Assembly: GCA_963727805.1 (NCBI GenBank)
Contig: CAVSHF010000003.1
Location: forward strand, 1,536,001 to 1,600,000
Reading direction: 5' to 3'
From: an uncultured Nitrospiraceae bacterium
Lineage (GTDB): Bacteria; Nitrospirota; Thermodesulfovibrionia; Thermodesulfovibrionales; Dissulfurispiraceae
Length of the DNA: 64,000 bases
The first letter of the stretch is position 1; each line of letters begins with the position of its first letter. Below the pieces are notes generated by a model. That model was given only the letters and a program-made list of their open reading frames with translations. It was not told the DNA's origin and ran no database searches. Below are positions 1-64,000 of this stretch, piece by piece. The position numbers and the translations under genes are program-made.

Positions 1-2
1 TC

Positions 3-899
3 ATTGCAAAAGAAATTGACGTAGGCGCTCCTCCCGACGATTTCAATTCAACCGGCCAGAATTGGGGATTCCCCCCCTTCGCCCCCGAAAAGATGCGACA
101 GTCCGGGTATGAATTCCTGGTCCAGACCATCAGAAAAAATATGCAACATGCCGGAGCCCTGAGGATCGACCATGCCCTGGGGATGTTCAGGCTTTTCTGG
201 ATCCCGCAGGGGACGAAACCGGAACACGGGGCTTATGTGCACTATCCGGCGGAGGAAATCCTCAGGATCATCTCTCTTGAGAGCATCAGGAATAAAACGA
301 TCGTCATTGCCGAAGATCTTGGCACTGTCGGAGAGGACGTTCACGAGACCCTTTTCAGGTTCAGGATGCTCAGCTACAAGCTTCTTTATTTCGAGAGGAA
401 TTATCCCGATCCTTCCCTCAAGAGTCCCGAGCGTTATACCGACCGCGCCCTCTGCGCCGTAACGACCCACGACCTACCTACCCTCTACGGCTTCTGGTCG
501 GGCCGCGACATCGAGGAAAAGACGAGACTCGGCCTTTATCCGAACGAGAACCTCAGACAGCGACAAATCCGCGAGCGGGAAAGGGACAGGGGCCTTCTGC
601 TCCAAGCGCTTAAGTCGCAAGGACTTCTTCCCGAGGAGTTCTCTACCGACCCCGGAGTGCTTTTTATGATGATACCCTCGCTTTGCCTCACCATCTATGA
701 ATACCTGTCCCTCACTCCCTGCAAGCTTCTCGCGGTGAGTCTCGATGATATCATAGCCACACAGGACCAGCAGAATATGCCGGGGACCATAGACGCCTAT
801 CCCAACTGGCTGCGTAAGACACCGGTCACCCTCGAAAACATCATGTTGAACAGATCGTTCTTCACACTCTCAAAGATTTTCAGGAGAAACCATCGGTAA
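3..899 (+). CDS. malQ: 4-alpha-glucanotransferase (amylomaltase, GH77), 5'-truncated by window edge
   Basis: Frame open from position 3; GH77 motifs GAPPDDF..GQNWGFPP, LRIDHALG, IAEDLG, TTHDLPTL, QNMPGT..YPNW. Confidence 0.95.
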   Translation: MAKEIDVGAPPDDFNSTGQNWGFPPFAPEKMRQSGYEFLVQTIRKNMQHAGALRIDHALGMFRLFWIPQGTKPEHGAYVHYPAEEILRIISLESIRNKTIVIAEDLGTVGEDVHETLFRFRMLSYKLLYFERNYPDPSLKSPERYTDRALCAVTTHDLPTLYGFWSGRDIEEKTRLGLYPNENLRQRQIRERERDRGLLLQALKSQGLLPEEFSTDPGVLFMMIPSLCLTIYEYLSLTPCKLLAVSLDDIIATQDQQNMPGTIDAYPNWLRKTPVTLENIMLNRSFFTLSKIFRRNHR

Positions 900-1125
900 C
901 GTTTGCCGTCTGTGGCTCATTCGGGAGAAGTATATAACTATCTTAAAGTTTTTTGGGCGGCAAGTTTCGCCGGTTGTGCTTTTCCCCTATCCTGTGTTTC
1001 CCTGATCTTCCGGGTCTAAAATATGCGGAGCCAATCTAATGCTAGATATTGTTGAAACACTTTACTAGAGCAAGGCCTTGCAAGAAAGCTCTGCAGACTT
1101 GGCAAAAGAAGTATTAGCTGTAAAA

Positions 1126-2031
1126 CTATTGCGGAGCGTACTTTGTCGATCCCGGATCCACGGATGTTCTTCTGATAGTGAAATAGACCCCGAACATCAT
1201 AATTGCCATCCCTATCCACTGATAACGCGATATATCTTCTTTAAATATTCCGATCAATATAAGCACACTGAAGAGTGGGAAAGTCATGCCGAGTGATATT
1301 GCTTTTGAGATATCGAGTCGGGAAAGTGCCTCATACCAGATTATTTTGCCCACTCCGAGAAGTATAATCCCTGTTACTAGGACGGTAGGCCAATCGGTAC
1401 GTATGATAGGTAATATGCTAGCTTGCGTCTCCAAGAGGATGGAAAGAACAAGTATGAATAATCCACCCAATAAAAAGCGGACAAAAAGGATTGTTGATGG
1501 GGACACTTGATTAAGGGCTTTTTTTGCATAAAAATTACCGATAGGATATGTTGCAGTACTGGCGGCAACCAATATGTCGCCAACATTCAGCTTGAACTTT
1601 CCGTTGTATAAAATCATTAGTGCGCCGATAAATACGCTCAATGCACCGATGAGCTTTTCAACCGTAGTCTTCTCCCCGATTAAAGGAGTAAATAACAGAG
1701 TAAAAATAATTTCTGAAAGTAACAGCAATGAAGTATTTATACCGGATGTTTTACTTGAACCGATGAAGAATAGAACATAAGGCATAATAACTATGCACAA
1801 AGTAATCATCAGAAGTGAGGCATATGCTTCTTTCTTCCTAAGTTCGCCCAATTTGTGTTTGATCACTGTATAGAGAAATGCGCCTGCAGCAGCCAGCAGT
1901 GTGGAAATCGCAGCAAACGTTAGCGGAGGAATATGACGCGCTCCCCGGTTGACCATTACCGGGAATATACCCCACAGTGCTGCGCTGATGAGGGCGAGAA
2001 GTACACCCTTGTTTTCGCGTGTGGTGGGCAT
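1126..2031 (-). CDS. DMT/EamA family transporter
   Basis: 301 aa, about 10 hydrophobic segments in two EamA-like repeats. Confidence 0.9.
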   Translation of the reverse strand: MPTTRENKGVLLALISAALWGIFPVMVNRGARHIPPLTFAAISTLLAAAGAFLYTVIKHKLGELRKKEAYASLLMITLCIVIMPYVLFFIGSSKTSGINTSLLLLSEIIFTLLFTPLIGEKTTVEKLIGALSVFIGALMILYNGKFKLNVGDILVAASTATYPIGNFYAKKALNQVSPSTILFVRFLLGGLFILVLSILLETQASILPIIRTDWPTVLVTGIILLGVGKIIWYEALSRLDISKAISLGMTFPLFSVLILIGIFKEDISRYQWIGMAIMMFGVYFTIRRTSVDPGSTKYAPQ

Positions 2032-2089
2032 TCTTAATGTCGGAAACGAGGGCTATCGCTGATATCATTACCTGCCCGTCTGGCGATTT

Positions 2090-2761
2090 TCATACTGCCG
2101 TCTTTTCTTTCCAGTATTGATATTCATAGGGCCATTCTTCTTTTCGATAATCCACAAGTCCTCGCATGCGTTCCCGAAAGCTCTTCCGCAGCAAATCGAC
2201 GTCGGTCGGCACTTCGTCGGCCCTCCAACTTGAAATCAGCTTTTTGCCCAGCTTGCGCGCTTCATCTTGCACATTCGCTGTAAAGATGCCACCCGACATG
2301 GCGGACATGCTAGCCCATACTCCGCCTATGGGCACTGCCCCCGTTATAGTTAGAAAATGATTCATATACTCCACAATAGCCTTTTCGTCGCCCCCGCCTG
2401 AGGTAACTACCGAAGCCCCGTACTTACCCCAGAATTGCATACAATGGATTACGCCGCAGCACCGGTCCATAAAGGCCTTGAGCTGAGCGCTCACACTAAA
2501 AATATAATTAGGGCTTGCCAGTATCAAACCGTCAGCCTCAGCAATTTTATCCTTTAATGATTCAAAGCTGTCCTTTTGGACACAGCAACCTTTCTTGTGG
2601 CAGACGTCACATCCTCGACAAGGAAGCACAGTGTTTCCCTTCAGTACGATAATTTCAGTCTTCGCACCTTCGGCCTCAGCACCGTCCAGAACGTGTCGTA
2701 AAAGTCCGGCAGTGTTACCCTTTAACCCATGCGGGCTTGCCAGCAGTGATATGATTTTCAT
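2090..2761 (-). CDS. Iron-sulfur flavoprotein / multimeric flavodoxin (FMN_red family)
   Basis: SPHGLKGNT FMN loop, CRGCDVCHKKGCC cluster motif, ASPNY..SAQLKAFMDR; ATG 2761 follows GAGGAGG. Confidence 0.9.
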   Translation of the reverse strand: MKIISLLASPHGLKGNTAGLLRHVLDGAEAEGAKTEIIVLKGNTVLPCRGCDVCHKKGCCVQKDSFESLKDKIAEADGLILASPNYIFSVSAQLKAFMDRCCGVIHCMQFWGKYGASVVTSGGGDEKAIVEYMNHFLTITGAVPIGGVWASMSAMSGGIFTANVQDEARKLGKKLISSWRADEVPTDVDLLRKSFRERMRGLVDYRKEEWPYEYQYWKEKTAV

Positions 2762-2958
2762 GACAGCCTCCTCTAGCAAAAAACTTTAGTTATTTTTCAG
2801 TATATCAAAGGTTATTACCAAGAAACATAATCATCGTGGATCTGTTAACTCTGTAAGTTCACCAGCGGCATTCACAATTAGGGAATGAAAATTGTTATTG
2901 ATGGATGTGCTACTTGATTGTTTGATGAAAACACCATTCCAATAGACGTGCTATTATT

Positions 2959-2990
2959 GTAACAACTACGTAACAATAAGTCTGTATAAT
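2959..2990 (+). promoter_or_regulatory. Pho-box-like promoter of the GH1 gene (two clear half-sites plus TATAAT)
   Basis: GTAA 2959 and 2970, 11-nt spacer, TATAAT 2985-2990; ATG 6 nt downstream. Confidence 0.7.
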
Positions 2991-2996
2991 ATAGCG

Positions 2997-4232
2997 ATGA
3001 ATAAGAACTTCCTCTGGGGGGTTGCCACTTCTGCATTTCAGCTTGAAGGTTCGCCCCACGCAGACTGGTCGTCCTGGGACTCGATCCTCAGCCAAAATCC
3101 GGATGTTACCAATCACTATGCTCTCTACAAAGAGGACCTCTCCCTTCTGAAGGATCTCGGGGTTAATGCTTATCGCTTTTCTCTTGAATGGAGCAGGATC
3201 CAGCCTAAGGAAAATGCCTGGGACTCCTCGGTGATCGATCATTATCAGGAGATCATAGGGATACTGAAAAGCTACAATGTGGAGCCGATGCTCACCCTCC
3301 ACCATTTTACACATCCGCTCTGGTTCATTAAGAAATACCCATGGCACGATGACGCATCCGTGGAGATGTTTCTTGCATATGTCGAAAAAATTGTATCGGC
3401 TATCAAGGGAGTGTCATATTGGATTACCTTCAATGAGCCCTACGTCCTGCTGCTCGGCGGATATCTCGAAGGCTGCATGCCCCCGGGCATCAAAGACCCC
3501 GGCCTCGCTCTAAAGGCCTTGAAGAACATCCTTGTCTGCCATGCAAAGGCTTACGATATCATCCATAGGGCTGACCCCGCGGCTATGGTAAGCGTGTCGC
3601 ACAACATGGCCGCCCTTGCGCCTTGGAGCCGCTGGAACCCTTTCGACCGTGCCCTTGCGAAGATGGCTAAATATTTTTATAATCGCTCTCTTACCGATGC
3701 GTTTCTGACAGGTTATTTGAAGATCAAGTTCCCGTTCCGCAAAGAAGCACTGATAGAAGTCCCAATTAAGGGCAAGCTCGATTTCTTCGGAGTCAATTAC
3801 TACACCAGGGTGCATATACGCTTCAATCCCTTTAGGAAGATGGCTATCGAATTACGCCACCTGGACATTGACGGATACGGCCTCACCGATCTCGGATGGG
3901 AGATTCACCCTTACGGTCTCGAGAAGGTATTACGTTATGCCTCAGCTCTGGGGGTGCCTCTGATAATCACCGAAAACGGGATAGCCACGCGCAACGCCCA
4001 GAAGAAGATCGATTTCATGAGAAGGCATATCGACGCCGTCGAAAGGAGCATAAAAAATGGCATCGATGTTAGGGGATATTTCTACTGGTCCCTTATCGAC
4101 AACTATGAATGGCTCCAAGGCCTCGATGCCCGCTTCGGCCTCTATAGAGTTGACTTCAAGACCCTCAAACGCAAGCCCACCAACGCTGCCGCCTATTATT
4201 CTTATTTAATAAGGAGCAGGTCGGAGTTCTGA
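2997..4232 (+). CDS. Glycoside hydrolase family 1 beta-glycosidase
   Basis: FLWGVATSAFQLEG, YRFSLEWSRI, TFNEP (acid/base), ITENG (nucleophile), WSLIDNYEW. Confidence 0.95.
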   Translation: MNKNFLWGVATSAFQLEGSPHADWSSWDSILSQNPDVTNHYALYKEDLSLLKDLGVNAYRFSLEWSRIQPKENAWDSSVIDHYQEIIGILKSYNVEPMLTLHHFTHPLWFIKKYPWHDDASVEMFLAYVEKIVSAIKGVSYWITFNEPYVLLLGGYLEGCMPPGIKDPGLALKALKNILVCHAKAYDIIHRADPAAMVSVSHNMAALAPWSRWNPFDRALAKMAKYFYNRSLTDAFLTGYLKIKFPFRKEALIEVPIKGKLDFFGVNYYTRVHIRFNPFRKMAIELRHLDIDGYGLTDLGWEIHPYGLEKVLRYASALGVPLIITENGIATRNAQKKIDFMRRHIDAVERSIKNGIDVRGYFYWSLIDNYEWLQGLDARFGLYRVDFKTLKRKPTNAAAYYSYLIRSRSEF

Positions 4233-4264
4233 TAACAGCAATCTGCCGGTCGATTATCGCCATT

Positions 4265-4318
4265 TTCACCTAACCTTAACATAACCGCAACCTCCTTGTA
4301 ACCGTGCTTTCGTAAACT
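4265..4318 (+). promoter_or_regulatory. Pho-box-like promoter of the olsB-like operon
   Basis: TTCA 4265, TTAA 4276, GCAA 4287, GTAA 4298 (11-bp period), 11-nt spacer, TAAACT 4313-4318. Confidence 0.75.
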
Positions 4319-4344
4319 TTAAGAAAACACTCCAAGGAGATCAC

Positions 4345-5109
4345 ATGATCGAACAAAAGCGCAGCACCGTTACGCCTAAGAAGGAAAGTCAACTTATTGT
4401 AAAACGGGCGGACCATCAAAGCGAAATAGAAGCGGCGCTGAGACTCCGGTTCGAGGTCTTTAACGTCGAGATGAATGAAGGACTTCAATCTTCATACAGA
4501 ATTGGCCTTGACTGCGACGAATACGATCCCTTGTGTGACCACATGATAGTGGTCGATGCCGCGAAGAATATGATTGTCGGCACTTACCGGTTGCTCCGCG
4601 GGTCCGAGGCCGAAAAGACCCTCGGATATTATTCCGAAACCGAATTTGAGATATCTGCACTGAAAAGGCTGCATGGAGAGAAGCTGGAGCTCGGCAGGGC
4701 CTGTGTTCACAAGGATTATAGGGGGTCGGCTGTATTGAATCTAATGTGGAGCGGCATCGCAGACTATATCGACAAACATCGTATAGATTATCTTTTCGGC
4801 TGCGGCAGTATCCATACTATCAACCCGACTGTCATCAGCAGCATGTATGGATATTTCAAAATGAACTATCTGACAGATGAAACTTGCAGGGTGACTCCCC
4901 TGAAGCATGTTCCCGGATTCGATTCCGAGGCCGCTCCTGACAGGCGGTTGATAGCACAGCACCTGCCGCCACTTCTGGGCGCCTATTTGCGGGTCGGGGC
5001 ACGGGTTGCCGGCGAACCAGCCTTCGATGAGCAATTCGGTGTGAGCGATTTCCTGATCGTGCTCGACCGGGAGAAACTGCTTGAACGTTATAAGAATCGA
5101 TACTTTTAG
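4345..5109 (+). CDS. olsB: GNAT-family N-acyltransferase, OlsB-like (lyso-ornithine lipid synthase)
   Basis: ALRLRFEVF, D.DEYD..CDH, VGTYRLL, GYYSETEF, LELGRACVHKDYR, PPLLGAYLRVGA, PAFDEQFGVSD. Confidence 0.8.
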   Translation: MIEQKRSTVTPKKESQLIVKRADHQSEIEAALRLRFEVFNVEMNEGLQSSYRIGLDCDEYDPLCDHMIVVDAAKNMIVGTYRLLRGSEAEKTLGYYSETEFEISALKRLHGEKLELGRACVHKDYRGSAVLNLMWSGIADYIDKHRIDYLFGCGSIHTINPTVISSMYGYFKMNYLTDETCRVTPLKHVPGFDSEAAPDRRLIAQHLPPLLGAYLRVGARVAGEPAFDEQFGVSDFLIVLDREKLLERYKNRYF

Positions 5110-5116
5110 AAAGAAC

Positions 5117-5914
5117 GTGACATTGCTCAGGATATATAGGCTTCTTCTCATCATTCTGATGAGTGTATTATTCCTTGCTACTGGGATTGGTGTTCTCGTC
5201 TTTCTCATTGCTGGTAAGTCAGCACTTACGAAGGTCAGGGCGCGCTGCACCATGTGGTGGGCCAGGTCCATGTGCTACATTCTTGGCATCCGCATAGAAA
5301 AAAGCGGCGAAACTGAAGAGCAAAGCGGTAGTTTCACGGTCTGCAATCATATCAGCTATCTGGACATCTTCGTCGTAGGAAGCGTCAGACCCTCGAGTTT
5401 CGTGGCTAAGCAGGACGTCCGAAACTGGCCCCTTGCGGGATGGCTGGCAAGCCTTGCAGGCACAGTATTCATCAATAGGCAATCAAGGCGGGCTGCAATC
5501 GAAGCAATGAGAATGATGGAGCAGAAGATTGACAGCGGCGTAAATGTCGTGATATTTCCTGAAGGCACAACCTCCGATGGCTTTGTTATCAAGCCATTCA
5601 AGAGCACTCTGTTCAACCTTCCTGCATGCAGGAATATCACGGTGATTCCCGTCAGCATCAGGTATACAGGCATCGATGGAGAAGTGATGCCCCAAAACAG
5701 ACTCGACGAGATCGCATGGTATGGAGACATGCAGCTAGTGCCGCACTTATGGAATGTCCTCGGTCTTAAATCGATTGAAGCAATATTGCATTTCAATCCC
5801 AGCATTTCGCCAGTCGGCGAAAGTGTGCCACTGCCCGCCGCAAGAAAGCGTCTTTGTTCTCTTTCTTATGAGAGCATCGAGTCGGGATTTGCCCTTGCTG
5901 GCAGAAGCAATTAA
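5117..5914 (+). CDS. PlsC/OlsA-family acyltransferase
   Basis: NHISYLD (HxxxxD), FVAK, GTVFINR, FPEGTTSDG; directly after the olsB-like gene; GTG start at 5117 is approximate. Confidence 0.9.
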   Translation: MTLLRIYRLLLIILMSVLFLATGIGVLVFLIAGKSALTKVRARCTMWWARSMCYILGIRIEKSGETEEQSGSFTVCNHISYLDIFVVGSVRPSSFVAKQDVRNWPLAGWLASLAGTVFINRQSRRAAIEAMRMMEQKIDSGVNVVIFPEGTTSDGFVIKPFKSTLFNLPACRNITVIPVSIRYTGIDGEVMPQNRLDEIAWYGDMQLVPHLWNVLGLKSIEAILHFNPSISPVGESVPLPAARKRLCSLSYESIESGFALAGRSN

Positions 5915-6063
5915 CAGGCTTTCATTACCGATCAGGTTCCGACTGTCTAAATCATGCAGAACTTGAGAATATGAAAAAAATAAGCACGTCCTGCCAATTT
6001 AATCTGATTGATGAAAAGATCAAGAAACAGTTAGATCAACCTTTCAAGACAAAAGCCAATCTT

Positions 6064-6118
6064 TTAACCCGAACGTAACGCTCCCTTAATAATCGCGTAA
6101 CACAATAAACGTTAGCAT
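6064..6118 (+). promoter_or_regulatory. Pho-box-like promoter of the PHP-glycosyltransferase operon
   Basis: TTAA 6064, GTAA 6075, TTAA 6086, GTAA 6097; TAGCAT 6113-6118 (12-nt spacer). Confidence 0.75.
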
Positions 6119-6127
6119 TAAGCACTA

Positions 6128-6817
6128 ATGTTGCTCTGCGATTTTCACATTCATACGACATACTCCGATGGTTCAATCGAACTCAGTAAAGTTGTTGATC
6201 TTTACGGCCAGGCCGGCTTTGATGCCGTCGCAATCACAGACCATGTGGTAAACGAGGACAGCTCCATCGGTAAACTCGCACACCGTTTCGGATACACTGT
6301 CAATGAAAAAAACTTCGCAGAATACATGGAAACAATACAGTCTGAAGCAGCCAGGGCCTTGAACAAATACGGGATGCTGGTCATCCCGGGTATTGAGATA
6401 AGCAAAAACTATATCGACTCGGATAAGTCGGCACACATCCTGATCCTCGATCTGAAGGGGTTTGTTTCAGCCTGCTGGGATTATGAAAAAATATTTATGG
6501 AAGCAAAAAGACAGGACGCCCTCGTCGTCGCCTGCCATCCGCACACCATGTCGGATATGAGTAAGGACACGTACCACCTCTGGAACAACAGGGACCGGTA
6601 TGCGAAATACATCGATGCCTGGGAGATCGCCAACAGGGACGATGTGTTTAATGTGGTAAGCCTCAAGAAATACCCATATATCGCCAACAGCGATTTCCAC
6701 AAGGCTCGCCATCTCTACTCGTGGAAGACGCTCCTGAATTGCCAAAAAGAAGTCGGCGCGATCAAACAGTGCATACGCCATAACAAGGGTGTAGCAATAA
6801 CATTGTTCAGAAACTGA
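6128..6817 (+). CDS. PHP-domain phosphoesterase
   Basis: DFHIHTTYSDG, AITDH, PGIEI, ACHP, NSDFH metal-binding motifs. Confidence 0.9.
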   Translation: MLLCDFHIHTTYSDGSIELSKVVDLYGQAGFDAVAITDHVVNEDSSIGKLAHRFGYTVNEKNFAEYMETIQSEAARALNKYGMLVIPGIEISKNYIDSDKSAHILILDLKGFVSACWDYEKIFMEAKRQDALVVACHPHTMSDMSKDTYHLWNNRDRYAKYIDAWEIANRDDVFNVVSLKKYPYIANSDFHKARHLYSWKTLLNCQKEVGAIKQCIRHNKGVAITLFRN

Positions 6818-6832
6818 TTTAAGGAGGATACA

Positions 6833-8050
6833 ATGGTACTATTCCTCATTTTTGCGACATTAAGCATCATTGGGCTTCTTGCATATACAGCTCAGATATG
6901 GACCGTGCGCTCATATCGTTCCCTCCCCACGGTGCCCCCCTCGGGGGAAGATCATTCTTCCCCCCATTTTTCCCCACCGATCTCCGTTCTCAAGCCGCTA
7001 AAAGGACTTGACGACAACCTTTTCGATAACCTCGCAAGCTTCTGCCATCAGGATTATCCGCAATACGAGATCATCTTTTCTCTGCAGAATGAAAATGATC
7101 CGGCCTGCAAGGTGGCACGTTTGATAAAGGATAAATATCCCGAAAGGGACATAACCATCCATGTCGAGCGGTGCTCGTCAGGACTCAATCCGAAAGTAAA
7201 TAACCTGATCCCGGCATATCGGATATCTAAATATCCGTACATCCTTATAAGTGACAGCAACGTAACAGTAAACAGGCATTATCTTAAGGAGATCATCCGC
7301 GACATGGAAAACCCCGAGGTTGGATTGGTCAGCAACCTCATAAGAGGGATGGGGGGATATTCCGTCGGCGCCGTCTTTGAAAACCTGCATCTTAATACTT
7401 TCGTTATGGGAAGCGTCAGTTTTCTCGATAGGTGCCTCAAAATGCCATGCGTCGTCGGCAAATCGATGCTGATGAGAAAAGCCGATCTCGACGCTATCGG
7501 TGGCTTTATAGGTGTTAAGGACATCCTTGCCGAAGATTATGTTATCGGAAAGCGCATGCATGACAGCGGCAAAAGGGTTATCCTATCCAGACACATGATC
7601 GACAACGTCAACGAATACTGGGGGATCCGGAAATTCCTTAACCGGCATACCCGCTGGGGCAAATTGAGGTGGCATATAGGCGGCCCGAAATATTTCTCGG
7701 AACTGCTCTGTAATCCCGTGTTTATGGCATTTCTACCTCTGATCTTGCTTGGACCCACAAGACTGTCATTTGCCTTCGCAGCAACGGTAAGTCTCTGCAA
7801 GGCGATGGGAGACTTCATAATCGGCCGCCGGATAAGAACAGACTTAAAGGCTTCGTCATACGTTCTCGGTCCACTGAAGGATGTCCTGATCGGGTTCATC
7901 TGGTTTGTGCCGCTCTTAAGCAATACCGTCATCTGGAGGGGCAACAGATACATTATCGGTAAAGACTCGCAGCTTTCCTCCTGTCCGGAAACTGGAATAT
8001 TCTCCTGGAGATACAGGATATTCGATACTATAAAGGCGCGTCTGGCCTGA
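6833..8050 (+). CDS. Ceramide-glucosyltransferase/HpnI-like (GT21/GT2) membrane glycosyltransferase
   Basis: SVLKPLKG.D, NPKVNNL, ISDSN, GKSMLMR, LAEDY, RHTRW; N- and C-terminal TM helices. Confidence 0.85.
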   Translation: MVLFLIFATLSIIGLLAYTAQIWTVRSYRSLPTVPPSGEDHSSPHFSPPISVLKPLKGLDDNLFDNLASFCHQDYPQYEIIFSLQNENDPACKVARLIKDKYPERDITIHVERCSSGLNPKVNNLIPAYRISKYPYILISDSNVTVNRHYLKEIIRDMENPEVGLVSNLIRGMGGYSVGAVFENLHLNTFVMGSVSFLDRCLKMPCVVGKSMLMRKADLDAIGGFIGVKDILAEDYVIGKRMHDSGKRVILSRHMIDNVNEYWGIRKFLNRHTRWGKLRWHIGGPKYFSELLCNPVFMAFLPLILLGPTRLSFAFAATVSLCKAMGDFIIGRRIRTDLKASSYVLGPLKDVLIGFIWFVPLLSNTVIWRGNRYIIGKDSQLSSCPETGIFSWRYRIFDTIKARLA

Positions 8051-8130
8051 TTCTGGCATCCCTCATATGTCATCATGGCGGGCATTCTGCTTCCAGATGC
8101 AGATAATTAGCGTGCAACCAAACCTTGATA

Positions 8131-8184
8131 GTAACCAAACATTAACATTCCCTTCATGATGAGGTAATACCAGTGAGCTACAAT
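8131..8184 (+). promoter_or_regulatory. Pho-box-like promoter of the small Cys-rich gene
   Basis: GTAA 8131, TTAA 8142, TTCA 8153, GTAA 8164, 11-nt spacer, TACAAT 8179-8184. Confidence 0.8.
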
Positions 8185-8221
8185 ATTACTAGAAATGAAA
8201 TTAAAGAAAGTGAGGTCTGAA

Positions 8222-8434
8222 ATGGAAACGATCCTTATGAATACATGCTGTCTGCAGCATGTGCTTGAAGCAAGGCAGCCCGAGATCTGTCCCTATCTCG
8301 ATACGGCAACGAACATCTGCGAAGCATCTCTCTCATCGATCACCACCGACGGGATCAGACGTGCCAGTTATTGCTCAACTGATAACTATGATAACTGCGC
8401 CCTGTTCATAGCAAAATCACTGAGAAGGAAATAA
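8222..8434 (+). CDS. Small cysteine-rich hypothetical protein (70 aa)
   Basis: GTGAGG SD before ATG 8222; CPY..C.AS..YC....DNC pattern; own promoter. Confidence 0.65.
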   Translation: METILMNTCCLQHVLEARQPEICPYLDTATNICEASLSSITTDGIRRASYCSTDNYDNCALFIAKSLRRK

Positions 8435-8602
8435 TTCTACAGGCCCGGGGTAAAATAATCCGGTCCACCCGCAGCTCCATCCTGCCTGCACCAACCACAG
8501 TACCTCCCTACTCTTCCTCCCATTGTGCAGCAAACTTGCTGTTTGCCTTATTCTTGTTCACACATAGGCCCTGAAATAAAGAAAGTACTGCCGGAGATTT
8601 TG

Positions 8603-8656
8603 GTAACCAGATCTTAACATTCCCTTCATACCACGGTAATACAGCAAGGGTACAAT
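8603..8656 (+). promoter_or_regulatory. Pho-box-like promoter upstream of phoH (paralogue of the 8131 promoter)
   Basis: GTAA 8603, TTAA 8614, TTCA 8625, GTAA 8636, 11-nt spacer, TACAAT 8651-8656. Confidence 0.8.
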
Positions 8657-8940
8657 AAGATAAAATACGTTCATGAAAGTGAGGCTGCTATTCTCCCCAC
8701 TTGCCTGTCAACCGCTGCATCAAATGTTTTATTTCCGCTACTTTCTTATTTCAGACCGAGTCCGATTTTACATTCTTATCCTCTTGCCAGTCTTGTCACT
8801 CTCATTTCAAAATACACCTTTCCCCATCATTGCATGATCTGTCTAAATTGGCATCTACTAAATAGTCAGCAGCGTCAAACGATGTTCGCAATACTTGTCC
8901 TAAAAATACAAGGTTCATCTAAATTGAAGGGGGCTATACA

Positions 8941-10185
8941 ATGAAAAGAACATACGTGCTGGACACAAACGTTGTTGTTCAAAACCCGAACGCAGTGACG
9001 ACATTCGATGAGCATGATGTTATAGTCCCTATGACAGTGATTCGTGAGCTAGACCAGATGAAAAAAGGGGCTACGTCGGTATCATACAGTGCACGAGCGG
9101 CCTTGCGTGTGCTGGCATCCCTGGTGGAGCAGGATGAGGTGAATCGAAGCGTCAACGTACCGTTGCCAGGTGGCGGCCAGCTCAGCATTGACTCGAGTTC
9201 GATTGGGGATGACCCCTCCCTTTGTCCCGATGACCAGATTATTGCAGTGGCACAGGAGTTAACAAAGCAAGGGAAGCCCGATGTCTGGCTTATCAGCAAG
9301 GACACGGCCGTTCGCCTTAAAGCCAGTGCCAAGGGTCTTAAAACTGATGACTATCGGCATGATCAGGCCCGGCTGCATGAAAAATATGGGCGTCTGCTCG
9401 TTGAAGATGAACCCGTTAATGGCATTAAATCGGTTCGGTACCGCCTTGCCGGTGACAGCATCTGGAAGATACGGGGGACCAATGAGAAAAAAGCCCGACG
9501 CACACGCGAAGTATACGGAATAACTGCCAAGACACCCGAACAAGATGCACTCATTGATGCGCTTACAGATCCAGAGATCGAATTTGTTTGTGTCACAGGA
9601 GTACCGGGCGGCGGGAAGACCCTTCTTGCGCTTGCCTGTGGGCTGCTGCAGACCCAGAAGAGGTCGCCGCTTTATGACCAATTGATTGTCGCACGCCCCG
9701 TAACTCCCCTCAGGGGCAATGATCTCGGATACTTACCTGGCGATGTGGAGGCGAAAATCGGTCCTCACATGTTGGCCATTTGGGATGCGCTTGAAATGCT
9801 ACTGCCCACCGCAAAGGGCGAAAAAGACGGAGTCGCATACGGAAGCTATCCCAATGCCAAACTGCTTATCGACCAGGGGAAGCTCGCCCTGGAACCTCTC
9901 ACCTTTATCAGGGGACGTTCCCGTCCAAGAATCTACTACATAATCGATGAAGCCCAGCAATTGTCGCGTTTAGAAGCCAAGACCATTATTGCACGTATGG
10001 GCGCTGGCGCAAAGCTTGTGTTTACTGGGGACTTAGGGCAGATTGACAATCCCTTCATGGACGAACGATCATCCGGATTGGCGTTGACAATCGAAGGTTT
10101 TATCAAAGAAGACAACTTTTGTTATCTCCACCTTTGCCAGTCGTGCCGATCGCGCCTTGCCGAACAGGCTGACACGCTTTTGTAA
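8941..10185 (+). CDS. phoH: PIN-domain PhoH-family ATPase (PhoH2-like)
   Basis: N-terminal PIN (VLDTNV..V.RELD..PDD.I..SKD), Walker A GVPGGGKT, LGYLPG, FIRGRS, IIDEAQ, TGDLGQID. Confidence 0.93.
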   Translation: MKRTYVLDTNVVVQNPNAVTTFDEHDVIVPMTVIRELDQMKKGATSVSYSARAALRVLASLVEQDEVNRSVNVPLPGGGQLSIDSSSIGDDPSLCPDDQIIAVAQELTKQGKPDVWLISKDTAVRLKASAKGLKTDDYRHDQARLHEKYGRLLVEDEPVNGIKSVRYRLAGDSIWKIRGTNEKKARRTREVYGITAKTPEQDALIDALTDPEIEFVCVTGVPGGGKTLLALACGLLQTQKRSPLYDQLIVARPVTPLRGNDLGYLPGDVEAKIGPHMLAIWDALEMLLPTAKGEKDGVAYGSYPNAKLLIDQGKLALEPLTFIRGRSRPRIYYIIDEAQQLSRLEAKTIIARMGAGAKLVFTGDLGQIDNPFMDERSSGLALTIEGFIKEDNFCYLHLCQSCRSRLAEQADTLL

Positions 10186-10186
10186 T
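10040..10186 (+). repeat. 147-bp direct repeat, copy 1 (3' end of phoH)
   Basis: Matches 11589-11735 with 3 mismatches. Confidence 0.95.
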
Positions 10187-10513
10187 GTCAAAGCAGAGTT
10201 CTATAGGATGCAGTAAATTTCTTAGTTCTGTGCAGTAAAGTTCTCTTGGAGTCTTTGATGGGAATGGATGTTAATTTCCTCCCGTAAAAAGCCATCAAGA
10301 CCGCGATCGAGCGCTTTCGCATAAGTATTTAGGTCTTCAGGCTGGTCTTCAGCATTTTTAATAGGGCCTCCGATTCTTTCCATAATCTTGATACGTTATA
10401 TTGAGATTTATGCATGTGTCTAAGTATGTATTCCAAGCAATTGTGTTACGCTCCAGTGACTATTAGTGTGCTAACGATCTTGAAACTAAATAGTCGGAGA
10501 TGCTCTTAGACAT

Positions 10514-10549
10514 AAATAAACCGGACCTGAGTTTTCACTCCGGTCCGGG
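10514..10549 (-). terminator. Intrinsic terminator after CTERM gene 10628-11227
   Basis: CCGGACC..GGTCCGG stem followed on the minus strand by TTTATTT. Confidence 0.6.
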
Positions 10550-10627
10550 CCCGGGCCGTTGTCACTTGTCAGTCGTCATCGCGCAGTTGCTAGGCATGCG
10601 TCCGAAAGTCCGAAACTAAAATCCTGA

Positions 10628-11227
10628 TTAGATCAGTTTTTTTCTAATCCCCACCAGCCCCATCAGACCGGAGCCAAACAGCCAGGCTGCAGCCGGAATC
10701 GGGGTGGCTGTGGCGGGTGTGAGGCTTGCTGTAGCACTCCCACTCCCACCAGTTAAATATGACGCCCAATATGCATAAGTGTTTGGACCGGTGGCCCCTA
10801 TACCTATGGCGGGAACATTATCAGTGGAGCTATTTACAGACCCATTTACAACGAGAGGGTTATTAAGAAGCCCCGAACTTTGCACGAGTATCATCCCATT
10901 ATACTGATCAGCAGGATTAAATACAGGGTTTGAACCAGGAGATAACAGGTTATCAGCTCCACTTAAATTAGCACCAGCCCCATCACTATTTTGAGCAGTA
11001 AGCATCGGAGCAAGCAAGGCATAACTAATACCATTGTTTAAACTGCCATCTCCAGTTAGAGAAGCACCAGTAGCAAGTAACGGACCATTACCATTGGAAG
11101 CCGTGTAAAGTGTACCTGTAAAACCGTACTTGCCATCTGTACTAAGAAAGCTAAACGAGTAATCAGCATATGCCGAACTATAGCTGATACAGACCATAGC
11201 CACCATTAAGAACAATAATTTCTTCAT
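10628..11227 (-). CDS. VPLPA/PEP-CTERM-type exosortase substrate, secreted surface protein 1
   Basis: AGGAGG SD; signal peptide MKKLLF..SSAYA; G/S/N/T-rich body; C-terminal TPIPAAAWLFGSGLMGLVGIRKK. Confidence 0.9.
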   Translation of the reverse strand: MKKLLFLMVAMVCISYSSAYADYSFSFLSTDGKYGFTGTLYTASNGNGPLLATGASLTGDGSLNNGISYALLAPMLTAQNSDGAGANLSGADNLLSPGSNPVFNPADQYNGMILVQSSGLLNNPLVVNGSVNSSTDNVPAIGIGATGPNTYAYWASYLTGGSGSATASLTPATATPIPAAAWLFGSGLMGLVGIRKKLI

Positions 11228-11392
11228 TTTTCTCACCTCCTTTTTTTTAGATTTGATCAAATGACAACATTGTAGTTATTTGTATAATGTTATTCTTTTA
11301 CTGTTGCTTTATGCTCCTTACCTGATCGGAGTGTTACCCTTTGAATTTCAATTAGCCTGCACCAACATGGTCGGTGGTTTTGTCCGATGAAT

Positions 11393-11468
11393 AAAAAAAC
11401 CCGGAGCAGAACCTAACTGGTTCAAACTCCGGGTTTTCTGGTCCCTTAAAAGGTCAGCAAAATGCCCG
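11393..11468 (-). ncRNA. Conserved leader RNA plus overlapping terminator, copy 1 (candidate attenuator/riboswitch)
   Basis: CGGGCATTTTGCTGACC-TTTTAA-GGGACCAGAAAACCCGGAG...CTCCGGGTTTTTTT; homologous to 13916-13994 and 18871-18962. Confidence 0.75.
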
Positions 11469-11490
11469 TACCCTTATGCTAATTAATTTG

Positions 11491-11544
11491 ATTATACGAG
11501 TACCCTGTTACAAGATTATTACGAGATGATTACAAGACTATGAA
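11491..11544 (-). promoter_or_regulatory. Pho-box-like promoter of CTERM protein 1
   Basis: Minus strand TTCA, GTAA, GTAA, GTAA (plus coordinates 11541, 11530, 11519, 11508), 11-nt spacer, TATAAT 11496-11491. Confidence 0.8.
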
Positions 11545-11588
11545 GGCTGGCTCGCGCAGACTATTAGTAATAAAATTAGGGTGACTTA

Positions 11589-11735
11589 AGATTGATAATC
11601 CCTTCATGGATGAACGATCATCCGGATTGGCGTTGACAATCGAAGGTTTTATCAAAGAAGACAACTTTTGTTATCTCCACCTTTGCCAGTCGTGCCGATC
11701 GCGCCTTGCCGAACAGGCTGACACGTTTTTGTAAT
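11589..11735 (+). repeat. 147-bp direct repeat, copy 2 (orphan duplicate of the phoH 3' end)
   Basis: Matches 10040-10186 with 3 mismatches, includes the stop codon. Confidence 0.95.
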
Positions 11736-11780
11736 CTTAGGCAGCGTGGATGTGGGATGCAATAACGTGCTTCCCATGCG

Positions 11781-11867
11781 TTAGCTGAGTTTCTCCATGT
11801 CCTTATGCTGCTTTTGCAGCCTTTTGCTGTCTCACTCAAATTTGGTAGTGTGTTGGAACTTAAGCAC
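11781..11867 (-). pseudogene. yafQ: YafQ-type toxin remnant
   Basis: GTG-LKFQHTTKFE*DSKRLQKQHKDMEKLS*; internal TGA, truncated; overlaps the dinJ-like stop (TAGTG). Confidence 0.65.
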
Positions 11868-12126
11868 TATTTGTTTATATTCTCGAAGAACTCATCAAGA
11901 CTATTATAGGAATGCAGTTCTTTCCCTTGGCGAGCCTTTTGAAGCGTTTCCGCTGTCTCTTTGTTCGGAAGCCCGACATTGGAGGGAAGTCGCCTTCTCA
12001 ACGTTACCTGTTTGTAAAAAAGGGGATTACCTCCGTGCTGGACAACCCCAACTTTTCAAAAATGCCTTCAGCCCCTTTCTTGAAAGTAGGCTCCACTCGT
12101 GCTCGTATAGTCTCTGTCTTCGCAAT
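11867..12126 (-). pseudogene. dinJ: DinJ/RelB-type antitoxin pseudogene
   Basis: AKTETIRARVEP..K..AE.IFEKLGLS.TE.I, frameshift, then FYKQV..LP..V.LPNKET.ETL..SLDEFF; start codon reads ATT. Confidence 0.75.
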
Positions 12127-12543
12127 GTCTATGATTACCCTGCTTTTTGAAGATGTGCTTGCTTTTTCTCTTGTACCCCATTTGAGGAGCAAAAGCAAAT
12201 GATGGTTCTAAGCATAAATTAGCGCTGGCCAAAAGGAACGATGAGAAAGGCGCGCCGATGATTTTCTCTCTGGTGTGCGGAGGCATAGCGGAATAAGTAA
12301 GGCCATCCATTTTTTACACGGCGAGGTGTATCTTTGATTTGCGCAGAGCAGCATAGGGTATTTCTTACACCTGAAGCTCAACACCTCGGGCATCTCATCA
12401 ACATTGATGATTTCCTCCAGAAAGAAATTGTTAAAATCAGGTTCTCAGGTTCTTCTTATACAGCGAATACTCAAAGATGTCATTACAAGTGCCTTTTTTT
12501 TGGCATTAAATGTTTTTTACAGAGTTCAACAGAGCAACTGTCG

Positions 12544-12984
12544 TCACTTTCCCCTTTCCCCCGATTGCTTCCAATTGTTTTTGAAAACTTCTTGAGCTTC
12601 CTCTATTGAGAAATCAGGCGGCAGTTGGGTATATCGCGGTTCATAAACGGTGACGCTACCGTCTTTGGGAATCATTGAGTATTGTCCCTTGATGGATAAT
12701 ATTGCGCCGACTGTCATATCGGAGAGAATCTTTATGCGGGCATCTTCTCGATTCTGGGAGAAATGGAACTCTAATCCTAACTTGAAAACAAATCCGTAGC
12801 TGTCGAGGGCAATGCAATCAATGGCAATGTGCATCGCTTTGTCAGGATGGATATATGACTCAACTTTTTCTATTCTGACAAATGTATTGAGTTCAAACCC
12901 GCCGCAAAACAGATAATGATTGAAAGCGGTAACTTCCCCACTTTCGATGTTCTTAATGTTCCCACTTACTATTTTGTCTTTCAT
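12544..12984 (-). CDS. Hypothetical protein (146 aa)
   Basis: Uninterrupted ORF with AAGGA SD; no family recognised. Confidence 0.55.
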   Translation of the reverse strand: MKDKIVSGNIKNIESGEVTAFNHYLFCGGFELNTFVRIEKVESYIHPDKAMHIAIDCIALDSYGFVFKLGLEFHFSQNREDARIKILSDMTVGAILSIKGQYSMIPKDGSVTVYEPRYTQLPPDFSIEEAQEVFKNNWKQSGERGK

Positions 12985-13849
12985 TCTTATCCTTCTGATG
13001 ATGATTTATCTGGTGGGCTGCTCAAGCATATAATTCATAGCCGACAAATCTTTGTGAAGTAAGATCATCATTTCTCAACGCCCCAGTGTATCATCATAAT
13101 AAATTGTAGCCGAAACGACGCAGTAAAGCATCTAATTAACAAGAGAAAAGGCATGAAATATAAGAAGTTACTAATTTTGTGACCCCCATCACAAAAAATC
13201 AGCCAGATTAATTCACTGAGCCGCCCAGCGGCATTGCGGCATTTTGGCCACATCTCCAGTTGGCTGGGGAATCTCGATTATAGCGGTGACAATTGTAGCC
13301 AACTGCACATTTAGTAGGACCTTGTGGTTTCGCTTTCTCCGTGCGATTTCATTCCGCAGGAGCAATCTTTCCCGCCGATGGTCAGTGACTCCTAAAATTG
13401 TGCAGAATATTGACCCTAGTCCAGCAAAGAAACGTTGCCTAAGCGACGCCGTATATTAACTGAACATTCTTATTGGTATGCTTACTTTACATACACGCAA
13501 ACATGCAAGTGTTGTTGCAACTTTCCATTGATAGGTGACCTGAATGCATGTTGCGGATCAATGCCGGGGACCGTATTTAAAGCTGTGTGAGTGTAGATTG
13601 TAAAATGGAAGTAGTGACAGACAGCTTGTGGGCTGCCTTGGTAGTGCCCTGTAAGACACACAGCAATCGCGGAGGGTTAAACTCTGTAAATCGGCAACGC
13701 CATTTTCTCTCAGGTGGTTTATTTTCAGCCCTTCAATTCGATTTTTCCGCCTTCTCCGTATATTCCAGGAAAGGCCATCGCATTAAGGGCGTCGTGGCGT
13801 CAACCAGTGCTTTAACTATAACTTATTTAAAAAGCTTATCTCTCTAAAA

Positions 13850-13903
13850 GTAACGCAAATGTCACATTTAGTTCACTTTCTCGCAACAATTATTTGCTAT
13901 AGT
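13850..13903 (+). promoter_or_regulatory. Pho-box-like promoter of CTERM protein 2
   Basis: GTAA 13850, GTCA 13861, TTCA 13872, GCAA 13883, 11-nt spacer, extended -10 TG-C-TATAGT 13895-13903. Confidence 0.75.
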
Positions 13904-13915
13904 TTAATCAGGTTG

Positions 13916-13994
13916 CGGGCACTTTGCTGACCTTTTTGGGGAACCAGAAAACCCGGATATGTCATTCCAGTCCAATGATATATCCGGGTTTTTT
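13916..13994 (+). ncRNA. Conserved leader RNA plus overlapping terminator, copy 2
   Basis: CGGGCACTTTGCTGACC-TTTTTGG-GGAACCAGAAAACCCGGATAT...ATATCCGGGTTTTTT; starts about 12 nt after the -10. Confidence 0.75.
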
Positions 13995-14036
13995 AGCTTC
14001 TTGAGGAATAAAATACAGTAAAATAAGGAGACTGCA

Positions 14037-14714
14037 ATGAGGAAAAGAGTACTAAGTGGATTGTTTCTGTTGGTTGCAGGACTAATCTTCCTGATCCCTT
14101 TTCAGGCCAGTGCTGCGTTGACGTACACAATGACCGGTTATCAGAACCTGGGTCCGTTATATGCGTCCGGGGAAATAACTGGCAATTTGACTGGCGATCT
14201 GATTATTGCGCCTCTGTATTCATTTTGCGTTGATAATCAGGCGCTTCTTTACCAAAATACCCCTTATGCAGCGACGTTAAGCCCGATAGGCAGCAACCAG
14301 GGGCTGCTTGAGTCGGCATATCTCATCGCCACATATGCTCCGAGCAATACTGCCTTGACGGACGTTAATAAGGGAGTGGAACTTCAGTGGGCTATGTGGA
14401 TGGCTTTAGGCCAAGCATCACCTTTAGGATCACCTTCAACTAGTGGCAGCTTGGCGAATACATATTCGTCTATTTACACTCAGGCTCTGCAATATCAATC
14501 AAATGCTCAAACGTGGTACACCAGTGCTAGTGCTGGCGATCTTGCTCAGTATGCCAGCATGTACCAGGAACTTCAGCTCCAAGGTAGCCAGAATCTGTTG
14601 TTGGTTCAAACTTCCACCGGAGGTAATCTTCCAACTCCCATCCCTTCAAGTATTGTTCTTCTCGGTCCCGGCCTAATTGCTCTCGGTGCTGTCAGAAGAA
14701 GATTTCAGATGTAG
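14037..14714 (+). CDS. VPLPA/PEP-CTERM-type exosortase substrate, secreted surface protein 2
   Basis: AAGGAG SD; signal peptide ..FQASA; SFCVD and QWAMW motifs typical of PEP-CTERM bodies; C-terminal TPIPSSIVLLGPGLIALGAVRRR. Confidence 0.9.
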   Translation: MRKRVLSGLFLLVAGLIFLIPFQASAALTYTMTGYQNLGPLYASGEITGNLTGDLIIAPLYSFCVDNQALLYQNTPYAATLSPIGSNQGLLESAYLIATYAPSNTALTDVNKGVELQWAMWMALGQASPLGSPSTSGSLANTYSSIYTQALQYQSNAQTWYTSASAGDLAQYASMYQELQLQGSQNLLLVQTSTGGNLPTPIPSSIVLLGPGLIALGAVRRRFQM

Positions 14715-14725
14715 GCTTTATCAAT

Positions 14726-14764
14726 AAAAAAAGGCAGGGTCAGAAACCGCCCTGCCTTTTTTTT
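14726..14764 (+). terminator. Intrinsic (bidirectional) terminator
   Basis: A7-GGCAGGG..CCCTGCC-T8 just after stop 14714. Confidence 0.85.
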
Positions 14765-15711
14765 CTTTGCAGGATCGAACCGGACAGGATAGTTTCAGGG
14801 CCACATCGCAACTCTTCGCCGGCGGCATCTTCATACGGGATCCGTCGTGCTGATCTAATCGATCAAATAGCAAATTATTAGCTATATTGCTTCGATTATT
14901 ACTTCGGGGTACTCCGCAAATATTGAGGGATAGAGCTGCAATGACTCTAAGCAAAAGCCAAGCAGGCGCATTTGACAGTTTCTAAATTGTTGAAGAAGGC
15001 CGCCTGATCTCAATTATTTAGGAACAGTTTGCAGCAGTGCCGTTTCCTGAAAATCAAGATTTGTACACGATATAAACGGCTGGCTAAGGTCGCCTAACTG
15101 CTTGATTCGCGTTGGATGTGGGAATCGCCCCATGATGATTACGTTTTAAATAGAGCGTCTTCACCGTGTCGGGTACGTTTTCAATGAACTGTGAGTAGTT
15201 AACCGTGTTTTGCGTGACCTGCCTCTTAAAGGCGGCCTCCGCGATCCGCTTGATAAGTGGCACCCGTACCCCTTCTTTCCCACTTACATGATGTGAGCAG
15301 GGCCTGCTTCAAAATCATTAGTATGGCCCTCTTATTTTATGTTGCCGGCAAGCCTTTGCCATGTGAGATTGCGCACAGAAATGAACACATGCTTGATTCA
15401 TGATCACTCTGCAGCGTACAAGTGGAAATAATCAGCGTCAGTGCTCAAGATTTCCCGGAAGCGCGCACAAACTAATGATCCCTAAAAATGCTCATCACCG
15501 TCGGCATATCACAGTGGTCCTTTCTTGATGGCACCGACCTCTCTTTCAATTACTACCCTTTGCAGCTGCCGATAATTTTTCAGCATCTTTTGGTATCTCC
15601 TCCGGACGGATCGAGAGGCCATTATGATGCCAATGAATGTAACGATAAATTAACTAATGCCAGGCTTTATTTATGGTATTGTTAATGTATAAAATTTAGG
15701 AGGTGGTTTAG

Positions 15712-16473
15712 TTGAAGAAGATTCTATTTGCCCTGCTCGTTTTCTTTCTGTTATTTCCTATGGCATATGCTCGCGGTGCTGACACGAAATGCGGGACTCT
15801 GACTAAGGAAGAAGCAACTGCGATTGTGAAGCATTTGGATCCTAATTTGAGCGCTATCGATGTTAGAACCAGCCCTGCAGAAGGTATGTGGGAGGTTACC
15901 GTCAATACCGGGGCAAAGAAAGTACTGGCATATATAGACTGCTCGAAACGTTACATCATATTAGGCGAGCTGCTCGACACAAAAGAAAAAAAGAACCTGA
16001 CGCGTGAGCGGATGACAGAGATCAACAAGGTTGGCGTTTCGTCCATTCCCCTAGATGATGCACTCGTTATGGGCGATAAAAGCGCCCCTCACAGGCTGAT
16101 TGTATTCGATGATCCTGAGTGACCATACTGCGCCAAACTTCATCAGGAGATGAAGCAGATTGTCGAAAAAAGAAAAGACATTGTTTTTTTAATAAAGATG
16201 TTCCCCCTTGCCATGCACAAGGGGTCGTATGATAAGGCAAAGGCCATTGTGTGTGAGAAGTCACTCAAGCTTCTTGATGATGCTTTTGAAAATAAGGAGC
16301 TACCTCCGGCAAAATGCAATACACAGGTGCTGGAAGATAATATAACATTGGCGGGCAAGCTTGGTATCCAGGGCACACCTGCAATTATATTCCCGGATGG
16401 GAGGATCGTACCAGGGTATATGCCTGCAGATTCTCTGATTAAGGAAGTGGATGTGGGTACTGCTCCAAAGTAA
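15712..16473 (+). CDS. dsbC: DsbC-like periplasmic thiol:disulfide isomerase, selenocysteine-containing (U-P-Y-C)
   Basis: ORFs 15712-16122 and 16150-16473 share a frame; TGA 16120-16122 occupies the first Cys of FDDPE[C]PYC; GIQGTPA and PGY motifs downstream; signal peptide. Confidence 0.88.
16123..16158 (+). promoter_or_regulatory. Bacterial SECIS element candidate
   Basis: CTTCATC-AGGA-GATGAAG perfect 7-bp hairpin (16138-16155); loop starts 22 nt after UGA with G at loop position 2; CTG/CAG lower stem possible. Confidence 0.75.
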
Positions 16474-16589
16474 TCGAATATGCCAGCGAATGAACGGGTG
16501 ACCGGAATGCATCGGAATGGGTGGGAATCGTCCGGATAATGCAGGATTATGATCTTTTTTGACAGCACGCATGGCAATAAAGTGGTGTA

Positions 16590-17120
16590 TTATCGGGAAT
16601 TTCACTGAGCGTCGCTGGAGAGAGCTCTAGCCCGCACATGTCCTCCAGGTGGTGGGGCATTATCCGCGTAGCTCATTTTCAGACCTTGGCACGCCACGAT
16701 TCTGTCATTAGGGGCTTTGCCCAGAGTATTCAGTCAATTCTTTACAAGTTCGGGTTTGAACGTGGCATCCTTGTCACGCGAGGTTGCAAGCTCGAAAGTG
16801 ACGTAGTCGGAGCAAACGGTATTTTGTGTTTTTTATCATTCTCTTCGTTCTTTGTTTCTGGCGGTTCGGAGTCGATATGGGATTCTACCGCCCTTTTAAG
16901 GTGGCCTTCAAGATCCGTTTGATAAGAGGCATCAGTCCCTCATCTTTCCCACTTGGGGTATGCTAGCCTTGAGTTTCTCAATGATTTCCTTCTGAAAGGC
17001 TTCAAATCAAATCCGGTGGACAATAACTTCTTGAAATCCTGTTCCATATCAATCTTCCATACATAGATTGTAGCCCATCAGGCTATCCAGAATAATTGAC
17101 ACAGTTTATTTCATAGACCG
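16590..17120 (-). mobile_element. Degraded IS256-family element (left end and N-terminal transposase relic)
   Basis: Broken frames give LMPLIKRILKATLKG, FELATSRDKDATFKPELVK, MSY.D..HHLEDMCGLELSPATLSEI; terminal-repeat-like GGTCTATGAAATAAACTGTGTCAA at 17120-17097. Confidence 0.75.
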
Positions 17121-17354
17121 GAGACGGGCGCCACTCCAGACTCTTAACGAGGGTCTTGCTATGCATAACAAATTCATCTATGAACATCTAGAAGGGAAGA
17201 GTCTGCGTAGCCGCGAATAAAGCCCTTAACCGGAAGGCCAACTTTGAATTCAATTAGTTACAGCGCACGCGAGCCGCAGGGGGATATATTTCCCTGCGAC
17301 GCGCGATTTCTTCACCTATCATGTTCGACTCCCCGAACTGCAAAGAAGTCGTAA

Positions 17355-17978
17355 CTAACACTCAACCCCGTGGCGCTGTACTTTAGGAAATTCACGCTTT
17401 CTCCCCATCACACGCAATCCCCCGATCATGGACAGTCCGGACCCTAATAGTAAAACGGCAGAAGGAATAGGAGTCGGACTGGGATTGGGTTCGCCTTTCG
17501 CCCAGTGCCTATGCTCCCATTGCCCTTTCTCCATCCATTGCCACTTATTGTGGGCGTCTTCATCTCCGCCGCGCCAATGCTCACCTTTGAAGCCTCGGAG
17601 CTGTGCTGAGTCGTCTGCCCATTTCTGGTCTGGGTCGTCCTGTTTTGCCTTCGCCCAGCGTCTATTTTGCTCGGAATCTTTCTTCTCCCATTGTAACTGA
17701 TACTGGACATTTTCATATCCGCCGAACCCAATTTCACCCTTTAAGCCTTGAAGCCGTGACTGCAAATATCGCTGTTCCTCACTGCTCTGACCGCTGGCTA
17801 GCGGGTAGGTATTCCCCCATGAGGCAACATCCGTCTTTGTCTGCTCCCACGTTGTCCCGGATTGAAATACACCGTTGGACTCCTGGTCGGCGCTTATACT
17901 GGCCTGGGCTGAAACGCCGAGACTAAGAATGCCGATTAATACAACTACAGTCATAATGTTTTTTACGACAGTTTGCAT
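17355..17978 (-). CDS. VPLPA/PEP-CTERM-type exosortase substrate 3, Trp/Gln-rich with internal repeat
   Basis: AAGGAG SD; signal peptide ..VSAQA; C-terminal TPIPSAVLLLGSGLSMIGGLRVMGRKR. Confidence 0.85.
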   Translation of the reverse strand: MQTVVKNIMTVVVLIGILSLGVSAQASISADQESNGVFQSGTTWEQTKTDVASWGNTYPLASGQSSEEQRYLQSRLQGLKGEIGFGGYENVQYQLQWEKKDSEQNRRWAKAKQDDPDQKWADDSAQLRGFKGEHWRGGDEDAHNKWQWMEKGQWEHRHWAKGEPNPSPTPIPSAVLLLGSGLSMIGGLRVMGRKREFPKVQRHGVEC

Positions 17979-17981
17979 ATT

Positions 17982-18098
17982 ATCTCCTTTCTGATCTTAT
18001 CCAGGCCCTTCGTTGTTATATGACAAGCAGCAAAGAGCTTCTATTAGGTTAATAAGTTACTCTTAAGACGGATGCCTTACACACCAGCCTTAGTGCGA
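17982..18098 (-). repeat. Structured intergenic leader repeat, copy A
   Basis: Shares TCGCACTAAGGCTG, TAAGRCATCYGTCTTA, GCTCTTTGCTGCT, CGAAG.GCCTGGATAA.ATCAGAAAGGAGAT with 18303-18420. Confidence 0.85.
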
Positions 18099-18182
18099 TT
18101 CGGAATTGATAACAGTGATTCATTCCATAATCCCCGCTGCCTTCAACGCTTGTGTAACGTCCAGGGAATTCTCATCGCTGGA

Positions 18183-18299
18183 TCACAGTTCTAGAGCTAA
18201 TTCAGACTCCTTTTCACCGAAGATGAGCTGGTAGCAGAAACTGAGCAGCCCGACTAATAACACAACAGCAATAATACTTCTCCTGATGAAAGCATTCAT
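18183..18299 (-). CDS. 38-aa signal-peptide-like small ORF or truncated paralogue of CTERM protein 3
   Basis: MNAFIRRSIIAVVLLVGLLSFCYQLIFGEKESELALEL; same SD and leader as the 17978 gene, similar N-terminus. Confidence 0.45.
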   Translation of the reverse strand: MNAFIRRSIIAVVLLVGLLSFCYQLIFGEKESELALEL

Positions 18300-18302
18300 A
18301 GA

Positions 18303-18420
18303 ATCTCCTTTCTGATTTTATCCAGGCACTTCGCTTTTTCTCGCAATACGAGCAGCAAAGAGCCGGCATGCGGTTCATAAATCAAGCATAAGACAGATGT
18401 CTTACACAGCCTTAGTGCGA
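18303..18420 (-). repeat. Structured intergenic leader repeat, copy B
   Basis: Homologous to 17982-18098. Confidence 0.85.
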
Positions 18421-18431
18421 AGCAAAATGGA

Positions 18432-18824
18432 TTACTGCGATGCCTCATGCAATCCCGCCTCCTGAGATACCTTAACGCCTGATGCATTCTCACCGCTGGG
18501 CAACATATCTAGCTGAAATGCTGCATTCTTTTCGTCAAAGATAATCTTGTAACCAAGGGTCTTAGATAGACCAATTCGAAACTTCCCCGATGAGAGATAA
18601 ACACTGCCGTCTGATAGTTCACCCACATCAACGCCCGTCGGGCCTCCCTTGATTTCAGCCAGCTTGTCATACCGGATACCTTCTCCGGCCTTATCAGCAA
18701 GAAACTTCCTCAGAATCATTTCGATCAAACATGAACGCGAGCATCCAGACTCACGGCTGATGTCATCGAGTAATTCCAACAGTTCCTGCTTTGTCCGGAA
18801 AGATACAGTCGCCGTTTTAAACAT
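18432..18824 (-). CDS. Ribbon-helix-helix (CopG-like) DNA-binding protein with extra C-terminal domain
   Basis: TATVSFRT..ELLELLDDISRESGCSRSCLIEMILRKFL; AGGAGG SD. Confidence 0.8.
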   Translation of the reverse strand: MFKTATVSFRTKQELLELLDDISRESGCSRSCLIEMILRKFLADKAGEGIRYDKLAEIKGGPTGVDVGELSDGSVYLSSGKFRIGLSKTLGYKIIFDEKNAAFQLDMLPSGENASGVKVSQEAGLHEASQ

Positions 18825-18870
18825 CTACAATCCTCCTTTCATCCATAATGTCAACCCAACCTGCCCCATT

Positions 18871-18962
18871 AAAAAAGCCCGAATCGATAAGAAAAGACTT
18901 CTTTTCTCGATCCGGGCTTTCTGGTGCCAAAGCAGGCGATTCTGCTGGTCAGCAAAGGACCC
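18871..18962 (-). ncRNA. Conserved leader RNA plus overlapping terminator, copy 3
   Basis: GGGTCCTTTGCTGACC-AGCAGAATCGCCTGCTTT-GGCACCAGAAAGCCCGGATCGA...TCGATTCGGGCTTTTTT. Confidence 0.75.
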
Positions 18963-18981
18963 TAACAGTGCGAATAAGAAT

Positions 18982-19035
18982 ATTGTACCACCTGAGTATT
19001 ACCATTGAGTGACAAAGGCATTACAAAAGTTTTAC
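18982..19035 (-). promoter_or_regulatory. Pho-box-like promoter of the RHH / CTERM-3 operon
   Basis: Minus strand GTAA, GTAA, GTCA, GTAA (plus coordinates 19032, 19021, 19010, 18999), 11-nt spacer, TG-G-TACAAT. Confidence 0.8.
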
Positions 19036-19350
19036 AAATGTATGGAGGTCGCGCGCAATTGAAAGTCCCGGATTCGATGAGCTACTTACCACCTGAAAGT
19101 CATGATTGTGGCAGGATTGGGAAGGTTTTCAAGACTAACTAACGGGAATATAGTAGAATTTTATGGTATTGCCGGAATATCGCTACCATCTTTTCTGCAG
19201 AAACCTGCCACCCCTGGGAAGGAGCAGCCCTTTGGTAAGAATGAGACGGTGTATTACTTTCATGCGAGAGGTGATACTGCATATGCTGTGCTCGCTACAA
19301 TGTGGCGCAGAATGTGGAGTTGAATGTTGGGGTGGAATGTTGGGGTGGAA

Positions 19351-19379
19351 TTGACAAAGAAGTAAGATTATCTTACAAT
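19351..19379 (+). promoter_or_regulatory. sigma70 promoter of the TA operon with palindromic operator
   Basis: TTGACA-17nt-TACAAT; GTAAGA-TTA-TCTTAC inverted repeat at 19362-19376. Confidence 0.75.
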
Positions 19380-19423
19380 TGAATTGGACGCTATTGTGCG
19401 ATGGTAGGATGGAGGCGGTAGCT

Positions 19424-19696
19424 ATGAAGACTATTACGGTTTCCGCAAAAGGGCAGATTGCTTTGCCGAAGGAGATTCGGGAGGCCTTACGTATCGAGAC
19501 GGGTTCGCAGCTTACGCCGGTTATAAAAGACGGTAAGCTCATTCTTGAACCGGTCGTGACCATTCCACAGTCTCAGGCTTGGTTCTGGACTCCCGCGTGG
19601 CAAAAGAAGATTGCCAATTCGATGGACGACATCAAGAAAGGACGCGTTTGCACCTTCACGTCGGTCAAGGAAATGAGGAAAGCCCTTGGCTCTTAA
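19424..19696 (+). CDS. AbrB/MazE/SpoVT-family antitoxin
   Basis: VSAKGQIALPKEIREALRI..G; QAWFWTPAWQ C-terminal motif; GGAGG SD. Confidence 0.88.
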   Translation: MKTITVSAKGQIALPKEIREALRIETGSQLTPVIKDGKLILEPVVTIPQSQAWFWTPAWQKKIANSMDDIKKGRVCTFTSVKEMRKALGS

Positions 19697-19961
19697 GACA
19701 TCTTTCACGGAGTCTGCCATAGGCGATCTAAATAGACTCCCAAAAGAGATCCGTTTAAAATTCTTTGATCAAGGCGAGCGTCTTCTGAAAAATCCTGCTC
19801 ACCCTTCATTGAGAAATGAGAAACTATCCGGCCGAGAAGAATGGGCGTTCAGTATCACAATGAACTATCGTGCTGTTTACATTCGCACATACGAAGAAAT
19901 TATAATCGTTGCCGTCAGCACCCATAAGGATGCGTTAGGGAACGGGCAGAATGCCAGATAG
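19686..19961 (+). CDS. RelE/ParE-superfamily toxin
   Basis: FTESA..DL.RLP, NPAHPSLRNEKL, FSITMNYRAV; overlaps the antitoxin end. Confidence 0.8.
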   Translation: MALKTSFTESAIGDLNRLPKEIRLKFFDQGERLLKNPAHPSLRNEKLSGREEWAFSITMNYRAVYIRTYEEIIIVAVSTHKDALGNGQNAR

Positions 19962-20552
19962 CGGACTGGGGAGTCTATCGCTTGTGTCGAAGCGGCATGC
20001 AGTTTGTCTTTGCCAGTTAAAAGGATGGACTCAAGAGAATGACCATAGGGGGATACTGCAGAAGCATAGGGGAGCGGAATATTTTCTGCTTGAAGAGGTG
20101 AATGGCGGGCCGAAAGATCGTGCCGAGGCCAGACCTTGCATGAGGCCGCAGCAGCAAAACCCTCTGCTCAATATACTAGAGAAGCGTGAGGCAGCTTTGT
20201 GGAGTTCAGATGGTAAAATTGCGTGTGTGCGCAGGTGGGCAGGGTTATGAGCGCATGACACTGAAGATGACTTTGTTGAACATCAAATTGGCTCTCCTGA
20301 GCCAGTCAATGGAAGCAGGAAATATTCGTGGTCTCAGGTAGTTCCAGAGTGCCTTAAAGACCGGAGATGCTCTGCCACAGTTGCTGGATCGCTTTGATTA
20401 GCTGGATCAAATGACGCCTTCTTTATGCTACAAGTAGAGCAAGTGTTCTGCAAGCTCAGCCAGGACTATCATCGGATTGGGTTAAAATTGCACGATGCTG
20501 TGTCTCTAAGATCTTTGTTTGCCCCTTCTTATCCTTACCATGTCGCTGCAAA

Positions 20553-21356
20553 CTAACAGCGGTTCAGCACAAACCCCAGGATCTTCTCCTTCGGAAGAAA
20601 CTGGATTGCTTTCTTTACATCATCCATCGAAGTTTTGCCGGCTTGTACAACGATAATTACATAGTCGACGAGAGGGGCGAGAGTCAGAACATCTGCCCCC
20701 GTAAGAATGGGAGGAACATCAAAAAGTATGTAACGTTCTGGATAGCGTCCTTTCATTTCAGCTATGAGTTCTTTCATACGCGGCGACCCGAGCATCTCGG
20801 CGCTTTCCAGGAAAGCCCTCCCTCCGGAAATCAGAGTCATCTTCTCAATCCCCGGCCAGGTGATCAGTTCGGAAACAGGTGATCCATCGGCAAGATAGTC
20901 TATCAGTCCCTTTTCACCCGCGCATCCAAGGTATTTATGAATACTTTGTTTCCTCAAATCACCGTCAACCAGCAGGACCGTATGCTGGAACTCCCGCGCA
21001 AATGTGAAGGCAAGATTAATGGCAGTAATCGTCTTGCCCTCTCGCGGTAAGGCACTTGTAACCATAATCGTATTGCCCCCGGTGCCTTGGCGTCGCCGCA
21101 GAATCTGCGTCCGCAGGACCCTGAAGGCCTCTGCTTCCGGAACATTGTCCAGGTAAGCCAGACACCGATTACACGCGATGAATCCCGGGTCCAGATGAAT
21201 GGTCCGGGATTGAGAATAAGTCGGCGATATCCATCCGGGCTTCTCCTTGTCGTTCTCTTCCAGATTGTTCTGCATGGAGGGCGTTGGGGCTTCTTCCTTT
21301 AGCGTCCCCGGCCTTTTTCTCAACAACTTTATAGTTTCCCTGATCTCATTTATCAT
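20553..21356 (-). CDS. CpsD/CapB-family bacterial tyrosine autokinase (EPS)
   Basis: EAFRVLRT, VTSALPREGKT, LLVDGDLR, FDVPP. Confidence 0.92.
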   Translation of the reverse strand: MINEIRETIKLLRKRPGTLKEEAPTPSMQNNLEENDKEKPGWISPTYSQSRTIHLDPGFIACNRCLAYLDNVPEAEAFRVLRTQILRRRQGTGGNTIMVTSALPREGKTITAINLAFTFAREFQHTVLLVDGDLRKQSIHKYLGCAGEKGLIDYLADGSPVSELITWPGIEKMTLISGGRAFLESAEMLGSPRMKELIAEMKGRYPERYILFDVPPILTGADVLTLAPLVDYVIIVVQAGKTSMDDVKKAIQFLPKEKILGFVLNRC

Positions 21357-21389
21357 TAGAACCGCTCCCTTTCAAGCTCTCTTTTAAAT

Positions 21390-22961
21390 TCACTGGGCCA
21401 AACGCCTGCCAACGCGTGCCCAGAGAACATCCAGATCCATCACGAAGAAATGAATAAACAGGACCGCAACCACCACTAGGACGACCACGGTGCCGGCGAG
21501 TACCTTCCGGCGCTGCTTCTTCCTCAGTTCATCCTCCAATGTGACAATCTCTGGTATCTCTGCGAGGACCGGGAAGGGACCTGCTATCGCCAGGTCTTCG
21601 GACCGGCGCGCTGAGTGATCACTGGTTTCTTGCAGAGCAGCAGTTCCAACGCCTGCTCCTATTCCAAGAATGAGCCCGATCAGGAGGATAACTGGGCGAT
21701 TTGGTCTTACAGGCTTCTCAGGCAGTCTCGCCGGGTCGATCAATGTAAATCGCTCACCGATATTGCCCTTTTCCAGCCCCTGGGCTACCTTTGCTTCCAT
21801 ATACTTTTTAGTAAGATCTTCATACTTGGCCTGCGTATTGTTTCTGTCCACCACCAGATTCTTGTAGCCTTCTTCCACCCTGGGAGACATTTCCATTCTT
21901 CTTTGGTATTCGTTTTTCTTTTTTTCGAGCTCGCTGATTTGTCGTTGGACCGAGCTTATCTCTGACTGCGTGCTTGCCAGTTGAGAATCGAGCGCTATGT
22001 AAGCAGGATTATCCGGTTTTTTCGCAATGGCTTTTTGCTTTTCAGGAGAATCCAGTATTTTTTCAAGTTCAGCGATTTCTTTTTTGGTTTTGATGACGTC
22101 TGGATAAGCATCAGAATAACGGGTCTTTTGGCTCGATAATGCCACCCTTAACTCCTTTAGGCGATCCTTGTTCTGGGTTTCAGCATCAGGGACCATACTT
22201 GCCAGCTGGGTCTGCAGGTAACTTTCCTTCTCCTTAAGGGTGCGCAGTTGATCGGTGAGCTGCTCATACATCCTATTATTCGCATCAAGAGTCTGGAGGT
22301 TAAACTGAAAAAGTTCAGGCAAAGCCAGGGGATTCTTCTCTTTGTAAACAGCTATCGCCTTCTCTAACGCGAGGAGCTTAGCCTGTACGGAATTCACTTC
22401 ATCTTGCAGGAATTTTGTGGTCCCTGACGTCTGCTCACTCGTGACCTTGATGTTCTCTTCAAGATACAGAGATGCCAGGACATTGGCAACCTGTTGGACC
22501 ACGACCGGATTTTTCCCTTCATATGAAACAGTAAATGCAATGGTCGCCGCCGTTTTCTGACCCGTCCGCCGGTCTATGACGTCTGCCATGACGGTTTCGA
22601 ACTTGATATCTTTTTTTCGCATGTTCTCGACTATCTCTTCGGTGGTGGATTTATTGCGCTTATCCGCATAGAGATTGAACTTGTTGATTATTTCAACAAG
22701 ACGCGCCGAGCTCATGATTCTCTGGTTGATCATCTGCAGGCGCTGTTCCGCATAACTGGTCACAGTCGCCATAACATAGTCACGTGAAATTTCCTGTTCC
22801 TCGATAAGGATTGTTGATGTGGAACGATAAACAGGGTCCCATATGAGAAGGACAAGCACCGAAAGAATGACCGCTGAGAGTGCCGGCACTAAAACCGCCC
22901 AACGTCGCCGCTTGATTATTTTGATAACATCTTCGATATTTATTGCTTTATTTTGCTCCAT
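21390..22961 (-). CDS. Polysaccharide co-polymerase / chain-length determinant (Wzc N-terminal type)
   Basis: TM-flanked coiled-coil periplasmic domain, YSDAYPDV, IDPARLPEKPVRPNR. Confidence 0.9.
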   Translation of the reverse strand: MEQNKAINIEDVIKIIKRRRWAVLVPALSAVILSVLVLLIWDPVYRSTSTILIEEQEISRDYVMATVTSYAEQRLQMINQRIMSSARLVEIINKFNLYADKRNKSTTEEIVENMRKKDIKFETVMADVIDRRTGQKTAATIAFTVSYEGKNPVVVQQVANVLASLYLEENIKVTSEQTSGTTKFLQDEVNSVQAKLLALEKAIAVYKEKNPLALPELFQFNLQTLDANNRMYEQLTDQLRTLKEKESYLQTQLASMVPDAETQNKDRLKELRVALSSQKTRYSDAYPDVIKTKKEIAELEKILDSPEKQKAIAKKPDNPAYIALDSQLASTQSEISSVQRQISELEKKKNEYQRRMEMSPRVEEGYKNLVVDRNNTQAKYEDLTKKYMEAKVAQGLEKGNIGERFTLIDPARLPEKPVRPNRPVILLIGLILGIGAGVGTAALQETSDHSARRSEDLAIAGPFPVLAEIPEIVTLEDELRKKQRRKVLAGTVVVLVVVAVLFIHFFVMDLDVLWARVGRRLAQ

Positions 22962-22992
22962 GCAGAGTCCTTTCCATTTTTTATAAATGCCA

Positions 22993-24222
22993 CTACTCTA
23001 AAACTGGATGCTGGATATACAAGCGCAGAGAGAAGAGATGCCTGTTCGCCTTAGTTGTCGTTGCCATATCGTTTACCATAACATAGTCGTACGACCCCTC
23101 TGCAAACATATCTCTTGAGAATTCGTAGCGAATCCATGGATTGATATGGAAGGTCCGCTGTTTGATCGTCTGTGAAGAAAATTTCTGCGAGTTCGAATCA
23201 TTAATAAAATATTCGGCAGTGAAATTGAGCAAGAATTCGTATGAAATCCTGTGCTGGGCCGAAAGAGCCAGGGAATCACGCACCGCTGCACCCCCCAGTC
23301 CGACTGCCGGCTGAACGAGTCTGCTGTAAGAGAGACTCCCCGAACCGACTTCACCCTTGAAATTCAGCGAAGCACTGCCTACCCAGCCCCAGCCGGCATT
23401 CTTGACTTGCTCACTCACCACCTGGTTACCAATCTGAATCGGAAATCCAAAGAAGAAGCCGTAGACAGGCTCCAGCTGTGTTATAGTTATATCCGCCCGG
23501 GTATGCTGGACCCCGCCATCAGCCTGAATGCTCCACACTTCGTTGAAATCCCGCGAAAAGCCGACAGTGCCCGTCACACTGCCTATGTCGGAGCCGATGA
23601 AAGAATAATCACTGTACGTCGCATTTATCCTTCCCTTCACAGCGGGGAAGTATGTGCCCAGATCATAGACAAGCCCTGCATTGACGTTATGGGATGTATC
23701 GTCAAGATACTTTTCACTGGTAAACTGGTCTCTGCCGTATCCATAGGATGCAGATAGCGCTGCCTTTTCGGTAAGCTGATAATCAGCCGACAGCGAAGAG
23801 GTAATATTTTGACGAGGTACTGCTGACAAAACAATGCCTGTGGTTTCTATGGCACGGTCAGGACGCGAATCTTTTATATAACCGGCTGCGGCTGATAATC
23901 TCAACAGTGGCGTAAGGAGATATTGTAAACTGCCGTTGTATGTCTGGTCTGTGGCACTTAGGTCCCTGTTGTTAGTGTATTCAATGCGGTCCAGTCTGGC
24001 TAGCACATCCATATTAATCCGCTCTGTGTTATTAACCATTTCGAGCCCGGGAGACAAAGTAGTGATAAAATCGTCTTTTTTATCACTTGAAGAAAGAAAA
24101 ATATTATTGTTGTATTCCTCTTTGACTGAAAGGCAAGGTACAATACGGAACTCATTTCCCCATGCAAAGGCGGGACAGGCAACCAGAAAGATAATAACAA
24201 GGATGATGGACCGATAACTCAT
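22993..24222 (-). CDS. Outer-membrane beta-barrel protein of the EPS/exosortase locus
   Basis: Signal peptide, EEYNNNIF..DDFITTLSPG, alternating aromatic beta-strand pattern. Confidence 0.75.
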   Translation of the reverse strand: MSYRSIILVIIFLVACPAFAWGNEFRIVPCLSVKEEYNNNIFLSSSDKKDDFITTLSPGLEMVNNTERINMDVLARLDRIEYTNNRDLSATDQTYNGSLQYLLTPLLRLSAAAGYIKDSRPDRAIETTGIVLSAVPRQNITSSLSADYQLTEKAALSASYGYGRDQFTSEKYLDDTSHNVNAGLVYDLGTYFPAVKGRINATYSDYSFIGSDIGSVTGTVGFSRDFNEVWSIQADGGVQHTRADITITQLEPVYGFFFGFPIQIGNQVVSEQVKNAGWGWVGSASLNFKGEVGSGSLSYSRLVQPAVGLGGAAVRDSLALSAQHRISYEFLLNFTAEYFINDSNSQKFSSQTIKQRTFHINPWIRYEFSRDMFAEGSYDYVMVNDMATTTKANRHLFSLRLYIQHPVLE

Positions 24223-24878
24223 CAGGGAATAACTACGACGTCACCCCGTTTGAGCCTGATATTCTGCTCAAGACGCTTGCCGTCAACCACCTCGTCATAC
24301 TCAAATGGCAATATAGTCGTTTCATTTTTTCCCCGTCTGAATACCTTGATCCTGTTCCTTTTTGCATAAACGTTAAGACCTCCGGCAGTGGCGAGAGCCT
24401 GCAGTACATCCACATTGGTATTCATGACGAATCGGCCGGGAGTATTGACTCTTCCAATGACGTAAATGATCAGACTGTTTACCTGCTTGATATCCATATA
24501 TAAGTTTGCCTCTGGGACATAAGGTTCGAGTCTTTTTTCAATCTCCGCTTTAAGTTGTGAAGCCGTCCTTCCAGCAGCCTGTATATCCCCGATCAGAGGG
24601 AATGAGATCAAGCCATCCGGTCGCACAGTGCACGAACGGGTTAAGGCTTCATCCTTCCACACGGCAATATCCAGAACATCCCCCGGTCCGATGATATACC
24701 CTCCTTCAGCGGGCACCTTTGTGGACGGTGACTCTGCATTCAGTGCAACGGCATTACCTTCGGACACTGATGCTGTAGTTGCAGAATTCTCAGCATCTTC
24801 GCCTTCAGCCCACATTATTGCTGATGAGGAAACTACCAGCATCCAAGCTATCATCAAAATCAACATGGTTCGAAGCAT
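24222..24878 (-). CDS. wza: Polysaccharide export protein (Wza/OPX, poly_export plus SLBB)
   Basis: YIIGPGDVLDIAVW, VRPDGLISFPLIG, LKRGDVVVIP. Confidence 0.9.
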   Translation of the reverse strand: MLRTMLILMIAWMLVVSSSAIMWAEGEDAENSATTASVSEGNAVALNAESPSTKVPAEGGYIIGPGDVLDIAVWKDEALTRSCTVRPDGLISFPLIGDIQAAGRTASQLKAEIEKRLEPYVPEANLYMDIKQVNSLIIYVIGRVNTPGRFVMNTNVDVLQALATAGGLNVYAKRNRIKVFRRGKNETTILPFEYDEVVDGKRLEQNIRLKRGDVVVIP

Positions 24879-24902
24879 TTTTTTTCGCTCCTCCTAAATT
24901 TA

Positions 24903-24936
24903 TACAGGGACGGGTAGTAAACAACCCGCCCCTGCA
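24903..24936. repeat. REP-like GC-rich intergenic hairpin
   Basis: CAGGGACGGGT-AGTAAACA-ACCCGCCCCTG. Confidence 0.45.
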
Positions 24937-24955
24937 TTGATCATTTTTTCAGCTT

Positions 24956-26950
24956 CTAATGGATTCCAGCCACGGTTTTCTCTGCCTCCTCCTTGCCCGG
25001 GAAACCGACTTTGGAATTCAGGGCAATCTGGAGATATTCTTTTGCCTTTCCTGTATTGCCTGCCCGGTAGTAGGCCATCCCCAGATGATAATTGATCACT
25101 GGGTTCCCGGAGGCCTTTGCCTGCGCCTTTGTGAGCGCAATCAGTGCCAGATTCAGATCGCCTTTTCGGTAATTGATCCAGCCTTCGGTATCGTATATGG
25201 CGGGATGATCCGGGTAAAGGGATTTAGCCTTCTCAACAAGAATAAGAGCACGGTCAAGATCCTTCTTGCCATTGCCGTATTCACTTAACAGGTAGGCCAG
25301 GTCGTTCGTAGTGGACCATATTTCAGGATGAATTCGAACTATGTGCTCCAATTCTGCGATAGCACGGTCCCATTTCTTCTGTGCACCATATAAGGCACTC
25401 AGTTTCACATAACTCAACGGATTATTCGGGACGCGCTTCTTGATATCCTCGTACGCCCCTTCAGCACGCTTAAAGTCACCCGCAAGCATCATAAGGTCTC
25501 CCAAATCTGCCCTCACATCCAGATCGTTCGGGTTCTTATCCAGGATGCTGCGATACTGGGATTCGGCATTCTTGAAATCTTTCTGCGCGGCGTAGATGCG
25601 GGCCATGGCTCTAATTATGTCCCTTGAATCTGGCGCAATTTTTAATGCATTTTGAAGAGTGTCGAAGGCAAGGTTCATTTCCTTATTCATAGCATGTGCC
25701 TCGGCAAGGCTGATGTAACCCGGTATAAATGTCTGCCTTTCGTTGATAACAGTCCGGAATGACGAAACTGCCTGAACGCCTTCCTGCTTTCTGAGATGGA
25801 TAGTTCCGGCGATATAATTGGCATCCACGTTCTTAGGACTTTCCTTGAGCACTTCATCCGCATACTTCTTCGCCTTGTCGATCTCCTGTCTTGAAAGGTA
25901 GAACTGCGCCAAAGAATTTTTTGCATGAAGGATGTTCGGATTCGCCGAATCTCTCTCCAATCCCAGACATTCCTTCAGCATGGACTCTGCTTGCTCCGGA
26001 CGGTTTGTACTTAAATAGAAAGCACTCAGAGCAAAGCGAATCTGGAAGCTTTTTGCATTCTGTCGTATTCCTTCCTTCAGCTGCTGCTCAGCTTCGGCAG
26101 GCTTATTTCTTGAAGCATAGAAATCCGCCGCCTGTATCCACCGGTCTTCCTTTTTCGGATCAGCAGATACAAATGACTTCAGGACATCGGCTGCCTGCGG
26201 CTCTTTGCCCAATCCCCAATAAATCCCGGCCAGAGCCAGGCGGTGCTGACTTACCTCAGGCTCTATTGCAATAACCTTTTGCATAAGGTTCACCGCTTCA
26301 TCAGACCTTTTGTTCTTCAGATAAAAATCAGCCAGGGCAAGATAAAGCGGAATCGCTTTCTCATTGGCCTTGATACCTTCACGCAAGGTATTCTCCGCTT
26401 TTTGTGTATCGCCTTTATAAGCGTATATTGAAGTCAGAAGTAAGTAGCCGTCAGGTTTATGGACGTCCCTGCCCACAACGGATTCCAAGAATTGCCGTGC
26501 GCTGTCGACATCCTTCTTTTGCAACAGGACAGCTCCTTTTAAGATCAGAGCATCCTCTTTTTTCGGTTCGGCTTTTAAAACAAGTTCCACCTTCTCCATT
26601 GCCTCATCCGTCTTACCGGCGCTCAATAAAAATCTGCCCAACTGGATATGGGCGTCCCAATGCTGCGGTGCCAATTCGATTACCTTTAAAAAGGTTCCGT
26701 AGGCCGCCCTGGGGTCTCCCGATTTCAAAGCGATCATCCCGAGCATGAAATATGCGTCGGCATATTTAAGGTCGATCTGAACGGCATTTTTGAACTCCAG
26801 TTTGGCTTTTACATAATCTCCCTTTTCATACAACTCCTTGCCTTTATTATAAAATTTGAGCTTTTTTTCTTCAGGACCACTACAGGCCGCTAAGATCGCG
26901 ACGATCAACAGCAGTAAAACTCCTATAAACAGCTTGTTTTTTCTGAACAT
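24956..26950 (-). CDS. TPR-repeat lipoprotein, PrsT-like (PEP-CTERM system)
   Basis: Lipobox LAAC; many TPR repeats; C-terminal NDLAYLL..DTEGWI.Y..YHLGMAY. Confidence 0.85.
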   Translation of the reverse strand: MFRKNKLFIGVLLLLIVAILAACSGPEEKKLKFYNKGKELYEKGDYVKAKLEFKNAVQIDLKYADAYFMLGMIALKSGDPRAAYGTFLKVIELAPQHWDAHIQLGRFLLSAGKTDEAMEKVELVLKAEPKKEDALILKGAVLLQKKDVDSARQFLESVVGRDVHKPDGYLLLTSIYAYKGDTQKAENTLREGIKANEKAIPLYLALADFYLKNKRSDEAVNLMQKVIAIEPEVSQHRLALAGIYWGLGKEPQAADVLKSFVSADPKKEDRWIQAADFYASRNKPAEAEQQLKEGIRQNAKSFQIRFALSAFYLSTNRPEQAESMLKECLGLERDSANPNILHAKNSLAQFYLSRQEIDKAKKYADEVLKESPKNVDANYIAGTIHLRKQEGVQAVSSFRTVINERQTFIPGYISLAEAHAMNKEMNLAFDTLQNALKIAPDSRDIIRAMARIYAAQKDFKNAESQYRSILDKNPNDLDVRADLGDLMMLAGDFKRAEGAYEDIKKRVPNNPLSYVKLSALYGAQKKWDRAIAELEHIVRIHPEIWSTTNDLAYLLSEYGNGKKDLDRALILVEKAKSLYPDHPAIYDTEGWINYRKGDLNLALIALTKAQAKASGNPVINYHLGMAYYRAGNTGKAKEYLQIALNSKVGFPGKEEAEKTVAGIH

Positions 26951-27040
26951 CGGGCTAACCTCCACTTTGTCGCAGTTGTTGGGGACGCACTGATTACTGG
27001 CGAGCCCCTCCCGGCAGACGAGCCCCTATAAAGAAGATGT

Positions 27041-27095
27041 ATTATTGCCTGACGACTATTACGGTAAGATGAAAGGCAGGTTAAACTTCTGTGAA
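27041..27095 (-). promoter_or_regulatory. Internal Pho-box-like promoter for the TPR lipoprotein to kinase genes
   Basis: Minus strand TTCA, TTAA, TTCA, GTAA (plus coordinates 27092, 27081, 27070, 27059), 12-nt spacer, AATAAT. Confidence 0.65.
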
Positions 27096-27126
27096 ATTCC
27101 CTGATTGATTAGAGATTGTGCAGTAT

Positions 27127-28770
27127 TCACAATCCCGCGAATCCCCGCACGGCAAGCAGTAATAAAGCTGCAAGGGTTGTTACAGCAAGGGCAGCAAACT
27201 TTTCACGCAGTTCTTTGATCAGTACTTCGTAGCTGAAGAAGAAAATGATAATTTCTACTGCCAGCAGTCCCAGGTTATAACTCTGTGACGACCACCCTGT
27301 CAGATTCGGAACGATAAGGGCAATGAAGATTATCAGGAAATCCATGGTCGTCATCCTAAACCCCTTCTTTCTTCTGGAGAACTTTAACGTAAGAATTACA
27401 AACAACGTGGCTATCCCGAAGCATAGATGATAAGGTAATAACATCTTATCGCTTATCCAGTCTGCTCGCCCCTCTCCTGTGAGATACAGAATAAAAGGAA
27501 TCGTGATGTAGAGAGCCAGCCTAAGGCAACCCCCAAGATATTCTTTTCTGAATATGAGCGCACCTAAGATAAGCAGACTGAAGCATACATTCATGATGGA
27601 AACATATGTGGGGATACTTGTAGGAAGAAGACATGAGGATATGAATAACAGTGGAATGATTATTTGCAACGCCCCAAAGGAAACCCTGATTGTCAAATTA
27701 GTTTCCCTGATTATCCTCAATCTACCTTTGACGGCATGTTCGATCACGGGGTAGCGATGGTATCGAAGTTCCTTGCGCTCCGCAACGGCAAACACACTGA
27801 TTGTGAACACCGAAAACCCGATATACCCGGCTATCAGAAGCCAATCTGCCTGGTACTTGAAGAAAATAGCTGACAGGACCATCACGGACTGTATGACATA
27901 TATGATGACAACAGCTTCGGCGTGAGACAACCCGAAGCCGATAAGCCGATGATGAAAGTGGTTCTTATCCGGCGAAAACGGAGACCTCCCCCGGCTGATC
28001 CTATGGACCATAACGTTCAAGGTATCAAGAATGGGAAACCCAAGGATAATCAAAGGCAAAATGGGACTGAGCGGTATATTTCCCTGGGTGGTTTTAACAG
28101 CCAATACAACAGCCGAAAACCCAAGGAGCTGACTTCCTGTATCTCCCATGAAGAGACTGGCGGGATGGGTGTTAAACCTCAGAAATCCGAATATCGCCCC
28201 GGCTATGGCCATGGTTATGAGAATAATAGCGCTGCTGCCGTCAAGATAGGCAAGATACCCGATACAGCAGAAACTTAAAAGGGAAATGCCTCCGGCAAGG
28301 CCATCCAGACCATCGGCGAGATTGATTGCGTTTGTGACGCCGACGATTGCTACGAGAGTGAGAGAGACTGAGAGCCACTCGGCCAGATGTATCTCATCGG
28401 GCACCAAACTCCCAAGGGAACTGATTCTGACACCGCCGTAGAATATGATAAACAGGGCAGCGAGAATTTGCCCGGTGAATTTTGCCTTGTATCCAAGGCC
28501 CTTCATATCATCGACAAAACCGAATAAAACCAATATACCCGTCCCAAGCAGATAAGCCTTCACGAACTCATCCGCGCCACCCCAAAGAATGACCGGAATA
28601 AAAATAGCAAGCGCCATCGCCAACCCACCTATCCTGGGCACAGGGCGAATATGGACCTTCCTCGGGTTTGGGAAATCCACCATTTGATAGCGATCAGCCA
28701 GTTTAATCATGATAGGAATGAGGCTGACCGTAATGAATATAGATATCAGAAGTGTTGAAAAATAAACCAT
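27127..28770 (-). CDS. wecA: WecA/MraY-family polyprenyl-phosphate HexNAc-1-P transferase with C-terminal membrane extension
   Basis: RKVH..PVPRIGG, GFVDD, NAINLADGLDGLA, FMGDTGS, DKNHFHHRL. Confidence 0.88.
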   Translation of the reverse strand: MVYFSTLLISIFITVSLIPIMIKLADRYQMVDFPNPRKVHIRPVPRIGGLAMALAIFIPVILWGGADEFVKAYLLGTGILVLFGFVDDMKGLGYKAKFTGQILAALFIIFYGGVRISSLGSLVPDEIHLAEWLSVSLTLVAIVGVTNAINLADGLDGLAGGISLLSFCCIGYLAYLDGSSAIILITMAIAGAIFGFLRFNTHPASLFMGDTGSQLLGFSAVVLAVKTTQGNIPLSPILPLIILGFPILDTLNVMVHRISRGRSPFSPDKNHFHHRLIGFGLSHAEAVVIIYVIQSVMVLSAIFFKYQADWLLIAGYIGFSVFTISVFAVAERKELRYHRYPVIEHAVKGRLRIIRETNLTIRVSFGALQIIIPLLFISSCLLPTSIPTYVSIMNVCFSLLILGALIFRKEYLGGCLRLALYITIPFILYLTGEGRADWISDKMLLPYHLCFGIATLFVILTLKFSRRKKGFRMTTMDFLIIFIALIVPNLTGWSSQSYNLGLLAVEIIIFFFSYEVLIKELREKFAALAVTTLAALLLLAVRGFAGL

Positions 28771-28784
28771 ATCCGCGTCGGCCC

Positions 28785-30674
28785 CTAATTAAACCACACG
28801 GAATGCCATAAAGCTAGATTCATCAGGTTCCACATCTTGAAGCTGTTGAACCGTTTGTGGTTGCAGTGCTTTTTGAATATCTTCTCGATATAATCCGCAT
28901 TGAAAAGCTCTTCTATTAATCCACTGTCAAAAATGACCTCTCTCGCAAATTTGACTATCCTTGGAGTGACCATATTAGTTGCTGAACCGCAGAATCCCCA
29001 TTTGTTCCGGTATATAATTTCATCGGGTAGAATACCCTCAGCTGCTTTCTTAAGGACATATTTTGATATACCGTTTCTGCACTTCAGCGACGAAGGAATA
29101 GTGAGGGCATACTCCACAAGGTCGCGGTCCAGGAATGGAACGCGAGTCTCTATTGCATTGGCCATGCTCATCTTGTCAACCCTCATAAGCAGCAGTTCGG
29201 AAAGACGGTTCTTAAGCTCGACCTGTATGATCAAGGCAAGATGATCGGATGCACCGAGACCTTCCTTCAGCTGCTTTATAAATGCACTGGACGATGCCCC
29301 GCTATATCCGGATTTGAGAAGGTGCCTCTTTTCCTCGTCCCAAAAGGCGATGGCATTGCCAGTGAACAGAGGCTCGCCGTACTTGGCGCGGCGAAGCATG
29401 TCCGCTGCATAGGGAGGCAGCCAATCATGGGTCGTCCAGTAGAGCAAGGACTTTAACGCTGCTGGGGTTTTTAGGAAATGTTTATAGAAATATCTGTTCG
29501 CCTTGTCAAAACGATGATACATTCCATATCCAGCGAATATTTCATCACTGCCCTCCCCGATCTGGATTACCGGCGTCCCTGAATCACGGGCGAGCTTTGA
29601 TACGTAATAAAGCGGAACACATACGGGATCGGCAAGTGGCTCATCCTGATAATACGGCATTTTTGGCAGGAAAGAGATAAAGTCGAGATCATTGATAAAG
29701 AGTTCATGATGATTGGCGTTGAAATGCTGGGCAGTCCTGTGTGCAGAAACAAATTCATTCGAGGGATCTCCTTCAATCCCGACCGTAAATGTCTGGACCG
29801 GTTTGTCCATCATCTCTGTCATCAAGGCAACATTGAGCGAAGAATCCACCCCGCCACTCAGGAATACCCCGAAGGGAACATCAGAGACCATGCGGCGCGC
29901 AACGGACTGCCTGAGAAGCCTCCTGATCTCTTGTACACAGTCACTCTCAGTCGGATTAGAATCACCCGGCCTGAACTGCTTGGAGTCCCAATAACGCACC
30001 GTTCTGGAATTCCCGTTTTGATCGAATGTCCGATATGTTCCGGCCTCCAGTTTCTTTACGCCCTTGAAGAGCGTCCCCGGTGCAGGACTGTTTGCAAAGG
30101 TCAGGTAATGAAAGAGGGACTGTTGCTCGATCTGTTTGTCGAACCCGGGGAGGGCAAGAATGGCCTTGATTTCAGAGGCGAAGGCGACTACGCCACTCTC
30201 ATCGCAGTAATAAAGGGGCTTGATACCGAGAGAATCGCGCACCAGAGTTAGTGAATGATCCTGCCTGTCATACAGAGCAAAGGCAAACATGCCCCTGAAC
30301 CTATGCAGTGCGCCTTCCAGACCCCATTCGCGGACTGCGTAAAGAATAACCTCAGTATCGGTCTTTGATCGGAATGAATATCTTCCTATCTTCTCCAGTT
30401 CATCGCGAATAGCTTCGAAGTTGAAGATTTCGCCGTTGAACGTCACCCATAGCCGGCCATCTGCCGTACTCATGGGTTGGCGCCCACGAGGAGAGAGATC
30501 AATTATCGAGAGCCTGCGATGGCCGAGACCGACATAGAATCCGCCTTCGTAGTCGACATAAATACCGGCATCGTCAGGCCCCCGGTGCCGCATGGTATCG
30601 CGCATCCCAACTAGGTCAGCCTCAGAAATCGAATAACCCGTTCGTTGGGAGAAGACCCCTACAATTCCACACAT
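28785..30674 (-). CDS. asnB: Asparagine synthase (glutamine-hydrolysing)-like amidotransferase
   Basis: MCGIVG, HRGPD, GHRRLSIID, FNGEIFN, FLSGGVDSS, GEGSDE, ETRVPFLD. Confidence 0.93.
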   Translation of the reverse strand: MCGIVGVFSQRTGYSISEADLVGMRDTMRHRGPDDAGIYVDYEGGFYVGLGHRRLSIIDLSPRGRQPMSTADGRLWVTFNGEIFNFEAIRDELEKIGRYSFRSKTDTEVILYAVREWGLEGALHRFRGMFAFALYDRQDHSLTLVRDSLGIKPLYYCDESGVVAFASEIKAILALPGFDKQIEQQSLFHYLTFANSPAPGTLFKGVKKLEAGTYRTFDQNGNSRTVRYWDSKQFRPGDSNPTESDCVQEIRRLLRQSVARRMVSDVPFGVFLSGGVDSSLNVALMTEMMDKPVQTFTVGIEGDPSNEFVSAHRTAQHFNANHHELFINDLDFISFLPKMPYYQDEPLADPVCVPLYYVSKLARDSGTPVIQIGEGSDEIFAGYGMYHRFDKANRYFYKHFLKTPAALKSLLYWTTHDWLPPYAADMLRRAKYGEPLFTGNAIAFWDEEKRHLLKSGYSGASSSAFIKQLKEGLGASDHLALIIQVELKNRLSELLLMRVDKMSMANAIETRVPFLDRDLVEYALTIPSSLKCRNGISKYVLKKAAEGILPDEIIYRNKWGFCGSATNMVTPRIVKFAREVIFDSGLIEELFNADYIEKIFKKHCNHKRFNSFKMWNLMNLALWHSVWFN

Positions 30675-30873
30675 ATGTCTTCAGATCCTCCCTTGAACAT
30701 CAAAATAATATCAAATTTATGGTCCATCATATCACCTATTTCGCTTAATAGATTTCTCCGGACATAAAATCGATGACCGAGACGCATCAATGACAGTGCA
30801 AACCCCTTCTCCAGTGCAAGGTCAGAGATAAAAAGGAACAGAAAGACAAACAGCAATTAAAATCGCAAATGCC

Positions 30874-31938
30874 TTATTTGTCGGTCTGCCGGATAATGTC
30901 CCTGAATTGGCTCCTGATCACCGACACATCATAGTGCTCTTGAGCTTGCTTATATGCATTTTCAGCAAGTCGCACACTTAGTTCCTTGTCTTTGAGCAAT
31001 CTGGTAATCTTCTCACTCAGATCGGCAGGATTTTTTATCGCGACGATGAGAGCGTTTTCTTCATCTCGCAGAACCTCTTTCATTCCCCCCACAAACGTGG
31101 CAATAATCGGCGTTCGAGTTGCCATGGCCTCCAGAATGACATTAGGAATTCCCTCCGAATGGCTCGGCAAAATTAGTATGCTGCACTCGTAAAGAACCCG
31201 CAGCTTCTCTTCATCGTCGATCCAGCCGTTGACGCTGATCGCATCGGACAAACCCTTCGTCTGGACATAATCCCTCATGCGGTTAATCTCCTTGGTCCCA
31301 AAAAGACTGAGATGTGCCGAACAGCCTTCCCCTCTCAGTCTTTCAATGGCATCAACCAGCTCAAAGACCCCTTTGGCGCGAATATACCAGCCGAGATACA
31401 GCAACTTTCCCTCTTTGCGCTGGATATTGTACCGATTCCTCATAGCCTGGAGATTTATGGCGTTGCGAAGCACATGCACCGGCTTATGTGGGAAGAGAGT
31501 GGCTATATATCTTCTCATCTCTTCAGTCAGCACAACAAACGAGTCGACCTGTCTGAGGACAAAGGTGGCATACTTCAGCTCGACACCTGAAAGGCCATTG
31601 TAAAAATCGCTAAATCCTGACGGATGTATGTGAAGAATGACCTTCTTGCCCAGAAATTTGGTCATGAGGAGAAAAATACTTTTCCGGTAAAAACTGGTGA
31701 AAGCCGAACTATGAATATATACCAGACTTGCGCCGTTGATACTCATAACAAATCGAAACAAGCCCTTAAACAGCATAACTATCTTGTGGCGTGAGGTATC
31801 GCTCGAACTCGCAACGTATTTCAGTACATAGTCATCGAAGAAATCGGCATCACGCCAAATGGACACGACCCTCGAAACACCACCCTTGCCGAACTGGTCC
31901 GGTCCGACCATGACTATCTCTGTTTTCCCTTTCTTCAA
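30874..31938 (-). CDS. Glycosyltransferase family 4
   Basis: GGV N-terminal loop; LPSHSEGIPNVILEAMA. Confidence 0.9.
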   Translation of the reverse strand: MKKGKTEIVMVGPDQFGKGGVSRVVSIWRDADFFDDYVLKYVASSSDTSRHKIVMLFKGLFRFVMSINGASLVYIHSSAFTSFYRKSIFLLMTKFLGKKVILHIHPSGFSDFYNGLSGVELKYATFVLRQVDSFVVLTEEMRRYIATLFPHKPVHVLRNAINLQAMRNRYNIQRKEGKLLYLGWYIRAKGVFELVDAIERLRGEGCSAHLSLFGTKEINRMRDYVQTKGLSDAISVNGWIDDEEKLRVLYECSILILPSHSEGIPNVILEAMATRTPIIATFVGGMKEVLRDEENALIVAIKNPADLSEKITRLLKDKELSVRLAENAYKQAQEHYDVSVIRSQFRDIIRQTDK

Positions 31939-34900
31939 AAGCTACCCTTAACCCTATAATACGATAGAGTCCCATTCTCGCCGGCAACTACAACACCTGC
32001 TCCGAGCAACTCTATGCTCTTGACCGCGTTCTCCACGCGCCCCTCCCGGATGATCTTGCCGTCGGCAGCCAATAGCAACACAGCGCCATCTTCACAACCT
32101 ACAACTACGCAGGCCGATTGAGGAAAACCGCGTATTGCCGTAACAGACTTATCAAAGTGTTTTTGCCAGACGAGGTCTCCTTTTTCGTCAAAAGCATGCA
32201 GCCAGCCATTTGCCAGGCCGACCACAACCATTTTACCTTTAGCGGCATTGGATGGTAATATCGCCAAACCGCGCACGAAATTCCTTGTTTCCTTCTTATC
32301 AGGGCCGAAGTATTTTATCCACTTTGGTTCACCAGTGGCCCCGTTATACACTCGTAGTTCGTTCCAATGTCCGCTCAGGCTATAGATCACATCATCGGTT
32401 CCATCATTATCGATATCTGTAACCACGAGGCTGCTTAGTCCTCTTTGCATCCATGCGTGCATATTCGTATAACCAGCTTCTATAGTCCAGTACATCTGAT
32501 CGGAAACATTTTTATAGTTGCGGTTTATTCCGGTGAGCGAAGGATTTCCGGTGTATGATTTCCCAACAATTAGAAGGGGACCAGGATCAGGACGTCCAGC
32601 CGTTCTCACAACTGCCAAAGATGTATTGTTGCCCCAATGTGTCGCAACCCTTCCCTTGAACTGCCCGCTCAAAGTGTAGAATTCAACCGTGCTCGGTCTG
32701 CCTATCGCTATTTCATCTTCTCCGCTGTTCCATAAATCACTTACCAAGATGGAATAGACTCCAGTCATTTTGAACTTGGGTCCAGGATCAGTAAACCAGG
32801 GGGCTTCGTATCTGTCCCCTATCTTAAAACTCGGATCGATCTGCGCTTTGACCTTCCAAAGCTCCTTTCCGTCCGCAGTATATGCAGCCAGTGAATCGTC
32901 CCTTTTGCCCACGAGTAAGCCAAAGGCTTTCGCCTGCTTAGTGGTCCGTGGTGTCTGAAGGGAAAGGACATCTCCTTGAATGTCGATCGCCCCGATGGCG
33001 GCGCCCTGACTATTCAGTTTGAGCAGATTGGTCTGCCCGCTCCGCTCCTTAGCCACCCATACAGTTGCATCAATCTCGGCCGCCGCAGTCACAGATATTC
33101 GAACTTTGAGGTCCTGCATCCATTCTGGTTTCCAGGTTTCTGCGTTGGAGACTTTTATCTCTGGAGCCGGACCAGATGCATTCTCTTGGTCCGAAGTCCT
33201 GCTCAGCGCATCAAACAGCTCACTTAGCTTTCCATGCACACTCTCTGTCTCCGAATCAACCTTCAATTGTGTTCCCCCCGCACCTAGTTTCATTGGTATT
33301 GATCCGACGACCGCATTCACCTGGTTTTGTGAGCTCAACTTCATGTCGATATAGCCAGAATTCATATCCCAAAGCAGCGTGATGGGTGAATCCGACTGAA
33401 ACACGTTATATTCGCCAATAGAAAAATGCTTAGCCCTGCTCAAAAAGAGTCTGCCCCGGTCAAAATAAGCAAAATCGGCATCAATCAGCAGCTGACCCAA
33501 CGATAGTCTGCCCAAGCTAACAAAAGCCGATTCAGTGCCGGTCACGAGGTAAGCATTCGAAGTGAGTTGCTTCAATGCCTTGGGTTTCCGCTTGTCGTAT
33601 AGCATACCGCTGATAATGATACGGTCTTCCGGTTTGAGGTCTCTTGATAAATGCTCGTAAACCAACCCTCTGTCAGCTGAATCTGAGATGACCATGTTGT
33701 CAGTGGTAAGTAGGCTTAATGTCCCATAAAACGTGGCCTGCCTGGAAGATAAATCACCATGTTTTATCGGGCCCATCAGCCAATAGCGGGTAATGTCAAA
33801 CTGTCCCGCCTGTCTGGGTACAATTTTGTCAAAGATGATGGCCTTGTTCTTTGTGTACAAAAAATATCGCTTCCAGACAGATTCGGGCATGTCGGGCACT
33901 TCCGCTTCGATGTACGCCATATTTGCCGTGGCAAAAGAGTCCTTCAAGCCAGCAGTCCTGGCAACATGCGGGTCAACCATGCCGTTATAGAGAATTGAGA
34001 TATCATTCATATAGCCGACCAGTGTCCAGGTGCCGCCGAACATGCGAAGTTTTGTAATGTTATTCAGGTGGTTCGGATTTCTTCCAAGACCATTGAAGCC
34101 GTCGAAGAGGAAATAATCGTCAGTCTTGTCCAGCCCGGCCCTGAAAGAAAGTATCTGAAACGCTTCATCCGGCGGGACCGATGTCTGTGCATCCTTCCAA
34201 TCAGTTCGAGCCAGAGGGGCCACAGTAATGGTCCCGACAAGGTCAAGCGGTGCCTTGACTTCGAGATCATCTCCCGGCCAATAAGACTGGCCAATTCTGA
34301 AGACATCAAGGTCATAAGCCAGCTGCCGTACCATCCAGATATAGCGGCCGTCGTGGAGCATGTGTGCCGCTTTGTGCATGAGGCTAATGGATAGATATCC
34401 GCCGAAGTCGTCACCAGCGTCGCTGCCGTTCATCAATACTTCGAGGCCGCGCATCATGGTCTTGGCTGTCCCTGATGTAATAAACTCATCTGCGCCGTCC
34501 ATACAGAAAAAGTCCATGACCGGTTCTATCGAAGTGGAAACCCAGCCGAGCGTATCTCTCTCAGCCCATGTGGGATCTCCTATAAACGAGCGGAAGCCAT
34601 TTCTGACATTCTCTATTCTCTTTTGCCATATCGCGTCGGGATAATACCTCGCAAAGTAGCGGCTCCCCGTGTAGATGTTCATCATGTGCCACAATGCATG
34701 CCTGTCGCCATTAGGTGCAGAGAAACTGTTATTGGGATCGAGAACTAACTGGTGCTGGAGCAGCTTGTTTGTGATGAAAAGTCTTTCCTGGTCGTTGAAG
34801 AATGGACTGTTTTCGATAAGATTCCAAACGCAGTCAAGCAGGTGAGACCTGTAGTGATCGGACTTTGCTATAGGGTCCGCAGGATCGGAAAAAGCCGAAT

Positions 34901-35738
34901 CAGCACGGTTTATCGCTGGGATGTTATCCGGCCTTGGCATTGCCAACCGCTTGAAAGTGTCGAGATATTCTGTCTGTCCTGTCATGTAGTAAAGTATTCC
35001 TGCTACGCTTATTGGGTTCCAGCCAAAGAGAGTGCCGGGCAGGTATGCGTCTAGATTTGTCTTACGCCAAGAGTCTTGCCAGCTGAATACTTTCCAGGAA
35101 TTGGAAGCAGTATTTATTACAGGGGGATGCTCCATCCCCTTGCCGAGTTTGATTTTCATAGTCCAGCCGACACTCAATGACTTGCCAGGACCAAGCATGC
35201 CAATAAAAACTTTGCCAGCTTCAGAGACGCCTTGATCATCCGAGCCCCCAAGGAAAATCACATTGTGGCCCGTGCCGTAGGGATTATGGAGCGACCGCAC
35301 CACATGTCCGCCAGGTCCTGGGTATTTAATATCGAGAATAACGTACCACTGCCGGTATAGAGTCTCGATAAATTTATTTGTGCTGCAGTTTCCGATAGCA
35401 ATGACATTGTAATTTTGCAGAACCTTTTCAGGCATAGCATTTTCATCGTCATACACTTTCAGGTCGGCGCCCGTTGAGTCTAGAATCTTATCATGCACTT
35501 CCCTTGCAATCTCTACGTATCGACCATTTTTCGGCGCTACGATGATCGCCTTGGCTGCGCCCTTTTCAACCAGCAAGGTCTTCATGTGAAGATCCCTGAG
35601 CTGACTAATCACCTTGCCGGTATCGGCAAAAGCCGGCAGACTCGAACTTAAAAGCATGACTATAGCCAGCGTTAGTGGAAACACGTGAATATGCCTTTTC
35701 ATGTCATAGAACTCGTGCCGACTCATTAAAAAAAACAT
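31935..35738 (-). CDS. Large secreted protein (about 1260 aa); possible heparinase/lyase-like core and C-terminal beta-propeller
   Basis: Signal peptide after probable start 35702; helical middle; C-terminal DIDNDGTDDV and G..LW propeller-like repeats. Confidence 0.65.
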   Translation of the reverse strand: MFFLMSRHEFYDMKRHIHVFPLTLAIVMLLSSSLPAFADTGKVISQLRDLHMKTLLVEKGAAKAIIVAPKNGRYVEIAREVHDKILDSTGADLKVYDDENAMPEKVLQNYNVIAIGNCSTNKFIETLYRQWYVILDIKYPGPGGHVVRSLHNPYGTGHNVIFLGGSDDQGVSEAGKVFIGMLGPGKSLSVGWTMKIKLGKGMEHPPVINTASNSWKVFSWQDSWRKTNLDAYLPGTLFGWNPISVAGILYYMTGQTEYLDTFKRLAMPRPDNIPAINRADSAFSDPADPIAKSDHYRSHLLDCVWNLIENSPFFNDQERLFITNKLLQHQLVLDPNNSFSAPNGDRHALWHMMNIYTGSRYFARYYPDAIWQKRIENVRNGFRSFIGDPTWAERDTLGWVSTSIEPVMDFFCMDGADEFITSGTAKTMMRGLEVLMNGSDAGDDFGGYLSISLMHKAAHMLHDGRYIWMVRQLAYDLDVFRIGQSYWPGDDLEVKAPLDLVGTITVAPLARTDWKDAQTSVPPDEAFQILSFRAGLDKTDDYFLFDGFNGLGRNPNHLNNITKLRMFGGTWTLVGYMNDISILYNGMVDPHVARTAGLKDSFATANMAYIEAEVPDMPESVWKRYFLYTKNKAIIFDKIVPRQAGQFDITRYWLMGPIKHGDLSSRQATFYGTLSLLTTDNMVISDSADRGLVYEHLSRDLKPEDRIIISGMLYDKRKPKALKQLTSNAYLVTGTESAFVSLGRLSLGQLLIDADFAYFDRGRLFLSRAKHFSIGEYNVFQSDSPITLLWDMNSGYIDMKLSSQNQVNAVVGSIPMKLGAGGTQLKVDSETESVHGKLSELFDALSRTSDQENASGPAPEIKVSNAETWKPEWMQDLKVRISVTAAAEIDATVWVAKERSGQTNLLKLNSQGAAIGAIDIQGDVLSLQTPRTTKQAKAFGLLVGKRDDSLAAYTADGKELWKVKAQIDPSFKIGDRYEAPWFTDPGPKFKMTGVYSILVSDLWNSGEDEIAIGRPSTVEFYTLSGQFKGRVATHWGNNTSLAVVRTAGRPDPGPLLIVGKSYTGNPSLTGINRNYKNVSDQMYWTIEAGYTNMHAWMQRGLSSLVVTDIDNDGTDDVIYSLSGHWNELRVYNGATGEPKWIKYFGPDKKETRNFVRGLAILPSNAAKGKMVVVGLANGWLHAFDEKGDLVWQKHFDKSVTAIRGFPQSACVVVGCEDGAVLLLAADGKIIREGRVENAVKSIELLGAGVVVAGENGTLSYYRVKGSF

Positions 35739-35822
35739 GCTTTAATTTTAGCCGTATCATCAGGTTTTGTTTGAAGTATCTTTATGCTGCAACGAGCGCT
35801 TTCATATAAAGAAAGCATCGTG

Positions 35823-36380
35823 CTAAAGTCCTTCCCTATCAATGTCCTCAATCCTGTATTTGCTGTTGACTATCGATAGGTGAAGAACAAGCTCTTCTTT
35901 TGAAAACCTACTAGATATCCTCTTCGCTGGATTCCCTCCATAGACGGAGTACGGCGACACATTTCTAGTCACTACAGCTCCGGCTGCGATTATTGCACCT
36001 TCGCCTATTGTCACTCCCTTCAAAATGGTAGACCCCATACCCACCATCACATCGTCCTCTATGATAATCGGAAGGTTTACCCCCCCGTCTTTAACATTGA
36101 TTAGGTACTCGCCTACTCTCGACATGTTATGATCTCCTCCTAAAATCCTTACGTAAGGAGAAATGATTGCGTAGTTGCCGATTGAAAGACTTGAAGGTTC
36201 GACTATAGAAATGTGACAATGTTTGCCAATAAAGCAGTTGTGACCTATTTTCATGCACCGCTTGTCAGCAAGGTGTGCTGTCGGGTTAATTCTTGTTCCG
36301 TTACCCAATTCAAGGAATTTACTACGACAGTATAAGAGATAAGCCTTTTGTAACACATACCTAAGCATATCCAAGAGCAT
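35823..36380 (-). CDS. Hexapeptide-repeat (LbH) O-acetyltransferase
   Basis: IIIEDDVMVG..ILKGVTIGEGAIIAAGAVVT..GGNPAK. Confidence 0.9.
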   Translation of the reverse strand: MLLDMLRYVLQKAYLLYCRSKFLELGNGTRINPTAHLADKRCMKIGHNCFIGKHCHISIVEPSSLSIGNYAIISPYVRILGGDHNMSRVGEYLINVKDGGVNLPIIIEDDVMVGMGSTILKGVTIGEGAIIAAGAVVTRNVSPYSVYGGNPAKRISSRFSKEELVLHLSIVNSKYRIEDIDREGL

Positions 36381-36391
36381 AGCTGACTCAA

Positions 36392-37525
36392 TCAGTCCAT
36401 GGAACGTGAAGTATCAGCTTCATACGTCGCGGCCTTTAGCAAAATAACACTTTTATATATCTCGAGATACCCTTCGTACATTCGCTCTATCGAAAAATCG
36501 CGGGCTCGCAAGAGGGACGCACGGGAATATCGGCTCCTCAATTCGTCGTCTCCAAGAAGCATGTTAATTTTGTCGGCAAGATCGAAAGCATTACCGGACT
36601 CGAACTGCAGCCCATCTCTGCCATTGACGACGATTTCCGCAGGTCCATCAATATTGGATACAATGACAGGCAACCCGCTGGCCATGGCTTCAACAATGGC
36701 CATGCCAAAACCCTCATGACGCGATGGAAGAACAAACAGGTCGGCATCGGCTAACAGTTCAGGCACGTCGTTTCTCACCCCCAAAAGTCTGATCTCTTCT
36801 GTCGATAGGCCTAATTCAACTATCATGCGCTTCAACATCTCGTCACTCGGACCTTCTCCAGCGAAGTCGCAACGAAACCGTAGACCTCTCTTCTTCAAAA
36901 TATAGAGCGCCTCAATCAATACATCCTGTCCTTTAATACGGTGATCAAGTCTTGCACAGCAAATAATTTTATAAGGTTCATTAAGCCTATGGATAAGGGG
37001 AAACTGTGTCAGATCGACTCCATCATATACCACTTTGATTCGTTCACTTTCACCGGTTCCATTTAAGAAAACTTCCTTTACCGACTGGCTAATAGCTATG
37101 AACTGGTCTGCGCGTTTGAGAGCCAGCCATTTCGATGCTCGATCAAAAATACTACGGGAATACAGATGCATCTCATGGATGGTAAACACGATTCTGATCC
37201 GAAAAAACAAAGAAGCGAAAAATCCCAATAAGAATCCCAATTTATTGTGAACATGTACGACATCGGGTTTCGTTGCTCTCAGGCATCTTCTTAGCTTGAG
37301 CGCATAATAAAGAATGTTCCATGGACGACCGGGCAACCTTCCCAGCTCAATCACTTTGCTACCTGTCTGCTCAATATATTTAACCATTTGCCTGTCCACT
37401 ACATCATTGATTATCACAATGATCAACCGGCTGTCGACAGAGGTCATAGTCACACGACATAGCATGCAGATCAGGTTTTCTATCCCAGCTTTTTTAAGAG
37501 AAGTTAGCAAATGAAGAACTATCAT
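36392..37525 (-). CDS. Glycosyltransferase family 4
   Basis: LPSRHEGFGMAIVEAMASG; ATG 37525 overlaps the upstream stop (ATGA). Confidence 0.9.
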   Translation of the reverse strand: MIVLHLLTSLKKAGIENLICMLCRVTMTSVDSRLIIVIINDVVDRQMVKYIEQTGSKVIELGRLPGRPWNILYYALKLRRCLRATKPDVVHVHNKLGFLLGFFASLFFRIRIVFTIHEMHLYSRSIFDRASKWLALKRADQFIAISQSVKEVFLNGTGESERIKVVYDGVDLTQFPLIHRLNEPYKIICCARLDHRIKGQDVLIEALYILKKRGLRFRCDFAGEGPSDEMLKRMIVELGLSTEEIRLLGVRNDVPELLADADLFVLPSRHEGFGMAIVEAMASGLPVIVSNIDGPAEIVVNGRDGLQFESGNAFDLADKINMLLGDDELRSRYSRASLLRARDFSIERMYEGYLEIYKSVILLKAATYEADTSRSMD

Positions 37526-38298
37526 AATCGGCCTTTTGTTGCAAGCCTCTTCCCGATCACTTTTAGTGCATACCAAGCGATGCGTCTTTTTGTCCTAGCG
37601 CAGAACGGCGCATGATGGCGATGTAGAATGCGGTATATCTCGCCGAGGAAAGATAAACCTCCATTTACTGTCTTGGTTGAAGCATGCCACCTAAAAAATG
37701 CACAAACTCCACCAATATGACAGGCATCATGAGTATTCATTATACGCAACCAAAGATCCAAATCCATGGCAAAGCTTAGATTGGTATCAAGATACCCTGC
37801 CGCTTCCACAACGCTCCTCTTGTAAAAAGAACCTGGTTGATACACGTCGTAATCCGTTTTCAAAAGATAGTCATTGCTGATGGCAGGGTATGCCTTCTTT
37901 ATCTTGATTTTTTTACCGGCGTCGTCTATGAAAACTATGTCGCCATAGGTCAGTCCAACGCATTCGTTCTCCTTAAAAACTTTTACAGATTTCTCAACTA
38001 CGTCCTGAGCCAAAACATCATCTGAATTAATCCAGCCCACTATTTCGCCTTTAGCCATCCGGAACCCTTTCTCTATGGCATCAGCCTGACCATTGTCTTT
38101 TTCACGAACAATCTTAGACACACGCGGGTTATTCTCGTATTTGTCTAAAATAAGCAGCGTGTTGTCTGTCGATTCTGCATCGAGAATTATGTACTCTATA
38201 TACGGATAAGTCTGATTTATTACGCTTTGAATGGTTTCCTCGATGTAGTCACCCTGATTATAAGAGGGGGTTATAATGCTTACCAATGGGTATTTCAT
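37522..38298 (-). CDS. Glycosyltransferase family 2
   Basis: VSIITPSYNQ, EKDNGQADAI, WINSDD, MDLDLWLR. Confidence 0.92.
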   Translation of the reverse strand: MKYPLVSIITPSYNQGDYIEETIQSVINQTYPYIEYIILDAESTDNTLLILDKYENNPRVSKIVREKDNGQADAIEKGFRMAKGEIVGWINSDDVLAQDVVEKSVKVFKENECVGLTYGDIVFIDDAGKKIKIKKAYPAISNDYLLKTDYDVYQPGSFYKRSVVEAAGYLDTNLSFAMDLDLWLRIMNTHDACHIGGVCAFFRWHASTKTVNGGLSFLGEIYRILHRHHAPFCARTKRRIAWYALKVIGKRLATKGRL

Positions 38299-38412
38299 AA
38301 AACCGGCTGTTCTACGCACGAGTAAGCAAGTTCGAACTCAATGCAACAGATATGGTCAAATGTAGAAGTCAAGATGCCAGGTTGGACCAATTTGTTTAAC
38401 CTGACACCAATT

Positions 38413-39794
38413 TTATATAAATAGGTCATCGCTAGTGGATTCTTTTTTTGTTTGCATGCATATGGTGTATCCGGCGAGAGCCAGACAAGGGATCTGAACA
38501 CCGCTAGACATTGCACTGGAGGCTATGGTACTGATCACCGTATATATAAATTGCAGAAAAAATGCACACTGATAATAATACAATGCACTATTATTAAAAT
38601 TCCTTCGAAACGATGTTACAACCACGGAAATCACAAAGATGAGCAATATGGCAAATCCTGTGATTCCGGTATTTATCAGTATGTTGCCCCAGGTAGCATC
38701 AGCCGAGTAAATCGTAAGATTAAAGTCGTTGCTATACTTATAATCATATTTGTCTGCACGAATGCTGCCTGAATGTGGTCGCAGTTTGAGCTGGTTATAA
38801 GCAATATCGTCATGCACAAATCCATACCCCATGAGCGGATTTGCCTGCATGACCATTGCGAAACGTTCCTGAACAATAGACAGCCTTCCAGTATATGAGT
38901 CATCCTTTTTTTTCGTTCCTGGAAATTCTGTCCCACATCCCCGGTTATTAATTGCAACCCGCTCAACGTCCTACTGATCATCTTATCAAGTTCCCCAGTA
39001 CTAACCAGTACCACGAAGGCCATGAAGGTGACTATACAGGATATCGTGAATTTTGTTGGTTGCAGTTTGCCATCCTTAATTAGAATAATTATCATCGTAC
39101 AGATAATGATCATCACCCCAAAATATACGCTGCGCGTGTAAGTTCCCATGATCACGACCACCATCAGGGCGAGATAGACATATTCGGCAACGGACAATTT
39201 CTCCCCGGAAAAATAACGAACAAGATGAAGCCAAGTGAACAATAAAGCATAGGCTAAAAACCCGGGGATGCTTCTCGTTAGGCCTTCATAGTCTCTCGTC
39301 AATGATTTGAGAACGGGGAAGTGTAAGAATGATTGAACGACGAAAAGAACGACAAATAAAAAGACCACACGAAATAACAACCTGAAAAATGGCTCGACTT
39401 CATAATTCTGAGACTTGAAGAACGATACATAGACAAAGTAGGTCATATATCCTAACAAAAGCTGCCGTGCCGTCTTGACAGTTGGGATTAATGGGTAATG
39501 GTACAAAGACCAGGCAAATTCGATCAGCATCCAAACAACAAATACTATCAATATTTTTTCATAGGCCAGTTTTCCATGCCGCTTCTTGTTGGAAGTCAGC
39601 AGCAGCTGTAAATAGGCAATAAACAGCATTATGATGCCAACATCCCACAGGTCTATGCCACCGATAATGTGTTCAACGAGATCAAAACACGAAGACATAA
39701 CGACTATCGCAAGCAAAATCTTGTATTTCATGCTAACAAACAGAAATAGCATACCAACGACTAGTGCAATCAGAATGATATATGGAGTCAACAT
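38413..39794 (-). pseudogene. wzy: Wzy-like polymerase / O-antigen ligase family, frameshifted at an A8 tract
   Basis: Multi-TM ORF 39794-38676 (TYTRS) continues in another frame (DSYTGRL..NPLMGYGF..D.TWGNILINTGITG) after T8 at 38906-38913. Confidence 0.75.
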
Positions 39795-40012
39795 TGATTT
39801 GCCTGTTTATTGCATTTTGATGTGGTGAGAACTTCGGAATATATATGCAGTGTTTTGTCGATAGCACTCTGCCAGTTAAACAATTTTGCATGTTCATAAC
39901 CCGATACATCCATATTCATTCTTAGCAATTCTGTGTTCAAAACCTCATAGCGCGGAGTTAGAAATAAAAACAGTGTAACGGTGATAACGCCGCATATTAA
40001 CAAGATATACAT
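39788..40012 (-). pseudogene. Internally deleted glycosyltransferase remnant
   Basis: 74-aa ORF ending GYEHAKLFNWQSAIDKTLHIYSEVL, the typical GT4 terminal helix (compare 40797-41903). Confidence 0.55.
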
Positions 40013-40015
40013 TGT

Positions 40016-40744
40016 CTAAAGCAGCGAATCGGACTTTAAAAACAGACCATTGACCTGCAATTGTTGCCCGGTTTTCGGATTAAAGAACTCAGGTTCGATA
40101 TACACGAGGGTAAATCCTTTTCTTTGCAGATAAATCACAAGCTCACCTAGCAATGGTTCGTCCCTATATAATGGCACTAACGACATTTCAAGCTGGATTG
40201 CCAATATCCGCTCCAATGATTGTTCAGCGCCTTGAATCACTTTCATTCCAAACCCCTGAGTGTCAATTTTGAGAAATAATCTATTGTCAGGACGGTAATA
40301 GTCATCAATGAGAGAGTCGATGGACCTTACGCCTATTTTTTCCGTCCCAATATATGCGGATTCGGGAGCTGTTTGAACGTGTGCCGGAAGCATTTCGAGC
40401 AGAGAACTACTCCAGGAGTTCCTGGAAATGTTAATCTCAGACGTGCCGTCGCTATTGCCGATGGCACAGTTTACAGCCTCCCACTTAGGATCGGTTGCGC
40501 AACGGTTTTTAAGCTTTACATAGGCGTTACTCAGCGGTTCGAAGGAAACAATGAGGCCTTCGTAGCCAAGAGATCTCATCTGCAAGCCATACTGCCCTTC
40601 ATTAGCGCCGATATCAAAGAGAAGGTTGATCCTCAAGTCATTTAAGAATTTCATCCTGACTGCCGATGAATCATACCTGAAGTCGTAAGATGAGATAACA
40701 CACCCTGCTCTGCGTAAAGCCCTTTTCAGCAATTGTTTAACCAT
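40016..40744 (-). CDS. FkbM-family methyltransferase
   Basis: FDIGANEGQY, SFEP, FLKIDTQG. Confidence 0.9.
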   Translation of the reverse strand: MVKQLLKRALRRAGCVISSYDFRYDSSAVRMKFLNDLRINLLFDIGANEGQYGLQMRSLGYEGLIVSFEPLSNAYVKLKNRCATDPKWEAVNCAIGNSDGTSEINISRNSWSSSLLEMLPAHVQTAPESAYIGTEKIGVRSIDSLIDDYYRPDNRLFLKIDTQGFGMKVIQGAEQSLERILAIQLEMSLVPLYRDEPLLGELVIYLQRKGFTLVYIEPEFFNPKTGQQLQVNGLFLKSDSLL

Positions 40745-40796
40745 TAGAAAAAATCTCCCTTATCAATTTTGTTCGTTTGGCCTTGGCCTGTTGCTG

Positions 40797-41903
40797 CTAA
40801 CCCTGCAGTACGTTTTGGTAAACTTTCAACGTCTCTCGTGCGCATCTCTCCCATGAAAAGAGTTTAATGCGCTCCCGTCCCTTTTCGGCAAGCAAGGAGG
40901 CATGCTCTGGTGATGAAGCTACCCTCTCGATCGCCATACGCATGTCATATTCATTAGCAGGATCGAAGAACTCTGCCGCATCGCCAACCACTTCTGGCAA
41001 ACAACTTGAATTGGCACAGACAACAGGACAACCAAATGCCATAGCCTCCAACGGCGACAGGCCAAACCCTTCGTATAATGAGGGATATATTAACAATGCC
41101 GCAGAAGCAAATAATCCCGCCAACATATCATCGCCACCGGACACATGGACAACTCTGGTCAGTGAGAGATTTAAAGACTCCATCAGGCCTAATTCGCGCG
41201 TTGTGAATGCACCTCCGCCAAAACAGATCAAGTTAAATTCATTCCTCAAGAAAGCAGAATCAGCATATGCGTGTAATAGCTTCCCGAAATTCTTGTATCC
41301 CGCTCGTCGACCGACATACAGGATGTGAGGATTTGATACAACAGCGTGTTGACTTGCCCATCCCTTCGAGCTAATCGAATAGCCCAGATATACAACTGAA
41401 GTCTTTTCTTCGGGCACACCCAGTATCTCGATTAGATCTCGTTGGGTATTTTGAGAAATGCAAATGACATGGTCCGCACGTTTCACAGCATGCGCCTTGA
41501 TCTGCAGCATCTTATCCCCACCTGGAAAGTTGTCTGCAAACTTCTCGTGAATCATGTCGTAAACCGTTATCAACCTCTTCGCTGAACGTGGGCAAACATC
41601 AGACAAGGAGTAATAAGTTTCATGAAAAATATCCACGTTCCGCCTCGGTTTTATCAGCAAATGAGCAGTAGTCAAGTTCACCCCGTTTATAAGACGTCTC
41701 ATTCGATTTGGACGGGAAATCTTGATGCCCATCGGACATAGCTTATTACTGTTATGGAAGTATTCATTGACATATAGCGGGGCAAATATCTTGACCTCAT
41801 GTCCCCCTATACCTGCCATATGATTGGCGATTTCGTAAATATATCTGGAAACGCCACCGTATTGTTGACAACTAATAATCTGGTAGTCGAAGTATATTCT
41901 CAT
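40797..41903 (-). CDS. Glycosyltransferase family 4 (group 1)
   Basis: YGGVSRY, TVYDMI, YPSLYEGFGLSPLEAMA. Confidence 0.92.
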   Translation of the reverse strand: MRIYFDYQIISCQQYGGVSRYIYEIANHMAGIGGHEVKIFAPLYVNEYFHNSNKLCPMGIKISRPNRMRRLINGVNLTTAHLLIKPRRNVDIFHETYYSLSDVCPRSAKRLITVYDMIHEKFADNFPGGDKMLQIKAHAVKRADHVICISQNTQRDLIEILGVPEEKTSVVYLGYSISSKGWASQHAVVSNPHILYVGRRAGYKNFGKLLHAYADSAFLRNEFNLICFGGGAFTTRELGLMESLNLSLTRVVHVSGGDDMLAGLFASAALLIYPSLYEGFGLSPLEAMAFGCPVVCANSSCLPEVVGDAAEFFDPANEYDMRMAIERVASSPEHASLLAEKGRERIKLFSWERCARETLKVYQNVLQG

Positions 41904-42042
41904 CTTGACCTGTAAGATATTATGGGATAATCGCAGTTTAAATAAACTCGCATCACGAGTGTCTACGCATGCACTACAGCGTTACTATTTCTGAGTTTCG
42001 CTGCTTCGTGTGTATAATTTCTTATCAACCGTCCTACCTCGT

Positions 42043-42843
42043 TTATTCTTCTGCAAGCATGCGCGCGACTGCCTCGTTATAGTCGTTGGCAGTAAGTGAC
42101 TTGTTCTTGTAGATTTTGTTTAGCAACAATATTATAAAGGGCTTTTGCGTTATTAAGGAAAACAGGGTGTTCGAGATTTTTCGGGTCGTAAAAAGATGCA
42201 TCGACTTATTATTGGAAACCAGTTTTAGAGACAATGTTTCCGCTAGTATCTCAAGGCTTTTCCTGGTGAAAAAAGATATATGCTGCCCATGATCTTTCCC
42301 GAAATACCACCATTCGTCCAGCTTTGGATTGCCTGGTGGAAGAAGCATGGTGGTAAACAATATATTGTCTGCATAACTTTTCATCCGAGAAACTTCTTCC
42401 CGGGGATCCGCCAAATGCTCTAACACTTCAAAGCTGGTTAGTAGATCGAAGCTGCCTGACCCGGCATTAACAACATCATAGCCTTGAGCGAAGAGGTTCT
42501 CACAATACCTATCGTACCAGTAGAAATTGAATCCAATGTCGCGCATCATCCTCACAAATATACCGTAGCCTCCACCATGATCGAGAAACCTGCCATGCCC
42601 GTCACAGAACAAATTTAGCAGAGCACTTGATATATCTGCCAACTGTTTGTTTCTAGCCAAAATGCCTACGTCAGAATGATTGATGGCCTTCGCATACACT
42701 TCATCCAGCCAGAAGGGTTCTTCGGTCTGGATGAATCCGCAAGATCTGCACCTGAAATAACTGACATGATATTTATTCAGCAATTTCATCTTTCCATAAT
42801 AGTGAGAAAAACAATCACAAATCTTACATAAAACATCACCCAT
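42043..42843 (-). CDS. Class I SAM-dependent methyltransferase with N-terminal Zn ribbon
   Basis: CKIC..CRSCG, LDHGGGYG, FEVLEH, QHISFFT. Confidence 0.85.
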   Translation of the reverse strand: MGDVLCKICDCFSHYYGKMKLLNKYHVSYFRCRSCGFIQTEEPFWLDEVYAKAINHSDVGILARNKQLADISSALLNLFCDGHGRFLDHGGGYGIFVRMMRDIGFNFYWYDRYCENLFAQGYDVVNAGSGSFDLLTSFEVLEHLADPREEVSRMKSYADNILFTTMLLPPGNPKLDEWWYFGKDHGQHISFFTRKSLEILAETLSLKLVSNNKSMHLFTTRKISNTLFSLITQKPFIILLLNKIYKNKSLTANDYNEAVARMLAEE

Positions 42844-42862
42844 GATGGACACCAAAGGCCAT

Positions 42863-44212
42863 TCAGTTTTTAACAAGTAATAGAGCTTTAGTCTGCATTT
42901 TAAACACAATCATGGTTTTCTTGGATAGTGCATTACACAGGTAGGCGGCAAAACCGTACGATATTACCGTTGCTATGGCAGCACCAACTCCACCATACTG
43001 TGGTATAAGTACTATATTTATAATGACGTTCAAAACTGCGCCCAATATTGTCTGAATAAGTGTGTATTTTAATATTCCTTCATTCACAAACCATATTGAC
43101 ATTGCACCTCCGAGAAACACAAAAATTGCGGCCCATATATGAATACTAAGAACAATTCCAGCTCCAGCGTATGTTTGGCCATATAAACAAGTAATAATAA
43201 GACTGGAAGCAAAAGTCATTGGCAGTGCAATAACATAAGCTATACGCACCAGTACGTTACAAAGTTGTTGTAATTGTCGGTAATATCTGCTCTCTGACTC
43301 CTGCTTAGCATGGGTAAGTGAAGGCCTAACTGAACTGACAATCACCGATGGTATAACATACCAGATTTCAGAGAAACGCAAAGCCGCTGAGTAAATCCCA
43401 ACTTCTCTATTCCCTGACATCTGCGCCAGCATGACCTGATCTATCCGCATATAAATCATGATGGCCAGTCCTGAAAGGATAGCCGGCCAGCTTTCACGGA
43501 GAAGCCTTCTGGCTTCATCCATCCTGGGACACCACAAGGTGGACATTGAATGTTGCCTTGCATAAAAAAGCACAAGACCGGCTCCTCCGATTATGACTTC
43601 AGCTAACGCAGCATACGCAAACGCAACAACTGACGCACGATTCACAATCAGGATAACTTTGATTACCGACAAAACGACAAAAGCCAAATTCTTGGCTACT
43701 ACTGTATATTTAGACAGGGTTTGAGACTGAAACCACAGATCGATTGCGTCGAAAGACTGAAAAATTAACCCGGTGGCAATAATTCCGACGAGCCAGCGGG
43801 TTTGGGTGTCAGCAGGACGCATTACTAAAATCGCAGCGAAGGACGCAAGGAATGCGATAGCCCCACCGCATAACTTCAATATAAACGTGGAGGAGAGGAT
43901 CTCGTATTTCCTCTCAGGCTCACGGATGATATCCCTAATAACTATTCCATCCAGACCAAGGGTAGCAAAAACCGCAAAAAGCGAGACAAAGGCGACTGCG
44001 AAATTTAGGGCTCCGAACTGCTCAGGTCCAAGATAACGAGCAACCCAAACACCGACAACGAGGCCGACCCCCATGCGGAGAATCTTATCGGCAAGCAGCC
44101 ATACCGTATTGCCAACTACCTTTTGGAGAAGGGGACGACCATCCATTCTTTTTTTTACTAAGGAAGGCACTAATATCGACAAGAGTCGTTCCGACTTGGA
44201 GATCATAAACAT
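42863..44212 (-). CDS. wzx: Wzx flippase
   Basis: ARYLGPEQFG, IYMRIDQVML, VGIYSAA, LIPQYG..GAAIAT. Confidence 0.92.
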   Translation of the reverse strand: MFMISKSERLLSILVPSLVKKRMDGRPLLQKVVGNTVWLLADKILRMGVGLVVGVWVARYLGPEQFGALNFAVAFVSLFAVFATLGLDGIVIRDIIREPERKYEILSSTFILKLCGGAIAFLASFAAILVMRPADTQTRWLVGIIATGLIFQSFDAIDLWFQSQTLSKYTVVAKNLAFVVLSVIKVILIVNRASVVAFAYAALAEVIIGGAGLVLFYARQHSMSTLWCPRMDEARRLLRESWPAILSGLAIMIYMRIDQVMLAQMSGNREVGIYSAALRFSEIWYVIPSVIVSSVRPSLTHAKQESESRYYRQLQQLCNVLVRIAYVIALPMTFASSLIITCLYGQTYAGAGIVLSIHIWAAIFVFLGGAMSIWFVNEGILKYTLIQTILGAVLNVIINIVLIPQYGGVGAAIATVISYGFAAYLCNALSKKTMIVFKMQTKALLLVKN

Positions 44213-44233
44213 TCAATGCAGGCGTGCAGTCAT

Positions 44234-45190
44234 TTAGAGAATAGTCTCTTCAACCATCATTCTGGCAACATCCTTCATTCTGCAGTTGGCGTACCATCCT
44301 AACGCATTTGCAGCCCGAGATGAGTTGCCGCAGCTGACCATAATCTCTGATGGTCTCAATAATGCGGAATCACTCCTCACATGCTCCCGCCAGTCGAGAT
44401 TCAGCGAGGTAAAAATCTCTGCCACAAATTCCTCGAGCGTGTGCTTTTCTCCGGTTGCAATGACAAAGTCCTGAGGTTGTTTCTGCTGAAGCATCAGCCA
44501 CATTGCTTCGACGAACTCAGATGCCCACCCCCAGTCGCGTGCGATAGATACATTACCCATATGGAGTTTCTCCCCGCTCCCAGCCGCAATCCGACGAGCG
44601 GCCCTAGCGACCTTCTGAGTGACAAACCGTTCCGGGCGCAGCGGAGATTCGTGGTTGAAAAGGATGCCCGTACAGGCAAACAGGCCGTAGGCCTCGCGAT
44701 AGTTAGCTACCTCCCAGAAGGCAGTTGCCTTGGCCACAGCATAAGGGCTGCGAGGGCGGAAGGGGGTCTCTTCGTTGGCAGGTAGGCCATCGGTATTACC
44801 GAAGCACTCGCTGGAACCGGCGTTATAAAGTTTTGTCGACCGTCCGATGAAGCGAATGGCCTCCAGCAGGTTTAGGGTGCCGACGCTAATACTTTCAAGA
44901 GTTTCGACTGGCTGTTCGAAAGAGAGGCTGACTGAGCTCTGACCTGCCAAGTTGTAGATTTCATCAGGTATTACCTTGTCAAGGACTTGTAGCACACTTC
45001 TAAAGTCGTTGAGAGCCATAGAGTGAAATGTGATTTGATCTTTGATGCCAAGACGTTTAAGGTTTGAAAAAGTGGACATTTGTGCATCACGTGATGTTCC
45101 ATATACCTCGTAGCCTTTTGACAAAAGAAGTCTTGCCAGATAGGCACCGTCCTGTCCGGATATACCGCATATTAAGGCTTTCTTACCCAT
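44234..45190 (-). CDS. gmd: GDP-mannose 4,6-dehydratase paralogue
   Basis: [40 protein letters not shown]. Confidence 0.8.
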
Positions 45191-46121
45191 GCGCAGTGTG
45201 TGCTGAAACAAATTCTTTCCAGGTTTTCTTAATACCGTCTGCTAGACCTATTTCCGCTTTCCAGCCCATATTTGATATTTTTGTCACATCAAGAAGCTTT
45301 CTCAGCGTTCCATCAGGCTTGGAGGTATCAAATCTTAGCTCACCCTCATATCCGACGATATCTTTGATCAGGTGGGCCAGCGCTTTGATTGAAAGGTCCT
45401 CTCCCGTCCCGATATTGACTATTTCGTTATCATTATAATTTTGCATAAGAAAAATGCAGGCATCAGCAAGGTCGTCCACATAAAGAAATTCCCGCTTGGG
45501 CGATCCGGTCCCCCATATTTCAACAAATGGTCTGTTTTCAATGCGAGCCATATGAAATTTGCTTATCAGTGCGGGAAGCACATGAGCATTTTGAAGGTCA
45601 AAATTATCTCCGGGTTCGTAGAGGTTAGTAGGCATTATGGAAATATAATTTGTTCCATATTGTCTGTTATATGACTGGCACATTTTGAAACCTGCTATCT
45701 TTGCCACAGCATATGGTTCGTTTGTAGGTTCCAGGTAACCCGATAACAGGTATTCCTCTTTCATTGGCTGCGGACAATGTTTTGGATAAATACATGAGCT
45801 GCCAAGAAACAAAAGTTTCCTTACACCAAACAGATACGATGAATGGATTAAATTTGTCTGGATTATCAGATTACTATAAATGAACTCAGCGGGATAAGTA
45901 TTATTTGCAAGAATCCCGCCCACTTTGGCAGCTGCTAAAAATACATATTCAGGTCTATTCTCTTTAAAAAACGCTTCAACTTCAGCCTGCCTCTGTAAAT
46001 CAAGCTCTGCACTGGTACGCGTGAGCAGATTATTGAAGCCTTCAGACTGCAATTTCCGTACAATTGCCGAACCTGCAAGTCCCCGGTGTCCGGCAACATA
46101 TATTTTCGATGATTTATTCAT
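45183..46121 (-). CDS. fcl: GDP-L-fucose synthase
   Basis: [42 protein letters not shown]. Confidence 0.95.
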
Positions 46122-47199
46122 AATATCTGAATGTTTTAAACCCGCTTTTTTTACAGAACAGATCTCGCTCGGCTTCTTTTATGTCCTCTCTTACCATCTC
46201 AGCAACTAGCTCATGAAAGCCGATTTTCGCCTTCCATCCCAGCTTTTCTGCTGCTTTAGACGGATCACCAAGTAATGTCTCCACTTCTGTCGGGCGGAAA
46301 TATCTCGGATCAACCTCCACCAGGACCTCACCTTTATGATAATCGTACCCTTTTTCGCTAATACCCTTCCCTTCCCAGCTGACCCTGATCCCTATTTCAT
46401 TAAAAGCCGCTTCGACAAATTCCCGGACGGAATGCTGCTCGCCAGTGGCTATCACATAATCTTCGGGGCTATCCTGCTGAAGCATTAGCCACTGTGCCTC
46501 TATATAATCTTTTGCATGGCCCCAGTCACGCCTGGAATCCAAGCTTCCCAGGAAAAGCTTATCCTGCAAGCCGAGCTTCTTCCTCGCCACGGCCCTTGTA
46601 ATTTTCCTTGTGACAAAAGTCTCACCTCGTAACGGCGACTCATGGTTGAAAAGAATGCCGTTACAGGCGAAGAAATTGTACGCCTCACGGTAGTTCACCG
46701 TTATCCAATATGCGTAGAGTTTTGCAGCGGCATAAGGACTTCTGGGGTAAAAAGGGGTTTTCTCGGTTTGGGGAGATTCCTGGACTTTCCCGTATAATTC
46801 CGAGGTTGAGGCCTGATAGAATCGTGTCTTTTTCTGCAGACTCAATATCCTGATTGCTTCAAGAATTCTCAATGTCCCCAAGGCATCTGAATTCGCTGTG
46901 TACTCCGGCGTCTCAAAAGAAACCTTCACATGGCTCTGTGCCGCAAGGTTATAAATTTCATCAGGCTGCACTTCCTGAATGATACGAATTAGATTGGTCG
47001 AATCCGTAAGATCACCATAATGCAACACTAAATTCAATTGTTTCTCATGGGGGTCCTGGTATAAATGGTCGATCCTACCTGTATTAAACATAGACGCCCT
47101 GCGTTTAATTCCATGCACAATGTACCCTTTCTTGAGCAGGAATTCTGCCAGATATGCCCCGTCCTGGCCCGTGATACCGGTAATAAGCGCTTTTTTCAT
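46114..47199 (-). CDS. gmd: GDP-mannose 4,6-dehydratase
   Basis: [36 protein letters not shown]. Confidence 0.95.
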
Positions 47200-47218
47200 G
47201 CGACAGCTCTCCTTGTTC

Positions 47219-48597
47219 TCATTTGACTGTTTCGTTTATCAGATAGAGCAGCTCTTCTGTCTTCTCTTGCATGAGGATCCCATCTCCCCTCGCTTCGATA
47301 TTGAGGCGAACAAAGGCTCCGTATTGGAACAGCGAATGTTAAAACGCCACTGTTCAAACTCCCTAGAAAGGCCGTCGGTGTAGTCAACGCCCGGATGCAG
47401 CGGAATGTAGTGCTGACGTATCCGTTCGATGGTTGCTTCGGGATTCGCAAGTACCCGGTTGATCTCGCCGCTGACCGGGAAAAGCCCAAGCCTATCGCCG
47501 ACAAGCTTCGACAAGGCTAACCCTGTCCTGCTCATAATCTGCAACACCAACAGCCAAGGGATCATGCCGCTGTCACAATAGGCGAAATCCCTGAAATAAT
47601 GGTGAGCGCTCATCTCTCCACCATACACAGCATCTTCCGCACGCATTCGTTCTTTGATGAATGCATGCCCTGTCTTACTCATTATCGCAACTCCGCCGGC
47701 ATTGTTCACCATGTCCACCGTATTCCAGGTAAGACGCGGGTCGTGAATGATGCGGCCGCCTGGGTACTTTGCCAGAATGGCAGATGACAAGAGCCCAACT
47801 ACATAGTAACCCTCGACAAACGTACCCTGTTCATCAAACAAGAAGCAACGGTCAAAATCCCCGTCCCAGGCAATACCGATGTCCGCCCGGCTGTCCCGCA
47901 CAGCGGCAATCGTCGCGGCACGATTCTCAGGTAGCAGAGGGTTCGGTATGCCGTTGGGAAAGTTTCCATCCGGCTGGTGATTTATCTTGATAAACGATAC
48001 CGGAAGACTCTTTTCAAGTAGGTCAATGACCCTGCCAGCGCATCCGTTTCCAGAATTCACTACAACCTTCAGCGGACGCAGGGAAGAGACGTCCACGTAG
48101 CCCAGCAGGTGGGATATATATGCAGCCTCGATGTTCAACGACACAACAGTTCCGATTCTATCGGCCGGTTCAAAACAGTTGGCTCGCACCAGTTCCTTGA
48201 TGTCATTCAGACCGGTATCTCCGCTGATCGGTCGCGCATCCTCCCGCACCAGTTTCATGCCATTATAGTCCATGGGGTTATGACTCGCCGTCACCATGAT
48301 GCCGCCGTCCAGTCGTTCGTGGAAGGTTGCAAAATAGACCTCTTCTGTTCCGCAAACCCCTATATCAAGAACATCACTGCCGCCATGCGTCAATCCGCGC
48401 ACGAGGGCATTGGCCAATGATGCGCTCGAGAGGCGGACATCACGCCCGACAACTATCCTGGAGGGTCTGAGAAACTCGGCATAGGCCCTTCCAATTCGAT
48501 AGGCGATCTCCTCATTGAGAGTATCAGGGACCCTTCCTCGAATATCGTAAGCTTTGAAGCAACTAAGGTCTCGGCTATTATTATCTTCCGTAAACAT
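47219..48597 (-). pseudogene. manB: Phosphomannomutase (ManB/CpsG) with 1-nt frameshift near the C-terminus
   Basis: [27 protein letters not shown]; after SNTEPL the conserved [16 protein letters not shown] tail is in another frame, ending at 47219. Confidence 0.8.
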
Positions 48598-49990
48598 CCT
48601 CAAACCTGACAATATCGTCCTCACCAAGATAGCTGCCTGACTGCACCTCGATCAGTTCCAGCGGTATTACCCCCGGATTTTCAAGTCGATGTGTTACTCC
48701 GATCGGTATGTACGTGGACTGGTTTTCTGAAAGAAGAACAGTCTCGTCACCCCTTGTAATACGCGCAGTTCCTTTCACCACTATCCAGTGTTCCGCCCGG
48801 TGATGATGCATCTGCAAAGAAAGCGCAGCCCCAGGATTAACACTAATACGTTTTACCTGGAAACGTACGTCGCAATCTACGCATTGATATGATCCCCAGG
48901 GACGATATACTTTCCTGTGAATAACAGCTTCCTGACGATTTTGGGACTTTAACTGACTGACAATTGCCTTTACGCCCTGAACACGGTCCTTTCGTGCGAC
49001 CAACACGGCATCTGACGTTTCGACGATGATATGATCCTCAAGCCCCACCGACGCGACAAGGCGGCTTTCAGCAGAAATGAAGCAACCCTTGGACTCATGC
49101 ACTAATACATCACCTTTGAGGACATTACCGGATGCGTCCTGGTCTCCAATTTCCCAGAGGGCTGACCAGGAACCAACATCGCTCCAACCGGCGTCAAGGG
49201 GAACAACCATTGCTTCGGTCGTTTTTTCCATTACAGCGTAGTCGATTGAATCGATGGGGCAAGTCGCAAACGCTTCTCTGGAAAGGCGAGTAAAGTCCAT
49301 ATCTCGCGTGGAACCTTCATAAGCAGCGCGACAGGCGGCCACCATCGCGGGTTGGAATTTATTTAATTCAGCCAAAGAGCACTCAGCTGTAAACATGAAT
49401 ATTCCGCTGTTCCAGAAATAGTCGCCAGACTTGACATACTGCTCTGCAGTTGAGCGATCCGGTTTTTCGACAAAGGCGGCCACCGTATGGGCGTCTGCAT
49501 CAGGATCATTCCTGTCGGCTCGGATATACCCGTACCCGGTTTCAGGTCCCTTTGGAAGAATACCGAAAGTAACAAGTTTACCGGCCTCGGCATACGATCT
49601 GCCCGCTTCAACTGCCCTGTGAAATGCAGCTTTATCGGCGATCGCATGGTCGGCAGGGAGAACGAGCAGCACGGGATTTTGACCATCTTTTATAGCTTCC
49701 AAAGCGGCCAAAGCAGCGGCCGGAGCGGTATTTCTGCCAAAGGGCTCCAGAATAATCGCGGCCGGGTTAATACCTGTCTGACGCATCTGCTCTGCAACCA
49801 TAAAGCGGTGTTCCTCGTTGCAGATTATCAAAGGTGCTGCAATGCCCGCGATGCCGAGGGTTCTTAAAACGGTGTCCTGAAGCATACTGTTTTGGTTAAC
49901 CAAAGCAATGAGCTGCTTCGGATACAATTCACGAGAAAGGGGCCAAAGTCGACTACCCGTGCCGCCGGCAAGTATAACAGGGACGATCAT
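48581..49990 (-). CDS. manC: Mannose-1-phosphate guanylyltransferase / mannose-6-phosphate isomerase
   Basis: [43 protein letters not shown]. Confidence 0.96.
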
Positions 49991-50043
49991 ATTGATTGGA
50001 TTCTCCTTATCATCCTAATTCTGCAAGTTAGCAGGGCGCATTT

Positions 50044-51336
50044 CTAGGCACGGTAGATTATCCGGCCATCGCCGCGCACGACGTTCCGCGTATCAACAAC
50101 AGAAATGCCGAGCGAACCGAAATCAATGTTCCTGTATTCATCATGGGCCGTGGCAATCAGAATCAGGTCAAAGTCATGGCTAACCTCCACCGACCTCCGT
50201 CCAGCATAATGACCATATTCCCGTGACGGTCGAACAACAGGTATATACGGATCATTGTAGCTGACCTCGGCTCCCAGCTCTTCCAGCTTTTCCATCAGCC
50301 GGTAAGACGGGGACTCTCTATCGTCCTCCACGTTTGCCTTGTAAGCCAAACCGAGTATCAGGATGCGGGCGCCCTTGACCGCCTTGCCCTTGTCGTTTAG
50401 AGCCAGCATCACCTTGTTTACAACGTAATCGGGCGTTGCGGTGTTGATTTCCCCGGCCAGCTCGATGAAGCGTGTTTGGCACTCGAACTCACGGGCCTTC
50501 CACGTCAGGTAGAACGGGTCAATGGGAATGCAATGCCCGCCGAGCCCCGGTCCGGGGTAAAATGCCTGAAATCCAAAAGGCTTGGTCTTGGCCGCCTCTA
50601 TGACCTCCCAGATATCGATAGCCATCCGGTCGAAGAGGACCTTCAGTTCGTTCACCAGAGCTATGTTGACCGAACGATAGATGTTCTCAAGAAGTTTGGT
50701 TGCCTCGGCAACGCTGGGTGATGATACGGGTACTGTTCTTTCGACAATGCTTTCATAGAGTGCACTGGCCGCTTTCAGGCATTTAGGTGTGTAGCCGCCA
50801 ACGACCTTTGGGATATTTCGCACGCCGAACTTCCCATTGTTGGGGTCTTCACGCTCCGGCGAGAACGCCAGATAAAAGTCTCTACCGGCCCTAAGCCCGC
50901 TTTTTTCAAGAATAGCACGCAGTTCTCCGTCAGTCGTCCCCGGATATGTGGTGGACTCCAGGACAACAAGCTGTCCCCGGTGCAGTGTCGCGGCAATGCA
51001 GCTGCCGGAGTTGAATACATAAGTCATGTCTGGCTCCCGGTTTTTGTTCAACGGTGTCGGAACGCATATCAGGATGCAGTCCATTTCACCAAGCAGGTCA
51101 AAATCAGTCGTAGCACGAAAGCCGTCTTCAAGAGCCGTCACCAGTGCAGATGTATCGATATGCCTGATATAACTTGTACCCTGATTAAGGAGTACCACCT
51201 TGGACTCGTCGATGTCGAAGCCCATAACCGGGAAACCGGCCCTGCAAAACTCTATGACAAGGGGAAGGCCCACGTAGCCTAATCCGATGACACCGATACG
51301 GGCCTCTTTCATTCTGATTATTTCAAGAATAGCCAT
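50044..51336 (-). CDS. UDP-GlcNAc / nucleotide-sugar 6-dehydrogenase (WbpA/WecC family)
   Basis: GLGYVGLP, CVPTP, LESTTYPGTT, SPEREDP, GPGLGGHC; start approximate. Confidence 0.92.
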   Translation of the reverse strand: MAILEIIRMKEARIGVIGLGYVGLPLVIEFCRAGFPVMGFDIDESKVVLLNQGTSYIRHIDTSALVTALEDGFRATTDFDLLGEMDCILICVPTPLNKNREPDMTYVFNSGSCIAATLHRGQLVVLESTTYPGTTDGELRAILEKSGLRAGRDFYLAFSPEREDPNNGKFGVRNIPKVVGGYTPKCLKAASALYESIVERTVPVSSPSVAEATKLLENIYRSVNIALVNELKVLFDRMAIDIWEVIEAAKTKPFGFQAFYPGPGLGGHCIPIDPFYLTWKAREFECQTRFIELAGEINTATPDYVVNKVMLALNDKGKAVKGARILILGLAYKANVEDDRESPSYRLMEKLEELGAEVSYNDPYIPVVRPSREYGHYAGRRSVEVSHDFDLILIATAHDEYRNIDFGSLGISVVDTRNVVRGDGRIIYRA

Positions 51337-51431
51337 GCCTGAAAACGCCTCCAAATAAGTAGTTAGCGCTGATATTTTTCTTAGACGGCTCTTCATAACT
51401 GTTTTCATTAGATGTAAATATTGATGCTTGT

Positions 51432-53030
51432 CTATCGGGGGATAAACTCATTCAAAGTCGGTATGATGTCTTTGATAAAAACCTGCAGTCTTCGGTCGGC
51501 ATCGTCGACCTTTTCAGCGGAAGACATAGGGGTAATAATCCTGACCAGCGCCCCGTCCGTTCTTTTTCTCAGCAATGCATCCCACACGTTATAAATCTTC
51601 ATTTCATAAGCATTCGTCAGGACACGTCCGCGCTGATCGTACCAGAAGTATACCAATTGCCTGCTTTCCCCCTTTTCCATCAGGGCACGCATTACCGTCA
51701 CAGGCAACACACTTTTCCCTGACAACGAGATATTGGTCGTTCCGGCCTGCCTAAATATCCAGCCGCTTCCGGGCAGGCAGGTTTCCGGAGAATGGATCGA
51801 CTTACCCTTCCGCTGACTTGCATAGTACGCCACATAAACATTTATAGGCGGACTGTCAGGTTTAGAATAGTTGATGGAGGTATAATCGGTGAATTCAAGG
51901 GCATCGATAAATTCCTGCTCCAGGAACTGGCGTTTTCCTTCCCATGCTCCTACGACAAGCGGGAATTTGCTGAAGGGTCGGCTAATGGGCGTTTTTTCCC
52001 CGAAATCGACGAAAGAATGTATCGTAAGAGTAGCCACCAACAGGACAATTGCGACTATGGCCTGGGGTTGTGAAAATTTCATGTCGACATTCCTAGCTTC
52101 AGTTCTCAAATCATCTTTCTTCAGGTGTTCCGACTCTTCATTATCGCCGCCTTTGGCAGTCCCTTTCTTTTTCAGAAAACTTTCATCAGGTCGTGGCATA
52201 ATTTTGCTCAAAACCCATATCTCAGCCATTAGGATCGCGAAAGATACCATAAAAATGGCCCAACCCGAAAAATCATGAAAGAAACCCTCCGCTGCAGCAC
52301 GGCCGACCGCCTGATAGAGAAACGCCGTCAATGCAATGCGGAGCCCATTGGTCACGATAGATAAAGGAATCGACGACAAGACGATGATGATTTTTTTCCA
52401 ATATACTGCACGGTATAAATAGGCCATCAGGACGGCCATTAAGAAAAGCGGGATTAGATAACGAAGTCCACTGCATGCGTCAACAACCTGTAGTTGCGTA
52501 AACCCCAAATCTATAATGTTTCCTTCGCGGTAGCCCGACATCCCAAAAAGTTGAATCATTTTGATGCCGAGTTCTGATGAGACCAGCTTCAGGTTGAACG
52601 TAAGCTTTGTATTTAAAAAGTGAGGCAGCGGAAAGAGAAAAAGAGCGACAAAAAGCGGAAATGCCATGGTCCTTAATTTTATCCATCCCGTATGCAGCCA
52701 CAATAACCCCGCGACGACGAGCCATGAAGAAATATAAATGGAGTAAAATTCGCCAGCCAGCTCGCCGCCCCAGTATAAGAGGATGCCGGGAAGCAACAGA
52801 AGCAGTCCGCTCCAGGATGGAACCGAAGTCTCCTTCATCCATTTGTTCCTCTTCTCCCAGATCAGGTAAAGAACGACAAACGGAATGAGATAGCAATAAT
52901 TATAATCCTCTCTTGACCAATCATGCCCTATCAGCCACTCATAAGAAGAAAAATACATTACTGAAAGCAGCAGCCCATAAACAGCGGTGTACAACGCTGC
53001 TTCCGACTGCGCCATCGACTTTATTTGCAC
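51432..53030 (-). CDS. xrtD: Exosortase (EpsH plus EpsI fusion), XrtD/VPLPA-CTERM type
   Basis: Catalytic Cys (VVDACSGLRY), Arg (NGLRI), His (FFHDFSG); EpsI motif IHSPETCLPGSGW; probable GTG start 53030. Confidence 0.85.
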   Translation of the reverse strand: MQIKSMAQSEAALYTAVYGLLLSVMYFSSYEWLIGHDWSREDYNYCYLIPFVVLYLIWEKRNKWMKETSVPSWSGLLLLLPGILLYWGGELAGEFYSIYISSWLVVAGLLWLHTGWIKLRTMAFPLFVALFLFPLPHFLNTKLTFNLKLVSSELGIKMIQLFGMSGYREGNIIDLGFTQLQVVDACSGLRYLIPLFLMAVLMAYLYRAVYWKKIIIVLSSIPLSIVTNGLRIALTAFLYQAVGRAAAEGFFHDFSGWAIFMVSFAILMAEIWVLSKIMPRPDESFLKKKGTAKGGDNEESEHLKKDDLRTEARNVDMKFSQPQAIVAIVLLVATLTIHSFVDFGEKTPISRPFSKFPLVVGAWEGKRQFLEQEFIDALEFTDYTSINYSKPDSPPINVYVAYYASQRKGKSIHSPETCLPGSGWIFRQAGTTNISLSGKSVLPVTVMRALMEKGESRQLVYFWYDQRGRVLTNAYEMKIYNVWDALLRKRTDGALVRIITPMSSAEKVDDADRRLQVFIKDIIPTLNEFIPR

Positions 53031-54151
53031 TGTTCTCCCCCTCTCGCCCCTTTCGGATGCTGGGATACCGGACCGGCCAGGACAGACCAAATGCGTTCAG
53101 CGGCGCGGCCGTCCCATTTTGACGGGGCGGAATAATTTACTGTTTTTTCCGGAATGGATTGGTATGCGCTCAAGATGCCTTCCTTTTTTGTACCAGCAAG
53201 AATATTCGTACCCGAGGTTAACGTAATCGGGCGCTCCGTATTTTGGCGAATTGTAATGCATGGAACACCAAGAGCGGTTGTCTCCTCCTGAAGTCCTCCG
53301 CTGTCAGTCATAACCGCCCGCGCATCCTTCCACAAGAATAAAGACTCCCGGAAACCCAGCGGCGGCAGAAGAATGACATTCTCAGAAAAGTTGATGTTGA
53401 AATAATCGATCATTTTCTTCGTGCGCGGATGGACTGGAAAAATAATCGGCTGTTTGACGGCAATCTCATTCAATGCAGAAGTAATACCCTGGAATATTTC
53501 TCTATTGTCTACGTTGGAAGGCCTGTGTAAAGTCAAAAATATATATGGATTTTTCTCTTTCTTCAATCTGCAAACTGAATATTGCTCAGGGTTTTCGGAC
53601 TTGAGAATCTCAAGTTGATGGAAGAGGTTATCGACCATTACGTTGCCTACAAAATGAATTCGCTCGGCAGGCTTCCCTTCATGGATTAAATTTTCGGTAC
53701 CGCTCTCCTCGGTGACGAAGAAACAGTCCGTTATGCTATCTGTCACCATGCGGTTAATCTCTTCAGGCATACAAAGATCGAAACTTCTCAGCCCCGCTTC
53801 GACGTGGGCCACTTTGATCATGAGTTTCTTAGCCGTAATACTGCAGGCTATCGTGGAATTTACATCTCCAACGACTATGACCCAGTCCGGCCTTTCCCGT
53901 AAACATACCTCCTCGAAGGCAACCATGATCTTTGCGGTCTGAACGGCATGAGAGCCCGAACCGGCTTCAAGGAAAAAATCCGGATGCGCAATTTCCAAAT
54001 CTTCAAAAAAAGATGAAGACATTTCATAATCATAATGCTGCCCGGTATGCACGATCCGGCAGTCCAAACCCTCAATTTGTTTTGCGGCCCTGTGGATCGG
54101 CGCTATTTTCATGAAGTTCGGACGGGCACCCGCAATCAGCAGTACCTTCAT
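53021..54151 (-). CDS. wecB: UDP-GlcNAc 2-epimerase (non-hydrolysing)
   Basis: GARPNFMK, HTGQHY, HVEAGLRS, TDSGGLQEE. Confidence 0.95.
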   Translation of the reverse strand: MKVLLIAGARPNFMKIAPIHRAAKQIEGLDCRIVHTGQHYDYEMSSSFFEDLEIAHPDFFLEAGSGSHAVQTAKIMVAFEEVCLRERPDWVIVVGDVNSTIACSITAKKLMIKVAHVEAGLRSFDLCMPEEINRMVTDSITDCFFVTEESGTENLIHEGKPAERIHFVGNVMVDNLFHQLEILKSENPEQYSVCRLKKEKNPYIFLTLHRPSNVDNREIFQGITSALNEIAVKQPIIFPVHPRTKKMIDYFNINFSENVILLPPLGFRESLFLWKDARAVMTDSGGLQEETTALGVPCITIRQNTERPITLTSGTNILAGTKKEGILSAYQSIPEKTVNYSAPSKWDGRAAERIWSVLAGPVSQHPKGARGGEQCK

Positions 54152-54912
54152 ATCGTCTTACTCCGCAAGCCGCTCATATAGCTAAGTTTGGCTGAGAGAA
54201 CCAATATCGCAAACAGAGGCAGCCATTTCTGTCTTTTGATCCTTTTGGGTTCTGCAAGAAGTCTGTAAAGCCATTCTGCCCAGTACTTACGCCAAATCGC
54301 CGGTGCACGCTTGACCGTCCCGCCTATCGTGTCCAATGTGCCGCCAATGCCCTGGACGACTCTCACATGCTCAAGGGCAGCCTTATGTTCCGCGAACCAT
54401 TTTTCCTGTTTTGGCGAACCCAGGGCGACAAAGAGAATTTCCGCCCGCGATTCGTTGATCTGCCTGATCAGTTGCGGCATTTCAGCTTTGCCGACATACC
54501 CGTTCGCCCTGCCCACAATTAAAAGCCGCGGATACCGTGCCGCAAGTATCTCTGCCGATTTTCTATTGACATCCTCGCTTGCCCCGTATACAAATATCCG
54601 GTAACCTTCTTTCTCGGCCAGACCGCATATGTCAAATATAAATTCCGACCCTGGAACCCGTTCTAGTTTGGCGCTTTGCAGGATTCTGGCAGCCAGTACC
54701 ATCCCTATACCATCTGGAAGCAGGAGATCCGCGTCTCTGAATACATCGTAAAGCTCGGGATCTTTCGGCACGGAAAAGTTCTTTTCGGGATTTGATGCAA
54801 ATACGGAATTCGGCCGGTTTCCATCTTTAAGAAAATCCCTGACTCGCCCGATTGCTTCATCGCGGGTCACAGGATCAACCCATATATCCAGGATTCTAAG
54901 TCTTTCTTTCAT
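54148..54912 (-). CDS. WecG/TagA/CpsF-family glycosyltransferase
   Basis: NPEK, PDGIG, RVPG, ALGSPKQEKW, GIGG, EWLYRL..EPKR. Confidence 0.92.
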   Translation of the reverse strand: MKERLRILDIWVDPVTRDEAIGRVRDFLKDGNRPNSVFASNPEKNFSVPKDPELYDVFRDADLLLPDGIGMVLAARILQSAKLERVPGSEFIFDICGLAEKEGYRIFVYGASEDVNRKSAEILAARYPRLLIVGRANGYVGKAEMPQLIRQINESRAEILFVALGSPKQEKWFAEHKAALEHVRVVQGIGGTLDTIGGTVKRAPAIWRKYWAEWLYRLLAEPKRIKRQKWLPLFAILVLSAKLSYMSGLRSKTI

Positions 54913-56718
54913 AGCAATGACCTCTTTGCCAGAAGTTCCTGCACATGCTTTGGCTTGTTAATGCTTATGGCAGTCAAGAACGAGACATCATTGGGATATC
55001 CTCTTTTACTATGACTCAGAACACCGCTCTTGACCCTGACGCCATAAGACGGGGAATACCAGCCAAACAATGGATGCTCACACCCGGAAAAATAATTGAA
55101 ACTTGAATCTTCGAGAAGCCGGAGATATACCTGCGCATCCTTATGGTCTATCAACCACGATCCATCTGCTTGTTCCGCAGTCATTGCATGTGGGTGCAGA
55201 TGATAATTCAGCTCAAAATCGTGCAGGCCGTTTCCGTCAAAACTGTCCCGTATTAAGAAAAGGTCCCCCTCGGAAAAAAAGATTTTCCGGATATGTTTGA
55301 CGGGATCTCTCAGACGCCCATATCCGTTATGGGAACCCTCCAATACAAGACCTTCATCCAATCTGGTAGCCCCCGAAAGGCAGGCTGTGTAGGGGCAGCG
55401 CCAAATAACTTCCGTTTCCTGCACCGCCTGATCCTCTTTGTCTATGTTTACCGTATTGTGTGCCCGCGTGCCCTTGAAATATCTTCTGAACTCGGACACA
55501 CCATTATAACGGTAGGTTCCCGGGTCCGCGAGCAGCAAGTTGCCGTTTACAGAAAGTGTTACCGACAGCGCATCGGCGTGTCCGTGATTGTAAAGGGGTG
55601 ACATGCCCAACGGGCCGTGATCAAACGTAAAAAGGATCTCTGGGCTCCTGATGACAGTATATCCAGCCTCCGGAAAGCTTTTATACATGATGGCACCAAG
55701 TTTCATAATACATACGCGGATGAATACCTGGAGCTACGGCCATGCCGTCATCGCTGTCGCCGATGGCTGGTAATTGGCCACGGTCGTCACGGAAAGCCTC
55801 CAGGAATTGCTCTCCAAGAATAAGGCGCGGTATAAAATCTTTACATTCGTAGATCCCGTTCTTTTTTAGGAACCCGACAGCCAGCCAGTACAGATCAAGC
55901 ACGAACCGGTGATACGTCAATGACTGTTCTGCCGGACCTCCGTCATTGAGGATTTGGTGAGGGAGTTCATCGGACAACAACTTAAGTCCCCTGCTTATCC
56001 AGTTACGGCCGGCGGACACAGAACGAAAGATGCTTCCAGCAAAGATAAGGCCTATGCATTCACAAATAGTGTGGTTACCCAATGACGAGTAAAGGGACAA
56101 GCGGTTTGCAACCAACCAGGCATGCCTGTAAAGCGTTTCGAGAATCTCCAGGCGCTGCTCGGCTGCCAGGTCATTAAGGATTTTCAAGGCATAAAAAAAT
56201 ACAGGAATCCTCAAGCCGCATTCCATCGCTGACATGTAGTGCGGACCTGACAAAAACGGATTGTTTCGCACCCACTGAAAAAGCGTCTTTTGGGCTGCAC
56301 CTCGTGCGCTCTTTGAAGCAGGGCAGAAAAGCATTGCCGTGACATGCTGAAGCCTCGCCGGCTCCCAAACAGTCCGGATATCCGGAGATAAAGAGCTGCA
56401 TCTGATGTCGCCAAAATATTTTCCACGCGTCTCCTTTTCAAAATGATCGATGGCCTCTCTATCTCCTCCAATTGTAAAAACATCTCCAGCGAAAAGCTTT
56501 TGCAGCACACTGTCATCTATGTAGAAAGAAAAATCCGGCAATTGAAGCCGCTCAATTTCCCGCGCATCGATTCTCGGCACATCGATTAAATGTTTGTTGG
56601 CAAAAGCACGCCTCATTTGTGCAATGAGTATACTTTGACGCACCCTGTATGCAACTTCGCAAACAGACGCCCTGCGTATGCGCAACAAATAAGATTTCAG
56701 ATTCCTACCTGGTAACAT
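54909..56718 (-). pseudogene. Heparinase II/III-family protein split into two overlapping frames (55681-56718 and 54909-55706)
   Basis: N-half DIRTVWE.ARLQH, GNH, DGGPAEQS..YH, IGDSDDG; C-half HGHADALS, DPGTYRY, TRAHNTV. Confidence 0.7.
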
Positions 56719-56722
56719 CTGT

Positions 56723-58930
56723 TCAGATGACTACAGTTTCAGATTGAATAATACGGTCTGTCGAGAACGTCGATGAAGGTTGTAATAGCACTATACTTTT
56801 CCCAGTTCGAAGTGATTCTAATACGGCAAAGGTGACTCGTGAGGTGCTGTGCAATTCCACAAACGGGATAAGCTCCGATTTCCCGCTCATGACGACATCA
56901 ATGAAAAGACGGATTTCATTATTCTGCCCTTTGTCCTGGGACAACAGCTTCCTCTCTTTTTTCTTCCCTCGTGCATAAATGGAAAGTGTCCGAAAATCGT
57001 CGAGGACTGAGGTCGTTCCATTGGAGAAGACTTCAACCCGCTCTTTAGGCATACTTTTGTCCCCATTGGCAAAATAGGAAATCGTGCCGATCGAACCATT
57101 TTCATAGGTTAGGGTTATCACAAGTGTGTCATCCAGATTGCCTGCTGCCCTCATCGAAGCGGCATACACGGATACCGGCAAAGACCCGTTAAGATATGTA
57201 AGGAAATCGACAAAATGACATACCTCACCGATTATCCGGCCGCCTCCCGTTTGCATATCCTGTATCCATGAATCGGCCGGTATGGCGCCGGCATTGACCC
57301 GGTAGAGGATTGACATGGGGGACATACCAAGCTCCCGCTTCAGCACCACGGCGAGCGGAGCAAAACGCCTGTTGAATCCGACGACGAGCAGTGATGGGGT
57401 GTTTGCGGATGTATAAACGTCCGTGATTTCATGCAGTTCATCTTCGGTCAGGCATAGGGGCTTCTCTACAAAAACATGCTTGCCCTCCTTCAGGGCCTTC
57501 ACCACAAACCCCGCGTGTGAATCGTGTCTGGAAGCCACAAAGACTGTACTTATCTCAGGGTTTTCCAGGATATCCAGAGCATTCGTTGAACACATTTCAA
57601 AACCGAATCGGTCCCCTACCGATCTTGCCGTGACGCCAGTGGTCGTCACTACACCCTTAAGTGAAATACGCGGGTCTTTCGGTATGTTGGGCAGCAGGTG
57701 GCTTTGTGCGTAGGAGCCCGCACCGATAAAACCAATGCCAATCGAGACCGGTGCATTGCGGTCAGTCCGCGGTTTCAGTGTGATCTTTGCCCGGCTAAAA
57801 TCGCTACCCTTATCATATTCGATAAGCATGCCTATATAGAATTCTGACTTGGACATCATCATTTCATAAGCATTGGCTGCTAAATCCAATTTAAACATAT
57901 GGGTGGTCAGGTACCCGACATCTATCTTTTTTGAATATATCAATTCCTGGAAGGCTTCCATGTTGCGCTGTTCCGTCCATCGTACATAAGCCGCAGGATA
58001 ATCAATTCCTTTGTCCTCATACTGCGGATCATAGCGCCCCGGACCGTACGAGCATGACATTTTTACCTGCAACTCTTTCCTGTAAAAGTATGGATCGCGA
58101 TCAAATCCTGTGGGCACTGCGCCGACGATGACAATCGTACCTCTTTTTCGCACGATTGCGCCTGCGAAGTTTATAGGGTCGAGGGTATTTGAGGCAGCCG
58201 TTATGATTACAGAGTCGCATCCAATCCCTCTGGTGAACTGGGATATTGTATTTTCAATGCCTTCAGTATTTCTAAGCAAGGCAAGATCTGCACAGTTTCT
58301 TTCAGCGATTTCTACCATTACGGGATCGATATCGATGCCGATGACCCTGACGCCCGCTGCCCGCAAAAGCAGCGATGAAAGTTGTCCCAGGAGTCCAAGT
58401 CCGACAACTGCACAAGTTTCCCCGAGCCTGATGTCGGCCTGTCTTACCCCTTGAATGGCAATCGCCCCCAGTGTATTGTATACCGCCTGCTTGAGATCAG
58501 TTCCATGATTCAGCTTGACGCTCAGGTTAACCGGTACACTCACGATCTCGGCATGTGCGGCGCTGAGGCCGCCGCATGCAACCATATCTCCCGGCACCAA
58601 ACCACTTACATCGGCAGCAACTTCTATGACCTCGCCCGCGCACGAATACCCTAAAGGAGAGTAAGCATCCAATTTCTTCATAACAGCGCGGTAGGTTTGG
58701 ACTGGTCCCTGCGTTTTGAGTGTATCAAGGACCTGTTTGACTTGCTGGGGGCGTTCCTTCGCTTTGCCAATAAGACTCTTTCTCGCTGCCTGCACAGTAC
58801 TGCCTTCGGTTCCGGCACTGATCAGAGAATAGTGGTTCCTGACCATTATATGCCCTTTTGACAAAACTGGTACTGGCACTTCCAATATTTCCATTTTCCC
58901 GTCCATTAACCGTTGCGTCAGCTGATTCAT
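56723..58930 (-). CDS. Bi-domain oxidoreductase (Zn-ADH plus Gfo/Idh/MocA) of polysaccharide loci
   Basis: SLISAGTE, LGYSCAG, GLGLLG, SYGPGRYD; GFIGAGSY, VFVEKP, VGFNRRF. Confidence 0.9.
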   Translation of the reverse strand: MNQLTQRLMDGKMEILEVPVPVLSKGHIMVRNHYSLISAGTEGSTVQAARKSLIGKAKERPQQVKQVLDTLKTQGPVQTYRAVMKKLDAYSPLGYSCAGEVIEVAADVSGLVPGDMVACGGLSAAHAEIVSVPVNLSVKLNHGTDLKQAVYNTLGAIAIQGVRQADIRLGETCAVVGLGLLGQLSSLLLRAAGVRVIGIDIDPVMVEIAERNCADLALLRNTEGIENTISQFTRGIGCDSVIITAASNTLDPINFAGAIVRKRGTIVIVGAVPTGFDRDPYFYRKELQVKMSCSYGPGRYDPQYEDKGIDYPAAYVRWTEQRNMEAFQELIYSKKIDVGYLTTHMFKLDLAANAYEMMMSKSEFYIGMLIEYDKGSDFSRAKITLKPRTDRNAPVSIGIGFIGAGSYAQSHLLPNIPKDPRISLKGVVTTTGVTARSVGDRFGFEMCSTNALDILENPEISTVFVASRHDSHAGFVVKALKEGKHVFVEKPLCLTEDELHEITDVYTSANTPSLLVVGFNRRFAPLAVVLKRELGMSPMSILYRVNAGAIPADSWIQDMQTGGGRIIGEVCHFVDFLTYLNGSLPVSVYAASMRAAGNLDDTLVITLTYENGSIGTISYFANGDKSMPKERVEVFSNGTTSVLDDFRTLSIYARGKKKERKLLSQDKGQNNEIRLFIDVVMSGKSELIPFVELHSTSRVTFAVLESLRTGKSIVLLQPSSTFSTDRIIQSETVVI

Positions 58931-58944
58931 AAGCGGCTCCCTGA

Positions 58945-59622
58945 TTAATCCTTCCCTGAAAAAAAGGAATACAAATAAAACCAGACTATCTTTGCAAATT
59001 CCAGCATCATCGGACGTATGTCCGCCCTGTCTATATGCCCCATATCAGTCATTCCGGGTTCATAGCTCGTCGGAACGTACGAAATATAGCGGGCTTGCTC
59101 GCCAAAGGTTCTCTCGCAAATCATTTTGATCCGCTTCATATGATATGGAGAACTGACCATAATGGCGGATTTCAATTTTAGGGCGTTAATCATTTTTTCA
59201 GCATATAAGACTTCAAGGTGTGTTTTTTCATAGTACCTGGGATACCCCTCCGCGCCACTTGAGGATGTATTTTTAATGACATCAGAGAGTTGAGGAGAGA
59301 TGCCCCCGGTTGAAATAACCTGCTGCAGGCCAGGCATAATGAGGAACCTGGCGTAGCCTTCATTAAAAAGAAAATAGGCCTCTTTTTCCCTGGCTGCTGG
59401 GTTGGGACCTAAAAAAAGAATGATTGCATCAGACTTAACCGGTTTGTCGGCACAAGCAAGGAAGCGGGGGACATAATACACACCAGTCATCATCAGAAGT
59501 AGGACTAAAGCAAATAGTACGGCCATCGACTTATTTCTTACATCCATATGCCATTGTTCAGTCTTGTCTGAAGCAGCCAGAGAGACCGAGTTCTTGTTTT
59601 GCAGCACACTCACGTTAGTCAC
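58945..59622 (-). CDS. YdcF/DUF218-family membrane protein
   Basis: TM helix, KSDAII..G, T..E, VSSPYHMKR, EFAKI; start uncertain. Confidence 0.8.
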   Translation of the reverse strand: MTNVSVLQNKNSVSLAASDKTEQWHMDVRNKSMAVLFALVLLLMMTGVYYVPRFLACADKPVKSDAIILFLGPNPAAREKEAYFLFNEGYARFLIMPGLQQVISTGGISPQLSDVIKNTSSSGAEGYPRYYEKTHLEVLYAEKMINALKLKSAIMVSSPYHMKRIKMICERTFGEQARYISYVPTSYEPGMTDMGHIDRADIRPMMLEFAKIVWFYLYSFFSGKD

Positions 59623-60010
59623 ATCCCTTTCCTATACCGATGATTTGAGACCTCCAACTATTCGACCGTCACTGATTTGGCCAGATTGTGCGGCTGGTCC
59701 ATGTCACTCCCTTTAAGGACCGCGATATTCCAGCTTCTCCAGACCGCCAAAGATTATCGGTGATGCCTCTCGCTGTCTTATATAGCCTGCGATGCCACAC
59801 ATAGTGCGTTCTCCTTTGATTATTGCCGGATCCCGCTCCAGCGTGAAAGACAGGTATTGTAAGAGTAATGGTGACTTAAAAAGGTTATAGCTCCGCTCTC
59901 TGAGCTACATGGTCCCTTTTCTTATGAACGACCTATGTAATTCACCAGTTACTCCGGTATGATTTGACTTGCTTCAGGCTTCGATATGACCCGGGCGGAA
60001 GCGGTCGGTA

Positions 60011-61018
60011 CTACTTAGCCGCTTTGATCTCTTCGTTCAGCAGGATTTCCACTGCGGCTTTTTCCCGGAGCTTTTTGGCCTGGACGTCTGCTGCCTGCCT
60101 TGCTTGTTCCTGCATCAAGTACTGCCGTATACGCTCTTTGACACTTTCATATGCCAGAATACTCGCCGGCTTTATATCGACCACTTTGAACAAATGATAC
60201 CCATAGTCCGTCTCAACAATCCCACTTATCTCTCCTGATTTCAAACTCAAGACTACACTTTCCAGTTGCTTGTCTAGTTGTCCCGATTTAATATATCCCA
60301 AGTCACCGCCGTTAGTTCTGGTGGGTCCATCAGATCGCTCCCGGGCGAGGGCAGCGAAATCCTGGCCATTCTTCAGGTCCTTTAAAATCTGTTCAACCTT
60401 CCGATGCGCCTCCTGCTTATGGCTTGCATCTGATTTGGGATCTAACTGAACAAGAATGTGGCTGGCCCTAACCTCTAACGGGTGTTTAAAAAGGTCTACA
60501 TGCCCCTCATAATAAGAAACCATATCATTGTCCGTAACAGCCGTCTTTGAAGCAAATTGCCTCTCAATGTACTGCTGCACTGAACTATTCTTTTCCAATC
60601 GGGAGCGCAAGATCTCCTCGGAGATATTCCTCCTTTTCAGATCATTTGTATATTCCGACTCGCTCGCAAACTGTTGCTTTAACGCTTTAATCTCCTGTTC
60701 CACAGCTTTTTCATCGGGCTTAATCCCCGATTTGCGGCTTTCCTGATACAGGAGCTCAACGCGCACCATACTTTCTAGCACTTCATTCTGAATAGACGTT
60801 ACCTGCCTACATGACAGTGGCTTCCCCAACCCCAGGAGTTTCGTCTGTATCATCAGCACATTTCCTTCGAATTCTCCACGGGTAATTGGCGTTCCGTTTA
60901 CTATTGCAACCTTGTCAGACGCCTCGGTTTGCTTCACTTCGCCCTGGACCGGTATTACCATGACCATAAGGCAGACAACCATTATCAAAAAATATAGAGA
61001 CAAAACTTTACCCATCAT
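60011..61018 (-). CDS. SurA/PrsA-like parvulin peptidyl-prolyl isomerase
   Basis: VAIVNG, RASHILV, FAALARERSD, GGDLG, ETDYGYHLFKV. Confidence 0.92.
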   Translation of the reverse strand: MMGKVLSLYFLIMVVCLMVMVIPVQGEVKQTEASDKVAIVNGTPITRGEFEGNVLMIQTKLLGLGKPLSCRQVTSIQNEVLESMVRVELLYQESRKSGIKPDEKAVEQEIKALKQQFASESEYTNDLKRRNISEEILRSRLEKNSSVQQYIERQFASKTAVTDNDMVSYYEGHVDLFKHPLEVRASHILVQLDPKSDASHKQEAHRKVEQILKDLKNGQDFAALARERSDGPTRTNGGDLGYIKSGQLDKQLESVVLSLKSGEISGIVETDYGYHLFKVVDIKPASILAYESVKERIRQYLMQEQARQAADVQAKKLREKAAVEILLNEEIKAAK

Positions 61019-61020
61019 TA

Positions 61021-61719
61021 TTATTTCCTCACACTATTTTTCTTAATTTTCTGTTGATCGATTTCGTCCTGGTATTGGTCGGTAAGCTTTTCCAGCTCAA
61101 CCTTCTTGATTTGTGTCAGGGGTTCATTTTGCAAAAGCATTGTCCCTAGTCCCTTCTTTCGGTATTTTGTCAGAAGTTCATCCGAAATGATGATCAGCTT
61201 CGCATTATTTGACGTGCACTGGCCGAGATCCTTGGTCGTCTGTTGCTGCTGCACCTGAAGTGTCTGTTTCTCTCCAGTTACTTTCTTCAGTGAACTGTCC
61301 AGCTCCTTGTTGTTTTGGACAGCTTGTGAATATTTACTTTCCTTCTCCTGAAACTCCTTCTTCAAACGAGCATCTTCCTTGTCAGCTTCCGCTATTTTTT
61401 TATCTAGTTTCTCCACCGTCGCCTTGAATTTACCCACCTGCCCTCCAAGGGCAATCTTCTCTTTCTGGAGCTTATCCAAGTCGCTTTGGTACTGCTGCTC
61501 CATAGACGCTACGGTCTGGTTCTTTTCCTCGGCCATCTTCTTCTGTATAAAAGCGATTTTCTTATTAGCCTCTGCAATTTTGCCCTGGAAAATCTTCTGT
61601 TCCTTCTGAACTTGAAAATAGCAGATCCCCAATCCAATGATCAGGCCTATCGCCAGCGCAACTGCCGGAACTATAATTTTCTGTATTTGAGGAAGCTTAA
61701 TCATCAGCCCTTCTAGCAC
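61021..61719 (-). CDS. Membrane-anchored coiled-coil protein
   Basis: N-terminal TM, long heptad region, tail C..NNAKL..ELL..Y..EPLTQIKKVELE. Confidence 0.7.
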   Translation of the reverse strand: MLEGLMIKLPQIQKIIVPAVALAIGLIIGLGICYFQVQKEQKIFQGKIAEANKKIAFIQKKMAEEKNQTVASMEQQYQSDLDKLQKEKIALGGQVGKFKATVEKLDKKIAEADKEDARLKKEFQEKESKYSQAVQNNKELDSSLKKVTGEKQTLQVQQQQTTKDLGQCTSNNAKLIIISDELLTKYRKKGLGTMLLQNEPLTQIKKVELEKLTDQYQDEIDQQKIKKNSVRK

Positions 61720-63513
61720 CTAAAATCTTGCATTAATATCCAATTGGAGCACATCAATTGCAAGCGGGGGCCCGGCAATCTGGTCCGCAGTCAGCCATCG
61801 GAGTCTCAGCCAGGTGTTCTTTGCCACCCCGAATTGTCCCCCAAGAACCCAGCCCTTAGCATTGGTTCCACCGAGATGGAAATCGGTATCAGTAAACGCA
61901 TCAACGACAGCGTCACCCCCCAAGTACTTATAGTTAAGGCTGGCATTCCACTGGCCGAACTTCTCAATTAGAGGATATCCGACAGTTAAGCCGATTTGAT
62001 AACCAACTGTCTTGTCCGGAACACCAGAGCCTGCTAGCTGCGCAATTGCAGCATTATTAAACCCAAGGTTTTTCACATAGTCTCCCATGAGGACGATATG
62101 AACCGGGTCCCAAAAACCGACATCAATATCTCCATTAATGTTCAACTCCTTGAACTGCGAAGCAAGACCCACACTTAAACTGTTGTTCGGATCAATAAAG
62201 AACAGTGTATTCCCAGTCTGCTGATACAGAGGGGCCGACCAATTTGTTGTCCCGGCCACATCGGTAGTATTGGGGACTCCGATAATGTTGCTGAAATAGT
62301 AGTAGGCTGCGGCGATCGTGCCGCCAATGCCTTTCCGGTTTTTTTGCTCCAGTCCGAGCTGTCCCGCTAATAGCCATTTGTCATGCTGGGTGAAATCATT
62401 CTGCTGCAGTGGAAACGCGCCGACGGTAAGGAAAGGCGTCAATGAGTCGGAAATCGGTTTCCTTAATTTGACGGCAAGTCCCTCGAAGTTCAAATCTGGA
62501 GCCCAGACTAGATCTGATGAATAAAAGAGGTTCGGTATCCGTCCGCCGTACACAGAAAGAGACTCATCCGGATGCCATCTGAGATATGCAAGGTCGAATA
62601 AAACATTGTCCTTATTCAGGTAAGTACCCATTATATCATTTGTCGAAACAGGTGTTGACGTATTTCCGGTGGAGAGACGAACAACTGCTTCAAGCTGATC
62701 GTTGATATCTACTCCAACGCCAACGCGGACTCGGTACTTGAAACGGTCCGTGTTATTCGTAGTGTTTCTGAGATTTTGGGTGACAGCGCCTTGACTGATT
62801 GACGGCATCTCACTGTCGTTATTCTTATCAAAAAGATCTTTCTCATAGCGCAGGCGAACATCGCCGCCAAAGCGTATCCGTTTGGCCCACTCAGGAGCAG
62901 CCGCAGCAAGTCCTGCTTTCTGTACTTCTATGGGCAACTCTTCATGGACCTGTTGTTCCACCTGATTATGAACACCCTGCTTTATTTTCTCAGTGACATC
63001 TACAGCGATCTGCTCGACCTGTTCCCTGTTATTTACATCCGGAGTAATAACATAGTCTCTTCCTCCACTCGTCCTACTCCCTTGTTGCTTTGTGAACTGT
63101 GCAGCTTCATCCGCACCAATAATTTTTTTACTTTCGAGCAAAGCCACAAGAGCTGCGAAATCCTCAGACGTAGAGACAGCTCCATTCTGTCCGCTGGCAC
63201 GAGCCAATGATCGATCAGAAAAACGTGCAGCCTCATCTGCACTGATGACATTCTTTCTCTTCAAGATATCAACTAAGGCAGCGATATCCGGACCGGACGG
63301 TATTTGCCTGTTATCGGGGCCCAGCCTTGACATGTCTGCATTACGTGCAGGGATTGAATCTTGCTTGCCCGTCGTCAAACCCGGCATGCTTGCACACCCG
63401 AACAAACTTATAAGTAAGAACGCTAGAATCCCCGTAGAGACATATCTTTTTGTGCCCGTCAATAATGCTATTTTTATTCTGTCGTCACCTAGATTCATGA
63501 TATACACTTCCAA
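61720..63513 (-). CDS. Putative porin (outer-membrane beta-barrel) with lipoprotein-like N-terminal extension
   Basis: LFGC lipobox-like; IRFGGDVRLRYE, PVSTN, DAVVDAFTDTDFHLGGTNAKG, terminal LQLDINARF. Confidence 0.8.
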   Translation of the reverse strand: MEVYIMNLGDDRIKIALLTGTKRYVSTGILAFLLISLFGCASMPGLTTGKQDSIPARNADMSRLGPDNRQIPSGPDIAALVDILKRKNVISADEAARFSDRSLARASGQNGAVSTSEDFAALVALLESKKIIGADEAAQFTKQQGSRTSGGRDYVITPDVNNREQVEQIAVDVTEKIKQGVHNQVEQQVHEELPIEVQKAGLAAAAPEWAKRIRFGGDVRLRYEKDLFDKNNDSEMPSISQGAVTQNLRNTTNNTDRFKYRVRVGVGVDINDQLEAVVRLSTGNTSTPVSTNDIMGTYLNKDNVLFDLAYLRWHPDESLSVYGGRIPNLFYSSDLVWAPDLNFEGLAVKLRKPISDSLTPFLTVGAFPLQQNDFTQHDKWLLAGQLGLEQKNRKGIGGTIAAAYYYFSNIIGVPNTTDVAGTTNWSAPLYQQTGNTLFFIDPNNSLSVGLASQFKELNINGDIDVGFWDPVHIVLMGDYVKNLGFNNAAIAQLAGSGVPDKTVGYQIGLTVGYPLIEKFGQWNASLNYKYLGGDAVVDAFTDTDFHLGGTNAKGWVLGGQFGVAKNTWLRLRWLTADQIAGPPLAIDVLQLDINARF

Positions 63514-63572
63514 CCTCTTCAGCCCTGGATTATTTGAAAAACAAGTGATGTTGCCGTTGTTGGTTACAAATT

Positions 63573-63616
63573 ATCTTACCATGGCGTTGCTCGATAATTG
63601 ATTACAAGGGTGTTAC
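63573..63616 (-). promoter_or_regulatory. Weaker Pho-box-like promoter upstream of the porin
   Basis: TTGTAA twice at 11-bp period (plus coordinates 63613, 63602), third site degenerate, TG-G-TAAGAT 63581-63573. Confidence 0.4.
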
Positions 63617-63798
63617 AATTTATTTAAAAATTGATGAAATGAAACTGGAACGCAAAATATATGCTTTATTATGCAATAGGGTAAAATTTCAGGATTAATT
63701 CTTGAGTGTACACCGTTCCGTTATCTGTGTCTGGCGTCTATCGTTGTTAGCTTTACTGCCTTAAACTATGATTGTTTGCAGCCCGCTTCTAAAGCAAA

Positions 63799-63999
63799 TC
63801 AACCCTGTGAGCTAATCTTAATGCTCATAGTCCGCGGCATCCCATCTGGTGGCGGTTCGCTGATTCTAATATTAGAGAGAGACAACTTGACCGCTTCGTC
63901 CAATCTATTGTTGCCAGAAGAGCCTATAATCTTGGAGCCGACTATGGAGCCATTGCTGTCCACACTTATCCTGACTACGGTTTGCAGCTTTCCTTTCGG
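63799..63999 (-). CDS. TonB/TolA C-terminal domain protein (3' end only)
   Basis: VRISVDSNGSIVGSKIIGSSGNNRLDEAV....EPPPDGMPRTMSIKI*; missing from the ORF track because its start is outside the window. Confidence 0.8.
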   Translation of the reverse strand, partial: PKGKLQTVVRISVDSNGSIVGSKIIGSSGNNRLDEAVKLSLSNIRISEPPPDGMPRTMSIKISSQG

Positions 64000-64000
64000 T

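What the first reader, a model, noticed from the sequence alone, without database searches (positions are those of the whole stretch)
2959..27095. Nine promoters share a Pho-box-like architecture (11-bp period half-sites, 11-12 nt spacer, -10): a hidden regulon
Seen: 4-nt cores GTAA/TTAA/TTCA/GTCA/GCAA recur at exactly 11-bp period and end 11 nt (twice 12 nt) before a -10 hexamer, with no canonical -35. Sites: 2959 (two cores), 4265, 6064, 8131, 8603, 11544 (minus), 13850, 19035 (minus) and 27095 (minus), the last eight with four cores each. All point toward the adjacent gene. Established: OmpR/PhoB-family regulators bind 11-bp direct repeats that replace the -35, and phoH and ornithine-lipid genes are known Pho-regulon members in other bacteria. 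Inference: one PhoB-like activator (not encoded in this window) drives these genes, probably under phosphate limitation.
Basis: partly seen in the sequence, partly recalled or inferred. Interest (0 to 1): 0.82.

Follow-up and report, generated by a model that had tools for sequence, protein, structure and literature searches.

The report
Pho-box regulon clustered on one chromosome stretch
Nine real, precisely spaced DNA repeat arrays in this Nitrospirota bacterium match the signal in front of its phosphate-uptake genes and are very likely binding sites of the familiar phosphate-starvation regulator PhoB, which would switch on phosphorus-free lipid, surface-protein and slime genes packed into about 4% of the genome, three of them through an extra, predicted RNA stop switch.

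Summary
Observation confirmed at all nine coordinates: [G/T]T[A/C]A[C/T] cores at 11-bp period, a -10 hexamer 11-12 nt later, no -35. The same array lies twice before this genome's pstSCAB-phoU operon, before its alkaline-phosphatase unit, and before 22 of 24 pstS-like loci of 19 relatives. The one OmpR-family protein with E. coli PhoB's recognition helix is encoded 6.5 kb left of the window, with a PhoR-like kinase and a Pit transporter. So this is a Pho regulon (about 0.9; binding untested), a known kind of system. Two additions. (1) 24 of 27 strong sites lie in one 180-kb stretch (4.6% of the genome); smaller clusters occur in relatives. (2) Three of the nine promoters read into an uncatalogued bulged-stem/terminator leader; all seven copies lie in that stretch, and a 44-residue protein that co-occurs with the leader is itself behind a Pho box here and in three other genera. 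That suggests a PhoB-driven feed-forward antitermination gate on exosortase-sorted surface proteins (about 0.35). Earlier notes of this scan already describe clustered Nitrospirota Pho regulons.

The parts
2959..2990 (+). Pho-type promoter, two GTAACA cores and -10 TATAAT; predicted start falls on the ATG at 2997 (leaderless mRNA, inferred)
2997..4232 (+). GH1-family glycoside hydrolase; homologue lies in the pst cluster of G006, G013, G015, G019
4265..4318 (+). Pho-type promoter, four cores, -10 TAAACT
4345..5914 (+). olsB-like and olsA-like acyltransferases (ornithine-lipid pair; best NCBIfam hits, below curated cut-offs)
6064..6118 (+). Pho-type promoter, four cores, -10 TAGCAT at 12 nt; near-leaderless; conserved in G003
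6128..8050 (+). PHP metallohydrolase plus GT21 (HpnI-like) glycosyltransferase; likely phospholipid-to-glycolipid remodelling (inferred)
8131..8184 (+). Pho-type promoter, four cores, -10 TACAAT; conserved in G003
8222..8434 (+). 70-aa Cys-rich protein, no Pfam match; paralogues sit behind Pho boxes next to pstS here and in relatives
8603..8656 (+). Pho-type promoter, a duplicate of 8131, facing PIN-PhoH; not found in G003
8941..10185 (+). PIN-PhoH (PhoH2-type) protein
10628..11260 (-). secreted protein with VPLPA/PEP-CTERM-like tail (read from the translation; no family hit)
11391..11467 (-). leader RNA copy: bulged stem overlapping an intrinsic terminator
11491..11544 (-). Pho-type promoter, four cores, -10 TATAAT
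13850..13903 (+). Pho-type promoter, four cores, -10 TATAGT
13917..13997 (+). leader RNA copy: bulged stem overlapping an intrinsic terminator
14037..14714 (+). secreted protein with VPLPA/PEP-CTERM-like tail (weak VPDSG-CTERM hit, E 0.056)
17355..17978 (-). secreted protein with VPLPA/PEP-CTERM-like tail, downstream of the 19035 promoter
18432..18824 (-). 130-aa protein with weak ribbon-helix-helix hit (E 0.017), first gene after the 18962 leader; conserved in G003
18869..18962 (-). leader RNA copy: bulged stem overlapping an intrinsic terminator; conserved in G003
18982..19035 (-). Pho-type promoter, four cores, -10 TACAAT; conserved in G003
20553..26965 (-). exopolysaccharide export unit: PrsT-like TPR protein, Wza-like, beta-barrel, Wzc-like, kinase
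27041..27095 (-). Pho-type internal promoter, four cores, weak -10 AATAAT at 12 nt; conserved in G003
51432..53090 (-). exosortase XrtD (VPLPA-CTERM-specific, above curated cut-off), likely sorts the CTERM proteins
63600..63638 (-). tenth four-core array, before a Porin_5 gene at the head of the long EPS gene run; conserved in G003; -10 degenerate here

Best explanation
The nine arrays are 11-bp-period repeats placed just before -10 hexamers in place of a -35, the same array precedes the phosphate-transporter operon, and they are likely Pho boxes that would be bound by the genome's single PhoB-like regulator to switch these genes on when phosphate runs short. Steps: (shown) motif, phase and position; same motif before pstSCAB-phoU and alkaline phosphatase; a PhoB-like regulator with PhoR-like kinase, DUF47 and Pit encoded 6.5 kb left of the window. 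(From established PhoB biology, inferred here) low Pi sensed through Pst/PhoU activates PhoR; PhoB~P binds head-to-tail, one dimer per two repeats, two dimers on a four-core array; the promoter-proximal dimer covers the -35 region and recruits sigma-70 polymerase through its W-G-x-x-V-Y-V-E loop. (Inferred from gene content) output is P scavenging, replacement of phospholipids by ornithine lipids and glycolipids, and a surface programme of EPS, exosortase-sorted proteins and a two-partner-secreted filamentous protein. Most of the regulon is clustered: a conserved pst-centred core, here split and enlarged by an accessory surface module that carries its own boxes.
For: Sites confirmed and non-random. 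Two arrays before pstS rank 2nd and 3rd genome-wide with a window-trained matrix; pstS, pstC, pstA, pstB, phoU pass NCBIfam cut-offs. 22 of 24 pstS-like loci from 19 relatives in several families have an array above 14 bits; 0 of 24 at periods 9, 10, 12, 13. Two genomes with neither a PhoB match (E<=1e-60) nor a PstS match have 0 and 3 pattern rows, the three being TTCA-type repeats. Of six OmpR-family genes only C3:1528779-1529486 has RTVDVHIRRLR; its effector domain hits E. coli PhoB best in the PDB, with that helix identical and W184, G185, V190, E191 kept (these residues contact polymerase per PMC3348028). PhoB homologues lie next to pstS in G006, G010, G012, G019, G020, G025. Orthologous arrays in G003 keep 258 of 280 core bases but 170 of 252 spacer bases. 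Published geometry matches: 11-nt units (PMC4415409), ending about 10 bp before the -10 (PMC1906773); D. vulgaris PhoB core (c/t)GT(n)AC (PMC3333781). Ornithine-lipid and glycolipid genes matter under Pi limitation in Desulfovibrio (PMC5193443).
Against: No binding, TSS or expression data: the one RNA run found gave only 18 short contigs of mixed identity. The regulator and kinase score below the curated cut-offs for PhoB (278 vs 296) and PhoR (290 vs 334); full-length PDB best hits are RegX3 and MtrA. No box before aroK-aroB-phoB-phoR-DUF47-pit in this genome. D192 of the E. coli contact loop is Pro here. The pstS-adjacent PhoB homologues of relatives are only 55-61% identical to this protein, and no tree was built. 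The core also fits the recalled WalR consensus. The core-versus-spacer figure is inflated because pairs were chosen by their score. Many targets (EPS, TPS protein, SMR pump, cytochrome P460, P-type ATPase neighbours) have no direct phosphate role.
Confidence: 0.9

Rival explanations
1. The arrays are bound by another OmpR-family regulator (WalR-like envelope regulator, BaeR/CpxR-like, CusR-like or KdpE) and mark an envelope-stress regulon that happens to include pst.
For: Many targets are envelope genes; YycF/WalR is the second-best NCBIfam and PDB hit of the candidate regulator; recalled WalR consensus TGT(A/T)A(A/T/C)-N5 fits the core.
Against: YycF 269 bits vs cut-off 340 and WalK 287 vs 725; no four-core array near any of the other five regulators or the two kdp loci (best 4-core scores below 0); the array is tied to pstS in 19 of 19 relatives with a strong PstS match; the candidate's operon holds DUF47 and Pit.
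Confidence: 0.06
2. The core sites are PhoB boxes, but the sites in the EPS/PEP-CTERM module are relics or respond in practice to another cue, so the surface genes are not phosphate-controlled.
For: Only 32 of 105 leader copies from metagenomes have a strong array upstream; 63638 and 27095 have weak -10 hexamers; much of the stretch is decayed or interrupted by transposase fragments; the terminators are predicted to be off by default.
Against: The arrays at 19035, 27095 and 63638 are conserved in G003 with diverged spacers; arrays precede the same module's genes in G042, G047 and G059 of other families.
Confidence: 0.15
3. Chance or low-complexity repeats in AT-rich intergenic DNA.
For: One 11-bp tandem repeat at C3:2009657-2009697 scores like a site.
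Against: 0 hits in 200 shuffles; sharp period-11 peak; fixed -10 spacing out of sample; conservation before pstS.
Confidence: 0.01

Closest known systems
E. coli PhoB/PhoR Pho regulon and Pho box (PMC4415409, PMC1906773, PMC3348028; passages read)
   Same: 11-nt direct-repeat units, position over the -35 region about 10-12 nt before the -10, pstSCAB-phoU and alkaline phosphatase as targets, identical recognition helix.
   Different: Core is [G/T]T[A/C]A[C/T]A rather than CTGTCAT; four units are the rule; no box before phoBR here; regulon physically clustered; EPS/exosortase cargo.
Desulfovibrio vulgaris PhoB DVU1083 regulon (PMC3333781; passages read)
   Same: Core (c/t)GT(n)AC; pstS, phoU and EAL-domain targets.
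   Different: Described there as a two-repeat box with a 4-bp spacer; the passages read report no chromosomal clustering or surface-protein module.
Cyanobacterial SphR box CTTAACCT (PMC1906773; passages read) and Bacillus subtilis PhoP box (four TT(A/T/C)ACA repeats; consensus recalled, not found in the passages read)
   Same: TTAAC-type core, three or four units at 11-bp period; SphR also lacks autoregulation in most genomes.
   Different: Different phyla; the proximal unit here is mostly GTAAC.
Protein-dependent antitermination (BglG/LicT with RAT RNA; recalled) as the model for the leader
   Same: A conserved bulged stem whose 3' strand is the 5' strand of an intrinsic terminator; terminator is the default fold.
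   Different: No Rfam match; candidate partner is a 44-aa helix-plus-hairpin protein with no Pfam or structural match; it would be controlled by transcription from a Pho box, not by PTS phosphorylation.

Membership tests
Pho box / PhoB regulon | Two or more 11-nt direct-repeat units | tested here: met
   2 or 4 units, period 11 only
Pho box / PhoB regulon | Array ends about 10 bp before a sigma-70 -10 and replaces the -35 | tested here: met
   -10 at 11-12 nt after the 4-nt core, -35 with 3-5 mismatches (sequence only, no TSS)
Pho box / PhoB regulon | Same motif before pstSCAB-phoU and a phosphatase | tested here: met
Pho box / PhoB regulon | Regulator with PhoB recognition helix, paired with a PAS-HisKA kinase, linked to phosphate genes | tested here: met
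Pho box / PhoB regulon | Regulator and kinase pass curated PhoB/PhoR family cut-offs | tested here: inconclusive
   PhoB is the best hit but 278 < 296; PhoR 290 < 334, PnpS 371 < 400
Pho box / PhoB regulon | Autoregulation of phoBR (E. coli; not general per PMC1906773) | tested here: not met
   no array before the operon in this genome; an array does precede the phoB unit in G006 and G019
Pho box / PhoB regulon | PhoB~P binds the arrays and genes are induced by Pi starvation | not testable with these tools
   one search gave no usable expression signal
WalR/WalK regulon | Regulator and kinase are WalR and WalK | tested here: not met
   269 vs 340 and 287 vs 725 bits
KdpE, BaeR-like or CusR-like regulon | Motif at the regulator's own locus or adjacent target operon | tested here: not met
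Known Rfam cis-regulatory RNA (leader element) | Match to an Rfam model | tested here: not met
   no match at E<=1 in window 1-30000
RAT-type protein-dependent antiterminator | Antiterminator stem overlaps and excludes the terminator | tested here: met
   (prediction plus one clearly covarying pair)
RAT-type protein-dependent antiterminator | The protein binds the stem and causes read-through | not testable with these tools
   only co-occurrence and adjacency

The most novel reading that the evidence does not exclude
PhoB runs a two-layer circuit: it starts transcription at the surface-module promoters and also turns on a 44-residue RNA-binding protein that holds the conserved bulged stem and so blocks the overlapping terminators. 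This coherent feed-forward gate would let EPS-associated, exosortase-sorted proteins and the giant two-partner-secreted protein appear only under sustained phosphate starvation, and the whole module travels between Nitrospirota lineages pre-wired to Pho boxes and settles inside the Pho cluster.
Probability: 0.35. Interest if true: 0.75.

Novelty: new member of a known kind. Interest (0 to 1): 0.42.

Why it matters
It gives a precise Pho-box model for Thermodesulfovibrionales, for which my literature searches listed no description, and lets phosphate stress be read from promoters of uncultured genomes. It ties unannotated genes (small Cys-rich proteins, a GH1-PHP-GT21 lipid module, a PHP-GT4 fusion) and a biofilm-type surface programme to phosphate starvation. 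The switch itself is textbook, and this scan has noted clustered Nitrospirota Pho regulons several times. What this genome adds is the scale (about 160-180 kb) and the link between the Pho boxes and an uncatalogued leader/small-protein pair, which makes that candidate antitermination system testable with a known inducing signal.

Tried and rejected
Rfam scan of window 1-30000: nothing. RNA evidence: one metatranscriptome with 0.08 of the words; 18 contigs laid, mostly 90-99% alike, unable to show starts or levels. Recent foreign-island origin of the cluster: tetranucleotide composition is ordinary except for the TPS gene block and one block near 1.70 Mb, so not supported. NusG paralogue as the leader's antiterminator: the second NusG-family gene lies at C3:534 kb in another polysaccharide locus, far from all leader copies; not excluded, not favoured. 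YezD/DUF2292 identity of the small protein: no match. Fold searches of its model (pLDDT 87, helix plus hairpin): no match at E<=0.001, best Z 3.2; this shows neither kinship nor a new fold. Atlas look-ups: only unnamed clusters. mis-oriented four minus-strand loci and undercounted; one search replaces it (the relatives matrix was built from the 24 arrays seen). Hits at C3:2009657/2009697 are a tandem repeat and are treated as false positives but kept in the counts. The generic promoter scan does not list these -10 hexamers, as expected without a -35. Literature searches for the leader or small protein, for clustered Pho regulons and for the WalR consensus listed nothing directly relevant; only the listings were seen, and most subscription papers are not in the library. 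No supplements were read; the motif tables of PMC3333781 are in supplements.
Full report
Observation. Each is a run of [G/T]T[A/C]A[C/T] cores at 11-bp period, two at 2959 and four elsewhere. A -10 hexamer starts 11 nt (seven sites) or 12 nt (6064, 27095) after the last 4-nt core, and the best -35 candidate has 3-5 mismatches. A matrix trained on 11 sites outside the window finds 9 sites above 14 bits in the window's intergenic DNA and none in 200 shuffles. Period 11 gives 31 genome positions above 20 bits; periods 8-10 and 12-14 give 0-4. Sites 8131 and 8603 are duplicates (40 of 57 bases), and a tenth array lies at 63638.

Organism and regulator. The window is C3:1536001-1600000 of a 3.9-Mb genome. 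The closest named records of its regulator are Dissulfurispiraceae and other Nitrospirota. There are six OmpR-family genes. One lies 6.5 kb left of the window in the order aroK-aroB-regulator-kinase-DUF47-Pit. PhoB is its best NCBIfam hit, though under the cut-off (278 vs 296; kinase PhoR 290 vs 334). Its effector domain hits E. coli PhoB best among solved structures, with the helix RTVDVHIRRLR identical and W184, G185, V190, E191 kept, D192 replaced by Pro. The other five proteins have different helices and no array near their loci. There is no array before phoBR itself.

Phosphate assignment. With a matrix trained only on the window, two arrays before pstS rank second and third in the genome; another faces the DUF3047/alkaline-phosphatase unit. 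The pstS, C, A, B and phoU genes pass curated cut-offs. Of 30 loci returned for PstS in relatives I left out the genome's own and five weak matches; 22 of the other 24, from all 19 genomes, carry an array above 14 bits within 500 bp upstream, against 0 of 24 at other periods and 1 of 24 on the opposite strand. Two genomes lacking both PhoB and PstS matches have no GTAAC-type array (0 rows in G028, 3 TTCA-type rows in G024). Fourteen orthologous arrays in same-genus G003 keep 92% of core bases and 67% of spacer bases (biased upward by selection on score). This fits the published Pho box: two 11-nt units with species-specific cores (PMC4415409), about 10 bp before the -10 (PMC1906773), core (c/t)GT(n)AC in Desulfovibrio (PMC3333781). 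For each of these, and for PMC3348028, PMC5193443 and PMC11522486, I read only passages returned by term searches.

Cargo. In the window: a GH1 hydrolase, an olsB/olsA-like pair, PHP plus GT21, a 70-aa Cys-rich protein, PIN-PhoH, three CTERM-tailed secreted proteins, an EPS export unit and a porin. Beyond it: ExbBD-TonB, a 3,768-aa two-partner-secreted protein, an EAL/GGDEF protein, an SMR pump, cytochrome P460, a sugar-nucleotide operon, a PHP-GT4 fusion, more Cys-rich small proteins and pst. Ornithine-lipid and glycolipid synthases are needed for Pi-limited growth of Desulfovibrio alaskensis (PMC5193443), so lipid replacement is the likely job of olsBA and the PHP/glycosyltransferase genes; that is inference.

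Clustering. With a matrix built from 24 arrays before relatives' pstS genes, 24 of 27 hits above 18 bits (26 of 32 above 14) lie in C3:1.525-1.705 Mb, which holds 4.6% of the genome and of its intergenic DNA. The binomial P near 1e-29 overstates, since sites are not independent and the interval was drawn after seeing them. Plausible outside sites are C3:653408 (second EPS locus) and C4:91193 (arsC-like gene, whose homologue sits in the Pho cluster of G019). In relatives the best 50-kb stretch holds 4 of 6 (G015), 4 of 5 (G006), 5 of 5 (G019), 3 of 3 (G027) but only 7 of 19 (G013) pattern sites; in G003, 16 of 39 rows fall in one 97-kb stretch and the rest are spread over several places. A core of pst-phoU, GH1, PHP (with GT21 in most), Cys-rich genes and often the EAL gene, olsBA or phoBR is contiguous in G006, G013, G015 and G019. 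Here it is split by roughly 100 kb of surface genes with their own boxes. Composition does not mark the stretch as recently foreign.

Second layer. Directly after the -10 of 11544, 13850 and 19035 lies a conserved leader followed by an intrinsic terminator. The genome has seven copies, all in the cluster and all downstream of an array: four directly behind strong arrays, two behind the array at C3:1621853, one behind a weak array before the TPS gene. Rfam has no match. A metagenome scan gave 124 loci, 107 distinct; many precede CTERM-tailed or EPS genes, 81 of 107 have the terminator, and 32 of 105 with enough upstream DNA have an array above 14 bits, against 4 in controls. One pair outside the search pattern's fixed letters covaries (C-G 80, U-A 24, other 3); on 59 aligned copies 95.6% of cells pair, against 24-63% for slid controls, but 8 of the 13 pairs were fixed by the pattern. 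The stem's 3' strand is the terminator's 5' strand, and the terminator is predicted 8-12 kcal/mol more stable in six of seven copies. Between the 1621853 array and a leader lies a 44-aa ORF with 36 homologues, no Pfam match and a helix-hairpin model. Protein and leader occur together in G000, G003, G042, G047 and G059 (there by a relaxed pattern) and were not found in the other genomes of the 120- and 30-genome samples, apart from one E 0.0075 protein hit. Seven of the ten gene copies in these five genomes have an array above 14 bits upstream, one scores 12, one has two cores plus a -10, one has none. That the protein binds the RNA is not shown; a metabolite-sensing or NusG-paralogue mechanism remains open.

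Mechanism, in order. Shown: motif, phase, targets, regulator gene, leader anatomy, co-occurrence. Inferred from established PhoB biology: PhoR phosphorylates PhoB at low Pi, dimers line the arrays and recruit sigma-70 polymerase. Inferred from anatomy only: antitermination by the small protein, giving a delay or AND gate on the surface genes.

Verdict. A real Pho regulon, new member of a known kind. Earlier unchecked notes of this scan report the same clustered regulon in other Nitrospirota and a similar leader/small-protein pair elsewhere; they were leads, and the numbers above are my own. Interest 0.42; the feed-forward reading has probability about 0.35 and would deserve about 0.75.

Noticed in passing
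G000:C3:1621598-1621732 (-) and paralogue C3:1617928-1618263 (-); loci L014, L282, L289: 44-aa protein and a longer paralogue, each behind a Pho-type promoter; candidate antiterminator for the leader RNA.
   Followed up: yes
window 8222-8434; L016:7848-8063, L016:8415-8585; C3:1659892; C5:1165259: Family of 55-80-aa proteins with a CP[YH]L...C...C...C pattern, several subfamilies, mostly behind Pho boxes next to pstS across the order; no Pfam match; Atlas cluster of 519 unnamed, mostly Nitrospirota members. Possibly metal-binding regulators.
   Followed up: partly
window 2985-2999 and 6113-6130: Predicted leaderless (GH1) and near-leaderless (PHP) mRNAs; the PHP spacing is kept in G003 and G006.
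   Followed up: partly
window 10073-10190 and 11630-11735: The 3' end of the PIN-PhoH gene is duplicated about 1.5 kb downstream, flanking the CTERM gene and its promoter; suggests how the cassette was inserted.
   Followed up: no
window 17980-18430: Two tandem, similar stretches between the RHH-like gene and the CTERM gene; the first holds a short ORF resembling the RHH protein's C-terminal half.
   Followed up: no
window 15712-16473 and 54909-56718: DsbC-like gene and heparinase II/III-like gene each appear split into two ORFs.
   Followed up: no
L015:2087-9284 (C3:1639087-1646284): Cluster of HMA_2-domain proteins, a P-type ATPase and a second-type metK inside the Pho stretch; the same block lies beside pst in G013 and in G003's cluster.
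   Followed up: no
L014:1940-3442 (-): 500-aa secreted protein with a weak PstS-like (PBP_like_2) hit between the CTERM gene and the TPS genes; conserved with the module in G042, G047, G059.
   Followed up: no
G000:C3:1622096 and 1625644 (+): Two near-identical four-core promoters with no clear gene downstream; possible small RNAs or relics.
   Followed up: no
G000:C3:533911-534447 (-): NusG paralogue at the head of an O-antigen/ABC export locus.
   Followed up: partly
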